Assembly: GCA_963718055.1 (NCBI GenBank)
Contig: CAVQXZ010000005.1
Span: 590,055 to 654,054 of the forward strand
DNA length: 64,000 nucleotides
DNA from: an uncultured Holophagae bacterium
GTDB taxonomy: Bacteria; Acidobacteriota; Thermoanaerobaculia; Thermoanaerobaculales; Sulfomarinibacteraceae
Direction of reading: 5' to 3'
Below, in pieces: positions 1-64,000 of this stretch (the stretch's first letter is position 1; each line of letters starts with the position of its first letter). Position numbers and translations under genes: made by a program. The notes below the pieces were generated by a model. That model was not told the DNA's origin and did no database searches. It saw nothing but the letters and a program-made list of their open reading frames with translations.

Positions 1-3000
1 GAACGCCACATAGCCGAGCTGGGTCACGCTCGGGGTCCCCAGCACCCCGAGAAAAACCGTGTTCCCGGTGTTCAGATCCACCGCCCGGAGCTCCGCCTGG
101 AAGGTCGCGTTGTTGAACGCCGCCATGTACATCGTCCCCGTCACCGAGTCGAAGTCCATGCCCTGACCGTAGTTCGCGTCAAACCCGATCGACCCGATGA
201 TCGTCCCCGCACCCGTCGACTTGTTGATGCTCAGCAGCGAGTCGTTGACCAAATCGTAGGTGTACAGATTCCCCGCATCGTTCGCCCCGATCCCGATCGA
301 GCACGGCGAGTTCGAAATCGCCCCGATCCGCGTCGCCGTCGCCGTCGTCACGTCAATCGTGAACAGCGACGAAGTCGTGATGTTGCAGCTCGTCGCGTAC
401 ACGTTCCCCGTCGACGGGTCAAACGTCATCCCCGTGTACGTCTCCCCACCAGGCGGCGTCGCCAACGTCCCGATCGACGTCTCCGCTCCCGTCGCCGCAT
501 CCACCGTCATCAGCGTGTTCGTGTCCCTGATCACGTAGGTCTTCGTCAGGTCGCCCCCGACAAAGTCCCCGGCCCAGAAGTAGCTCGTCGCCGGCCCCAG
601 CGTGTTGAGTGTCCCCGGCGTGTCAGAGTCAAAGTAAATGTGCGTCGAAACCGACGCGTCCGTCGAGAACGCAAAGGTCCCAGGCAGCCTCACCAAAAGG
701 TTCGGCTCCCCAGCCGCCGCGGTCCGCATCGCCTCCTCCGGCGCCGGACCAAACGACGGCGCCGCCTTCCCGCGTGGGAAGTCACCGTTGCTCGCCGGAA
801 TCTCGATCGGCGGCGCCTCCTCGATGTCCCACAGCAGATCCGACGCTCCCACGTTGCCAATCGTCATCGGCAGCGTCACCACCGTGTTCGTCATCTGGCT
901 CGACGCCAAACTCGTCGGATTCACCGTAATGTCCGGATCCGAGGTCAACACTGAGGCCGTGTCACTGTCCGATGCCTCCACCGTCTCCGTCGGCGTGTAA
1001 CGCACCGCCAGTGGCGTCGGCAGGTCTTCGGTGCCGTAGTAGTACTGCACACCCACCGTCCCGTCCTGGTTCTCGACCCCCGCCGAGTGGTTGCTGCCGT
1101 CCCCTGTTGCCAGCGCCGCCTGATAGTGCACCTCGATTACACCCGTCGTCTCGTACAGCTTGAACTGCATCGTCACCGGGAGGTTGCCCGGAGAGCAACA
1201 GTGCGGCACGTTGGTGAACTGGACGATGCAACCGGCGGTTCGGGCGCGGATCCCCAGAGTCTGGTAGGTGACCGGGCCGCCTCCAGGCGGGTAAAAATCA
1301 TCCCACCAACCCGCAATGACGCCGTCGGGATCACCAGCGGTCGGAATCGGCTGACCAGTGCAGCAGCCGCTGTTCTGCCCCGGCAGCACCGTCAGGAACC
1401 CGTTGGAGCTGACGTAGATGTCCGAGTAGCCCGTCCCGTAGTAGTCGAACGTGAAGCCCAGCGGAATCGCGCCGCTCACCTCGTCGTCGCCCAGCGCGAA
1501 TCGCCGTCCCACTGGTCGAGATGTCCTCCCAGTTGTAGGGGATCGTGTCGTCCATCTGGTACCCGCCGACCGCGGTCGCCGCGGTCCAGGTCCCAGTGTT
1601 CACCACCGGACCCGAGACCACGTCCGGAACGATCACCTCCGGACTGAACGCCCCCGGCGCCAGCACGTACGGCAGATCGTCGAGAATCTCGCCCAGCTGG
1701 TCGTCATCCAAATCGTGGAAGTTGAACGTCACATCACCCGTGTTCTCAGCCACATAGCAGTAGTACACCGTGGTCCCAGTGCTCACCGTCACCGTGTCCG
1801 TCGCCGCGCACACCCCAGGCACTGTACCCACCGTCTTCGTCAGCTCGATCGACGGGCCCTCACCTCCAAATACATCCAGCGTCACCGGCACGACCACCAG
1901 GTTGGTGCCGTTGCCCGGACCGGGGTCCGGATCGTCGCTGAAGGCGCACAGGTTCGCGTTGTAGGTGCCGGTCGCAAGACCGCTCGAGTCGAAGGTCACC
2001 TGGACCGGCGTCGAGCCTCCGCCAGGGATGGTGCCGCTGGTCGGCACCTCGCTGAGCCATGGGACGTCGGCCGGATTGGCACAGTCCACCTGCTCCCCGC
2101 CGGCCAGCCACAGGATGGCGTTGTGCACGACATCCGGCATCTGGCCGGTGTACAGGAAGTAGTAGCCCACGTAGCCGGCGATGGTCGCCACGCTCTGTCG
2201 TCCTTGACGGCCACGGCAGCTCGTTGTCCGCCCAGCGCGCCACCTCCGACGAACCGGCGGTAAGGCCGTGCCGGTCGCCCGGTAGTACTGTCGCAGACGT
2301 CGGTGACGCCGGCCATGATCGGGTGGGCCGGGTTGTAGGTGCCCAGGCACGAGTTGCTGAAGGCGGTAGCTGGTCGTCGTCATGGCCGAGTAGCCCGGGT
2401 GCGGAAGCGGCCCTGGTAGCCCCAGCCCGGATCGATGCCGAACATCAGGTCGATGACCTTGCCGCCCGCGTCCACATAGTCGGCCAGCACGTCGCCGATG
2501 GCGGTCGGATCGGCGAACAGTAGTTGGACCAGACCAGGACCACGTCGTAGGTCTGGAGCTCGGCCAGGGTCGGCGTGGTGGCGCGCGGATCGTAGAGGTA
2601 TCACCGCCCAGGTCGCCGTAGGCCTGGAGCAGCGTCTGGATCGGGCTGCTACCGTAGGTATTGTCGTCGTCGGCCGCCAGCAGCAGCACGTTCGGCGGCA
2701 CGTAGGTGAGTGCACGCCGCTGTATGGCGTAGGTGCCTTCTGGCCGCTGGGTGTAATGGCCGGTCACGGCCGTCCCCTCCGGCGCCTCGGTCGGGCCGGC
2801 CGGGACCGTGACGTACACGGTGTCCAGGATCAGGGGCTCCTCGCCCAGGTTCCAATCCAGGCTGCCGCCGCCGGTGTTGGCGATGGTCAGGGTCTGTTGG
2901 GTCGTGGTGTTCTGCGCCTGCGTGCTGCTCAGGTTGAGCGGGCTCACGTCGATGTTCGCAACCTGGGTCTCGGTGACGGTGAGCGACATTGGCACCACGA

Positions 3001-6000
3001 CCAGGCTGGTTCCATTGCCGGGTCCGACGTCGGGGTCGTTGCTCGCCAGGCACAGGTTGGCCGTGTAGCTTCCAGCCGCCAGGCCGGTCGAGTCGAAGGT
3101 CACTGTGACCGGAGTCGAGTCGCCGCCGGCGGTGGTCCCGTCGACAGGAGCCTCGCTCAGCCACGGCACATCGGCCGGGGCACTGCACACCTCGCCGCCA
3201 CCGATGGTGCCGTTGAGACGGAAGATCTGGTCAGGATTGGTCCCGACGCCACACTGCGTGACCCGCGGGCCCCAGTCGGTGCAGGTGGTGCCGAAGCCGC
3301 CACCCGGGTTCCGCCAGGCCCCCGCGCTGGTGGACTGCACGGTGCGCTCGGTCCAGCCCCACTGGCCGCCGACGCTGAAGTCCATCCTGGCCTGCACTGA
3401 CACCCAGTAGGTGCCTGCAGGCAGGACCGCCGGCACCGTCAGGTCGATCGTGAAGGATCCGAGGCCGCCGGGATCAGTCGGCACCAGACCGATGGCGCTG
3501 TAGACCTCGGCGCCGGGCAGACCTGCGGCGTCCAGGTAGAAGTAGACGTTGACCGCCGGCGCCGGGCCGGTGCCATTGAAGTAGGCGCCGGCGACCTCGA
3601 CCTGTTCGATCGTCCATGCGACGTCGCCGGTCGGGATCACGAAGTCGTCCGCCGCCTGGTTGTCGAAGGCATCGTTGGAGGCTTCGAAGTCCTGCGAGGT
3701 GATGCTGTTGGCGCCGGGGTTGTCGGTCTGGTCGTAGAGCACGGCCTCCGGACCGTTGTAGCGCGGCAGCTCGTTTCCAGCGGGGCCGATTGTGAGGATG
3801 GAGCTGTTCTGAGCCTGCTGGTTCTCGCCGGTGGGGCTCCCCACCATCCAGGCCATCGGACCGCGGACGCGGACCGGGACCAGAAGGTTCGGCTCCTCGG
3901 CCAGGGTCCACGTCAGGTCCTGCTCGCCGGTGTTGGCGATGGTCAGGGTCTGCTGGGTCGTGGTGTTGGGGGCCTGAGTGCTGGCGAGGCTCAGCGGAGA
4001 CACGTCGATGTTCGGCGGTGTCTGCATGACGCACTGGACGTGGCGGTTCGCCAGACCAGTGTAGTTGAAGCTGGAGGTTGAGCCGCCCACAGCGTAGATC
4101 TGATTGTCGAGAGTGACGGCGCTGGTGCGGTAGACCGCACCCGCGGCGAGGTTGCCGCCGTCTGCCCAGGCACCGGCCGTGACGTCGAAGAAGCTGGTGT
4201 TCGCGATGGAAGACCCCAACGGGCCTGTGCCGCCGGTCACCCAGAGCTGCGTCGAGCCCTCGTGCACCTTCTGCGCGTAGCCCATGGCCCAAAGGGTCCC
4301 GCTCAGGGGGCCCAGGTCGGCATTCTCGGCGCCCCAGGTGCCTGCCACGAAGTCGTAGCACTGGGTGGTCGCCGTGGCGATGCTCGAGCTGTTGACACCC
4401 CCAGCCACGCACAGCAGCTTGCGGTTCGTGGCGTCTCTGAACACCCAGGCGGCGTGGAAACCGCGCGTTGAAGTGAAGTTGGGCAGCGGCGTCAGCCACG
4501 CGTTGGTGGCCGGGTCGTAGACGTTGACGGTGGTCAGGTTGCCTCCACCCGCCACGCTTGCGCCGCCGGTCAGGTAGCAGTAGCCGGTCTCGGCGTCAGC
4601 GGCCCAGGCCGGGGTCCAGATGCCGGTCGTGGCGGGCGGCGTGCCGCCGGGCGTCTCCTGCGCCCAGGTGGTGGTCGCCATGTCGTAGGACCACAGGCCG
4701 GTGAAGCCGGCCGTGGACGTGTCGCCGTACATGAAGACCTTGCTGCCGGCCTGGCAGCCCGAGTGGGCGTAGTTGCCGAGGAAGGTCGGTGGTGTGCCGA
4801 CGATCGTCCAGGTGTTCGTGGCCGGATCGTAGTAGCGCACGTCGCAGGTTGGCGCCGTAGCCGGTGATCGACCACACGTAGCCGCCCCACGCGCCCAGAA
4901 CGTTGTCCATGCGGCCGCTGTTGGGCTCGCTGGCGATCTGCTCCCAGTAGATGTTGGCAGCGATGGTCGCAAACGTGGCCGAGTCAGCCCAGCCGTAGGT
5001 CTGGCCGAGGGCGGTGACGGTGGCCGTGTCGCTGCCGGTCGTCCAGGGGAGGTCCACGCGTCACGGTGACCTGGGCGGAGGCGCCGGCGCCGAGCGCAAG
5101 CTGCCACGGATTCGGCGTCGTATCCCAGAGCTGTCCGGAGATGCTGAAGTCGAACGTGTCGCCGTTCGGCGTCATGTTGGTCAGGCTCAGGCCGTCGTAG
5201 ATGACGGTGCTGCCGGGACAGCCTGTCTTGGCGCCGTTGGGCCCGAAGGACACGTACGGGCAGGGGTACCAGCCCTCGGCGAGGCCGGCGTCGTCCAAGT
5301 AGAAGTTGTTGCCGTAGGCGCTGATGCCCAGGAAGCCGAGGTAGACGCCGTTGATGTTGTAGCCCGCTGGCAGCACGATACCGTGCTCCTTCCAGCAAGC
5401 GGTCGGGCACGAGGCGTCGTAGCGCAGCACGGGCGCGCCCACGTCGACCCAGGTGACGCCGTCGGTCGAGACCTGGACCTGGAGGCGGTCGGCGGTCGTC
5501 GTGTATCCGGTGTCGTGCGACATCCAGAACACGACTTGGGGCGCCTGGAATGCGCTCAGATCGAGCGCGTTGGTCCACAGCCGGGCCATCCCGCCGCTTT
5601 GGGTGCTGTAGGAGTTGTACTTCGCCATGTAGGTGCCACTGTGCGGGTTGATCGCCGGCGAGGTTCCGACGGTCACCTGGCTCCAGTCGGGGTCGGTGCC
5701 TGGGTCGAAAACGATCGTCTCGGTCCAGCCCGGCGGCGGGACGCTGACCTCAAAGCCGTCCAGGGGCAAGGGGGTGCCCCCCGCAAGAAACGTCGAGGCC
5801 GACTTGGTCACCGCGCCGCCGAACAGACCCGGATCGTCCATCGTCGCCTGGTTGACCACAGTCGTGCCGCAGGCCACAACGTCGGTGTCGACCGAGAAGC
5901 TGACCGTGACCTCGCCGGCGACGGCCACGTTGCCGTCCCACTCGATCTGGTTGGGGCCGGCGTTGTAGCTGCACGAGCCGGCGCTGCACGCCACAGACCC

Positions 6001-7021
6001 CGCGACATAGGTCGTGCCGGCCGGGATCGGGTCGACCAGCGTCGCCGTGGTGGCGGCGGCGGTGCCCGAGTTGACGATGTGGACGACGTAGGCGAGTTGG
6101 TCACCAATGACCGCCCCCGCCGGCGCCGTCTTGTACGAGGTGGTGAAGTTCGGGCTCGGCGGGATCGGCGTCCAGCTCCAGGTCAGGCCCGAGGGAGGGA
6201 GGTAGGCGTTGCTCAGCGTCACCGTGGAGGTGTTGAGCGTGCCGGCGGCGGTAGTGGTCCAGCCGGTCGCTGCTCGAGCGGTTGTTGAAGTCAGCGTTCG
6301 AGGCGCCCCTCAGCCCGACCTGAACAAGAATGCTCCCCGCACCCATCGAGAAGTTGCCGTAAACTACCTCGACCAGGTTGGTGGTCTCGTACAGTCGGAT
6401 CTGGAAGTTGTAGATCTGGTCCGGGGCGCCGTAGTGGCGGAAGTTCTTCCACTGCACGACGGCCACGCGGTTCGGCGCCGCGCCGAGCGTCTCCAGCCGG
6501 ATCTCTGAGTTGGTGGTGTTGGTCTGGAGGTCATGGCCTTGGGCCACCACGATGTTGTTGGTCGAGCCGCCGCTGATCGGGGTGTAGGAGCTCGAGACCG
6601 TCGCGCCCATGGCGAGGAAGCCGTTGCACTGGACGCTGACAGCCGTGTAGCCCACGCCGTTGAAGGTGAAGGTGAATGGGATGGCGTTGGCGTTGTAGTT
6701 GTTGTCGTCACAGACGGTGGTCAACTGCGTCCCACCCGTGATCTCGGTGTAGGTGCCGGTGATCTGGCTCCAGCCGTAGTCGGTCGCCACACCTTCGACT
6801 CCTGCCTTGGCAGGCAGCCCCGGCGTGTCGTCGGGCGGCTCCTTCCCCGGGGGTAGCTGCTCGGCGGCCTTGGCCGCCTCAGCGACTGCGACCGCGTCAT
6901 CCGCGCCGACGCTGGCCCTCGCCACCGCGGCACCCATGTCCTGCGCGGCCGCGCAGATCGGCAGCAGCGACAGCAGCATTGCGAGCATCACCACAACCAT
7001 CCGACCGTCCCTGTGTTGCAT
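1..7021 (-). CDS. Giant secreted modular protein A (nidogen-like, DUF11-like, cleaved-adhesin-like, Kelch, 3 BACON-like scaffolds with inserts); runs off window start; frameshifted
   Basis: ATG at 7021 with AAGGAG RBS and signal peptide [27 protein letters not shown]. Continuous homologous coding across ORFs 6101-7150, 4984-6222, 4596-5057 and 1331-5578. Positions 1-1000 closely match the 3' part of gene B (about 7660-8655). Confidence 0.85.
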
Positions 7022-7215
7022 GATCAGGTACTCCTTCTTCCCCCTGAGGCATTGCTCTTCACCCCGCCGCACGACGTCGCCGCAGCCCGGCAGGGGTGGA
7101 TGTACACATTCGCCCAAAAGTCTGGCGTTGGCTCGCGTGAAACCGCGCACGTTGCTGTGCGCTGCGTGGCCACCACCATCCTCCTCCGTGTCTCGTAGTT
7201 GAGACTGATGATAAA

Positions 7216-7265
7216 AGTGACACCTGTCACAAAGCAGTCTAGTTGCGACTCGTCGGCTGAGTCAA
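7216..7265 (-). promoter_or_regulatory. Sigma70-like promoter of gene A plus palindromic operator
   Basis: Minus strand TTGACT(7265-7260)-N18-TAGACT(7241-7236). AGTGA-CACCTG-TCACA palindrome at 7216-7231 just downstream of the -10. Confidence 0.6.
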
Positions 7266-7337
7266 GCGATTCCCCTCGGATTCCCGGGGCTCCGCCTGAC
7301 CGGGCCCGGCCAGCGCAGCGACCGGGTGGCGGCAGAG

Positions 7338-7367
7338 AAAAAGCCGCCACCCCGGGGGGTGGCGGCT
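7338..7367 (-). terminator. Rho-independent terminator of gene B
   Basis: Minus strand AGCCGCCACCCC-loop-GGGGTGGCGGCTTTTT; same hairpin follows genes C, D and E. Confidence 0.9.
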
Positions 7368-7410
7368 GGTTGGTCCATGTTCGCGCGGGGTTGCCCGCGC
7401 ACTGTCTCCC

Positions 7411-10400
7411 CTACTCGATCGAAATCCCCATCAGCTCGACCGGAATCACCACCTCCATCTGCACCGGCACCTCCACGATCGGCTCGTCCGGATCGTTGCT
7501 GTTCACGCACAGCACCCCGTCGTACGTCCCGACCGCGATCCCCGTCGAATCAAACGTAACGTCCACCGGGTTCGTCCCGCCAGGAATCGTCGTCCCAGCC
7601 GTCGGATTCACGCTCAACCACGGCAGATCCGACGGGCTCGAGCACGGCCCGCCCGACTGGAATGCGACATAGCCGAGCTGGGTCCCCGGGGTCCCCAGCA
7701 CCCCCAGCAGCGTCGTGTTCCCCGTTGCGAGGTCCACCGCCCGGAGCTCCGCCAGGAAGGTCCCATTGTTGAACGCCGCCATGTACATCGTCCCCGTCAC
7801 CGAGTCGAAGTCCATCCCCTGACCGTAGTTCGCGTCAAACCCGATCGACCCGATGATCGTCCCCGCACCCGTTGACTTGTTGATGCTCAGGAGCGAGTCG
7901 TTGACCAAATCGTAGGTGTACAGATTCCCCGAATCGTTCGCCCCGATCCCAATCGAGCACGGCGAGTTGGTGATCGCACCAATCCGCGTCGCCGTCGCCG
8001 TCGTCACGTCAATCGTGAACAACGACGAAGTCGTGATGTTGCAGCTCGTCGCGTACACGTTCCCCGTCGACGGGTCAAACGTCATCCCCGTGTACGTCTC
8101 CCCACCAGGCGGCGTCGCCAACGTCCCGATCGACGTCTCCGCTCCCGTCGCCGCATCCACCGTCATCAGCGTGCTCGTGTCCCTGATCACGTAGGTCTTC
8201 GTCAGGTCGCCCCCGACAAAGTCCCCGGCCCAGAAGTAGCTCGTCGCCGGACCGAGAGTGTTCAGTGTCCCCGGCGTGTCAGAGTCAAAGTAGATGTGGG
8301 TCGAGACCGACGCGTCCGTCGAGAACGCAAAGGTCCCAGGCAGCCTCACCAGAAGGTTCGGCTCCCCAGCCGCCACGGTCGCCATGCTCTCCTCGGGTGC
8401 CCGAGCAAACGACGGCGCCGCCTTCCCGCGTGGGAAGTCACCGTTGCTCGCCGGAATCTCGATCGGCGCCGCCTCCTCGATGTCCCACACCAGATCCGAG
8501 GCACCGACGTTGCCGATCGTCATCGGCAGCGTCACCACCGTGTTCGTCATCTGGCTCGACGCCAGGCTCGCCGGTGTCACCGTAATGTCCGGATCCGAGG
8601 TCAACACTGAGGCCGTGTCACTGTCCGTCGCCTCCACCGTCTCCGTCGGCGTGTACCTCACCGCCTCCGGCGTCGTCAACGACGCAGTCCCCAGGTAGAA
8701 CTGCAACCCAACCGTACCATCCGCATTCTCCACACCAGCCGAGTGCGTCCCACCGTCCGACGGCGCCGCCTGGTAGTGCACCTCGATCACACCCGTCGTC
8801 TCGTACAGCTTGTACTGCAACGTCACCGGGTTGCCGCTGCCATAGTGCTGGATGTTCGTGAACTGCACGATCAGCACGCCGATTCGGCCCGCTCCCCATC
8901 GTCTGATAGTGGACCGTGCCGCCCGCTGACGGATTCATGTCCTCCCACCACCCCGCAATCATCGCGTCCGGCGACCCCACACTTGGAATCGGCTGCCCAG
9001 TGCAACACCCAGTGTTGCCGTCGTTGAGCATCGTCACAAAACCGTTCGAACTCACGTAGGCGGTCGTGTACCCAGTCTCATAAAAGTCAAACGTGAACCC
9101 GATCGGCGCCGGCAGCACCGAGTCGTCGCTGAGAGCCAGCGGCGTGCCCGTCCCCGAGATGTCCTCGAAGTTGTACGTGAATCGTGTCGTCCACGGCGTA
9201 GCCGCCGACCGCGGTCGCCGCGGTCCAGGTCCCGGTGTTCACCACCGGACCCGACACCACGTCCGCAACGATCACCTCCGGACTGAACGCCCCGGGCGCC
9301 AGCACGTACGGCAGATCGTTGAGAATCACACCCAGCTGGTCGTCGTCAAGATCGTGGAAGTTGAACGTCACGTCACCAGTGTTCTCAACCTGGTAGCAGT
9401 AGTACACCGTCGTCCCGGTGCTCACCGTGATCGAGTCCGTCGTCGCACACACACCAGGCACCACACCGACGGTCTTGTTCAACTCGATCGCGGCGCCCTG
9501 CCCGGCGATCACCTCCATGGTCACCGGCACCGGCACCACGCCCTCGTCCGGGTCGTCGCTGAAGACGCACAGCGTGGCGTGAGTACATCCCCACGGCCTA
9601 GCCGGTGGAGTCGAAGCTCACGGTGACCGGCTGGACCCCCGCCGGAGCGATCGAACCACTGATCGGGTTGGCACTGAGCCACGGCACGTCCGCCAGGGCG
9701 CCGCAGATCGCCGGCATCCCCTCGATGATGAACGGCAGCCCCTGCGGGCCAACGTCGATGAAGTTAGCCCAGACTCCCGTGGACACGGTCTGCTGCATCG
9801 CGTTGCCGGTCGTGGTCTGACCGAGAATCGTGATCGCCGGCGCCCACGGGCCGGAGGCCAGGCTGCCGCCGACCTGCCAGTCGAGCCAGTAGGTGCCCGC
9901 CGGCAGCACCGTGTTCACCGTGCCGACCGCCGTCATGATCGGACGGTTGCATCGTGGTCAGGGTTGTGTCCGTCACTCGATAGATGTTCGTCCACGTCGT
10001 GCTGGTCAGGATGTTGGTCGTGGTGTCACCCCAGATCACGCTGCCTCCGGCGTTCGGCGGGCCGTCCCAGATCTGCAGGTTGAGCGAGGTGATGGTGGAG
10101 GTGGTCGTGGAGCCGGTCTGGTAGGGGAAGAAGGTGATGGTGTCGATGTCCCAGCCGGCGGGGTCGGTGACGGTGAAGTCGTCGGCAACCCGGTAACCGG
10201 TTGACAAGGAGCAGCTGGTTCCAAAGGTGGTCATGCCGAGCGCCGTCTGCAAGGCGCTGGCGTCGGCGCCGCCGCCGCCCTGTCCGGGGTGGGTCACCAG
10301 GGGCCCGTTGTCGTACAGCACGAGCTCGGGCCCGACCCACTCCACCGTCTCGGGGAACCACTCCGGCGCCTTGTCCGGCGGACCTTCACCGAGCCGCTCC

Positions 10401-12042
10401 ACCGCCATGCGCGGGGTCGCCGGGGCCGGCAGGCTCCCCGATCGGCGGGAACACGATTGCCTCCACCGGCTCCTCATCAAGTGACCAGTTCAGGACCGCC
10501 GTGCCCACGTTGCCGAGCGTCAACGGCAGGTTGACCACCGTGTTCGGCGCCTGCACGCTCGCCAGACTGGCCGGATCCACCGTGATGTCCGGATCGGAGA
10601 TCGTCACCGTCGCCGTCGCAACCGCCGACGCCTCCTGCGGCACCGTCGGCGTGTAGCGAATCGCCAGCGGCGTGGTGAGCGCCGCGGTGCCGTTGTAGTA
10701 CTGCGCCGCGACCGTGCCCGTCTGGTTCTCGATGCCGGCGGTGTGCGTGCCGCCGTCCGACGGCGCCGCCTGGTAGTGCACCTCGATGATGTTGCTGCCC
10801 TCGAACAGCTTGTACTGCAAGGTCACCAGGTTGCCGCTCGAGTAGTGCGGCACGTTGGTGACCTGGAAGATCAACCGCCGGTTCGGCGCGCTCCCCAGCA
10901 ACTGGTAGTGGTGCGTGCCGCCGCCCGACGGGTTCATGTCCTCCCACCAGCCGGCGATGACGCCGTTGGGGGCCGAGGCGTTCGGGCAGGTTCTGACCCG
11001 AGCAGCAACCGTTGCTGGTCCCGGTCGTCTCCAGGAAGCCGTTCGACGCCGCCCAGAAGTCGGTGTACACCGTTCCGTAGAAGTCAAAGCTGAAGCCGAT
11101 CGGGAACTGCGCCGTCGAGTCGTCCGTCAGCGCGACCGGCGTGCCCGTCCCCGAGATGTCCTCGAAGTTGTACGTGATCGTGTCATCAATCACGTAGCCT
11201 GCGGGCAGATCCGCAGCCGTCCAGGTCGCGGTGTTCGTCACCGTCGCGGTTGCCGTGTCCGGCACGATCACCTCGGGGCTCGATGCCCCCGGCGCCAGCG
11301 TGTACGGGAGGTTGTTCAAGATCGTTCCGAGATGGTCGTCCACCAGATCATGGAGCTCGAAGGTCACGGTGCCCGTGTTCGTCGCCTGGAAGCAGTAGTA
11401 GACATCGGTGCCGGAGCTCACGGTCACGGCGTTGGTCGCCGCGCACACCCCAGGTACCGTCCCCACCGTCTTGGCGAGCGTGATGGCCGGTCCGCCGCCG
11501 CCCGTGCACTCCACGGACGAGAACGTGCCGGCGACTGTGTGGGGGGCGCCGCCGTAGCCGTCGCCGATGATGTTCCAGGGCAGGCTCCAGGGCGCGCCGG
11601 TGCAGTTCGGCACCGTGACGTCGACGCAGAAGTCGAAGTTGGCGCCTGCCGAGCCGCCGACCCACGCGCCGCAGCCGGTGGTCGGGGGGTAGCCGGTGGA
11701 CTGCCAGAAGACCACGTTGCCAGCCCCGTTACCCACCACCGGGGGCAGGGCCCCGCTGCAGCCGTTGGCGACCGGGACGCTGTTGGCGGCGACGGTGCCG
11801 ACGGTCCAGCCGTCCGGCAGGTCGACGTCGAAGTGGTCCATGTACTCAAAATCGGGTGAGATGAAGTTCACCGTGAAGCACAGGGTAACGGTGCTCCCGG
11901 CCGTGAGAGTGATGGGGTTCACGGCGGTGACAGCCGAGCCCTGAATGTTCTCCTGTGCCAGAGCCGGTATGGCGAGTCCTACGATGAGTGCGAGAACGCC
12001 CACACCCAGAGCCAGACGATTCCTACGAGACATCTCAGACAT
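7411..12042 (-). CDS. Giant secreted modular protein B, C-terminus [12 protein letters not shown]; frameshifted
   Basis: ATG at 12042 with GGAGGAGG RBS and signal peptide. ORFs 10477-12042, 10386-11087, 9764-10480, 9598-9936, 9087-9539, 8618-9118 and 7411-8877 tile one protein. Confidence 0.85.
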
Positions 12043-12150
12043 CAGCCTCCTCCTTCCGACCTCGAATTCGCGTGATTCCCTCGTCGATGCATGACATAAA
12101 TCAAAGACAAAGTCTCAAATTGCCACGCCGCCCGTGAAGCTCACTTCGGG

Positions 12151-12185
12151 AGTCTAGAGCATCTGGTTTTGTGATGCAAGTCACC
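12151..12185 (-). promoter_or_regulatory. Sigma70-like promoter of gene B with CRP/FNR-like box over the -35
   Basis: TTGCAT(12179-12174)-N17-TAGACT(12156-12151); TGTGA-TGCAAG-TCACC at 12170-12185. Confidence 0.65.
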
Positions 12186-12300
12186 AGCCGTTTTCGCGCC
12201 GGCGCCCTGCGCATCCCCCGCGGCCGGGGAAACCTACGGGGGGCTGCCAACGTCAGCGGCGGCCATCGGCGAACCCTGTGCGCACGGCGACGAGATGACG

Positions 12301-12330
12301 AAAAAGCCGCCACCCCGGAGGGTGGCGGCT
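12301..12330 (-). terminator. Rho-independent terminator of gene C
   Basis: Plus strand AAAAAGCCGCCACCCCGGAGGGTGGCGGCT. Confidence 0.9.
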
Positions 12331-12374
12331 GGTTGGTTGCTGTTGGCGCGGGGTTGCCCGCGCGTCGTTGTTCG

Positions 12375-15300
12375 TTACTCGATCGAAATCCCCATCAGCT
12401 CGACCGGAATCACCACCTCCATCTGCACCGGCACCTCCACGATCGGCTCGTCCGGATCGTTGCTGTTCACGCACAGCACCCCGTCGTACGTCCCGACCGC
12501 GATCCCCGTCGAATCAAACGTAACGTCCACCGGGTTCGTCCCGCCAGGAATCGTCGTCCCAGCCGTCGGATTCACGCTCAACCACGGCAGATCCGACGGG
12601 CTCGAGCACGGCCCGCCCGACTGGAACGCAACATAGCCGAGCTGGGTCCCCGGGGTCCCCAGCACCCCCAGCAGCGTCGTGTTCCCCGTTGCGAGGTCCA
12701 CCGCCCGGAGCTCCGCCAGGAAGGTCCCATTGTTGAACGCCGCCATGTACATCGTCCCCGTCACCGAGTCGAAGTCCATCCCCTGACCGTAGTTCGCGTC
12801 AAACCCGATCGACCCGATGATCGTCCCCGCACCCGTTGACTTGTTGATGCTCAGGAGCGAGTCGTTGACCAAATCGTAGGTGTACAGATTCCCCGAATCG
12901 TTCGCCCCGATCCCAATCGAGCACGGCGAGTTGGTGATCGCACCAATCCGCGTCGCCGTCGCCGTCGTCACGTCAATCGTGAACAACGACGAAGTCGTGA
13001 TGTTGCAGCTCGTCGCGTACACGTTCCCCGTCGACGGGTCAAACGTCATCCCCGTGTACGTCTCCCCACCAGGCGGCGTCGCCAACGTCCCGATCGACGT
13101 CTCCGCTCCCGTCGCCGCATCCACCGTCATCAGCGTGCTCGTGTCCCTGATCACGTAGGTCTTCGTCAGGTCGCCCCCGACAAAGTCCCCGGCCCAGAAG
13201 TAGCTCGTCGCCGGACCGAGAGTGTTCAGTGTCCCCGGCGTGTCAGAGTCAAAGTAGATGTGGGTCGAGACCGACGCGTCCGTCGAGAACGCAAAGGTCC
13301 CAGGCAGCCTCACCAGAAGGTTCGGCTCCCCAGCCGCCACGGTCGCCATGCTCTCCTCGGGTGCCCGAGCAAACGACGGCGCCGCCTTCCCGCGTGGGAA
13401 GTCACCGTTGCTCGCCGGAATCTCGATCGGCGCCGCCTCCTCGATGTCCCACACCAGATCCGAGGCACCGACGTTGCCGATCGTCATCGGCAGCGTCACC
13501 ACCGTGTTCGTCATCTGGCTCGACGCCAGGCTCCCCGGTGTCACCGTAATGTCCGGATCCGAGGTCAACACTGAGGCCGTGTCACTGTCCGTCGCCTCCA
13601 CCGTCTCCGTCGGCGTGTACCTCACCGCCTCCGGCGTCGTCAACGACGCAGTCCCCAGGTAGAACTGCAACCCAACCGTACCATCCTGCATTCTCCATCA
13701 CCAGCCGAGTGCGTCCCACCGTCCGACGGCGCCGCCTGGTAGTGCACCTCGATCACACCCGTCGTCTCGTACAGCTTGTACTGCAACGTCACCGGGTTGC
13801 CGCCACGAATAGTGCTGGCATGTTCGTGAACTGCACGATCAGCACGCCGGTTCGGCGCAGCTCCCCAGGGTCTGGTAGTGGACCGTGCCGCCCGCCAGAC
13901 GGATTCATGTCCTCCCACCACCCCGCAATCATCGCGTCCGGCGACCCCGGGCTCGGAATCGGTCTGACCCGTGCAACACCCAGAATTGCTGGTCGTTCAG
14001 CATCGTCACGAACCCGTTCGAACTACACGTACGCAGTCGGTGTACGCCAGTCTCATAAAAGTCAAAGCGTGAACCCGATCGGGAACGCCGGCAGCACCGA
14101 GTCGTCGCGTGAGAGCCAGCGGCGTGCCCGTCCCCGAGATGTCCTCGAAGTTGTACGTGATCGTGTCGTCCACGGTGTACCCGCCGACCGCGGTCGCCGC
14201 GGTCCACGTCCCGGTGTTCACCACCGGACCCGAGACCACGTCCGGAACGATCACCTCCGGACTGAACGCCCCGGGCGCCAGCACGTACGGCAGATCGTTG
14301 AGAATCACACCCAGCTGGTCGTCGTCCAGATCGTGGAAGTTGAAGGTCACATCACCCGTGTTCTCGACCTGGTAGCAGTAGTACACAGTGGGTGCCAGTG
14401 CTCACCGTCACCGTGTCCGTCGTCGCACACACCCCAGGCACGGTGCCCACCGTCTTGTTCAGCACGATCGACGCACCCTGACCTCCAACCACCTCCATCA
14501 TCACCGGCACCACCACCAGGTCGGTGCCGTTGCCGGGGCCGGCGTCCGGGTCGTTGCTGGTGACGCACAAGTTCGCGTTGTAGATTCCGGTCCCGAGGCC
14601 GCTCGAGTCGAAGGTCACAGCCACCGGCGTCGAGCCTCCGCCAGGGATCGTGCCGCTGGTCGGCGCCTCGCTCAGCCACGGCACGTCCGACGGAGAGGTG
14701 CAGAACTGCGGGCCGCCGCCGATCGTGCCGTTGAGGCGGAAGATCAGATCAGGATCGGTCCCGACGGCGCAGCTCGAGACCCGCGGGCCCCAAGCCGTGC
14801 ACGGAGTGCCGAAGCCGCCGCCCGGATTCCGCCAGGCCGACGCGCTGTTGGACTGCACGGTGCGCTCGGTCCAGCCCCACTGGCCGCCGACGCCGAAGTC
14901 CATCCTCGCCTGCACCGACACCCAGTAGGTGCCGGCAGGCAGAACCGCCGGCGTGGTGAGGTCGATCGCAAAAGATCCGCCGACATCAGTCGGCACCAAG
15001 CCGATCGCGCTGTAGACCTCGGTTCCGGGCAGGGTCGCGGCGTCGACGTAGAAGAAGACGTTGACCGCCGGCGCCGGGCCGGTGCCGTTGAAGTAGACAC
15101 CGGCGACCTCGACCTGCTCGATCGTCCACGAGGCGTCGCCGGACGGGATCACGAAGTCGTCCGCCGCTTGGTTGTCGTAGGCGTCAAAGGAGGTCTCGAA
15201 ATCTTGGGAGTTGATGCTGTTGGCGCCGGGGTTGTCGGTCTGGTCGTAGAGCACGGCCTCCGGGCCGCTGTGCGGCGGCAACGCGCCACCGGCCGGGCCG

Positions 15301-17208
15301 GAGGTGGCGATGGAGCTTTTCTGCGTCTGCTGGTCCTCGCCACTCGGCGCCCCCACCATCCCGGCCATCGGGCCCAGGACATGGGTCGGGAGGAGAACGG
15401 TGGGCTCCTCGACGATGGCCCACGTCAGGTCCTCGCCGCCGGTGTTGGCGACGGTCAGGGTCTGCTGGGTCGTGGTGTTGGGATCCTGGATGCTGACCAG
15501 GCTCAACGGATCCACGTTAATGTTCGGCGGCCCCCCTTCCGCGACGATCAGTTCGACGCCCACTATCACCAGGTCGGTACCATTGCCCGGGCCGGGGTCA
15601 GGATCGTTGCTCGACACCTCCAGGCTGCCGCCGTAGCTACCCGGAGCGAGCCCGGTCGAGTCGAAGGTCACCGTCACGTCGACGCACTCGCCCGCCACGA
15701 GCGTCCCCACGAACGGACTCTCAGACAACCAGGGAATGCCGGCTGCTCCGCACACCGGCACGGTGGCCAGCGGGTTGACCGCCTCGTCGCAGGGTTCCGT
15801 GCTCATGGACGCCGGGGTGTAGCTGTCGCTGGAGCATGGATGGTGAGGCACGTTGTTGTAGCCGTCGCCGTCCCAGTACCAGGAGACGCCCGCGTCGGCC
15901 GGGCCGGCCCCGGCGGTCGCATCGAAGCAGTAATAGCCCACACAGTCATCGGTGTAAGCGTGGTAGGCCGGGTGGTAGATGTTCACCTCGTACGGGGGGG
16001 TCTCGAACGACCAGCTGAAGGTGCCCCACGTGCCACCGCCCGTGCAGGATGGCGTTCCCTGCACGTAGACGCTGGATACGTTCCAGTCGGCCGGGAATTT
16101 CTGCCAGACGTTGTAGCGGTACTCCCAGTCGGTGGTCAGTGACTCGGCCCTGAAGCAGAAGGTGCCCGCAGCTCCCGGCGTGTAGCAGGTTTCGCCGCCG
16201 ACCGACGGATCAAAGGCGACGTACGAGCCGCTCAGCGACTTTGGTTGCCCGGCCGGCGCCTTCTCGATCGTCGCGCCCTTGAGCGTTGCCACCTCGCTCA
16301 GACTCCAGGTCAGGTCGGTCTCGCCGGTGTTGCAGATCTGCAGCGTCTGCGTGGTGACGGTATCGGGCAGCTGCGTGGCAGTCAGGCTCAGCGGATTGAC
16401 GTCGATGTTCGGATCCTGCGGCCCGCCTCCGGGCGTGCCCTCGATGATGAAGGGCAGGTCCTGCTGGAAGGTGACGTGCCAGCGCCGGACCCCACGTTGC
16501 GGTCGTGGGGTTGTACTGCAGGCCGTTGGAACCGGGCTTGGCGGTCTGGCCCAGGATGGTCACAGGCGGCGCCCACGGCCCAGAGGCGAGCGTGCCTCCG
16601 GTCTGCCAGTCCAGCCAGTAGGTGCCGGCCGGCAGGACCGTGCCCACGGTCACAGTGTCGGCCATGATCGGGCGCTGGGTGTTGGTGAGGGCGGTGTCGA
16701 GGACGCGGTAACTGTTCGACCATTGGGTGGCCGCCAGCACATTGGTGGTGGTGTCGCCCCAGATCACGCTGCCGCCTGCGCTCGGGTCCCCGTCCCAGAT
16801 CCGCAGGTTGACGTTGTTGATCGTGGAGGTCGTCGTCGACCCGGTCTGGTAGGCGAAGAACGTGACCTCGTTGATGAGCCAGCCGCCCGCTGGGACGGTG
16901 AAGTCGTCGGCCATGCGAAAGCCGGAGCTGATCGCGTGACCGAAGCCGTAGGAGGTCAACCCGATCGCGGTCTGCAGCGCGCTGGCATCGGCGCCGCCGG
17001 CACCGCCGCCGGGGTGGGTGACGAGCGGCCCGTTGTCGTACAGCACAACGTCGGGCCCGTCCCACATCGGGACGTTGAAGTTGGGCGCCGGCCCCGGCGC
17101 CGAGGTCGCCGTGGTGTCTTCGAGCGCCTGGCCGGCGGCCATGCCCGCCATGGCGAAGGTGCCCACGAGGGCCATCACCAGAACCGCGAAGATCTTCAAA
17201 CTGCGCAT
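12375..17208 (-). CDS. Giant secreted modular protein C, C-terminus [12 protein letters not shown]; frameshifted
   Basis: ATG at 17208 with GGAGGAGG RBS and signal peptide [26 protein letters not shown]. ORFs 16210-17241, 14352-16292, 14006-14386 and 12375-13691 tile one protein. Confidence 0.85.
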
Positions 17209-17295
17209 GAAACCCCCTCCTCCGTCAAAATGGCAATCCATTCAGCCTTGTTGAATCACGAATCGAAACCTTGTCTCAAGATTCCGCCATGTCGC

Positions 17296-17345
17296 AATAA
17301 CACTTCTCACAATTTACGACAACCCATTCTGTAATGCAAGTCACT
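17296..17345 (-). promoter_or_regulatory. Sigma70-like promoter of gene C with CRP/FNR-like box(es)
   Basis: TTGCAT(17339-17334)-N17-TAAATT(17316-17311). TGTAA-TGCAAG-TCACT at 17330-17345; weaker AATAA-CACTTC-TCACA at 17296-17311. Confidence 0.6.
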
Positions 17346-17398
17346 GACCACCGCCGGTTGCCGCTCGTCACCTTGCGCACAAGTCGGCGAACTGGAGG

Positions 17399-17428
17399 AA
17401 AAAAAGCCGCCACCCCGGAGGGTGGCGG
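17399..17428 (-). terminator. Rho-independent terminator of gene D
   Basis: Same GCCGCCACCC hairpin with a T7 tract on the minus strand. Confidence 0.9.
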
Positions 17429-17474
17429 CGGTTGGTTCATGTTGGCGCGGTGTCGCCCGCGCGTCTGTTGTCCC

Positions 17475-20400
17475 CTACTCGACCGAGATGCCCATCAGCT
17501 CCACAGGAATCACCACGTCCATCGTCACCGGCACCTCGACCAACGGCTCGTCAGGATCGTTGCTCAGCACGCACAACAGCGCGTTGTACGTCCCAACCCC
17601 GACCACCGTCGCGTCAAACGTCACGTCCACCGGAGTCGACCCGGGACCAGGCGTCGTCCCCGCATCCGGGCTCACGCTCAGCCACGGGATGTCCTCCGGC
17701 ATCATGCACTGCGACGCCGCCCCGTCAATGATGAACGGCAGGTCCTGCGGATAGCTCACGTCCACAAGGGCCGCCCACCCTGTGCTCGTGTACTGCATCG
17801 CGTTCGCCCGGCTTGCCAGTCTGTCCCAGGATCGTCACCGGCGGCTGCCACGGCCCAGAGTAGCTCGCGCTCCCGTTGAACTGCCAGTCCAACCAGTACG
17901 TCCCAGGCGGCAGCACCGTCCCCACCGTCCCCACCACCGCCATGATCGGCCGGTCGGCGTTCGTCAGGGTGCCCTCCAGCACCCGATAGTCGTTGGACCA
18001 TGTCGTGCTCGTCATGATGTTCGTCGTCGTGTTACCCCAGATCACGGTGCCGCCAGCGTTGGGCGGCCCGTTCCAGATCTGCAGGTTCAGCCCGGTGATC
18101 GACGACGTCGTCCCAGACCCCGTCTGGTACGCAAAGAACGTGATCGTGTCGATCTGCCAGCCACCGGCATAGCTGACCACGAAGTCGTCCGCCACCCGGT
18201 TCCCGGCCGACAGCTGCGCGCCAAACCCGTAAATCGTCAGTCCGAGCGACACGTCCTGCAGCGCGCTCGCATCCGCTCCACCTGCGCCCTGCCCAGGATG
18301 CGTGACCAGCGGCCCGTTGTCGTAAATCACCGCCTCCGGCGGCGCCCACGGCCCACGCTCCGGATACCAGGTCGGAGTCTTGCCAGACCGGCACATCCCC
18401 GACCCGCTCCTCTGCCACCGAGGCGTCACCAGGCCCCACCGGATCCAGGATCGGCGGGAACGGCCCCACCGGCCTCGGTCGGCGCACCAGCCTCGTCGAT
18501 CGTCCAGTTCAAGGTCCCGCTGCCGGTGTTGCCGATGTTCAATACCTCGCACGTCCGTCGTGCCCACCAGCAGCGTGCTCGTCAGGCTCGCCGGCGTCAC
18601 GTTGATGTCAGGATCCGACACGTTCACGGTCGCCGTATCGGTCGTACGACGCCGTCTGCTCCACCGTCGGCGTGTACCGCACCGCCTCAGGCGTCGGGAT
18701 CGCCGCCGTCCCGTAGTAGAACTGCAGCCCGACCGTCCCGTCCTGGTTCTCGATCCCCGCCGAATGGTTGCCGCCATCCGACGGCGCCGCCTGGTAGTGC
18801 ACCTCGATGACGTTCGTGCCCTCGAACAGCTTGTACTGCAGCGTCACCGGGTTGCCGCTCGAATAGTGCGGCACGTTCGTCACCTGGAAGATCAGCCGCC
18901 GGTTCGGCGCGCTGCCCCAGCACCTGGTAGTGGTGCGTGCCGCCGCCGGAGGGGTTCATGTCCTCCCACCAACCGGCAATGACGCCGTTTGGTGTCGACA
19001 CGTTCGGCAGGTTCTGACCGGAGCAGCAACCGTTGCTGGTCCCGGTCGTCTCCAGGAAGCCGTTTGACGACACCCAGAAGTCGGTGTACGCCGTCCCGTA
19101 GAAGTCAAAGCTGAACCCGATTGGGAAGGTCGCCGTCGAGTCGTCCGTCAGCGCGACCGGCGTGCCCGTCCCCGAGATGTCCTCGAAGTTGTACGCGATC
19201 GTGTCGTCAAGAATGTACCCGCCGATCGCATCCACCGCCGTCCATGTCCCAGTGTTCACAACCGGCGCCGTGATCGTCTCAGGCACGATCACCTGTGGGC
19301 TGAACGCCCCTGGCGCCAACGTGTACGGCAGGTCGTTCAAAAGCGTCCCCAGTTGATCGTCCACCAGATCGTGGAAGTTGAACGTCACGTCTCCGGTGTT
19401 CTCAACCTGGTAGCAGTAGTACACCTCGGTGCCCGTCGCCACCGTGATGGTGTCGGTCGTGGCGCATACCCCTGCCACCGTACCAACCGTCTTCGTCAGC
19501 TCGATCGACGGACTCGCCCCGCCGACGTTCACAGTCGCCGTGTCCGTCGCTTGCGCCGACGGCCCGCCGACGACTGACGCCGTCCAGGTGCCGGTGTTGG
19601 TCGTGGTGGTGTTGATCACAGACGGGATGCTCAGGCCGGCCTGCACCGTGTTGACGTGGCACCGGGCGCAAGCGAGTAGTTGAGCCCGGTGAAGATCGTC
19701 CCAAGCTGGTTGTCTGACAGGGTCGTGAAGTCGTGAAGGTTACGTCGCCGGTGTTCGTCACCTCGTAGCAGTAGTAGACCGTCGTGCCGGCCGACAACCG
19801 TGATCGTACTGGTCGTCGCGCAGACGCCCGGCGTCGTTCCGACTGTCTTGTTCAAGCTGATCGCCGGGTTTGTTCCCGCCGCGACGTTCAACTCGACTGG
19901 CACGACCACCAGGTCGGTGCCGTTGCCCGGGCCCGGATCCGGATCGTTGCTCGTCACGCACAGGTTCGCGTTGTACGTACCGACCGCAAGGCCGGTCGAG
20001 TCGAAGCTCACCTGGACCGGCGTCGAGGCGCCGCCCGCGGTCGTGCCGTTCGACGGCGCAGTGCTGAGCCACGGGACGTCGGCCGGGCTCTGGCACAGCG
20101 ACGGCGCGCCACTGGCGTACTCGAAGGTGTCGATGCCGATGTAGTCCGAGTTGCTGCCGCTCGGTCCGGCGTCGGTCACGTAGTAGCGGAACCCGACCCT
20201 CCCGGTCGCACCGCCGGGGATCCCGGAGAGGGTAACCGTGAACTGCGTCCACACCTCGGGATAACCGCCCACCGCCAGCGATGGATTGACCGTCAGAAGC
20301 AAGGTCGTGAAGTCGCCCACGTCGGTTGCCAGCGTGCCCACGTTCGTGCTCGAACCGGCCGTACTCAGGCGCACCTCCAGCCGGTCCGGATATACGGAGC

Positions 20401-21694
20401 CGGTCGCGGTGCGGGTCCAGAACGCTATCGTGTCACCGTCGGCGAGCGCGATCTGCGGGGTCAGCATCCAGTTGCTGATCGTCCCCACACCTGACGTGTT
20501 GTTGAAGTTGGCGCCGATGTAAGAGGTCGGGGTGCCTGCATGGGCGGGGAACACAGTGTCGTTGCCCTGGAACCAGTCGGTCAAGCCCAGGGGCGAGCTG
20601 TTGTTCTGGAAGAACCACCCCTGGCCCGGCAGCAGCGTGATGTCTTCAAAGCCCTCCGCGAAGTCCTCCGGCGACTCGTACGCAATCGGCGGGGTCGCAT
20701 CTGGTGTGTACCCGCGGGCACCCACGGCCCCGGTAGCCGGCGGGCGCGGGGCCGAGCCCCCGCCTCCGGACACCACCACCACGTCCGGCTCCTCGAGAAT
20801 GGCCCACGTCAGCGCCTGATCGCCGGTGTTGCCGATGTCGAGGGTCTGGCTGGTCGTGGTGTTCTGCACCTGGGTGCTCGCCAGGCTGAGCGGGGTCACG
20901 TTGATGTTCTGATCGGTCCCGCACGGCCCGCACACGAACTCGATCGCCGCGCCATCCGTGACCGAGGCCGCCAGGTTGCAGGCGTAGGTCAAACCCCAGT
21001 CCGCCGCAGCGTTGTTGCCTTCGATGCCCTCGGTCGAGCCCGAACCTTCCTCCGCGCCGGCGTCCTCGTACTGAATGATGACGTTGCCGCTGCTGGCGAA
21101 GAGGATCGCCTCCCAGGTGCCGGCGATGGCGCACGAAGTGCCGCCCGGGTAGTGGCAGAAGTCGTCATACTGCACGACCAGGCAAGCTCCGCTCCCAATC
21201 GGGCAGGTTCCGAAGGTCTGGTAGTAGACCAGGTCGCCCGTGTCGCCGGGGTCAAGGTCATCCCACATCAGGGCGATGATGTTGTTGGGGGTGGTGGTGT
21301 TCGGCAGGGGGCACTGGTTGGTGAGGGTGCTGGAGCCCGCCCCGAACGAGATGTAGCCGTTGCTGGCGACATAGAAATCGCTGTAGGCGGTCCCGTAGAA
21401 GCTGAAGTTGAAGCCGATGGGGAATGGGCCGAGATAGCCATCGTCGGTCAACCCGGCGATCGCCGTGCCGGTCGTGCTGATCTCCAGCCACTCATAGGTG
21501 GTCGCCTGGCCTGAGTAGCCAAAGCCATCTGGCCCAGGCCACACCGCCTCTGGCCCGGACTGACCCGCCTTCAGGGAGGCGCCATTGTCCACGGCGACCG
21601 CCAGCAGCGGCTGCCTCTCAGCCCCGCCCACTGCCGCCATCATCAGCAGCGCAACCACGATCAAGACTCCGCGATCCAACCAGTGAGCTCTCAT
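17475..21694 (-). CDS. Giant secreted modular protein D (nidogen-like, choice-of-anchor-J-like insert), C-terminus [12 protein letters not shown]; frameshifted
   Basis: ATG at 21694 with GGAGG RBS and signal peptide. ORFs 19631-21775, 18687-19646, 18608-18883, 17725-18777 and 17475-17798 tile one protein. Confidence 0.85.
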
Positions 21695-21820
21695 GACGTC
21701 CTCCCCTCCTGAAGTGCTTCCGCCAGGTGAGGCACCCGCCTCACCGCGTTGGCTTCGATCTACGTTGTGACACACAACACATCCTACGCCAGCCGAGCCC
21801 GGGCAATCAACCCCCTGCCC
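21695..21820 (-). promoter_or_regulatory. Promoter and 5' UTR of gene D, near-identical to that of gene E (26381-26510)
   Basis: TTGATT(21810-21805)-N18-TAGGAT(21786-21781). TGTGA-CACACA-ACACA at 21766-21781. UTR hairpin GGTGAGGC-N4-GCCTCACC. Confidence 0.6.
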
Positions 21821-21901
21821 AGATCAGGAGCGAGGGCCCGCGTCGGACCCCGGACCTGCGCATTCACGGCGTGACGCAGGAGCGCCCGCAATGATCGACC
21901 G

Positions 21902-22229
21902 ATCGAGTAGGAGGCGCCCCGGGTAGGGGCGCCGTCCTCTCACACCACCGTACGTACGGTTCCGTATACGGCGGTTCGAAGCGGACACTGCAGTCGGCGA
22001 TGCTCCTCGAGCAGGCTCAGGAGAGCTGGTACGCCCGTAGCTACTATGGCCTCGGCTGACTTCTGACCCCGCCTCGTGGCGGACGCCCTTGCTGTTCGGC
22101 TCGGAGTTCCGGTCATCACGGCCCCCAGGGGACTTCCACCCCCAAGCCACTTCCCGGCTCGGTTTCCCTCCCCGGTTGCAACCGACATGACCACGCCAGT
22201 CATGTCGCTTCGCGCCATGCCTGGCGCAC
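21902..22229 (-). mobile_element. ORF-less, internally deleted group IIC intron
   Basis: Minus strand starts GTGCGCCAGGCATGG. Ends with domain V GAACCGCCGTATACGGAACCGTACGTACGGTGGTGTGAGAGG and domain VI ...CCTCCTACTCGAT. Inserted directly after a Rho-independent terminator, the established IIC target. Confidence 0.9.
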
Positions 22230-22233
22230 AAAG

Positions 22234-22262
22234 AAAAAGCCGCCACCCCGGAGGGTGGCGGC
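22234..22262 (-). terminator. Rho-independent terminator of gene E (intron target)
   Basis: Same GCCGCCACCC hairpin followed by TTTTTCTTT and then the intron 5' end. Confidence 0.9.
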
Positions 22263-22307
22263 GGTTGGTTCGTGTTGGCGCGGGGTCACCCGCGCGTTGG
22301 TTGTTCC

Positions 22308-25300
22308 CTACTCGATCGAAATGCCCATCAGCTCGACCGGAATCACCACCTCCATCGTCACCGGCACCTCGACCAACGGCTCGTCAGGATCGTTACTCAG
22401 CACGCACAACAGCGCGTTGTACGTCCCAACCCCGACCACCGTCGCGTCAAACGTCACGTCCACCGGAGTCGACGCGCCGCCAGGCCGTCGTCCCCGCATC
22501 CGGGCTCACGCTCAACCACGGGATGTCCTCCGGCATCATGCACTGCGACGCCGCGCCGTCAATGATGAACGGCAGGTCCTGCGGATAGCTCACGTCGAGG
22601 AGGGCTGCCCACCCCGTACTGGTGTACTGCAAGGCGTTGGCACCGGGCTTGCCCGTCTGTCCCAGGATCGTCACCGGAGGCGCCCACGGCCCCGACGCCA
22701 ACGTCCCGTTGAACTGCCAGTCCAGCCAGTAGGTCCCGGGCGGCAGCACCGTCCCCACCGTCCCCACCACTGCCATGATCGGCCGGTCGGCGTTCGTCAA
22801 GGTACCTTCCAGCACCCGGTAGTCGTTCGACCAGATCGTGCTGGTCATGATGTTCGTGGTGGTGTCACCCCAGACCACGGTACCGCCGGCGTTCGGCGGC
22901 CCGTTCCAGATCTGCAGGTTCAGGCCGGTGATCGTCGATGTGGTCCCGGAACCGGTCTGGTATGTGAAGAACGTGATTGTGTCGATCTGCCAACCGCCGG
23001 CATAGCTGACCACAAAGTCGTCCGCCACCCGGTTCCCGGCCGACAGCTGCGCACCAAACCCGTAGATGGTCAGACCGAGCGACACGTCCTGCAGCGCACT
23101 CGCGTCCGCACCGCCCGCGCCGCCACCGGGATGGGTGACCAGCGGACCGTTGTCGTAGATCACCGCCTCCGGCCCCGCCCACGGCCCACGCTCCGGATAC
23201 CAGGTCGGGGTCTTGCCAGGAGGCACATCCCCTACCCGCTCTTCTGCAACTGAGGCGTCACCAGGCCCCACCGGATCCAAAATCGGCGGGAACGGCCCCA
23301 CCACCTCGGTCGGCGCTCCAGCCTCGTCAATCGTCCAGTCCAAGACCCCACTGCCCGTGTTGCCGATGTTCAGCACCTGCGTGTCCGTCGTCCCCACCAG
23401 CAACGTGCTCGTCAGACTCGCCGGCGTCACGTTGATGTCAGGATCCGAGATGTTCACGGTCGCCGTGTCGGTGTCCGACGCCGTCTGCGCGCACCGTCGG
23501 CGTGTACCGCACCGCCTCAGGCGTCGGAATCGCCGCCGGTCCCGTAGTAGTACTGCAGCCCGACCGTCCCGTCCTGGTTCTCGATCCCCGCCCGAATGGT
23601 TGCTCGCCATCGCCGACGGCGCCGCCTGATAGTGCACCTCGATCGACGTTCGTGCCCTCGAACAGCTTGTACTGCAGCGTCACCGGGTTGCCGCTCGAGT
23701 AGTGCGGCACGTTCGTCACCTGGAAGATCAGCCGCCGGTTCGGCGCGCTGCCCAGCACCTGGTAGTGATGCGTGCCGCCGCCGGAGGGGTTCATGTCGTC
23801 CCACCAACCGGCAATGACACCGTTTGGTGTCGACGCGTTCGGCAGGTTCTGACCGGAGCAGCAGCCGTTGCTGGTCGCCGGTCGTCGTCCAGGAAGCCGT
23901 TTGACGACACCCAGAAGTCGGTGTACGCCGTCCCGTAGAAGTCGAAGCTGAACCCGATCGGGAAGGTCGCCTCGAGTCGTCCGTCAGCGCGACCGGCGTG
24001 CCGGTCCCCGAGATGTCCTCGAAGTTGTACGTGATCGTGTCGTCCACAGTGTACCCGCCGATCGCGATCGCCGCCGTCCATGTCGCCAGTGTTCACCACC
24101 GGCGCCGTGATCGTCTCAGGCACGATCACCTGTGGGCTGAACGCCCCTGGCGCCAACGTGTACGGCAGGTCGTTCAGAAGCGTCCCCAGTTGATCGTCCA
24201 CCAGATCGTGGAAGTTGAAGCGTCACGTCTCCGGTGTTCTCAACCTGGTAGCAGTAGTACACCTCGGTGCCCGTCGCCACCGTGATGGTGTCGGTCGTGG
24301 CGCATACCCCTGCCACCGTACCAACCGTCTTCGTCAGCTCGATCGACGGACTCGCCCCGCCGACGTTCACAGTCGCCGTGTCCGTCGCCTGAGTCGGGGC
24401 GCCGGCGGCATCGTGTGCCGTCCAGGTGCCGGTGTTGGTCGTGGTGGTGTTGATCACCGCCGAGATGCTCAGGCCGGCCTGCACCGTGTTGACAGTGGCA
24501 CCGGGCGCGAGCGCGTAGTTGAGCCCGGTGAAGATCGTCCCGAGCTGGTTGTCTGACAGGTCGTGCGTCGTGAAGGTCACGTCGCCGGTGTTCGTCACCT
24601 CGTAGCAGTAGTAGACCGTCGTGCCGGCTGCGACCGTGATCGTGCTGGTCGTCGCACACACGCCCGGCGTCGTTCCGACTGTCTTGTTCAAGCTGATCGC
24701 CGGGTTTGTTCCCGCCGCGACGTTCAACTCGACTGGCACGACCACCAGGTCGGTGCCGTTGCCCGGGCCCGGATCCGGATCGTTGCTCGTCACGCACAGG
24801 TTCGCGTTGTAGGTGCCGAGCGGCAGGCCGGCCGAGTCAAAGCTCACCTGGACCGGCGTCGAGGCGCCGCCCGCGGTCGTGCCGTTCGACGGCGCAGTGC
24901 TGAGCCACGGCACATCACTCGGCAGGTCGCAGACGTCCGGGATCGCCGGGGCTACCAGGCTGAAGTCGTCGTAGTAGATCACCGACGCATTGTTGGCGAA
25001 CAGGTCGACGGCGCCGATGTTGAGCGCGCCGCCGCCGCTCACCTCGGCCGTCCACGTACCCGAGTAGAGCAGGCTGCTGTTGTAGTAGAAGGCCTGGGTG
25101 TCGGCTGTGAGGTTGATCTCGAACCGAAGCTCGACCCACTGGCCCTTCACCAGCGGCAGCGTGCCGCCGGAGAATCCGGTATTCGTCACCAGGTTGGTGG
25201 CGGCGTTGAACGAGACCTGGACCGACCAGTTCAGGTTCGTGCCGGGATCGTCGTACGAGTTGAGCAGGATGAAGTAGGACTCGCCGGTGAAGTCGGTCGG

Positions 25301-26380
25301 CACGTACTGCCAGGCCGTGTAGGTCCACTGGCCGGCCGTGTAGCCCGCGTACTCGTGCACCAGGTCGCTGGCGCCGAGGATGGCGGCCGAGTTGGGAGCG
25401 CTGTGGGACTGCACGTTGCTGGTCAGCGCACCGGCGGCTGCGATGTTCCCCCAGCCCTTCCAGCCACCCTGTCCGTGGAGCTGGCTGCCGGTCGCGTAGC
25501 CGTCGAAGTTGTCGAACCAGTCGACGAACTCCGGCCCGCCTTCTTCCAAGATCGCCCACGTGAGTGCCTGGTCGCCGGTGTTGCCGATGGTCAGCGGCTG
25601 CTGGGTGACCACGTTCTGCGCCTGCGTGCTGCTGAGGCTGAGCGGGGTCACGTTGATGTTCTGCGGCCCCCCGCCAGCGGTCGTGGTGACGGAGACGTCG
25701 TCGAGGTACCAGCCCGAGTAGTTGACGACCGTGGACGCCATCATGTGGAACTCGATGGTGACCACACCGCCGACGTAGGGCGTCAGGTCAACTGTCTGCT
25801 GGACCCAGGCCGTCGGCGCGGTGTAGCTGCTCTCGCAGTGCGGGAACACCCGGGTGCCGTTGGCGTAGACCTCGGCCCAGTCCCAGTTGCTGAAGAGGTC
25901 GTACCACTCCCACCAGGACAGCGTCGCGTCCGGCAATCCCGTGAGGTCCACGGTCAGGGTGAGGATGCTGTCGTCGGCGGGGTTGGTGTTGGTGCAGGTC
26001 GCGTAGCCGGTGTTGTTGCCGCGGTTGTTGTAGCAGTCGTTCAGCACCGTGCCCCACATGTGGGTGCCGGAGTAGGCCCCGGCTGGCTCGGTCCCCCCGC
26101 CGCAGTTAGCCCCGACCCACGCGTAGACCCCCCACTCCCAGTCAAGCGTACCCACCAGGCCGCCGTTGCTCGCCTCGAAGTCGGAGAAGAAGACGATCGC
26201 CTCCGGCGCGCCGGCCGGCGCCTCCGCCGCCTTCGTCGCGTACACCGGGGATGCCTCCCAGGCCGCGGCGGCCGCGAGCTCGGCGGCGACCTCGTCCTGC
26301 GGGACCGCTGCCACCGCCCCAGCCGCGATCAGCAGCGCCCCGACGAGAGAAAACCCGCGATTCAACCAGTGACCTCTCAT
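22308..26380 (-). CDS. Giant secreted modular protein E, C-terminus [12 protein letters not shown]; frameshifted
   Basis: ATG at 26380 with GGAGG RBS and signal peptide MRGHWLNRGFSLVGALLIAAGAVAA. ORFs 24116-26632, 23791-24201, 23438-23794, 22447-23637 and 22308-22499 tile one protein. Confidence 0.85.
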
Positions 26381-26510
26381 GACCTCGTCCTCCCCTCCTG
26401 AAATGCGTCCGCCAGGTGAGGCACCCGCCTCACCGCGTTGGCTTCGATCTGCGTTGTGACACACAACACATCCTACGCCCGCCGGACCCGGGCAATCAAC
26501 CCCCTGCCCG
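26381..26510 (-). promoter_or_regulatory. Promoter and 5' UTR of gene E
   Basis: TTGATT(26499-26494)-N18-TAGGAT(26475-26470); TGTGA-CACACA-ACACA at 26455-26470; copy of 21695-21820. Confidence 0.6.
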
Positions 26511-26573
26511 CAAGCGCCCCGGCGGGCCGGGCCAGCGCCCTCACCGGCGTTCCCCACCATTGATCGAGCCGCC

Positions 26574-27920
26574 TCAGGGTGGGATGCCAGCCGCCGGCGG
26601 GCCGCTCCCGACCAGGGCGAGCAGCTCGTCAACCTCCCTCGGCAGCCCCACCGTCAGGACCTCCGAGCCATCGTCGGTGATCAGAACCGTGTCCTCGATG
26701 CGGCAATGCAGCTCCTTGTCATCGATCACGATCATCGGCTCGACCGCGATCACCATGCCCGGCGCGAACGGCGCCGCCTCGTCCCCGACGTCGTGGACCG
26801 CCATGCCGACGAAGTGGCCGGCGCCGCCTGCCCGTTGGTCAGCAAAGCCCCACTTCTCCAGGATCGCCTTCTCGACCTCCACGGTGTCCTTGCGCGTGGC
26901 GCCCGGACGCATGGCGGCGATGATCGCCTTCTCGACCTCGAGCACGCAGCGGTAGGCCCGCAGCTCGAGCTCGCTGAACTCGCCGTCGACCGGCCAGGTG
27001 CGCGTGACGTCGATGGTCAGGTGGCCCATGTCGGCGCCGAAGTCCATGACCACGAGGTCGTCCGCCTCGAGCTGGCGGCTGTTGGCCGCGTAGTGCCAGG
27101 TCAGCAGGTTCGGACCGGAGGCGACGATGGCCGGAAAGGCCACCCCGTCGGCGCCGTTCCAGTCGTACCAGGCCCGGGCGGCCGCCTCGAGGCTGTACTC
27201 GTAGAGCCCGGGCCGGGTCGCCGCGATGGCGCGGCGGATGCCCTCGGCGCTGACGCGCCCGTTCCGCCGGAGGACCTCAATCTCGCGCGACGTCTTGATC
27301 ATGCGCTGCCGGTCGATCGCTGGCGTCACGTCGATCAGCTCGAAGTCCGGGAAGCGAGCGCGCAGCGTCGACACTCTCCACGCGTTGTCCGACGGCTGGC
27401 CGCCGAACCCGGTGGTGAAACGCAGCGCCAGGTAGACGCCGATGTCGAAGCGGCCGTTGTCCACGGTGTCCGGCTCCGCCAACCGCACCCACAGCTTCAC
27501 CGGCCCGTCGTAGCGCTGGCCCGCGAGGGACTCCTCGAGCAGGGTCAGCGGGCGGATCGCGGCGAACCCGAGGCTCGCCGTGTCGATCTTCCTGGTCAGC
27601 AGGTTCGCCCCGTCGGCGCGCACCTCCTGCTCCCCCTGCTGCGGCAGGAAGAGCGTCGCGGCGCAGCCCTCGACGCTCAGGAGCAACGCCGCATGGAGGT
27701 CTTCGACTCCGGCGTAGTAGAAGAAGTCATTGTCCTGGCGCGGCCGCACGCCGGCCGGCGGCATGCTGTTGCCGAACAGCAGCACGGTGCCCGTGTCGAG
27801 GGCGTCGCACAGCGCTGCTCGCCTGGCTGCAAACTCCTCCGGCGGATAGGTCACGCGCTGCGCGGCAACCGGCAGCGCCGCGAGCAGGACCACGGCAACG
27901 GCGACCACGGGCTTCCACAT
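26574..27920 (-). CDS. Secreted Xaa-Pro aminopeptidase (M24B family)
   Basis: Signal peptide MWKPVVAVAVVLLAALPVAAQ; motifs RQDNDFFY, DFGA...DVTRTWP, GHFVGMAVHDVG, AVEP, RIEDTVLIT. Confidence 0.9.
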   Translation of the reverse strand: MWKPVVAVAVVLLAALPVAAQRVTYPPEEFAARRAALCDALDTGTVLLFGNSMPPAGVRPRQDNDFFYYAGVEDLHAALLLSVEGCAATLFLPQQGEQEVRADGANLLTRKIDTASLGFAAIRPLTLLEESLAGQRYDGPVKLWVRLAEPDTVDNGRFDIGVYLALRFTTGFGGQPSDNAWRVSTLRARFPDFELIDVTPAIDRQRMIKTSREIEVLRRNGRVSAEGIRRAIAATRPGLYEYSLEAAARAWYDWNGADGVAFPAIVASGPNLLTWHYAANSRQLEADDLVVMDFGADMGHLTIDVTRTWPVDGEFSELELRAYRCVLEVEKAIIAAMRPGATRKDTVEVEKAILEKWGFADQRAGGAGHFVGMAVHDVGDEAAPFAPGMVIAVEPMIVIDDKELHCRIEDTVLITDDGSEVLTVGLPREVDELLALVGSGPPAAGIPP

Positions 27921-28066
27921 CGAAGAACCTCCTCCTTCGCGTCGGGGATCGTCCGGTGACGCCGTCGGCTTGACCCACCGGCCGTCTCGGGCCACGACCG
28001 GGGCGCGGCCGGCGCGAGTGAACGCCGGCCGACCGGGCCGACGGGTGATCGTCGCCGCGACGCTCC

Positions 28067-29288
28067 TCACGGCACAGTCGCCGACCACGCGGTGGTGTCG
28101 CCCGACTCGAAGCCGTCGGCGAACAGCCCGCCCTCCTGGCGCCACACCTCGCAGCCTTCACCCTGGTTGACGGTGCCGGCGTAGAGGCTGAAGTTGAACG
28201 ACGCGAGCGACCCTATCAACAGATTGCCCGGGTCGCCGAAACCGTCGTCCGTCTCGACCAGCCAGCTCATCGGGCCGAGGTAGCGGAAGACCTTGGCGCC
28301 CGAGCTCTGGTGATCCACCCCCACGTACAGCTCGCCCTGGTGCTCGGCGAGGCGGACCGCGGTGGTCGACTGGGGCGACCCGAAGCCGGGGACGTTGACC
28401 AGGATCCACGTCCCCCCGTCCCAGCGCCAGATCTCGCAGCCGTTGCCGAGCACGAAGTTGAGCTGGCTGGTGCCGGCGAACAGGTACCCGTCGAACGGCT
28501 CCAGCGCCGCCACGGCCACGTTGTAGGGGTCGCCGAAGCCGGGCGCGGCGGCGCCGTACCAGGTCGACGAAGTCCTCGGTCCACCACAGCTCGCCGGGCT
28601 GGTTGTAGAGCGTCGACTCCTTGAATGTCCCGGCGTAGAACCTGGAGCCGAAGCCGGCCAGCGAGACGACGGCGCGGTTGGCGGCGTTGCCGAAGCCGCC
28701 GATCATGGTGGGGATCCACGACGTGCCGTCGGGCGAGCGATAGATGCCGCCGCCGATCGCCTGGTTCTCGGTTCCGGCGTACAGCTCACCCTCGAAGACC
28801 TCGAGCACGGCCACCGCCGTGGTGCCGGCGCCGCCGAAGCCATCGTCGTTCACTTGCTCCCACACCACGCCGTCGGCCGTCCGCCAGACCTCGGCCCCGG
28901 TGGAGGAGTTCGCAGTCCCGGCATAGAGGAAGCCGTCGAACACGGCCATCGCGGCGACACCCTGGTTCGCGGCATCGCCGAAGCCGTCGTCGGTGACGAC
29001 ATCCCAGGTCGTGCCGTCCGCGCTCGACCGCATCACGAACGGTGTCCCGGCGTCGCCGCCGGCCGCCACGAACAGCCGGCCGTTGAAGACAGCCATCGCG
29101 GTCGCCCCCTGGTTCGCGGCGTCGCCGAAGCCGTTGCCGACCGCCGCGCCGCCGCCGACCACCGGCTCCCAGTCGGCCTGAGCCGCGGCAGGAAGCGCCG
29201 CGCCGAGCGCGGCGACCAACCCCACCACCAGCCCAGCCCATACCCGGACACGCAGCGAACGCCCGCCAACGAACCACTGGTGCGCCAT
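28067..29288 (-). CDS. Secreted beta-propeller-like repeat protein with C-terminal FADGFESGDTTAWSATVP tail; one frameshift
   Basis: Repeats of GFGDAANQG...MAVFxGxLYAGT...GAEVWR across ORFs 28158-29318 and 28067-28519. Confidence 0.8.
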
Positions 29289-29391
29289 GGTGCGCCCCCT
29301 TCCCGCAGGTGGCCTCACGGTTGATTGTTAATGTGGGGCCGGCCGGCCGGGGTGTCAACTCGATCGACCGGGGACCGGGTACCCTGGTGAC

Positions 29392-29754
29392 ATGACGAAA
29401 CGACGGGACGCACGGACACCGCCCACCGTGTACTCGACCGGCGCCGGCCGCGTGTGCCCGCGCTGCGGCTGGCCGGCAAACGACTGCCGCTGCTCGTCCC
29501 AGCTCGAGGAGGCTGTGCCGGCGCGGATCGTGGCCAGGCTGCGGATCGAACGCGCCGGCCGGCGCGGCAAGACGGTCACCGTGGTCGAAGGGCTGCCTCG
29601 CAACGTCGCCTTCCTCAAGACCCTGGCGGCCGAGCTCAAGCGGGCGTGCGGCAGCGGCGGCACGGCCATCGAGGACCGGATCGAGCTCCAGGGCGACCAC
29701 CTGGAGACGCTGCGGTCCCTCCTCGCGGGGCGGGGCTGGGTCGTCAAGGGTTAG
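29392..29754 (+). CDS. yciH: Translation initiation factor SUI1/YciH family
   Basis: Motifs GRRGKTVTVVEGL, LKRACGSGGT, IELQGDH. Confidence 0.9.
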   Translation: MTKRRDARTPPTVYSTGAGRVCPRCGWPANDCRCSSQLEEAVPARIVARLRIERAGRRGKTVTVVEGLPRNVAFLKTLAAELKRACGSGGTAIEDRIELQGDHLETLRSLLAGRGWVVKG

Positions 29755-30058
29755 GAGCGTGTAGGGCATAGGCCCCTGGATGCGTTCGTGACGTGGTCGC
29801 TCTTGTTGGCCTCTGCCCACACGCTCCTCGGGATGCGCTGCGCGCATCCTGACGCAGAAACTGGCTGTGCAGAAGCCTCCTCAAGGAGGAGTTCGGACCG
29901 CAGTGGCCGTGCCCCCACAAACTCGGCCCACCGCGCACGATCGGTGGGCCAATGCGGTGCGAACTCCCGGCGGCATGCGAAAATGGTCTCGCCCCGCGAG
30001 GCCGCACCGGGCATGAGCCTCGGAGCGCTCGGCACGAGGCATGGAGGCAAGAGCACCT

Positions 30059-30415
30059 ATGAAATCCCTGCTGATCCTGGCCCTGATGGTCGTGATCGGA
30101 CTGTTCGCGTTCAACTACCTGACGACCGGCGAGCTCAAGCTGCTGCCCGGTAGCTCGATGGGCGGTTCCGAGCAGGAGCTCAACCGCCTCCAGGGCGAGT
30201 TCCGCAATGCCGCCCGCGAGTACCGGCAGGCTCAGAAGAGCGTCGCCGTGTCCGGAGTGGATGCCACCGATGCGGCTTCGTCGGCGCTCGCCGAGGTCGA
30301 CCGCATCGAGGACGAGGTCCGCCAGTTCGCCAAGAAGGCCTCGACGCCGGAGCTCAAGGCCGCCGCCAACAAGCTGCTCAAGGAGATCGCGCAGTACAAG
30401 CTCGACGTCCAGTAG
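30059..30415 (+). CDS. Small exported or membrane-anchored helical hypothetical protein
   Basis: GGAGG upstream, N-terminal hydrophobic helix, host-like codon usage. Confidence 0.7.
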   Translation: MKSLLILALMVVIGLFAFNYLTTGELKLLPGSSMGGSEQELNRLQGEFRNAAREYRQAQKSVAVSGVDATDAASSALAEVDRIEDEVRQFAKKASTPELKAAANKLLKEIAQYKLDVQ

Positions 30416-30535
30416 GATGCAGGCTGTGAACCCGGCGACGGGAGCGGCGTGTGGCACAGGCTGGCGGGCGGTCTGGGAGGATCCCGGCCATGTGCCACCC
30501 GCTCGTGGCGCCGCGTCGCCGCGGCCGCAGGCCGC

Positions 30536-30647
30536 GAGCAAGCCTGCGCTTCAAAGCAGGCTGGAAGCCTGCGCTACAACGATGCCTGCGCTACAACGAT
30601 GCCTACCCTACAACGCATCTGGCGGGCTGGAAGCCCACCCCACAACG
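30536..30647. repeat. Cluster of GTAG/GTGG-type REP-like palindromes
   Basis: Tandem units GCAGGCTGGAAGCCTGCGCTACAA, GATGCCTGCGCTACAA, GATGCCTACCCTACAA. Confidence 0.75.
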
Positions 30648-30685
30648 CGCGATCCTGGTGTATCCTGAGCGCAGTGCACGCTGAA

Positions 30686-33344
30686 ATGAGAACCACTCGC
30701 GCATCAGCATCGAGGCTCGCGGTTGCCGCGCGGCGATGCATTCCTCGAGGGACGCTCGTCCTGATCGCCGCGGCCGTGGCCCTCCTGGCGTCAGGCCCGG
30801 CCGTCGGCCACGACGTCTACCTCATGAACAGCAACCACACCGACTACAACTGGAACGCGCCCGCGGCCCAGTACGAGGCGGCGATGCTCGCCGACCTCGA
30901 CTACTACCTGCTGCAGATCGCGGCCACCGCGGGCAACCCGCCGGAGGAGCAGTCCCGCTACGTGCCGGACTGCTGGTGGTGGCTGCACCTCTACCACGAG
31001 AACCGCTCGCCCGCCCAGTTCCAGCAGCTGCTCGACGCCATCCGCTCCGGCCACATCACGATCCCGCTCAACCCCTTCGTCACCCTCTACGGCGCCCTGC
31101 CCACCGAGGCGGCGATCCGCGCCGGCTACTATCCCGGCCGCATCGCGCGCGAGTTCGACCTCGGGTTCCCGCTCGCCGAGTACCGCGAGAACGCGACCAT
31201 GCCCTGGGGGCTCGCCAGCATCTGGGGCGGCAGCGACGTCCGCTTCAGCTGGAAGGGAATCTGCAACTGCGTGCAGTCGGCGCCGCTGCGCAACGACGAC
31301 GAGCTGTTCTGGTGGCAGGGCCCGGACGGCAAGGAGCTGCTGGTCAAGTGGTACAACCTGATCGGCGACAACCGGGACTGGGGCGGCTACTCGGAGGCGA
31401 GGCTCAACCTCAACGACCCGGCCAGGATCGACCTCAACATCACGCGCACCCAGACACGGATGCCGGGCGATCCCCTTCACCGGCCTGTTCGACGCGGGCT
31501 GGGACGACGTCGAGCTACCAGACCACCGCCTTCGTCGACAGCGCGCGGGCCTACAACGACCTCGGCACGGGCAACACCGCGATCGTGTCCAACGGCGTCG
31601 ACTTCTTCGAGGCCCTGCTGTCGAGCGGCGTGGCGGACGGGCTCAACACGCTGCGCGGCGGCTGGGGCTCGGACTGGGACATGTGGCCCGCCTCGCTTGC
31701 CGAGCGCACATCGCGCGCCCGCCGCGCCTTCGAGCGGATGCGCACCGCGGAGGCGCTGGCCGTGTGGGCGCAGCGCCACGACCCCAACTTCTGGGCACCG
31801 GTGCGCGCCGACCTCGAGCAGGGGCTGTTCTCCGCCTGGAAGTACTTCGAGCACGGCTGGGGCGTCGCCGGAGGCGGGCCGACCCTCGCGCAGATGCAGG
31901 ACGACAAGGAGGAGTGGGCCTCTGACCTCGAGACCGCGGTGGACCAGGCGATCGGCGCAGCGGACACCGCGCTCGTCAGTGCTGTTCGCGACCCCTGACG
32001 AGGACCGCCTTGCGGTCTTCAACCCGCTCGCGCTTCGCGCGCACCGACGTCGCCGAGGTCGCGGTTGCGGGCCCGGGGCCGTATGTCGTGACCGACCTCG
32101 CGACCGGCCTCGAGGTGCCGAGCCAGGTCGTGCAGCGGGGCGGCGCGCGCTTCCTGCAGCTCATCGCACGCAACGTGCCGTCGCTCGGCTACAAGGTCTA
32201 TCGCCTACGAGCCCGGGACTCCGGCGTCGTTCCCTCCCGCGGCGACCGTGACGCCGGGGACCCGCACCATCGAGAGCAGCGCCTACCGGGTCCGCCTGGG
32301 CGATCGGGGACAGATCGTCGAGGCCGTGCACAAGGTCCCGTCGCCTGACGTCCAGCTCGCCGGAGCGAACGGTCTCAACGACTTCGGCACCGGCGCGATC
32401 CAGTCGGTGGCCGCCGAGAACGTCGGCCCGGTGTCGGCCACGCTCCGCGTCGACGCTCGCCGGCCCCAGCCGGACGCGTGCGCGTCACCCTGCTACGCCG
32501 AGGTCGACCGGATCGAGATCGAGAACGAGATCACGCAGAACGTGTCCGGGTTTCGCACCTACAGCTTCCACGCCAACCTCCCGGGCGCGCAGATCCGCTT
32601 CGAGGAGGTCGGCGCGATCGCGCGCCCTGGTCTGGTCACCGAGGGCGGCGACTTCCTTCCCGGCACGCGCGCGAGCCGGATGACCCTCAACCACTTCGTG
32701 GACTTCGGCTCGGCCCGACTACCACCTCGTGCTGTCGAACTGGGACGCCTACGCCATGAAGCTCAACGACAGCACGCGACGCGAGCTTCGACCTCACCGG
32801 CGACACGGTGCACGTGGTGGTGATGGAGCAGGGCCCCGGCGCTGGAACCTCCGACCAGGGCGGCGACAGCTTCTTCCTCAACCGGTTCGCCCTGCGCGGT
32901 GTCGCGGGCGCGTTCGACGCTGCCGAGGCGATGCGGACCGCGCTCGCCCACCAGAACCCCCTCCACGTGCATCCCCCTGCCGCGCAACCAGGACGGTCCG
33001 TTCGCGCGCCCTCGGCCGGCCTCCTCACGGTCGACGCCGACAACGTCGTGGTCACCGCCTTCAAGCCCGCCGAGGACCCGTGGAGGGGCTACTTCGTCCG
33101 GCTGTGGGAGCTCGGGGGCGCGCCCGCCGTGGTCGAGATCGACGGCTCGGCGATGGGGGTCCTCAAGGCCTGGCGGAGCTCGCTGATCGAGACCGACACC
33201 GGCGTGGCCCCGACCGCCGGCGGCGTCGTTCAGGCCACGGTCGACGCGAACGAGATCCAGACCTTCCGGCTCGGCGACTACCTGGTCTTCCGATCCAACC
33301 TGGATCACGGCGACCTCACCGAGTGGTCCTCCTTCGTCGAATAG
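30686..33344 (+). CDS. Secreted glycoside hydrolase family 38-like protein; several frameshifts
   Basis: Signal peptide then HDVYLMNSNHTDYNW (GH38 HxDxxW). Further motifs LFWWQGPDG, VFNPL, VPSLGYKVY, VVTAFKPAED, VRLWE. Confidence 0.75.
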
Positions 33345-33391
33345 AACGAACCCCCTCCAGCCAATCTCCGTAACTTTCCCCGGGTAGGGGC

Positions 33392-33447
33392 TTGACAAAA
33401 TCGATTTCGGGGCTAAATTTCTAGCATGATGCTAATTTTCTAGCATC
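33392..33447 (+). promoter_or_regulatory. blaI promoter with two palindromic operators
   Basis: TTGACA at 33392-33397 and TAAATT at 33414-33419. GCTAAATTTCTAGC (33412-33425) and GATGCTAATTTTCTAGCATC (33428-33447). Confidence 0.8.
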
Positions 33448-33486
33448 ACCGTCGATGGCCATCGACACCACGCGGCGGGAGGTGAC

Positions 33487-33872
33487 ATGACGCCTGAGCC
33501 CAACGAGCTGAGCCGGCGCGAGCGCCAGATCATGGACGTCCTGTACGAGTCGGTCGCGCCACCGCCGCCGAGGTCCGCGAGCGGCTGCCCGATCCGCCCT
33601 CCTACTCGGCGGTCCGGGCGATGCTCCGGATTCTCGAGGACAAGGGGCATCTGCACCACGAGCAGGACGGCCCCCGTTACGTGTTCTCCCCGGCGGTGCC
33701 ACGCGAGGAGGCAAGCGAGTCGGCGTTGCGTCGCGTGGTCCGCACCTTTTTCGACGGCTCGGCCGAGAGTGCGATGACCGCGCTGCTCGACCTCGGCGTC
33801 GAGGACCTCGACGAGGAGGCGCTGCGCCGGCTCGCCGACCGCATCGCCGAAGCGCGCAAGGAGGGTCGCTGA
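33487..33872 (+). CDS. BlaI/MecI/CopY family transcriptional repressor; one frameshift
   Basis: LSRRERQIMDVLY ... YSAVRAMLRILEDKGHL ... VVRTFFDGS. Confidence 0.9.
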
Positions 33873-35786
33873 TGGCCCCGCTCGGCGTCCTCGTCCTCGG
33901 GTCTTTCAAAGCACTACTCCTGCTGGCAGCCGCCGCAGCCGGCGCCGCGCTGCTGCAGCGACGGCCGGCGCGACTGCGCGTGGTCGTCTGGGCGACGGCG
34001 CTCGCCGGCACCCTGCTCATCCCACTCGTGACCCCGATCCTCCCCCGCCTCGAGCTGCCAGTGCTGCCCCGACTCGGAAGGGGGCTGCTGCCCGTTACCG
34101 GAGCCCCCGTCGCCACTGCCATCGCAGCGGCCGAGCCGGCGCCTGCCCTCGACGAACCCTTGGCGCGCGAAGCGCCAATGCCCCGACCCACCGTCCTCGC
34201 CTTCCCGAGCCTTCACTGGCCGACCCTGATGCTTCTGGGCTGGGCAGCCGGCGCTGGAATTGCGCTGTCCCGCCTCGGCATCGCCCTGTGGAGCACGCGG
34301 CGATGGATCCATGACGCGCAAGCCGCTTTCGGATCCGGCATGGCTCCACGACCTTGCCCGGGCACGGCGGCGCGTCGGCATGACGCGTGCTGTTCGGATG
34401 GTGATCAGCCACCAGGTCGAGATCCCAGCCACGGTCGGCGTCGTGCGGCCGACGGTGATCCTGCCGCAGGCTGCCGGCTCCTGGTCATGGGAGCGCAGGG
34501 AGGCGGTGCTGCTGCACGAGCTCGTCCATGTGTCCCGCCTCGACTGGCCGCTGCGTCTGGTCGCACGGCTGGCCCGCGGCTGCTACTGGTTCAACCCGCT
34601 CGCCTGGTGGGCGGTGCGACGCCTCGACCTCGAGCAAGAGCTCGCCTGTGACGAGGAGGTGGTCGCGCTGGGGACCCGCCCGAGCGTCTACGCCTGCCAC
34701 CTGCTGGGCATCGCCCGCGCGGTCGCCCGGCATCCCGCGCCCGCAATTTCCGGTCTGGAGATGGCGCGCGCCAGCAATCTGGAGGAACGCATCATGAGCA
34801 TTCTCGAAACCACCACCCCTCGCCGGCTCGGTCGGCGGGTGCTCGCGCCGGCGGCCATTCTCATCGCCGCCCTGGTTCCCGCTCTGGCAGCCGTCGCCCC
34901 GACGGATGCCCCGGGATCGGCACCGAAGTCCGAACTCAAACAAGTGCTCGACGAGATGAAGACGGTCGAGGCGCGGATGGAGCCGCAACTCGCCAAGATC
35001 GAGGCCATCGAGGCCGAGATGGCGCCTGCCCTCGAGGAGATCTCCACGATTGCGGACACAGTCGACGACGAGGCGATTGCCGCCATCGAGGCCGAGCTGC
35101 AACCCTACCTCGAACGCATCGAGGCCGTCGAGCTCGACCTTGCCCCGATCGAGAAGGAGATGGAGGCCGTCGAAGAACGACTCCAGGGTCTCGAGCTCCA
35201 GATCGACGACGGCACGCTGGAGGAGATCGAGCGCCAGATCCAAGTGCAGCTCGAGCCGCTGCAGGGGGAGATCGAGCGCCTCCAAGCCTCGATGGCTCCT
35301 TACCAGGAGCAGCTCGAGGCAATCCAGGCGGAGATAGAGCCAATCCAAGGGAAGCTCGAGGCGGTGCACGAGCAGACCGAGCCGCAACACGAGCAGCTCG
35401 ATCAGATCCACGCCACCATGGAGCCCTACCACGAGCAGATGGACGCGGTTCACCGCGACCTGGAGGGCTTCCATCAGGAGATGGAGCAGCTCGGCGAGCG
35501 GCTCGAGAAAGCCCTCGGCGACGAGGTCGCCGCGGTCCTCTGCGAGCACCTGGCCTCGGTCACCGATCCCCAGGCGCCGCTGCGTGCGGTGGCGGGGCAG
35601 CTGCTCGACGACGCGTCCATCAACGTCAACGGCAACGTGGTGCGGGTCTCGCTGTCGGAGCAGGAAGCGCGCGAGATCCTGTCCAGCCGGCTCGGTCCTC
35701 ACCGCATCGGGAGCCAGGAGTCCTTCGATGCCGCCGTCGCAGCTGCTGCCGCCGCCGTATCGGATCTGGAGATCACCGCCCGCTGA
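33872..35786 (+). CDS. BlaR1-like M56 metallopeptidase with acidic helical-repeat C-terminus; one frameshift
   Basis: VLLHELVHVSRLD, YWFNPLAW, EQELACDEEV, LEERI; start overlaps the blaI stop. Confidence 0.9.
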
Positions 35787-35803
35787 CCGCCTCGCTTGGA
35801 CTC

Positions 35804-36004
35804 TCACTTCGCGGATGTTGCCCGCCCACCCGGGCGGGTTTCTTTTTTCGCCGCATCGTCGCGGCCAATGACCGCAGACCCTGCAACGCTGTCTTCGCGG
35901 GCTAGAAGCCCGATCGCGTAGTCTTTCAGCACCGTTTCGTACGGGATGGCGAGCTGTCTTGCGGCTGCCTTGAGGAGTTGTTCGAGACTCATCGGTCCGC
36001 TCAC
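35804..36004 (-). pseudogene. Truncated AbiEii-like nucleotidyltransferase toxin (N-terminal stub)
   Basis: Coupled to abiEi by a GTGA overlap. AARQLAIPYETVLKDYAIG resembles the AbiEii N-terminus, then the frame runs into the terminator. Confidence 0.55.
35821..35850 (+). terminator. Rho-independent terminator after blaR1-like gene
   Basis: CCCGCCC-ACCC-GGGCGGG followed by TTTCTTTTTT. Confidence 0.8.
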
Positions 36005-36840
36005 TCGGCCAGGTTGTCAATGAGCTTCCAGCGTCTGATCACGGTGCCCCGGCGTTCACGCTGGGGATCGAGCCCCTGGATTCCTGTTATGGGTAGAGCG
36101 AGAAGCGGAGCAAGAACATCGTCCTCAACACCGAATGACTCAAGGGCCCAGCCGAGTCGCTTTGCGACCGCCACAACCCCGAGGCGAAGCGTGTACGAAA
36201 TCAGTTTCGACATGTCGAGCTCAGGGTGGTGAGCCTCCAGAACCGCGAGCGCTTCGCTGAAGACCCCGACCCTCGATGGGTCGGCGACAAGGTCGAGCAC
36301 TGTCCGCTCCCTATCCGTGACGGGAACGCGGGTGCGCTCATCGACCCAGATCTCCTCGACACCGAAGAAACGTGCCGGACGAATCGAGACATACTGGATC
36401 TGCAGACCGTCGACCTGCCAGATGCTCGCCCCCCTGCGCCGCCTAAGCTGGCGCGTGCGCATCGCCGGCGTCACCACCTTTGCCGTCGTCGTGCAGGTGA
36501 TGACCTGAGGGACTTGTTCGGTCAGGCCGTGGAGCTGGAGCGCTGTCCTGTGGCTGAGCGCCGACGGCGTGTAGAGCGCTGTTGCGATCGCGTAATCGTG
36601 TGGCGCGATCGACCCTGGGAGCTTACCCGTCACCGCGTAGAGACCACGCCTGATCCTTCGAATCCAACCCGCGGCCTCGAGTCGCAAAAGTACGTGGTAG
36701 ACCTGCTTCGCCGTGAGCAAACGAGTTGCTCCTGCATCAAGGGCTTCAGCCACCGTGAACACGAGCTTCCCGCGTTCATCGAGGCCCTCGAGGAGCGCCA
36801 GACCCTGGCGTCCACTGTAGGAGTTGGAAAACGGCGTCAT
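36001..36840 (-). CDS. Type IV toxin-antitoxin AbiEi family antitoxin / regulator
   Basis: wHTH-like GWIRRIRRGLY, SALSHRTALQLHGLTEQVP, FFG, VTDRERTVLD, KRLGWALE. Confidence 0.85.
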   Translation of the reverse strand: MTPFSNSYSGRQGLALLEGLDERGKLVFTVAEALDAGATRLLTAKQVYHVLLRLEAAGWIRRIRRGLYAVTGKLPGSIAPHDYAIATALYTPSALSHRTALQLHGLTEQVPQVITCTTTAKVVTPAMRTRQLRRRRGASIWQVDGLQIQYVSIRPARFFGVEEIWVDERTRVPVTDRERTVLDLVADPSRVGVFSEALAVLEAHHPELDMSKLISYTLRLGVVAVAKRLGWALESFGVEDDVLAPLLALPITGIQGLDPQRERRGTVIRRWKLIDNLAE

Positions 36841-36990
36841 AACATCCGTCCTACGCAATCCTATCCTGACTGATGTTACGTAGCAATGGTGCGAGTCCGC
36901 CATACAACGGCGCGAGGGGCAGCCGGCATGACATGCCATGGTCCCGATAAGGAGGGCGACCCCCTCTTTTGCAAAGTCTATCGAATTGAA

Positions 36991-37071
36991 ACGGGCCTTC
37001 TCATGGGTACCCCACAAGGCAGGCAGGATGCCTACCCCACAAAGGCAGGCAAGATGCCTACCCTACAAGGC
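36991..37071. repeat. Composite REP cluster, homologous to 40206-40288
   Basis: ACGGGCCTTCTCATGGGT followed by three ...CC(C/T)ACAA-ended units, ending GATGCCTACCCTACAAGGC. Confidence 0.75.
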
Positions 37072-38295
37072 TTCTTCCAAAACGTCGATCAGGCGATCGA
37101 TCTCCTCCACCGTGTTGTAGTGGACGAGGCTGACGCGCACGACGCCGTCGGCCGGGTCGAGGCCGAGCGCCTCGCACAGCCGGTGGGCGTACATGTGGCC
37201 GCTGCGGATCGCGATCCCGGAGCGATCGACCACGTCGCAGATCTCGCGCGACCGCTTCGAGCGATGCACGAAGCTGACGGTCCCGACCCTCGAATCCCGG
37301 GCGTGGCCAGGACCGATGATCCGCACCTCCGGCCGCGACAGGAGATACTCGATGAGCCGTGCCTGGACGGGCAGCTCGCAGGCAGCCATGACGTCGAATG
37401 CGCGCTCGACGCCCTGCCGATCGAGTCAATCGGGCTCGGCCTCCTCGGCGAGGAATGCCAGATAGTCGCGCACGCCGAGCAGGCCGGCGCAGGCCTCGTG
37501 GCTCACGCCGCCGAGCTCGAGCTTGTACGGCACGTCGCCGGGGGCCACGAAAAAGTGGTTGGGGCCCTCCAGCCCGGCCATCGCCTCTCGCCTCCCCCAC
37601 AGCGCGGCCATGTGCGGACCGTAGACCTTGTAGGTCGAGAAGCCGTACCAGTCGGCACCCCAGGCCTCGACATCCATCGCCCGGTGCGGCGCGTAGGCGA
37701 CGCCGTCCACCACGACCCGGGCGCCCGCGGCGTGCGCGAGCTTCGTGACCGCCGCAACGTCGGCGATGCCGCCGAGCAGGTTCGACACGTGGGGAAACGC
37801 GACCAGCGCGGTGCGGTCCGTGAGCAGGCGCGCGAGGCCGTCGATCGGGCTGTCGTAGGAGCCGGGCTCCACCTCCCACCACCGGACCTTCACGCCCACT
37901 CGCTCGAGACGCACCCACGGCCCGACGTTGGCCTCGTGCCCGCAGCGCGCGACCACCACCTCGCGGCCTGGTTCGAGAACCCTCGCGTAGCAGTCGCTGA
38001 GCATCTGCAGCAAGGCGGAGGTCGACGGCCCGAGGACCACCGCGCCATCGCCGCCGCCGAACAGCGTCTTCACGAACGAGCGCGCCTCGTCCACAGTCGC
38101 GGACGCGCGTACCGACAGCGGATAGCTCGCCCCGAGCTGGACGTAGCTCCCAACCATGTAGTCCCCCATCCAATCGACCACCGACTGCGGCACCTGCGAC
38201 CCGCCCGCGTTCTCCAGGAACACCGTGTCCCCTGCAAGCGCAGGGAAGCGACTGCGAATGCTCTTGCGAAGGTCGTGTGATATCTCGATCGTCAT
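37063..38295 (-). CDS. Cysteine desulfurase-like class V PLP enzyme with an in-frame TGA at 37426-37428
   Basis: FLENAGGSQVP, HEANVGPW, VDGVAYAPH, FSTYKVYGPH, GHMYA, VRVSLVHYNT; the two ORFs are in the same frame. Confidence 0.85.
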
Positions 38296-38321
38296 GGCCA
38301 CTCCTGTCTCAGGCATCTCGC

Positions 38322-38541
38322 CTTGTAGCCGCGGGTTTCCAGCCTGCTTGTAGCGCGGGCTTCCAGCCTGCAATCCAACTCGCGACATGGTGCCGGCCTC
38401 CAGCAAGTGGTAGGGAAGATGCCTACCCTACAACCTTAAGGCAGGCAGGATGCCTACCCCACAATGCTGGCAGATTGGCGGCCTACCCTACAAAAACAGG
38501 CAAGCAACCAGTCGCGGGCAGGATGCCCACGCTACAAGGCT
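38322..38541. repeat. REP cluster, with two inverted copies followed by four direct copies
   Basis: TTGTAGCGCGGGCTTCCAGCCTGC-like unit twice, then GATGCCTACCC(T/C)ACAA-type units. Confidence 0.75.
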
Positions 38542-38745
38542 GGCTCTTTCCGAGGCCCAACTAGGCGAGCGTCGGCGCGGCCTCCGAGGGGAGGCGAGTC
38601 TTGCCCTCCGCTCCGCCGGCTCGAGCCCGGGCCTGCGGCTGCGATTGTATCTCACGCGCTGCGCTGGGTCGCGTGACGACGTACAATGCCCGCGGGGAGA
38701 AGGAGACGCCCCTCCTCGCCCAGTGGCGTCCACCGGATGAGTAGG

Positions 38746-40042
38746 ATGTGCCTCCAGGGAAGATTGAGAGTGCTCACTCGACGCATCAACGCCGCCGTCG
38801 TCATTATCGTTTCGCTGGCGACGGGTTCCGCGCTGCTTGCCGCCGATGGACCCGAGTGGCGTCGCGCCCGCGGACGGCTCACGGTGCTTACAGCTCCGAC
38901 CCAGGTCGCGAGGCTGGTGGCGCCGCTGCCCGGCGACGGCGACGAGCTCGGCCGCTCGGTGGCGGTGGCCCCGGCGTGATCGTGGTGGGCGCGCCCGGCA
39001 ACGTCGTCGGCGATCCGGCGCTGTACCGCGAAGGGACCGCGCACGTCTTCGTGGGCGGCGGCGGGAGCTGGCGCCACCGCCAGCGGCTGCTCGCCTTCGA
39101 CCGCGAGCCTGGCGACGGCTTCGGCCGGTCGGTGGCAATCGACGGTGACACCATCGCCGTCGGCGCCGAGCACGACGACCACAGCGACGTCGCCGACGCC
39201 GGCTCGGTCTATGTCTTCGTCCGCTCCGGCCGGATCTGGACGCTGGAGCAGAAGCTGGTGGCGCCAGATCCCCGCTCCGAGGCGCACTTCGGGCACAGCC
39301 TCGCGCTCGACGGCGACACGCTGGCGGTCGGCACCTTGGCCAACGACACGGTCTACGTCTACGAGCGCAGCGGCGCCTGGTGGCCGGAGCCTCAGGTCGT
39401 GAGCGCGACGCCCGACCAGGCCGGCAACTTCGGCCAGAGCCTCGCCTTAGACGGCGACCGGCTGGTGGTTGGTGCCGAGTGGCGGTGGTCTCCGTCCGTT
39501 CTGTTCTCGGCAGGAGGCGCGTCGGTCTTCGAGCGCATCGGCCAGGAGTGGGTCCTCGAGCAGGAGCTCGCCGCCGGCGATCCGGGCAGCGACGACCGCT
39601 TCGGCGGCTCGGTGGCCATCGCCGGCGACCTGATCGTGGTCGGCGCCCCGCAGGACGACGATGCCTCTAACGAAAACTCGGGATCGGCCTCCATCTTCAC
39701 CCTACTCGACGGCGAGTGGATCGAGGTGCAGAAGTTGTTTCCGGTCGTCGCCTCTCCCTCGCAGCTGTTCGGCTGGTCGGTCGCCGTCGCCGGCGCCAAC
39801 CTGCTGGTCGGTTCACCGTGGGACAGCGCGGGAGGCGTCATGCGAGCCGGCTGCGTCTACCTCTTCCGGCCGTCGGGCGGATCGTGGATTCCGTCATTCC
39901 TGATCACGGCCGACGGGGCGGCGCCTTGGGACGTGCTGGGCGAGATCGCGATCTTCGGCCACACGGCGGTCCTCGGCGCGCCTATGCCGACGTCGGCGGC
40001 CACACCGACGCCGGCGCCGCGTACGTCTTCCTTCTACCCTAG
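38746..40042 (+). CDS. Secreted FG-GAP (integrin-alpha-like) repeat protein; frameshifted
   Basis: About seven FGxSVAIxGDxxxVGA...GxVYVF repeats across ORFs 38686-38979, 38748-40523 and 39716-40042. Confidence 0.85.
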
Positions 40043-40219
40043 CCGGCGGCCTCCCTGTCTTGGCCCCGGCTCGGGAACGGTCGCGGACCCCGTGTCGGTG
40101 CCGCCCGACTCGAAGCCGTCGGCGAAGATCTCGGTGCTGCCGAGGCTGCCGTCACCGTTCAGGTTTGGAGCCGGGATGTCGGAGGCTGACCGCGCGGAAG
40201 CGGTCACGGGCCTTGTCAT
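40034..40219 (-). pseudogene. Orphan fragment encoding only an EIFADGFESG tail
   Basis: GSTEIFADGFESGGTDTGSATVP; the DNA resembles the 3' end of 28067-29288. Confidence 0.5.
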
Positions 40220-40288
40220 GGGTGCGCTACAACAAGGCAGGCAAGATGCCTGCGCTACAACGCTGGCAGGATGCCTACCCTACAAGGC
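40206..40288. repeat. Composite REP cluster, homologous to 36991-37071
   Basis: ACGGGCCTTGTCATGGGT...GATGCCTACCCTACAAGGC. Confidence 0.75.
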
Positions 40289-42001
40289 TGGCGGTGGCCG
40301 CCGCCCGAAGAGGCGGGCGGCGGTCAGCCGGGCGAGCAGCCGCAGGTGGCCGAGGATCGTCCGCAAGGTCTTCATCTTGGACCGGCCGAGCAGGCGAACC
40401 TCGAGCACTGCCGGGCACTCGACGATGGAGCCGCCCTCGAGGTCGAGCCGGCCGAGCAACTCGGCGACGCCGAGGAAACCTCCCTCTCGAACCTGGAGGT
40501 CCGCCACCGCGTCGCGGCGGTAGACCCGGAAGCAGCTCGTGTAGGTCGCCAGGCGGTGGTGCAACACCACGCGGTAGAGCCTGGACAAGGATTTCGAGAG
40601 GAAGAGCCGCCACTCCGGCACGTTCCGCACCTCGCCCGCAGGGTGGTATGGCGAGGCGGTCACCATGTCCACGCCGTCCTCGAGCAGCGGAATGAGCGAG
40701 GCGAGCTGCAGCGGGTCGTAGGTGCAATCGCAGTCGATCGAGCACACGACGTCGGTGTCGGCAGCCTGAATGCCAGTCAGGATCGCGGCGGCGACGCCGC
40801 GGTTCGCCCGGTGCCGCAGCAGGGTGCAGCCGGGCCGGTTGCCGAAGATCCGCTCGAGCGCGGGCAAGGTGCCGTCCGCGCTGCCGTCATCGACGAAGAC
40901 GTAGCGGAAGTCGTACGCCGAGCCCAGCGACCGCTCGAGGTTCTCCAGCGTGTTCGCGAGGTAGGGCAGGATGAGCTCCTCGTTGAAGCAGGGAATCACG
41001 ATCGAGACCCGCGTCCTGGACTTTCGCGCGCCCTCATCGCGCAGCTCTGCCGGAAGCTCTGAGCTCTCCACGTCCTTTCGCACCCGTGCTGGGGCCACGC
41101 CGTCCAGCGGCAGCCCGAGGTGGTCCGCGATCCCGGTGAAGCGATAGCGGCCCAGGTAGTAGCGGACGATGTCGCCCATCTTGGCCAGGTTGCGGTACTG
41201 GCGGATGCGTTCGTAGAGCGGCGCCGCCTGGATCCTCGGCTGGTCGGGGTCGAGCTCCCAGACGTGGAAGTAGAACAGGAAGGGCTGGTCGTGCGAGCGC
41301 ATCCACGCCGCCACCAGTCGCCGCATCAGCCAGTGCGGGAACTGCCTGGCGTAGTTGCCGCCGGCGATCGGCAGCGACCAGCCCCCGAGCGTGAAGGCCG
41401 GCAGCGGGAACTCCCAGATCTCTCCAGCCGGGGCGCGGTGCTGGTGCGGCGCACGCCGCCAGGGCTCGCCGGCGTAGCGCCGGAACAGCGCTCGCACGCT
41501 CGAGTCGTAGCGGAACCCCTCCTCGGCAAGCACATCGAGTGCCCAAAGGTCCCGCGGACCGAACCACCGGTGCGCGATGCGATAACCGTGAACGGCCCTG
41601 CCCGAGGCCCGCTCGAGCGCATCCCGGGACCGCAGGAGGTCATCCCGAAACTCCTGGCGATTGAACTGGTCGATGCTGCGGTGGGCGTAGCCCTTGCTCG
41701 CCACCTCGTGGCCGCGGCTCGCCACCTCCCGGATCAGCTCGGGCATCTCGTCGGCGATCCACCCCAGCACGAAGAAGGTCGCAGTGGTGTCGAACTCATC
41801 AAGCAGATCGAGGGCTTTGCGGGTGTTGTCCTCGACCCGCCGCTCGAAGCGGTACCAGCGCTCATTCTGGACCACGCTCTTCAGCGGCGCGACGTGGAAG
41901 TAGTCCTCGAGGACGATCGTCAGCAGGTGCCGGCGCGAGCCAGGCCCGCTCGCTTCGTCAACAGTCGACGGAGGAACAGCGCCTGTGCCCTCAGCGGGCA
42001 T
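40280..42001 (-). CDS. Fusion of XrtA/PEP-CTERM-type polysaccharide deacetylase (DUF3473) and GT2 glycosyltransferase
   Basis: LEDYFH, ATFFVLGWIA, GGNYAR, YFHVWELDPDQP; then SIVIPCFNEE, FVDDGSADGT, IDCDCTY. Confidence 0.85.
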   Translation of the reverse strand: MPAEGTGAVPPSTVDEASGPGSRRHLLTIVLEDYFHVAPLKSVVQNERWYRFERRVEDNTRKALDLLDEFDTTATFFVLGWIADEMPELIREVASRGHEVASKGYAHRSIDQFNRQEFRDDLLRSRDALERASGRAVHGYRIAHRWFGPRDLWALDVLAEEGFRYDSSVRALFRRYAGEPWRRAPHQHRAPAGEIWEFPLPAFTLGGWSLPIAGGNYARQFPHWLMRRLVAAWMRSHDQPFLFYFHVWELDPDQPRIQAAPLYERIRQYRNLAKMGDIVRYYLGRYRFTGIADHLGLPLDGVAPARVRKDVESSELPAELRDEGARKSRTRVSIVIPCFNEELILPYLANTLENLERSLGSAYDFRYVFVDDGSADGTLPALERIFGNRPGCTLLRHRANRGVAAAILTGIQAADTDVVCSIDCDCTYDPLQLASLIPLLEDGVDMVTASPYHPAGEVRNVPEWRLFLSKSLSRLYRVVLHHRLATYTSCFRVYRRDAVADLQVREGGFLGVAELLGRLDLEGGSIVECPAVLEVRLLGRSKMKTLRTILGHLRLLARLTAARLFGRRPPPAL

Positions 42002-42496
42002 GGGCGATCTCCGCCGGTACAGTCATGAGCTGCTCACCGCGCATCGCGTCACACCATCCACCAAAGAAGCCTGCCCGAGGGGGCGCTGCGGCACGTCAGT
42101 CCTGCCTGAGGCCAGACACTGGGCTCCCTTTCCTCGAGTATGCCATCGCGCAGCGACATTGGCCACATCGTTGCGGGAAGGCCCTCGCCGATGTCGCAAA
42201 TTCGAACTGTCTGCCCGTTCATGCTCGCCGTTCTTCAGAACGGCGAGCTTCGTTTGACTTCCGAGCCGGTCTCGAACAGAATGACAACATCTTTGGTCAT
42301 CGCCGTCGGCTGAAAGGTGTACGGTGACCGCACAGAAGCACGGACGACAGGATCTCTTCGGCCAGCGACGGGCGCGATGCGCCGGATGTTGCCTGGCGAG
42401 GCGAGGTTTCGATGTGAGAGACGCTGGTTGCCGGGAACTGGGAAACCAGCTCCGCTCCAGTGTTCCCACCCTGCCCGAGCCCCGGAGCCGCGCCGC

Positions 42497-43657
42497 GTGA
42501 CGGCCAGAGTCCTCACCCTGTTCGGCACCCGGCCCGAGGTGATCAAGCTCGCCCCGGTAATCCGGCGGCTCGAGGAGTTTCCTTCGGCGTTCGAGACCAT
42601 CAACGTCGCGTCATCCCAGCACACCACCCTGCTCCACCCCTTCGTCGAGTCGTTCGGGATCCGGATCGACCACGACCTGCAGGTCATGCGGCCTGACCAG
42701 TCGCCCCACGAGGTGTGCGCACGCGTGCTGACGGCGATGGAGTCGCTGCTCGCCAGTCTGCAGCCCGACCTGATCCTGGTCCAGGGCGACACCACGACCA
42801 CCCTGGCCGGCGCCCTCGCCGGCCTCTACAGCCGGATCCCGGTCGGGCATGTCGAGGCGGGCCTGCGCACCGACAACCCGATGAGCCCGTTCCCGGAGGA
42901 GATGAACCGCCGGCTGGTGAGCCGCGTCGCCACCTACCACTTCGCCGCGACCGAGCACAACCGCCGGACCCTGGTCGGCGAGGGTGTCCCTGACCAGGCC
43001 ATCTTCGTCACCGGCAACCCGGTCGTCGACGCGCTCCACGCGATCCTTGCCCGACCACAGTCGCGCCGAAGCGTCGACGACGTCCTCCAGGCCACCGAGG
43101 GCAGCCGCCGGATCGTGCTCACCACGCACCGCCGCGAGAGCCTCGGTCAGACGATGCAAGAGAACCTCGCGGTGCTGCGGCGCTTCGTCGAGCCCAGGCA
43201 GGACGTCACGCTCATCTTCCCGGTGCACCCTAACCCCTCGGTGGTAGAGTCCGCGCGGCAGGTGCTGACGGCCCACCCAAGGATCCACCTCATCGACCCG
43301 CTCGGGTACGAGGACTTCATCCACCTCCTGTCCCGAAGCTGGCTGATCGTGTCCGACTCCGGCGGCGTCCAGGAGGAGGCCCCGACCCTCGGCAAGCCGG
43401 TTCTCATCCTGCGTGAGAACACGGAACGTCCCGAGGCGGTGGAGGCAGGCGTGGCCCGGTTGGTCGGCGGCGACCCGAGCCGGCTCGCCGCCATGCTCGA
43501 GGAGCTCGACGCCGATCCGTCGTGGATCGAGTCCGTCGGAGCGATCGACAACCCATTCGGCCAGGGGGACAGCGCACGGCGCATCGTGTCTGCCGTGGCC
43601 GAGCTGCTGGGCGTGAACGAGCCCGGAATCACATTCGAGGCAGGCAGCGCGGCCTGA
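42497..43657 (+). CDS. wecB: UDP-N-acetylglucosamine 2-epimerase (non-hydrolysing)
   Basis: FGTRPEVIK, VQGDTTT, HVEAGLRT, PFPEEMNR, SDSGGVQEEAP, TERPE. Confidence 0.95.
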   Translation: MTARVLTLFGTRPEVIKLAPVIRRLEEFPSAFETINVASSQHTTLLHPFVESFGIRIDHDLQVMRPDQSPHEVCARVLTAMESLLASLQPDLILVQGDTTTTLAGALAGLYSRIPVGHVEAGLRTDNPMSPFPEEMNRRLVSRVATYHFAATEHNRRTLVGEGVPDQAIFVTGNPVVDALHAILARPQSRRSVDDVLQATEGSRRIVLTTHRRESLGQTMQENLAVLRRFVEPRQDVTLIFPVHPNPSVVESARQVLTAHPRIHLIDPLGYEDFIHLLSRSWLIVSDSGGVQEEAPTLGKPVLILRENTERPEAVEAGVARLVGGDPSRLAAMLEELDADPSWIESVGAIDNPFGQGDSARRIVSAVAELLGVNEPGITFEAGSAA

Positions 43658-43698
43658 GAGAAGACGCTGCCCGGATTTCAATCAAGGAGATTGGCACC

Positions 43699-44929
43699 AT
43701 GACCGAATCGAAGACGACCACACAGAAGATGACACTGCCCTCCGACCAGGACGCCTCCGGCCGGACCCTCGGCCAGGACGAGCTCGACCTGCTCGCCCAG
43801 GCCATCGCGACCGGCAAGCTGTTCGCGCCCAAGGGCCGCTTCGTCAAGGAGCTCGAGACGCGCTTTGCCGAGATGCTCGGGGCGTCCAGCGCCTACGCCT
43901 GCACCTCAGGGAGCGCTGCGATCCACACCGCGATCGCGGCGATCGACCCCGAGCCCGGGGACGAGATCATCACGACCTCGGTCACCGACATGGGCGCCCT
44001 GACCCCGATCCTCTACCAGGGCGCGATCCCGGTGTTCGCCGACGTCGACCCGATCACCTGCAACGTCACGGCTGAGACGATCGAGGAGCGCCTGAGCGAC
44101 CGCACCAAGGCGATCATCGTGACCCACCTCTTCGGCTCGCCGTGCGACATGACGGCGATCATGCAGCTCGCCGACTCGAGGGGCATCCCCGTGATCGAGG
44201 ACTGCGCCCAGTCCTTCATGGCCGAGCACCGCGGCCGCAAGGTCGGCAGCTTCGGCGCCGTCGGCTGCTTCAGCCTCCAGCAGGGCAAGCACATCACCAC
44301 CGGCGAGGGCGGCCTGGTGGTCTCGAACGACCCCGCGATCGCCCGCCGGCTGTTCCTGTACATCAACAAGGCCTGGGGCTACGGCGACGAGAAGCCGGAC
44401 CACTACTTCCTGGCGCTGAACTACCGGATGAACGAGATCACCGGCGCGGTCGCGGTGGCCCAGCTCGCCAAGCTCCGCGAGGTCGCGGAGCGCCGCGTCG
44501 CGAGCGCGGCGCGCCTCACCCGCTATGCTGGAAGGCCTCCCCGGGATCACCACGCCTCCGGTCCCGAAGGGCGACGTCCACACCTTCTGGAAGTACTGCC
44601 TGAACGTCGATCCCGAGGTCATCCAGGGCGGATCGCCGGGTCTCGGCGGCGCCCTCAAGGAGGTCGACATCCCGTCGGCGCCGCGCTACATCCAGAAGCC
44701 GTCGTTCATGTGCCAGATCTTCCGCGATCAGCGCACCTTCGGCTCGAGCCGCTGGCCGTTCACGCTGGCCCGGCCCGAGGCCCTCGACTACGACCCGGCC
44801 AAGTTCCCGGGGACGATGCAGGGCCTCGAGCGGATCCTGGTGCTGCCGTGGAACGAGAAGTACACCGACGACCACGTGCGGTTCATCGCGGACGCCGTCC
44901 GCAGCTCGGTCACCAAGCTGGCGAGGTGA
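43699..44929 (+). CDS. DegT/DnrJ/EryC1/StrS sugar aminotransferase; one frameshift
   Basis: IEDCAQS, FSLQQGKHITTGEGG, NYRM. Confidence 0.9.
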
Positions 44930-44933
44930 GACC

Positions 44934-45942
44934 ATGCGACACGACAGGATTCGATTCGGCATCGTCGGCGCCGGCGCCATCTCCCAGGGCTACGGCCAGG
45001 CCTTCCAGGGCTGCGGCGAGGCGGAGGCCGTCGCCGTCGCCGACACCCGGCTCGACGCCGCGAAGTCCCTGGGCGACGTGCTCGGCTGCCCGGCCTTCGC
45101 GTCGCACCAGGCGATGGCCGTCGCCACCCAGCTCGACGCGGTGCTGGTGTGCACCCCGCCGTCGAGCCACGCCGAGATCTGCCTCGACTTCATCGACCGC
45201 GGAGTGAACGTGCTGTGCGAGAAGCCGTTCACGGTCACCGTGGCGGAGGCGGAGACGGTCGTCTGCACAGCGCGCGAGAAGGGGGTCAGAATCAGCATGG
45301 CCTCCAAGTTCCGCTACGTCGAGGACGTCATCCGCGCCAAGCAGATCGTGGACTCCGGGATCCTCGGCGACGTCGTGCTCTTCGACAACGCCTTCACCGC
45401 CCGGGTGGACATGTCGAAGCGCTGGAACTCCGACCCGAAGATCAGCGGCGGCGGCGTGCTCATCGACAACGGCACCCACTCGGTGGACATCGCCCGCTAC
45501 TTCCTCGGCCCGCTCGCGGAGGTTCAGGTCATGGAGGGCCGGCGTAGCCAGAGCCTGAAGGTCGAAGACACAGTGCAGGTCTTCGTCCGTTCCGAGCGCG
45601 GCGCGATGGGGACCATCGACCTGTCGTGGAGCATCAACAAGGAGCTCAACCGCTACATCAGCGTCTACGGCACCCAGGGCACCGTGATCGTCGGCTGGAA
45701 GGAGTCCAGGTACCGCCAGTCCTCGTCGCCCGACTGGGTCTCGTTCGGCACCGGGTACGACAAGGTCGGCGCCTTCCGCAACCAGATCCTCAACTTCAGC
45801 CGCGCCGTCCGCGGCGACGAGGTGCTGCGGATCAACGGCCAGCGACGCCCTGGCCTCGGTGCAGGTGATCGAGGCCGCCTACCAGTCGCTGCGACAGAAC
45901 CACTGGATCACCGTCAGCAACGGCGCGAGCGCGACGGCGTAA
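44934..45942 (+). CDS. Gfo/Idh/MocA family oxidoreductase; late frameshift
   Basis: GIVGAGAI, VLCEKP, GGGVLIDNGTHSVD. Confidence 0.9.
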
Positions 45943-45962
45943 GCTGGAAGGGAGAGGACGAC

Positions 45963-46656
45963 GTGGCGACCCGCATCCACCCCACCGCGCTCATCGAGGA
46001 CGGCGTCACTATCGGCGACGGCACGTCGATCTGGGACAACGTCCACATCCGTCACGGCGCGACCATCGGCGCGCGACTGCATCGTCGGCGAGAAGTCCTA
46101 CATCGCCTACGACGTGAAGATCGGCAACCTGGTCAAGATCAACGCCATGGTCTACATCTGCACCGCCGTCACCATCGAGGACGGGGTCATGATCAGCGCC
46201 GGCACCGTGTTCACCAACGACCGCTTCCCGCGCGCCACCACCGTCGACCTCGCCCGGCTCCGTCCCTCGGAGCCCGACGAGGACACGCTGCCGACGCTGG
46301 TCCGCGCCGGGGCCACGATCGGCGCCGGCTGCGTGATCGGCAACGAACTCGTGATCGGCCGCTTCGCCATGGTCGGCATGGGCGCCCTGGTCACCCGGTC
46401 GGTGGAGGACTTCCACCTGGTGCTCGGCCACCCGGCTCGCCCGGTCGGCTGCGTCTGCCGCTGCGGCCACCTGCTGCTGCGCTTCGAGTCGATGCAGGAG
46501 CCGGTCCTGGACACCACCTGCGGCCACTGCGGCCTGCCCTACCGCATCAGCGGGACAGCGCGTCGAGGAGCTCAACCCGCCGTCATGACCATCGACGTGC
46601 CCAGGTCGCGGCGCTGCGGTCGCCCGGATATCCCAGCGCGGAGCCGCGACACATGA
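45963..46656 (+). CDS. Hexapeptide N-acetyltransferase (WbpD-like) with C-terminal Cys cluster; frameshifted, true end may be near 46588
   Basis: IHPTALIE, VFTNDRFPR, GATIGAG, GHPARPVGCVCRCG...CGHCG. Confidence 0.85.
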
Positions 46657-48007
46657 CCGCACCCGACGGCCAGCGCTGGGCGATCGTCGGCGGCGGCATC
46701 CTCGGCATGACCCTGGCCCTCCGCCTCGCGCAGCGCGGACGGTCGGTGAACCTGATCGAGCGCGCCGAGCAGCTCGGCGGCCTGGCGAGCGCCTGGCGCC
46801 TGGGCGACCTGGTCTGGGACCGCCACTACCACGTCACCCTGCTCTCGGACGCTACACCCGGGCCCTCCTCGAGGAGCTCGGCCTCGAGCAGGAGATGCGG
46901 TGGGTGACCGCGCGGACCGGCTTCTACACCGACGGCCGGCTCCTCTCGATGTCGAGCGCCTCGAGTTCCTGCGGTTTCCGCCCCTCGGCCTGATCGACAA
47001 GGCGCGGCTCGCCGCGACCATCCTCCACGCCTCGCGCATCAGCGATTGGCGGCAGCTCGAGAAGATCCCGGTCGAGGACTGGCTGCGCGCTGGTCCGGCA
47101 ACCGGACGTTCGAGAAGATCTGGCTGCCGCTGCTGCGCTCGAAGCTCGGCGAGAACTACACGGGACCTCCGCGGCCTTCATCTGGGCCACGATCGCGAGG
47201 ATGTATGCGGCGCGCCGGGCCGGCCTCAAGCAGGAGATGTTCGGCTACGTGCCAGGCGGCTACGCGCGCATCCTGGACGCCTTCCGTCGACGGCTCGAGG
47301 AAGCGGCGTCCACATCTTCCTGGGCATGACGGTCGCCGCGGTCAGGAAAGAGCAGACCGGTGGGATCTGCGTCGAGCCGCCAGCGGCACCCGCATCCGTT
47401 CGACCAGGTCGTGCTGACCGTGCCGGCGCCGATCGCGGCCCGGATCTGTCCGGGCATCTCGGACGACGAGCAGACCCTCTCGAGCAGGTGGAGTACCAGG
47501 GCATCGTCTGCGCCTCCGTGCTGCTGAAGAAGCCGCTCGCCCTACTACGTCACCAACATCACCGACGCCCGGTTCCCGTTCACGGCGGTGATCGAGATGT
47601 CGGCTCTGGTCGATCGCGAGCAGTTCGGCGGCAACGCGCTGGTCTACCTGCCGAGGTACCTCGCGAGCGACGACCCTGGATTCAACATCCCCGACCACGA
47701 GTGGGGCGAGCGCGCGGTCGAGGCGCTGTCGGCCATGTACCCGGCCTTCGACCCGCAGGACGTGCTCGCCTTCCAGGTGTCTCGCGAACGCCACGTGTAC
47801 GCCCTGCCGACGCTCGGCTACTCGGAGCGCGTGCCGCCGGTGCGCAGCTCGTTGCCGGGCGTGTTCTTCGTCAACTCGGCGCAAATCGTCAACGCCACCC
47901 TCAACGTCAACGAGACGGTCAGACTCGCGGAAGAAGCGGTCGACCCGCTCCTGTCGGCCGCCGCCGATCAGGGCGCAGACTCCGGGCCCTGGCAGTCACC
48001 GCGATGA
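46653..48007 (+). CDS. NAD(P)/FAD-dependent oxidoreductase (amine oxidase/HemY-like fold); many frameshifts
   Basis: WAIVGGGILG, ERAEQLGGLA, WDRHYH, GYVPGGY, PFTAVIEM. Confidence 0.8.
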
Positions 48008-48968
48008 CGAAGCAGCTCCCGATCTGCAGCCTCTCGGTCGACCTCGACAACCAGTGGTCGTACATGAAGACCCACGGCGATGCCGGGTGGGAGACCTTCC
48101 CGTCCTACCTCGACCTCGTCGTGCCGAGGATCCTCGAAACCCTGGACCGCTTCGGCTGGAAGATCACCTTCTTCATCGTCGGCCAGGACGCCGCGCTCGA
48201 GAAGAACCGCGAGGCCCTGCAGGCCATCGCCGCGGCCGGCCACGAGATCGGCAACCACAGCTTCAACCACGAGCCCTGGCTCCACCTCTATACCAAGGAG
48301 AGACGGTCGACGAGATCGCCCACGCCGAGGAAGCCATCGAGTCGGCGACAGGGCACCGCCCACGGGGCTTCCGGGGACCCGGCTACAGCTTGTCGCGTGC
48401 CACCCTCGAGGTCCTCGTGGAGCGCGACTACCTCTACGACGCCTCGACCCTGCCCACCTTCCTCGGCCCCCTCGCCCGCTGGTATTACTTCCACACCACC
48501 AAGCTGACCCCGGAAGAGAAGAAGCAACGGAAGATCCTATTTGGCGGATTCGCGGAAGGGCAACGGCCGTTGAAGCCCTATCTCTGGGAGGTCGGCGAAA
48601 GCCGGCTGCTTGAGATTCCCGTGACCACGATGCCAATCCTCAGGCTCCCCTTCCACTTCAGCTACCTGCACTACATCGCCACCTACTCCCCCACGCTCTC
48701 CCTGCTCTACTTCCACACCGCGCTCGCCCTGTGCCGCGCCATGCGCGTCGAGCCCTCCCTACTCCTCCACCCCCTCGACTTCCTCGGCGGCGACGACGTC
48801 CGTGAACTCGCCTTCTTCCCAGCGATGAAGCTCAGCGGACATCTGAAGCTGCAGACGCTGCATCTGCTGCTCGACAATCTCGGGCGGCGATATGCGGTCG
48901 TCCCACTTGGGCAGCTCGCGGACCGCGCGCGGGGATCGTCGCCGATGCGGATATCCTCCCCCAGCTGA
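48004..48968 (+). CDS. Polysaccharide deacetylase family protein; one frameshift
   Basis: SVDLDNQWSY, ITFFIVGQD, HEIGNHS, GFRGPG, LLHPLDF. Confidence 0.85.
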
Positions 48969-49051
48969 CAGGAGATCCTTCCGCCATCCCACCGGATCGA
49001 GATACAATCGACGTAGCACTCAAGTGCTTCGGTTTGTGCGGGGGTGCGACC

Positions 49052-50524
49052 GTGAAGGTCGTGCTCGTTGATCCTCCGACCTCTCACGAACAGATCTACG
49101 GCGACTGGGATCTGTCGGAGATGGACACGTGTTGCCCCCCGTTGGGACTCCTGCACATCGCTTCGTTCGTCCGCGAACATGGCCACACGCCACACGTGTT
49201 GGATCTGTCGGCGAGAAAATGGACACTCGCCCAGGCGGTCAGGTTTGTCGAGAAGGCCGACCCTGGTGTTGTAGGGATCTCGGCCAAGACCGTCAACGTT
49301 CACAACGCCGCCGAACTCGCCGAACGCCTGAGGCTCGCCGGATTCGACAGGCCAATTGTCCTCGGTGGCGCCCACGTGACCGCGGTACCTGTGGCGACCC
49401 TGAAGCGATTCCCAGCGTTCGACATCGGGGTTCTCGGCGAGGGCGAACTGACGTTCCTGGAGCTGCTAACAAGGTACCAGCGAGGTGAACCTGTTGCCGA
49501 TGTTGCCGGAATCGCCTATCGCAGCGGGCTGGACGGGGTTGAAGTCAACCCGCGACGACCCATAATCGAAGACCTCGACGAACTCCCGTTCCCCGCATGG
49601 GACCTTCTTCCAGGTTTCCCCGAAAGCTATCCCCATTCGGCGCTCGAAACCAAGAGGCTGCCAGCGGCCTCGATCATCACGTCGCGCGGCTGTCCATTCT
49701 CGTGCACCTTCTGCGATAACACCGTCTTCGGCACGCGCGTGCGACATCACTCCGCCCGCTACACACTCGCGATGATCCGACACCTGAAGGATCGCTACGG
49801 CGTGCGCGATCTGATGATCCTGGACGACAACTTCCTCCTGAACAGGGACAAGGTGTTCCAGGTTTGCGACTCGCTCATATCCGAGCGGGCCAACATCAGC
49901 TGGTACTGCATCGGCCACGCAAGATCGATGACCGAGGACCGCCTCAGGAAAATCCGCGAGGCTGGGTGCTGGTTTATCGAGCTCGGCATCGAGAGCGGGT
50001 GTGACCGCATCCTCAAGATCCTCAGGAAGAACACAGACAAAAAGGAGATCGCCGAGGCGGTGCGACATGCCCGGAATGCTGGTCTCAAGGTCAAGGGGAA
50101 CTTCATCTTCGGGCTCCCGACCGAGACCAAGGAGAGCCTCGAGGAGACCATCGAGTTCGCGACCAGCATCGGCCTCACCCACTTCCAGCAGAACTTCCTG
50201 ACGGTCTGGCCTGGCTGCTCCCTCTCAGACGACCCTGAAGAGTACGGTGTCCACACCGGTAGGTGGGAGACGATGGCCCACCAGCGCATCACCTTCATAC
50301 CGCACGGGCTGACCGAGGCGGACCTGATCGCGGCATCCAGGCGCGCATTCCGGCGCTTCTACCTCAGGCCACGGGTCCTGGTGGAGACAGCCCGCAGTCT
50401 GACGTCGGCTCGAGCCCTGGTCAGCACGTCCAAAGCTCTTCTTGTCTTCTTGAGGACCGTGTTAAGAAGAAGCACGAGACGAAAGGGCTCACGGCCACAC
50501 TCCGCGCCCGGTTCTGGCTGTTGA
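49052..50524 (+). CDS. B12-binding radical SAM protein
   Basis: PPLGLLHIAS, GGAHVT, GEGE, TSRGCPFSCTFC, GIESG. Confidence 0.9.
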   Translation: MKVVLVDPPTSHEQIYGDWDLSEMDTCCPPLGLLHIASFVREHGHTPHVLDLSARKWTLAQAVRFVEKADPGVVGISAKTVNVHNAAELAERLRLAGFDRPIVLGGAHVTAVPVATLKRFPAFDIGVLGEGELTFLELLTRYQRGEPVADVAGIAYRSGLDGVEVNPRRPIIEDLDELPFPAWDLLPGFPESYPHSALETKRLPAASIITSRGCPFSCTFCDNTVFGTRVRHHSARYTLAMIRHLKDRYGVRDLMILDDNFLLNRDKVFQVCDSLISERANISWYCIGHARSMTEDRLRKIREAGCWFIELGIESGCDRILKILRKNTDKKEIAEAVRHARNAGLKVKGNFIFGLPTETKESLEETIEFATSIGLTHFQQNFLTVWPGCSLSDDPEEYGVHTGRWETMAHQRITFIPHGLTEADLIAASRRAFRRFYLRPRVLVETARSLTSARALVSTSKALLVFLRTVLRRSTRRKGSRPHSAPGSGC

Positions 50525-52032
50525 TCGTTACCCGAGGTCGTCAACGGCGCCTGCTCGATTTTGTACACCTCGAAGTCTTCGCCTATCGCCACCCTGGTCA
50601 TCCGTTCCGCAATGAAGTCCTGAAACGAAGGGTCGGCAGCGCCGTTCAGGGATGGGAAGTTGACGAACCACTTGAGCTCGGGAGTGATTGCTGTCTCGAG
50701 ACCTTCCCTGCTCTGACGATCTCGGGCGAGCACCCTCCCGCGCCGGCGAGCGTGGAAGAATACGTTCGCCTGCTCAAAGTTGTTCGGGACGCCTTTGTCC
50801 ATCGCCACATCCTGGGAAAGAACCAGGATCAGGTCGCCCGGATCGGAAACACGAGCGACAGCTCGCCCCGCCTCGATGAAGCGGGGCCCCTCGCGCATCG
50901 CGAGAATCCATCCATCACAGATTCCCTGATAGCCGAAGACGCCTACGGCCAGCGCGGCGAGCATCCATCGCCTGATGCCCCGAACCTCCGCTACTACGGC
51001 GAGTCCACCTGTGGCCAACAGAGCCATCAAGGGAGCGGCAAAGAGATGGTAGTGGAGCCCCAGATCGGGGTTGCCTGCGTACCGGGCGACGATGAAATAG
51101 TAGGCCGCCGTGGCGAGCGCCCATGAGACGACCAACAATCGCCAGATAGGTGGTCGGAATCTCAGGAGACCAACAATCGCGAGCAAGGTCCCCACCGGAC
51201 CGAGAATCCAGGCGGCCTCGATGAACGCCAGGTTCCAGTAGAAGTGGGGGTCCAAACGCCAAGCAAGGGTTCCCCACTTCGAGTCGCCCCCGACGATCAC
51301 GCCGAAGGTGTTTCCGTAGGTGAGGTAGATCGAAGCAGCGTGAACGTAGTACGCGACGGGAGGCACCAGCGAGATGGCGGCAAACGCGAAGAGCTTCGGC
51401 TGGAGCAGACTGCGCCAGCCGCGGTGATACACCCAGAGAGCCATCAGCACGACCCCGAGATGGATGGCGGTCGGCTTCACGAGGGCGGCCAGCGACATGG
51501 ACACCGCAGACTGAACCACGGTGCTCCATCGATCGTCGTCGAGGAACGTCAGGAACCGCTCGACGGCGAAGAGCACGAACATGAGCGCGGCCGCGTCAGG
51601 CATGAACACGCGAGAGTACCTGAAGACGACCGGCGCCATCAGGAACATCGCCACACACACCAGGGCGAGTCGATGTGAAAAGAACCGCCGAGCGATCCGG
51701 TCAAGAAACGAACAGGAGAGACCGGTGGCGAGAATGCTGATAAGGCGACCGTAGATCGGGTTCTCGCCCAATATCCGGTAGATCAGGCTGGTCACGAAGG
51801 GGAGGAGTTGAAACTCAGCCTCGACGTAGCCTGGTCCAGGCGCACCCCAATCCACGCGAGGCCAGAGGATCCGAGGCTCCTCCAGGAAGTTCCTCGCGAT
51901 CGTCGCGGTATCAGCCTGCCTCCAGGTGTTGTGGTCGGTGAGGTTCGCGTCTAGGCCGGGCAGGCGCAGCGCCAAGCCGATAACAACGATGGCTCCCAAC
52001 CAGAACCGCCGGTTGTTCACCCGCCTTGGCAT
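50359..52032 (-). CDS. ArnT/GT39 (PMT_2)-like integral membrane glycosyltransferase
   Basis: WRQADTATIARNF, EFQL, YSRVFMPD, LVKP; many transmembrane segments. Confidence 0.85.
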   Translation of the reverse strand: MPRRVNNRRFWLGAIVVIGLALRLPGLDANLTDHNTWRQADTATIARNFLEEPRILWPRVDWGAPGPGYVEAEFQLLPFVTSLIYRILGENPIYGRLISILATGLSCSFLDRIARRFFSHRLALVCVAMFLMAPVVFRYSRVFMPDAAALMFVLFAVERFLTFLDDDRWSTVVQSAVSMSLAALVKPTAIHLGVVLMALWVYHRGWRSLLQPKLFAFAAISLVPPVAYYVHAASIYLTYGNTFGVIVGGDSKWGTLAWRLDPHFYWNLAFIEAAWILGPVGTLLAIVGLLRFRPPIWRLLVVSWALATAAYYFIVARYAGNPDLGLHYHLFAAPLMALLATGGLAVVAEVRGIRRWMLAALAVGVFGYQGICDGWILAMREGPRFIEAGRAVARVSDPGDLILVLSQDVAMDKGVPNNFEQANVFFHARRRGRVLARDRQSREGLETAITPELKWFVNFPSLNGAADPSFQDFIAERMTRVAIGEDFEVYKIEQAPLTTSGNDQQPEPGAECGREPFRLVLLLNTVLKKTRRALDVLTRARADVRLRAVSTRTRGLR

Positions 52033-52093
52033 GTCATTCACATACCCTTGAGAGGGGCTCAGGACAGCGCCACAGCGCTCGCATGGGATCAAC

Positions 52094-52870
52094 CTAGTCG
52101 AGCGGATAGGTTCGGATTCTGGTCTGCTGCAGGAAGATGTGCCACAGGAACGCCGGGTTGTTCCGGAGGTATCGGGGCGCCAGCCGGCGAGGCTCCATGC
52201 AGAGCCTGAAGAACCACTCGAGACCCATGCGCATCATCCAACGAGGGGCCTGTCGCACCCGACCAGTATGGAAATCGAACGCCGCTCCAACTCCGATCAT
52301 GACCTTGCAGTTCAGCAAGCTGTGAAACTCGGCCATGAAGAGATCCTGCTTCGGAGCGCCAAGACCGACCCACAACAGATCGGGGTGGAGCTCGTTGATC
52401 ATCGTGATGAGAGCTTCCTTTTCTTCGAAAGTAAATGGTCTGAACGGGGGAGTGTATGTCCCAACGACCCTTAGCCCAGGGAAGCGATGCTCCATGTTCT
52501 TCTTCAGGTCGTCGGCAACACCCTCGGCGCCACCGAGGAAGAAGTTGCTCCACCCGCTTCTTGAGGCATCTCGGAGTAGAGCGAGCATGAGATCAGGACC
52601 ATAGACGCGGCTCATTGAGCGTTTCCCGCGTGACCTCCCGACCCAAGTCAACGGCATTCCATCCGGGACACAGGCGTCCGCCGAGTTGTAGGCTCGCCGG
52701 ACATCTGGACGTCGGTAGCTCTGCATGATGCAGTGAACGTCAACAACGCTCACGTACCGGCCCGTCATCTCCTCTGAAAGCCAGCCAGTGATCAACTGCA
52801 CAGCGGCCTCCGGATTCACGGCAGCTACACTGGTTCCCAGTACGTTGAGCGTGGGAAGAGTCGTGGTCAT
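52094..52870 (-). CDS. WecB/TagA/CpsF (GT26) glycosyltransferase
   Basis: PDGMPL, RVYGPDL, WVGLGAPKQ, GVGAAFDFHTG, QAPRWM, GLEWFFRL. Confidence 0.92.
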   Translation of the reverse strand: MTTTLPTLNVLGTSVAAVNPEAAVQLITGWLSEEMTGRYVSVVDVHCIMQSYRRPDVRRAYNSADACVPDGMPLTWVGRSRGKRSMSRVYGPDLMLALLRDASRSGWSNFFLGGAEGVADDLKKNMEHRFPGLRVVGTYTPPFRPFTFEEKEALITMINELHPDLLWVGLGAPKQDLFMAEFHSLLNCKVMIGVGAAFDFHTGRVRQAPRWMMRMGLEWFFRLCMEPRRLAPRYLRNNPAFLWHIFLQQTRIRTYPLD

Positions 52871-53114
52871 GATCGTCACACAGGGCTCCAAGCGCCGGCC
52901 TCCCCTCCCGCCTCACGCATCAGAATCACACTCGCCCGGGCTCGGGGTGCCGCGGAAACAGCCCTAAATCCCCTGCAGATCATGTTAATACACCACCCGC
53001 CCCAACCCGACCCTCGAGGCCGGGCGGTCGCCACACAGCTTCCGGACGAACGGCCTCCGCTCAAGGTAAGATCTTCAATGGCCTTGAGCCCATGTTCACG
53101 CAGAAGGTGAATGC

Positions 53115-55089
53115 ATGTCGGAAGACAAGAGTGCGCTCGCCCCTTCGAACCGACCGCGTGAGGCATCGTGTTCTGACGCGCTCATCGTCGCCGCCACCTT
53201 CGGCTGCCTGGTAGGGCTGATTGACTTCGCACTGTTCGAGCTTTGGGGTCACCCCTCGAGAGTCCTGGACTACGTACTGTACAAACCAACCTTCATCAGC
53301 TTCAGTTCACTCCTGATTCACACAACGCTTGTCATAGCGATCTCATGGCTCCTTGTCTTTGGCTTGATCGCGCTTCGCCTCATCTCGAGGCGACTGACAG
53401 GCAAGTTCGTGGGATTCTTCCCACTCGCTGCCCTCAGTGTCGCGCTCACCGGCCTGTTGGTTGTCTCACTCAGATTCCTCAAGGAATCTGTCTCAATCTC
53501 CCGCACCGTTGTTCTCCTTACTTCGATTGCTCTTCTTAGTGCGATTTCATTCGCTCTAGAGCGGCGTTTTGCGAAATCCACCCCAGGGGTGAATCGCGTT
53601 ATGGGAGCCGCGCAAACGGCGATGCTGGCCTTCAGCATCGCCGTTCTCGCAATGGTGTTCCTCGCGCCGGACCTCCACACACTCTTTCGTGCCGGGGGGA
53701 CCCCGCCAGCCGAGACACGCCAACAACGACCCAACGTGATGTTGATCGTCCTCGACACGGTGAGGGCGGACCGGCTCTCATGCTATGGCAACACGACGCT
53801 CGCAACGCCCAACATCGACGAACTCGCTCGAGGTGGGTTACTGTTTCTCAACGCCTTCTCGACCGCCCCCTGGACCGTGCCTTCGCACGCGTCGATGTTT
53901 ACTGGCCTGTATCCTTCCCAACATCAAGCGGCATGGATAACACCCGGTTGCGCGACGAGTTCGTCACGCTTGCAGAACGCCTGACGGAGAGCGGATACGC
54001 GTCAGCAGGATTCAGCGAAAACCCCTTCGTGGGTATCGCCAACGGCTTCGCGCAGGGGTTTGACGAGTTCCACGAAACCTGGCGACGCCCCCTGCTGGAG
54101 CGAGCCGTCATCAAAGCTCTTCGAGCACTCGGGCGGCGCTATGACCTCCAGTACGCCCCCCGCACCACCTCCCTGCTCTCCGGCTGGCTCGAAACGCGTC
54201 GGAGCGACCGTCGCCCGTTCTTCGCATTCGTCAACCTCATGGCAGCGCATCTCCCTCGTTACCCTCGATCAGGCTACAGTTCGACGAAATGGTCGGACGA
54301 CGTGCTCGAGAGGATTGAACCGGTCAACATCGTCCCAGAGAGGTTCTACCTCCCCCAGTACCAGTTGAGCCCGATCGAACTCCGGGTCATGGCTGAAATG
54401 TACGAGGCAGAGATCTCATATCTTGACGACCACGTCGGGCATATCATTGCCTTCCTCGACAAGCAGGGGACGCTCGACAACACGATCGTGATCCTGACCA
54501 GCGATCACGGAGAGAACTTTGGAGAGCACGGATTTATCGAGCATCAATTCTGTCTCTACAACACTCTCATCCACATACCATTGATTATTCGCTTTCCTCA
54601 AGATATTGAGCCGGCAGTTGTTCATGAAATGGTTCGAACGTTGCCATCATGGACACCATCTTCGACCTTGCCAATATTTCACCTGATGACGTCTCCGGAC
54701 GTGATCCACACGTCCCACTCAGTAGTACTATCGAGAACCAAATAGTTGTTGCAGAGTACCCGAACTCCGTCGGAATGTTGAGGGTCGCAATAGGACACGA
54801 GGCGCCGAAGTTCGACTACACGCCATTTGATCGAGACCTACGGTGCATTATTCGTGGGGACTACAAGTACATCTGGTCCTCCGACGGCCATGACGAAATC
54901 TACTCAATATCCGACGATTTTGCCGAAGAGAAGAATCTGCTCCAGAGTCAAGAAGAGACCGCCGGCGAGCTTCGTCACGCGCTTGACAAATGGTGCCAGA
55001 CGCACGAATCCCACCCGCACCCTGGCGCGGCACCTGCCATCGACGCTGCGACGAGGGATGCGTTGAAGGCCCTTGGGTATGAGCAATAG
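53115..55089 (+). CDS. Membrane-anchored sulfatase-like hydrolase/transferase; frameshifted
   Basis: N-terminal TM helices, PNVMLIVLDTVRAD, WTVPSHASMFTG, TSDHGE, HIPLII. Confidence 0.85.
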
Positions 55090-55460
55090 AGGCTTCGATC
55101 GCATCAGTGCCATCGATCCGCCCCGGCTCCGAGACGGCCGGACGTGCCTCTTCCCGGCATTCCAGGATCATCCGCCCCTCCAAGAGCGGCCTCGACCGTC
55201 CACCCGCGAGACGAAGGAAATCAGCCCTGATTCCAGCGCACTTTGTTGATCCCGCAAGGATCCGGCGCAGATCCCCCCGCGCCTTCCCTTCCACGCACCT
55301 CTCAAGGCGTCGCCTACCCGGAATCTCCGCCGGATCGCCCAAAACACCTAACGAGCAGCACCACCACCCTCTCAGACTGCACAGCGGCGACCCGCACGTA
55401 CCAAGAAGAACATCCAACTGCCATAAAACAAGAGCGCTATGGAATAGAAAACGACGCTCT

Positions 55461-56545
55461 CTACACCACGGTCATACAGCGACAGCCATTCCCCAGCGAG
55501 CTCAGGATCTTACGAGCGTACCAGGCTGAAACGATACACAATAGGAAGGAAATAGTCGGTACGTCAATCACCTTCTTTGACAAGACATAAGCCAGTGGAA
55601 TAGCGAGAACAATGTTGTCATACTCATGGTGGACAAGAACAATACACGATGCTATTGCTAAGAAACTCAGAATCAGGAGATCCTCATCGTCGCGCATTCC
55701 CAACGCGATAATCCCAGTCAGAATGAACAGGACAAACATCGCATACGGCGCCAGACTTTCTGCGGGCAGGCCCAATTTGACAAGGACGCCGAACGTGTCA
55801 ATGTCTCCAGTTACTGGGAACTTACTCAGGGCCTCTACGTAGTCTGCCACGACCGAGGGCGTGGGTGATCCAATCCACCAACTCGCAAGAAACCAAAGGA
55901 ACAACTGTGAAACTAATGCTACAGCCAAGATGTCAAACCGACGCCGTACCACGAAAAACAGAGAGAGAGGAAGTGTGAGAGTGAACTTCAGCCAAGAAAG
56001 CGCCAAGAACAAACCGGACAGTACACGATTTCTCCGAGCGAAGATGACCGCCAGAACGACGAAAGCCAGACTGAAGAACCCATGCTGTCCGTTGCCGAGG
56101 GCGGCACGGAAGGGCGTACAACTGACGAACAGCACGATCAGCCACAGCCGTGTCGAACGAACTTCCATCCCGGAGAGATGAAAAATGCCGATGAGGAATA
56201 CTGCTGTGAGCAAGAGATTCGACACCAACCACAGGTTCTTGGCGACGGGCGAGTCGAAAGCCGCGTATGGCCAGAGTAGAACGTAGGTCGACGCGGGATA
56301 GTCAGCATGTTGATTCAGGATGAACGGCGATTCCTCAGATCGAAGGGCGTCCCGTGCTACCAAATCCAGATAAATCTTGTAAGGGTTCTCTCGATCCAGC
56401 ACGAGTCGACTGGGGCTCCATTGGAAATCACCGCTCCCAGATTCGGTGAATGCAGCACGGTAGATTCCAATGAAAGAGAGATGGCTGCAATGACGGTGAG
56501 AAGAGCCAGGGCAGCCAATCTGAATCGCTTGACCAACTTCACCAT
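55461..56545 (-). CDS. GT87 (DUF2029)-like membrane glycosyltransferase; frameshifted
   Basis: GDFQW...NPY, DYPASTYVLLWP, GNGQ, WLKF, HHEYD; hydrophobic. Confidence 0.7.
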
Positions 56546-56897
56546 GAAGATCAGCCTGCCCCCGACGTGTATGAACCAAGATCATAGTGCGCCGTACGAC
56601 GCCTCCCAAGCGAATCGTCAATTCCTGCGAGCTTCGAGGAGGGGGCGCTACCACACCCGACGCCTCCTCGATGCCGCGCTCGGGGACTCCGCGTAGGTCA
56701 GACATGCCTTTCTCAGGCCAAGTGCATAATGCAGTGGAGGCGCCCGCGGGGCGAGCCATCTAACCTCGCCTTCTGGTCGAGCGGTCGACGAGTGGCTCGA
56801 GCTACGTGAAGACCATCATCACGCGCAGCGCCAATACGTGAATGAATCGACGCCCCGACGTCCCACAGCCTGGGTTAGGCCTCCGCCTTTCCTCGGC

Positions 56898-58077
56898 ATG
56901 TATTTTCGGTGTCCGAATCAACGCTCAACGATTACATCATTTGTCACTATCCCGTTCCTTGTGCGATAACTGGGAAGACACGCGGGGCGTCCTGGTTCGA
57001 GTCGGCCCTCGAACAGCCGCCCTCTTCACCCTCATCGAGTACGGGTTCACGATGACGGGCGCAAGGGCAGTGGCTCAGGGGCGAATGGAACTGCCCATGG
57101 GAGGGGGCCGGGTCGCCGGATATATGCAGCACGCGGAGTCTGCTCGTGCTCGCTGCACTTGTTGGCCTTCTCATGCTCGGGATCGTGCCCGCATTCCAGG
57201 CTCATCCGCTGTACCCCACTCTTGGCCGTCAGTTGGGCCCTGGTCGCCGGGCTCGGACCCTGGTGGTATTTTCTCTGCCGGGAAGACCTGACCAGACCCG
57301 CGGCCCTTACTATCACGACTCGCCTTCTGGCCACCGTAGCAATCTTCGTTATTGTTCGTTCCCCAGACGACGGCTGGCGGGTCCTCGCCGCCTATGCACT
57401 CGCTTCGCTCGTCGATACCGTCGTGATGACGGTGGGATCTCCCGCGAAGGCGGACTCGGAGCCGCGCCGGCCTGGTCGGATATTTTCGGACTCTCGGTGG
57501 AGGGGGCGCCGGTCTTCGCGACAGGCAGGCGGTGGACTCTTCGGCGCAGCCGGACCTCGGGTTCTTGTGCGACTGCCACGCCGGCGCAGGCGTACTACGG
57601 CGGTGGCGACAAGATTGCGCGCTGGGCCGCAGCCGCTGAACACGGTTTCTCGAAGAATTTTCCCGCGGATGTCCGCGTCGGAGTCAGCCGACCGTGCCGC
57701 CGCTGCGCACTCCCGCCGCCGGCTCCTGAACTGGGGGTTGGCACTGGCCATTGCCGCGGCAGCGGCGGGCATTCCGTCGGCTCCTCGCGGTGGCGATCCT
57801 CTTTGGGCCTGGATATCAGTCGGTGGTCCCCGTTCTGCGGATTCTGCTGCTCGCGGCGCCATTCATGGCCATCACGGACATCATTGGAGTTCAGGGTCTT
57901 CTGGCTCGCGGGCACGACCGTACGTTTGCTCTTGTGGCGCTGAGCGTCAGCGCTGCTGGCCTTGGCGTTTCTGCAGGACTCGCGCTCGTGTTTTCACACC
58001 TTGGCATGGCAGTCGGCGCAACGTTGACGGAGGTCACCATGTCAGTCGATATGATTGTGGCGTGGCGGCGGGCATGA
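56898..58077 (+). CDS. Wzx-type oligosaccharide flippase; heavily frameshifted
   Basis: Fragments VTIPFLVR, LIEYGF, PWWYF, GGGDKI, LFGPGY, VLRILLLA, IIGVQGL. Confidence 0.65.
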
Positions 58078-58181
58078 GACGTAAGCGACCCGGTCAGCAC
58101 GATTCAGACATCCAGCTCGTAGTCGCGACGGGGTACAGCGAGGACAGGCGCGTCGTGAGTCGGCGTTAACTTCCGCTAAAC

Positions 58182-59210
58182 ATGCTCTCCCCATACCGGA
58201 TACCCTTCTACCATGGTCTCGGCCAATACAGGCTGTACGTCTCTATCAGGGTTTTCACCCTTCAAGAACCCAACGGATCTACGATCGCGCGGCGCTCGAG
58301 TCGGTGGTGCGCACGGGTGTACATCTCGCTCACTTCCCGGGTTTCACGTTTGATCTTCCACCACTCTCTAAACGGCAAAAATTCGCCAACTGCCGCGGCG
58401 GCTCGGCGCCACCCTCGATGCACTGGGACCAGATGTGGTCGTTCCAACCAATGGGCATTCGGACTCTCAAAGCTGTTCGGTGGGGAACCGAGCCAGAGTT
58501 CCCATCATTCGTGGGTGAACGCCACGACCCACACAGAACGCGCCAACTCCGCGCTGCGGGAAGCTTTTCGCCGAGGTTAGTCCCTGGCCCACCTAATGTC
58601 TTCACCAACGGAGCGGAAGGTGTGAGCTCAAGCCGCAGAGTCCTTCTGGTGGACCGTAGTCCAATCATCAGGGCTTCCGTACGCCGTTTCCGCCGATCTT
58701 GGGCGGCGGCGGTCCATGCGGCGCAACCCCAGTCAACTGAACTCAGACGCCAGCTCCGCCCGGATCACTGGCGCCGACTACTTAAGCAGATCATCCGCGC
58801 AAGCGCTCGGCCTCCATCCACTTATTTAGCCCCCCTCTCGGTAGAGGCAGGCGCCTTTGACCTCCTCGCGGTGGCGGAGGCCAGCACCCACTCTGCGTAG
58901 GCTGGCGACCGGCGTGGTGTCCGGGCGATATGGCATCCGTCTGTTCAACCCAAAGACCTCCCTCTGTTCCTTGGTGCGGCCATCGCTCGGCTCCTTCACT
59001 TGAGGACGAGTGGGGGATCGTACGAACGAAGGAGCCGCCGCGGGGCGGCCTTCGCTTGCCTCCAGTAAACGCGGGCGCACGCCGACCTCCTAGAGGATGG
59101 GCAGAACGGATTGGTGATCGATCCTCTCGATCGCGATCAGATGCTTCTTGCCCTGGAGCATGGTTGGCCATGGACTCCAGCCAGCGGGAAACCATGACCG
59201 CGGATCTTTG
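58182..59210 (+). pseudogene. GT4-like glycosyltransferase, fragmented
   Basis: LSPYRIPF...EPN, W...T.HTE, PSLEDEWGIV (degenerate EX7E region). Confidence 0.55.
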
Positions 59211-59459
59211 AGGTCGCCCTTTCCCAGACCTCAAGCACGGCCGTTATCCGCCCACGAAGCTCTGAAGAGCGTGACGGACAACTGGATCCGGCGAACGGAT
59301 CGAATGTAGCCTGCGGTCCGCTTCTAATGCTTCACGCCCGCTTCCGATCCGGTCCCCTTGCGAAAAGCAGCCTATATCTTCGCCGCGGCCCTAGGCATCG
59401 ATGGGCAATTTTGGATCCCCGTCGTCCGCCAAGTCCCGGTGACCGCCAGTTATGCACCC

Positions 59460-60494
59460 TCAACGAGTTTCGATCTTCCAGGGGCGATGCGATCGCCGGA
59501 TGCTTCGCCAGAAAGGGGCTCGTGGGTCTAGCGTCGTGATCTCTATCTTTAAACCATCGGAGACCCCGCTCCAGCTCCTGATCCAGCCTCGCGCGCGATA
59601 TGTCACTCCCAAAAGGCCCAGTTTCTTCAGTACATACTTCGTCGTTCGATACCTAAACACGGCATATTCAGGAATTCCTCTACCGAATAGTCTGGCGCTA
59701 TCAACTCTGGTTTTACGAAGCGCCACCCAATTTCTCTATCGGCAAACTCGCCAAACAAAAAGCGTGGGTTCCTGCTGTGAAGTGAATCTTAACCAAATCC
59801 AATATTAGGAATCAGATTCCAACGGGAATTATGGCAAGGGCATGGTTCTTATCATTGCAAAAGTCCACTGATAGTCCCATGAATCGATAGCCCCCTGGAG
59901 GATCGGTGAAAATACTGTAGCCAGTTGTTCTCCGAACGTAAGCCGGTCACACAACTCCGAATCGAATTGCACCTCACTAAATCATCGAATCCCGCCATCT
60001 AAGCTGTACTTTCCCCATGCTCGGCGCCACGAAGCCCAACCCCATGAGCGGATCCGTATGAAAGAATACGAAGCGGCTCACCACTCCTGGTCGACACAGG
60101 TACGGCAGTTCCGCCCACATGAAACACTCGCGTATCAGTTCTGTAGGCAAGGAGCATCTCTTGACAGAAACGGAAAAAGTCCGGCGATGCAGGAATCGCG
60201 TCTGGCACCATGCCCATCTCTTCGTGACAAAAGAACCAAGAAATGGCCTCACTTACCCCGCGGCGTGCACCCAGGTTGACGTCGGGGAAGAAGGTGACAA
60301 CGTCGCAGGGCGAGTCGACGCGTTTGATGAGGTTGCGCACGTCTTCCACCTTCGCGTTTCGTAGGGGGATCCCGCGCGGGGAGCGTCCACATAGGCGTAG
60401 AGACGCGAGGCTGCGCTGTTCGGATTTCGCGGAACACTCGTTCGGTAGTGTCTAGGCGATCAAAAGCGATGAGCAAGACCGGTAGGTCCATCAT
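59460..60494 (-). pseudogene. Nucleotide-diphospho-sugar transferase (HlpA-like), fragmented
   Basis: PVLLIAFDR, NLG.RRGVSEAISWFF, DFFRFCQEML, WGWASWRRAW, SWDYQW. Confidence 0.65.
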
Positions 60495-60564
60495 GGACCC
60501 CCCTTACACCTGGGATACCTCACCAATCAATAGATTACCGAGCGGAAGTGAGCCAAATGCGGTT

Positions 60565-61648
60565 CTAGTGTCCCGAGTCGCAAGTCCGTCTACAAAAGGG
60601 GCTAATGAAGCGAGCATCTTTTCGGCGGTTTTCGTCTAGACAAACGGTCTGGGATTTTCGTTGTATGTGTCGAGGTAGTTGTAGATCGCCGCTTCCAGCT
60701 GTCTCGTGCTGCGGTGGGTGCCGCGGCGGATCTGCTTTTCGGTCAGCGCGGCGAACCAGCGCTCCACGAGATTGAGCCAGGAGGCACCCGTCGGCGTGAA
60801 GTGGGGATGGAAGCGGGGTCGTTTGGCCAACCAGCGACGGATCAGGGCTGTCTTGTGCGTTCCGTAATTGTCGAGGATCAGGTGGCAGTCCAAGTCTCAG
60901 GGACCGCGGCGTTGATGGCGTCGAGGAACTTGCGGAACTCGATGGAGCGATGGCGACGATGACACTCACCCAAGACCTCGCCTGTCTTGATGTCTAGCGC
61001 AGCGAACAGCGACGTGGTGCCATGGCGGACGTAGTCATGGGTTCGCCGTTCGATCTGACCGGGTCTCATGGGCAGAATGGGCTGGGTCCGATCCAGGGCT
61101 TGGACCTGGGTCTTTTGTCGACGCACAAGACCATAGCCTTGTCCGGAGGGCTGAGATAAAGGCCCACGATGTCTCGGACCTTCTCAATGAACAAAGGGTC
61201 CTTGGACAGCTTGAAGGTCTCAAAGCGATGGGGCTGGAGGGCAAATGCCCGCCAAATCCGACTACCGCGCTTTGGCTCAACCCCGAAGCTGCGGCCATGG
61301 AACGTGTGCTCCAGTGCGTCGCATCCCTGGGTGCAGACTCCAAGGTCATGGCCACGACCCGTTCGACGTCCTCATCCGTGATCGTTCTCGGAGCTCCGGG
61401 TCGAGCCTCATCGAGCAGACCATCCAGTCGCTGCTCAGGAAACGCGCTCTCCATTTCCCTACCGTAACTCGAGTCGCGTTCACCTGTCCTGCAACGGTCG
61501 TGATCGGTAGCCCGTCGGCGCTCACCAGGATGATCCTGGCGCGCATCGCCAGCGCCTGGGCCGTCGTCGGGCGCCGCGTCCAACGCTCAAGCGTCGTTCG
61601 TTCTTCGTCCGTCAGCACCACAGCAGGAATTGGTCTCCCACGTGCCAT
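60565..61648 (-). CDS. IS630 transposase; frameshifted
   Basis: [64 protein letters not shown]; ends DSGH* inside the TIR. Confidence 0.9.
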
Positions 61649-61728
61649 CGGCGTCCTCCCCTTCATCATGAATGGAGGCTACACCGAAAGCAAAATATTG
61701 TAAATGAATTTCTAACTCAGGACACTAG
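60565..61728 (-). mobile_element. IS630-family insertion sequence
   Basis: Imperfect TIRs CTAGTGTCCCGAGTCGCAAGTCCGTCTACAA and (reverse complement) CTAGTGTCCTGAGTTAGAAATTCATTTACAA; CTAG at both ends. Confidence 0.92.
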
Positions 61729-62311
61729 GTGAGGACCGACGTCAGGTAAGGTTCACGTCGGTGGATTGAGCAGATGACGCACTTGACTGCGCGTCAGCGC
61801 GGCCCCGCCGCAACGTTGCCCGGTTGTCCCTCCCCGGGTCCGCAACAACGAGGCCAGGCCCTTCACTCGCCTCGTTGGGTTTTCAAGGCCTCACCATGTT
61901 TGTCCGGATGGTGCTGTTCGCTCTGCTCAGGCGGATTGATCCTCTCGAACCCTCCCACCGCTTTCGAATGTGATTCAACCGTGGCCGTCGCTACCAGTAT
62001 TCTCGTCCCGCGTGTGCTGGCTGCGCTCTGTGCCCAGGTCTTTCAGCGACTGAGGAGTAAATCCCCTCGTCCTTCATCCCCCCGAACGAGGTTGTCGCGC
62101 CCACAACACATCCGCGTCAAAGCATGACGCGCCTTCGGCAGAGGCCTCGATGGGGGGGCGAATCCCCTGCGCGCCAGGTTTCTTTCGCCACGCGGTAGAA
62201 GCTCGACCTGTGACCGCAGTCACGCCGCGGATTGCCCCCCATATCTAAAAAGGCTGCGGATGAGACATACGCAAGAGTGAATGAAGGCCAGGTTGTTCAG
62301 GAGGGTCACGT

Positions 62312-64000
62312 ATGCAACCGCAGAGGCCGACTAACGCCGATCCACAGCCCCATACCCTCCGCACCGCACGCCGCAAGCTGTTCCACGTTGGGGCGGATGA
62401 TTGGATTCGCCTTTTCGTGGTCCCCGTCCTTTGCTCCCTTCTGGTATGCACTGCCGAATCAACCGAATTCTATGTGGGAGTCAACCACCCGAACGCCTCC
62501 GACTCAAACAGCGGCCTGGCGCCGGATTCTCCGTTCAGGACCATTGGACGCGGGACGCAGGAAACTGGCCGGGAGATACCCTGAACATCATGGCTGGAGT
62601 TTATCGGGAAGTCGTTGAGCTACCTAGATCGGGAACCGCAGCCAATCGAATCGTGATTCGGGCGTTTCCCGGTGACGAAGGCGCCGTCGCCATCCGCGGT
62701 AGTGATGAGGTCACCGGCTGGACTGATGAGGGGAATAACACTTGGACCGTGTCCCGGTCACCCCTGCCGTTGGTGGCATACCCGTCCGACTGGCCTGACT
62801 ACGGCGCACTCTCCAAACGGCGTGAGATGGTATTCATTGACGGGAATCCGTTGACTCAGGTTCTTTCAGCGGGGGAACTGGCCGAGGGAAAGTTCAGGGT
62901 CGACGCGACGGCCGGCAGGTACTACGTGCGCTATTCGGGGATCCTCTATGACCGGCTCGTGGAGGTCGCCACACGTGATCATGGCATCGACGCCTATTGG
63001 ATCGATTTTGTCGTATGGAATGACCTGCGGATTGAGCACGTTGCAAACGACCTCTATACCCCTGCCATGTTCGTCAGGTCTTATCACGAGATTCGAAACT
63101 GCCAGGTCAGTAACAACAACATGGAGGGGATCAAGCCCTATGACGGGGCCGTGATCCTAAACAGCGTCGTCAACCGCAACGGTGGGGTCGGCATCAACCT
63201 CTCCGGCTCGGACTGTTTTCTCGATTCCAACGAGACATCCTACAACTCGTGGCGGTACGGTCCGGACTGGCATGCCGGCGGCATCAAGATGATTTACGAT
63301 AGGCCCACCAACAATCGGATCGTCCGGCATACGGCCAACTACAACAATGGCCGTGGCATCTGGCTGCATCATGGCGGATCAGGCAACGTGGTGGAAGCAT
63401 CCGTGATGGAAGGGAACAAGATTGCCGGCCTGTTCTTCGAAGCAACTGAGGGGCCAAACTGGGCCATCAACAACGTCATCGTCGGTACCGTGCGAGCGGG
63501 CCTGGCGTACCCGGAGGAGGACGGCACTGGCATCGCAATCCGTGAATCGTATGACGTGTATTTGTATAACAACACCATCTCCGGCGTTGAGGGCACCGGA
63601 ATCCTCATTGCAGGCAACGAAAGAAACGGCGGCCTGGACTACACGGCCAACACACGTGTGTACAACAACATCGTTGTCGACTCGGGGTCCGTCGCAGTTC
63701 ATTTCTGGGTGTGGGGCACCGCACGTGAGGAACCTCGGATCAGCTCCCATCACTTCGACAACAACCTCTACTATGGCTCTGCGACGGACGTTATCTTCCC
63801 CATCGTTTCTGAGCCCTGGGGCGACTATTACTGGTCGCTTGCCGAGTGGCAGACGAACAGATCCGAAGACTTGGAGTCGCTCTCTCTGCCTCCTGATTTT
63901 GTCAGTCCAGGAACCAACGACTTCTCACTCTCACTCGACAGCCCTGCCATCGACTCCGGAGACGATCTCGACGAGGTGACCGACGATCTTGTCGGCTGTC
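62312..64000 (+). CDS. Secreted right-handed parallel beta-helix protein (pectate-lyase-like); frameshifted, runs off window end
   Basis: FYVGVNHPNASDSNSG...PFRTI, GVYRE, GGIK, NNGRGIW, YNNT, SPAIDSG. Confidence 0.8.

Follow-up and report, generated by a model that had tools for sequence, protein, structure and literature searches.

The window, that is, the whole stretch of 64,000 nucleotides analysed here, begins with five large genes (A to E), all on the minus strand as determined from a codon-usage Viterbi path and from translations. Motif scans together with the translations located 12 units on this strand in which the two halves of an immunoglobulin (Ig)-like domain are separated by an insert (three in A, two in B, three in C, two in D and two in E; Table 1), as counted in the preliminary description of this DNA. 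The locus had been drawn there as a five-gene array; the five genes are present, yet the array continues past the window start and comprises seven genes with 17 split units plus one degenerate unit over ~42 kb (window −15773..26380). At least seven paralogous genes stand in tandem here, and their number and order rest on an error-rich assembly of long repeats. Both half motifs were confined to it, with two stray second-half-like matches elsewhere in the whole 4.43 Mb genome. A tRNA search of the window found none.

Table 1. Genes, split units and terminator element of the array within the window (positions count from the first letter of the window).
Feature	Position	Strand	Product or insert	Composition (in order) and remarks	Basis
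Gene A	1..7021	−	~2420 aa	Runs off window start, end at window −245; NIDO-like, DUF11, choice-of-anchor-J-like, Kelch propeller, three split units, tail	Translations, Pfam, NCBIfam, domain map; start and signal peptide by eye
Gene B	7414..12042	−	~1540 aa	Units B1 (YDNGP) and B2 (FAFSTD/DUF4394)	Translations, Pfam, domain map
Gene C	12378..17208	−	~1610 aa	Free N-terminal YDNGP domain, C1 (YVAFDPS), C2 (LYDQTDN), C3 (FAFSTD), tail	Translations, domain map, signal peptide by eye
Gene D	17478..21694	−	~1405 aa	NIDO-like, D1 (choice-of-anchor J), DUF7507 x2, NIDO-like, D2 (YDNGP), tail	Translations, NCBIfam, domain map
Gene E	22311..26380	−	~1356 aa	MAM-like, E1 (WFDNFD), DUF7507 repeats, NIDO-like, E2 (YDNGP), tail; orthologue in same-genus genome G006 is an intact ORF of 1384 aa	Translations, Pfam, domain map
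Unit A1	2969..4021	−	LYDQTDN	Single frame, 351 aa	
Unit A2	1855..2962	−	LLLAADD	Frame broken	
Unit A3	1..939	−	FAFSTD	Second half just before window, at window −33	
Unit B1	9477..10595	−	YDNGP	Frame broken	
Unit B2	7447..8598	−	FAFSTD	Single frame, 384 aa; flanks 99-100% identical to C3 flanks	
Unit C1	15534..16418	−	YVAFDPS	Single frame, 295 aa; Cys-rich insert, no known family matched	
Unit C2	14481..15533	−	LYDQTDN	Single frame, 351 aa; unit chosen for AlphaFold2 model	
Unit C3	12411..13562	−	FAFSTD	Single frame, 384 aa; DUF4394/DUF6923 beta-propeller insert	
Unit D1	19877..20917	−	Choice-of-anchor J	Single frame, 347 aa	
Unit D2	17480..18614	−	YDNGP	Frame broken by single extra bases absent from public short-read contigs	
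Unit E1	24710..25672	−	WFDNFD	Single frame, 321 aa	
Unit E2	22314..23445	−	YDNGP	Frame broken	
GC-rich hairpin and T run, conserved, 3′ of gene B stop	7342..7367	−		Counterparts after C, D and E at 12305-12330, 17406-17429 and 22239-22262	

The first half of the scaffold follows the motif I.V.P.SL...N.G...L.W, and the second half C..P..PWLS..P..G...V.V.FD...Y...L.V.SNDPD. The gap between them spans 546-840 nt in the 12 window units and 546-991 nt across all 17 units of the array, and in all 17 the Ig domain is not one continuous stretch of ~100 residues. After each insert, the matches to the Pfam models BACON_2 (PF19190; 33.1, 34.2 and 30.1 bits, above the cut-off of 25) and HYDIN_VesB_CFA65-like_Ig (PF22544; 40.1 and 33.6 bits, above the cut-off of 25.5) cover only profile positions ~37-90; in E1, for example, the BACON_2 match is limited to residues 252-297 and profile positions 39-84 of 94. 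A single match to these Ig models precedes an insert and takes in positions 2-38. Choice-of-anchor D (NF012200) matched first halves at 35.6 and 28.5 bits, below its cut-off of 45 and over the first half of that profile only. As scoring by the Pfam models is confined to the second half of the scaffold, split units are missed in annotation. A natural unsplit unit was found in one homologue (P0049), where positions 18-90 of 100 of the HYDIN-type Ig profile were matched in one stretch.

The structure of a whole unit was modelled with AlphaFold2 for one of the 12 units (C2). Both halves reached pLDDT 89-98 (residues 1-44 and 280-350), compared with 55-78 for the insert and <50 for the linkers. Solved ASH/PapD-like domains of ~100 residues aligned over model residues 1..351 with 99-110 residues aligned (Z 11-12.9), among them 7n6g_4C (Z 12.9), the ASH domain of CEP192 (6fvi_A; Z 12.5, rmsd 2.5, 108 aligned) and the PapD-like domains of HYDIN (2ys4, Z 11.2; 2e6j, Z 11.0); the BACON-bearing xyloglucanase 3zmr_B (Z 10.7) and VesB (4lk4_A; Z 9.9) matched as well. 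As the second half has only ~72 residues, alignments of 99-110 residues must take in the first half. Given these pLDDT values and the alignment of solved single domains across residues 1..351, the two halves are predicted to pair as a single Ig-like fold with the nested domain between them. The check on fold closure that had been suggested earlier thus came out, in the C2 model, for pairing of the halves rather than for separate domains. The seven- to nine-stranded beta-sandwich of the ASH/PapD-like family is likewise seen in the model halves. Each unit would then be an ASH/PapD-like Ig domain in which a single loop, the one that follows strand four, takes up an entire globular domain of 170-330 aa.

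Translations, motif scans and NCBIfam searches recovered the seven insert types of the preliminary description at their places (Table 1). The D1 insert is a full-length choice-of-anchor J domain (NF038128; 154.9 bits against a cut-off of 30, profile positions 2-161 of 162), and the FAFSTD insert matched DUF4394 (50.2-51 bits against 29.6) and DUF6923 (26-28 against 27). LYDQTDN is distantly homologous to YDNGP (26% identity over 189 aa, E 6e-5), and YVAFDPS, LLLAADD and YDNGP matched no family in the searches made here. Folded alone, the LYDQTDN insert reached pLDDT 95.4; its best structural match was the lectin-like domain of Cwp84 (4ci7_A; Z 13.9, rmsd 3.3, 157 aligned of 188), Foldseek gave weak matches (best E 6.6e-5, TM 0.53), and its predicted fold is a lectin-like jelly roll. 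The nearest Atlas clusters of the WFDNFD insert, which are leads only, were ConA-like/CBM (0.91-0.95), and the YVAFDPS insert found nothing above 0.83 in the Atlas.

The inserts are autonomous domains that also occur outside the scaffold: among 47 loci at which the LYDQTDN domain was located, it was flanked by both halves in 18, by one half in 6 and by neither in 23. Two passengers had been described as free at an N terminus within the array, of which the YDNGP domain of gene C stands, whereas the likeness of the first domain of gene B to YVAFDPS is weak (28.5 bits, 14/48 identical). The inserts are probably the ligand-binding parts of the proteins. LYDQTDN/YDNGP, choice-of-anchor J and WFDNFD are probably lectin-like jelly rolls, the DUF4394-type and NHL-like inserts are beta-propellers, and further ones appear to lie outside known families.

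The split unit recurs frequently in large proteins encoded by metagenome genomes of Chloroflexota and Acidobacteria. For 163 first-half/second-half pairs in 120 homologues, the gap was 9-18 aa in 8, 20-160 aa in none and at least 176 aa in 155; unsplit versions are rare (8/163 pairs) and all belong to other genomes. The inserts of the homologues (n=162) fell into 10 sequence clusters. Open-access literature on BACON, choice-of-anchor, PapD-like domains and domain insertion yielded no description of this split scaffold.

Sec-type signal peptides were recognized by eye on A-E, which, together with a shared C-terminal tag, bears out at the sequence level the earlier view of the products as secreted proteins. 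The tag, PVELQxFxVE, terminates 19 ORFs genome-wide (at least 19 proteins) and was found in 5 of 301 genomes sampled in the phylum; a short tail, ...VELMGISIE, sits directly after an Ig half. A search of the open-access literature for the tail motif strings returned nothing relevant. The C-terminal ...PVEL(Q/M)x(F/I)x(V/I)E tag would probably direct export or anchoring, and, patchy as it is, may be a new sorting signal. The host is a diderm, since its genome holds LpxC and seven Omp85 matches. A source within Chloroflexota, to which the names of homologues had pointed, was rejected on account of these LpxC and Omp85 genes. The terminator element 3′ of genes B-E gave 6 pattern matches, against 0 in 100 shuffles, and speaks for separate genes.

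We consider it likely that the locus is a set of tandem paralogous genes for Sec-exported adhesin-like or ligand-capture proteins with nested binding domains, diversified by ordinary duplication and recombination. The products, of ~1350-2800 aa, would be exported via Sec in the diderm host, and for them we infer a binding function and a surface location. Each chain would combine beta-sandwich spacers (DUF7507/DUF11-type, NIDO-like) with two or three copies of the ASH/PapD-like Ig domain.

Whether the array exists as drawn had to be weighed against the quality of the assembly. Seven of the 12 units read in a single frame and the remainder are broken by 1-2 nt errors; same-strand frame switches at 560-640 kb of contig C5 (17-28 per 20 kb) exceed the density of most other 20-kb bins, single-base indels are crowded in places (for example, 14 in ~420 bp at 13687-14109), and none of the public contigs compared spans the whole stretch. 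Repeats wrongly expanded or joined, or decaying pseudogenes, could account for such features, and the array would then largely be an artefact, yet this is very improbable. Indels of 1-2 nt, not multiples of three, made up 16/17, 34/34, 26/26, 30/30 and 33/37 of those between near-identical copies, and the extra bases at 18476, 18550 and 18643 are missing from the contigs of three DNA runs. As the indels are missing from independent short-read contigs, they are consensus errors and not gene decay. Coding GC3 and conserved protein sequence are kept in each frame segment, and at the syntenic place in a genome of the same genus (G006) an intact multi-gene array (ORFs of 1384, 1501 and 1760 aa, on the minus strand of sequence L082 at 14416-18570, 9800-14305 and 2937-8219) lies beside the same aminopeptidase gene, with a collinear orthologue of E at 85% identity. 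The frameshifts are assembly errors. Pseudogenes and programmed shifts as their cause were rejected, the indels being single-base, mostly outside homopolymers and absent from independent contigs, and the same-genus orthologues being intact. Contigs from an RNA library (X14) cover parts of the array, which is not proof of transcription.

The history of the array is mosaic. Between D and E, a block of 2.7 kb matches at 92.6% identity up to the point where the second half begins (20074/24910), and a further 183 bp are common to both at the 5′ end; the second halves of D1 and E1 are 93% identical and the first halves only 75%, and one recent breakpoint of homology coincides exactly with an insert/second-half junction. 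The G006 orthologues have kept their N-terminal parts and carry other units, so that module content at the syntenic locus differs between species of one genus and the architecture is not fixed. This breakpoint and the differing module content, with the tandem arrangement and common flanks, speak for an active combinatorial display in which half-domains are recombination sites and frequent passenger exchange between genes varies the surface, as do the choice-of-anchor J scaffolds, which do not form one clade (AU p 0.018; subsample of 66 rows), and the 66 of 170 cases in which the nearest scaffold from another protein holds a different insert class. Such a display is nevertheless highly unlikely. 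A single clade was not rejected for the WFDNFD scaffolds (p 0.20; likewise from that subsample). Where inserts differ, the flanks of the units are just 53-86% identical over 114-180 nt (the one exception, at 93%, being the D1/E1 second half), and most similarity in the array stems from duplication of whole segments of 1-2.7 kb. Flank sequence mostly goes with insert type, and insert class showed 66 changes on the scaffold tree against 119.6 +/- 3.3 when shuffled, a strong association; scaffold and insert are not freely combined. Silent cassettes are absent, given that each gene comes with a signal peptide and a terminator. Neither these nor a diversity-generating retroelement, as in programmed surface variation, was found, and the array holds no further ORF, including none for a recombinase or reverse transcriptase; its sole mobile trace is a group II intron remnant without ORF. 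Gene A and its G006 orthologue have homology breakpoints at the first-half end, which are not decisive since any two first halves can be aligned. Joints in public contigs that would imply other module orders were not counted as rearrangements, as they were short-sided or ambiguous between paralogues where the window copy is error-rich. Passenger exchange by homologous recombination, put forward earlier, was not supported as an ongoing mechanism, given low flank identity, whole-segment duplication and lack of silent cassettes, and no evidence for a dedicated exchange mechanism was found. Diversification would instead have proceeded through ordinary segmental duplication and recombination between paralogous units, with scaffold halves sometimes acting as crossover sites and presumably no dedicated exchange machinery.

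A different question is what the units are for. Homologues carry the same split units fused to S8 peptidases (PF00082), proprotein-convertase P domains (PF01483), a 5′-nucleotidase and a predicted nuclease (from Pfam matches and names), and because these units ride on enzymes they may serve substrate capture and not adhesion. The units would then belong to an extracellular apparatus for nutrient scavenging, in which they capture polymers or particles that are to be degraded, rather than being surface-holding adhesins. In line with this, the region at the start of the two upstream genes, Z1 and Z2, has homologues that bear the name proprotein convertase P-domain protein, and the Atlas clusters nearest to the WFDNFD insert (leads only) include Sialidase-like_CBM and polysaccharide-lyase-like families (0.91-0.93). 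No catalytic family, however, was matched in 20 window fragments (Pfam, E <= 0.01) or in 10 (NCBIfam), and architecture alone does not separate capture from adhesion; we regard a dedicated scavenging role as unlikely. Broader still, and doubtful as a whole, is the idea that one ASH/PapD-like Ig family is a general 'socket' that takes up at least 10 unrelated domain families at one loop and moves, with or without its passenger, among genomes labelled Chloroflexota, Acidobacteria, Gammaproteobacteria and Bacteroidota, and that, in a few lineages, the hitherto undescribed tag PVELQxFxVE-COOH on such proteins and a dozen others marks what an export or anchoring pathway still to be discovered would carry.

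Units of split domain plus ligand-binding domain are described for RTX adhesins (PMC12077191; reportedly also Graham et al. 2024, Proteins 92:933). The Ig-like split domains of these adhesins project ligand-binding domains away from the adhesin axis (PMC12077191), and, by analogy, closure of the Ig domain around its insert may let the insert jut sideways from the chain. The RTX adhesins AhLap, FrhA and MpIBP resemble the present proteins in that a whole globular binding domain (in theirs, a CBM, beta-roll or vWFA domain) splits an Ig-like beta-sandwich, which closes after it, and in that several units with different binding domains stand among the extender domains of one very large surface protein. 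They differ in several respects: (i) the host domain here is ASH/PapD-like (HYDIN/BACON_2-type) and split after four strands, while in the one RTX case described there the chain exits after the first; (ii) a Sec signal peptide and the short C-terminal PVELQxFxVE tag, as read from sequence, take the place of a type I secretion signal, and no RTX/HemolysinCabind family was among the Pfam matches of 20 window fragments (E <= 0.01); (iii) only one to three DUF7507 repeats stand between units, with no long identical extender run; and (iv) seven genes in tandem hold the units between them, and the carriers are uncultured genomes labelled Chloroflexota or Acidobacteria. Because split domains are published for RTX adhesins (PMC12077191) and scaffold and inserts are widespread in other phyla, the claim of a new system does not hold. 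The locus extends this known design, hitherto described in RTX adhesins that leave the cell by type I secretion and come mostly from pathogens, to another Ig family and to uncultured bacteria of sediment and freshwater, at an unusually high density of 17 units in seven genes. For annotation, a long gap between conserved halves flags an autonomous and probably ligand-binding domain.

Other known proteins share parts of the arrangement. Of the choice-of-anchor families (NF012200, NF038128), D gave the sub-threshold first-half matches and J the complete D1 insert, but here J lies inside a D-like Ig domain, a split that the NCBIfam family descriptions do not mention. The lectin-like domain of Cwp84 from Clostridioides difficile, part of a surface-associated protein, is the best fold match of the LYDQTDN insert, but is 12% identical to it and not nested in an Ig domain, and a common fold shows no common ligand. 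In integrin beta subunits, the hybrid domain hosts the beta-I domain in one loop. This also places a whole domain in a beta-sandwich loop, although integrins are eukaryotic and have a single fixed insert with no family of alternatives. Integrin beta chains were among the structures matched by the C2 model (6bxb_A, Z 8.9; 2p26_A, Z 8.7; 8tcf_B, Z 8.5), with chain ranges of ~300 residues for ~90 aligned.

The window (contig C5, 590055-654054) belongs to a 4.43-Mb assembly of 12 contigs (G+C ~69%). Its positions 1-26510 are minus-strand coding with frame switches every few hundred bases, and frame-path translation yielded five genes, A-E, each starting with a Sec-type signal peptide (called by eye). 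LpxC and Omp85 genes are present in this genome, indicating a diderm organism. The C-termini of B-E share a stretch of 11 residues followed by (I/V)E, and a conserved hairpin plus T run lies 3′ of the stop codon in B, C, D and E, thus the array genes look like separate transcription units. Two extra genes, Z1 and Z2, extend the array below the window start; both end in the shared tail and add units bearing YVAFDPS, NHL-like, YDNGP and second-propeller-type inserts. The whole array consists of seven genes harbouring 17 units plus one degenerate unit over ~42 kb, which confirms and extends the 12 units of the preliminary description. The final unit of Z1 has a degenerate look, with a short insert that begins YDNGP-like and ends in LLLAADD type, followed by a normal second half and tail; deletion, fusion or collapse within an error-rich stretch may explain it.

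Coordinates of array genes, tail motifs and adjoining features (negative values precede the window start)
Feature	Position	Strand	Basis or remark
Gene A	before 1 to 7021	-	frame-path translation
Gene B	7414-12042	-	frame-path translation
Gene C	12378-17208	-	frame-path translation
Gene D	17478-21694	-	frame-path translation
Gene E	22311-26380	-	frame-path translation
Gene Z1	-554..-7010		same tail, further units
Gene Z2	-7321..-15773		same tail, further units
Z1 final unit	about -6600..-7010		L001:13000-13450
Tail motif	7414, 12378, 17478, 22311		gene ends
Tail motif, elsewhere in source genome	e.g. C1:177559, C1:844302, C9:32014		
Group II intron remnant	21902-22103	-	D/E spacer
Xaa-Pro aminopeptidase gene	26583-28085	-	adjoins array; named from sources of homologues
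Transposase-like fragment	60660-60893		by eye

The frame breaks are assembly errors. Indels between near-identical paralogous blocks are nearly all of 1-2 nt and non-multiples of three (16/17, 34/34, 26/26, 30/30 and 33/37); they are clustered and rarely located in homopolymers. Public DNA contigs from three independent runs lack the extra bases at 18476, 18550 and 18643, and those from two runs lack the ones at 18915 and 16478. Furthermore, the syntenic genes of the same-genus genome G006 read through without breaks as ORFs of 1384, 1501 and 1760 aa. Gene number and order rest on the source assembly, because no public-run contig spans the array. In the frame-path scan, positions 1-20000 of the same contig (C5) had 40 same-strand frame switches, the maximum for any place scanned, perhaps marking a second region of repeat genes with poor polishing.

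At 12 window sites two conserved half-motifs flank inserts, and all seven insert types proposed beforehand were found where they had been placed; the likeness of the first domain of B to the YVAFDPS insert is weak. Genome-wide, the half-motifs are confined to the array locus, except for two stray second-half-like matches. After each insert only the second half of the Pfam profiles BACON_2 and HYDIN_VesB_CFA65-like_Ig was matched, which supports the split, and a single first-half match precedes an insert. Family scans identified the insert of unit D1 as a full choice-of-anchor J domain and the FAFSTD insert as a DUF4394/DUF6923 propeller; LYDQTDN and YDNGP are distant homologues.

The proposal that the halves close into one fold was supported by structure prediction for unit C2, aligned with 18 homologous units. 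Its pLDDT was 89-98 at residues 1-44 and 280-350, 55-78 in the insert core and <50 in the linkers. Against 48,161 solved chains, the model matched ASH/PapD-like, MSP and HYDIN domains (~100-140 residues), with 99-110 residues aligned over model range 1..351 (rmsd 1.7-2.5, Z 11-12.9); since the second half has only ~72 residues, both halves contribute to one sandwich. Independently, in the natural insert-free unit of the homologous protein P0049 a HYDIN-type match spans both halves in one stretch. The predicted architecture is thus one Ig-like sandwich around the insert. The LYDQTDN insert folded alone (alignment of 52 sequences) gave a predicted jelly-roll sandwich with pLDDT 95.4. Its best structural match is the lectin-like domain of Cwp84 (Z 13.9), followed by phage baseplate/tail-tip parts, a virus capsid protein and PHR domains (Z 9-12) and by carbohydrate-binding modules (Z ~6); Foldseek matches were weak throughout. 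By Atlas features, the WFDNFD insert lies near CBM- and lyase-like clusters, as leads only, and the YVAFDPS insert gave no Atlas lead.

A protein search with a fragment of C found 185 longer homologues, the named sources being metagenome genomes of Chloroflexota, Anaerolineae, Ardenticatenaceae, Caldilineales, Promineifilaceae, Acidobacteria and Thermoanaerobaculaceae. Among 163 half-to-half pairs in the 120 homologues listed, the gap was 9-18 aa in eight, 20-160 aa in none and at least 176 aa in 155, and 162 inserts from these homologues fell into 10 sequence clusters. In species-representative genomes, the whole C2-type unit occurs in records labelled Anaerolineales, Caldilineales, Ardenticatenaceae, Acidobacteria, Thermoanaerobaculales and Chiayiivirga, and the insert without scaffold in records labelled Actinomycetes, Ignavibacteria, Verrucomicrobiota and others. 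Both halves flank this insert at 18 of 47 locatable loci, one half at 6 and neither at 23; as it often lacks flanking halves, the LYDQTDN passenger is an autonomous domain.

Duplications of 1-2.7 kb (73-96% identity) make the array a mosaic, and flank similarity within it mostly tracks insert type: YDNGP units E2, D2 and Z2c are 87-97% identical and FAFSTD units 90-100%. The clearest exception is D versus E, which are alike at the 5′ end (183 bp, 89.6%) and then throughout, from the second-half start of the first unit onward (2.7 kb, 92.6%), yet differ in N-terminal domain and insert, their first halves being just 75% identical. The Xaa-Pro aminopeptidase gene lies beside the array in three same-genus genomes as well (G006:C2, G001:C1 and G005:C4), and so offers a constant reference point when array content is compared across species. 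In G006, where this gene is 88% identical to the source copy, the E orthologue is collinear, and D-like and A-like genes keep their N-terminal parts and combine them with other units; three tail-bearing genes were counted in G001 and four in G005. Across a 170-scaffold tree there were 66 changes of insert class (119.6 ± 3.3 with shuffled labels; minimum 12), and for 104 of the 170 the nearest scaffold of another protein had the same class. In AU tests on a 66-row subsample (<=7 rows per class; classes 0x, 8 and 9 left out), monophyly was rejected for the choice-of-anchor J scaffolds (p 0.018) and was not rejected for those with WFDNFD inserts (p 0.20). Units would thus reshuffle over evolutionary time, the conserved halves acting as occasional crossover sites. 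The suggested new system with swappable passengers is supported only in part; none of the array, G006 or tree comparisons gives a sign of dedicated machinery or of frequent exchange, and the principle is already published, PMC12077191 describing RTX adhesins in which ligand-binding domains project from Ig-like 'split domains'. Compared with the adhesins as presented there, the array scaffold belongs to a different Ig family and is split at a different position; its proteins have different export signals and no RTX repeats detected in Pfam scans, and its units are spread across seven tandem genes.

Nineteen ORFs of the source genome, six in the array and 13 encoding unrelated proteins, terminate in the tail motif, [IVL]PVEL(Q/M)x(F/I)x(V/I)(E/D)-stop, which may be a sorting signal. 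Of 301 genomes sampled from the phylum, five contained a strict DNA pattern for the motif (11, 8, 5, 3 and 1 matches) and none the reversed control. A tail-bearing fragment matched no NCBIfam family, and literature searched by motif strings held no mention of the motif.

The 647-nt D/E spacer harbours a group II intron remnant without ORF (RF00029 domains V-VI, 43.1 bits; RF01998, a D1-D4 piece, 32.6, below the cut-off of 35), at which public runs showed very deep coverage and numerous loose ends (21932-21977). Beyond the array, sugar-modifying and polysaccharide-synthesis-like ORFs were seen by eye at 42-48 kb and 48000-64000, and in the latter stretch, which includes a transposase-like fragment, G+C drops from ~0.69 to 0.55-0.63.
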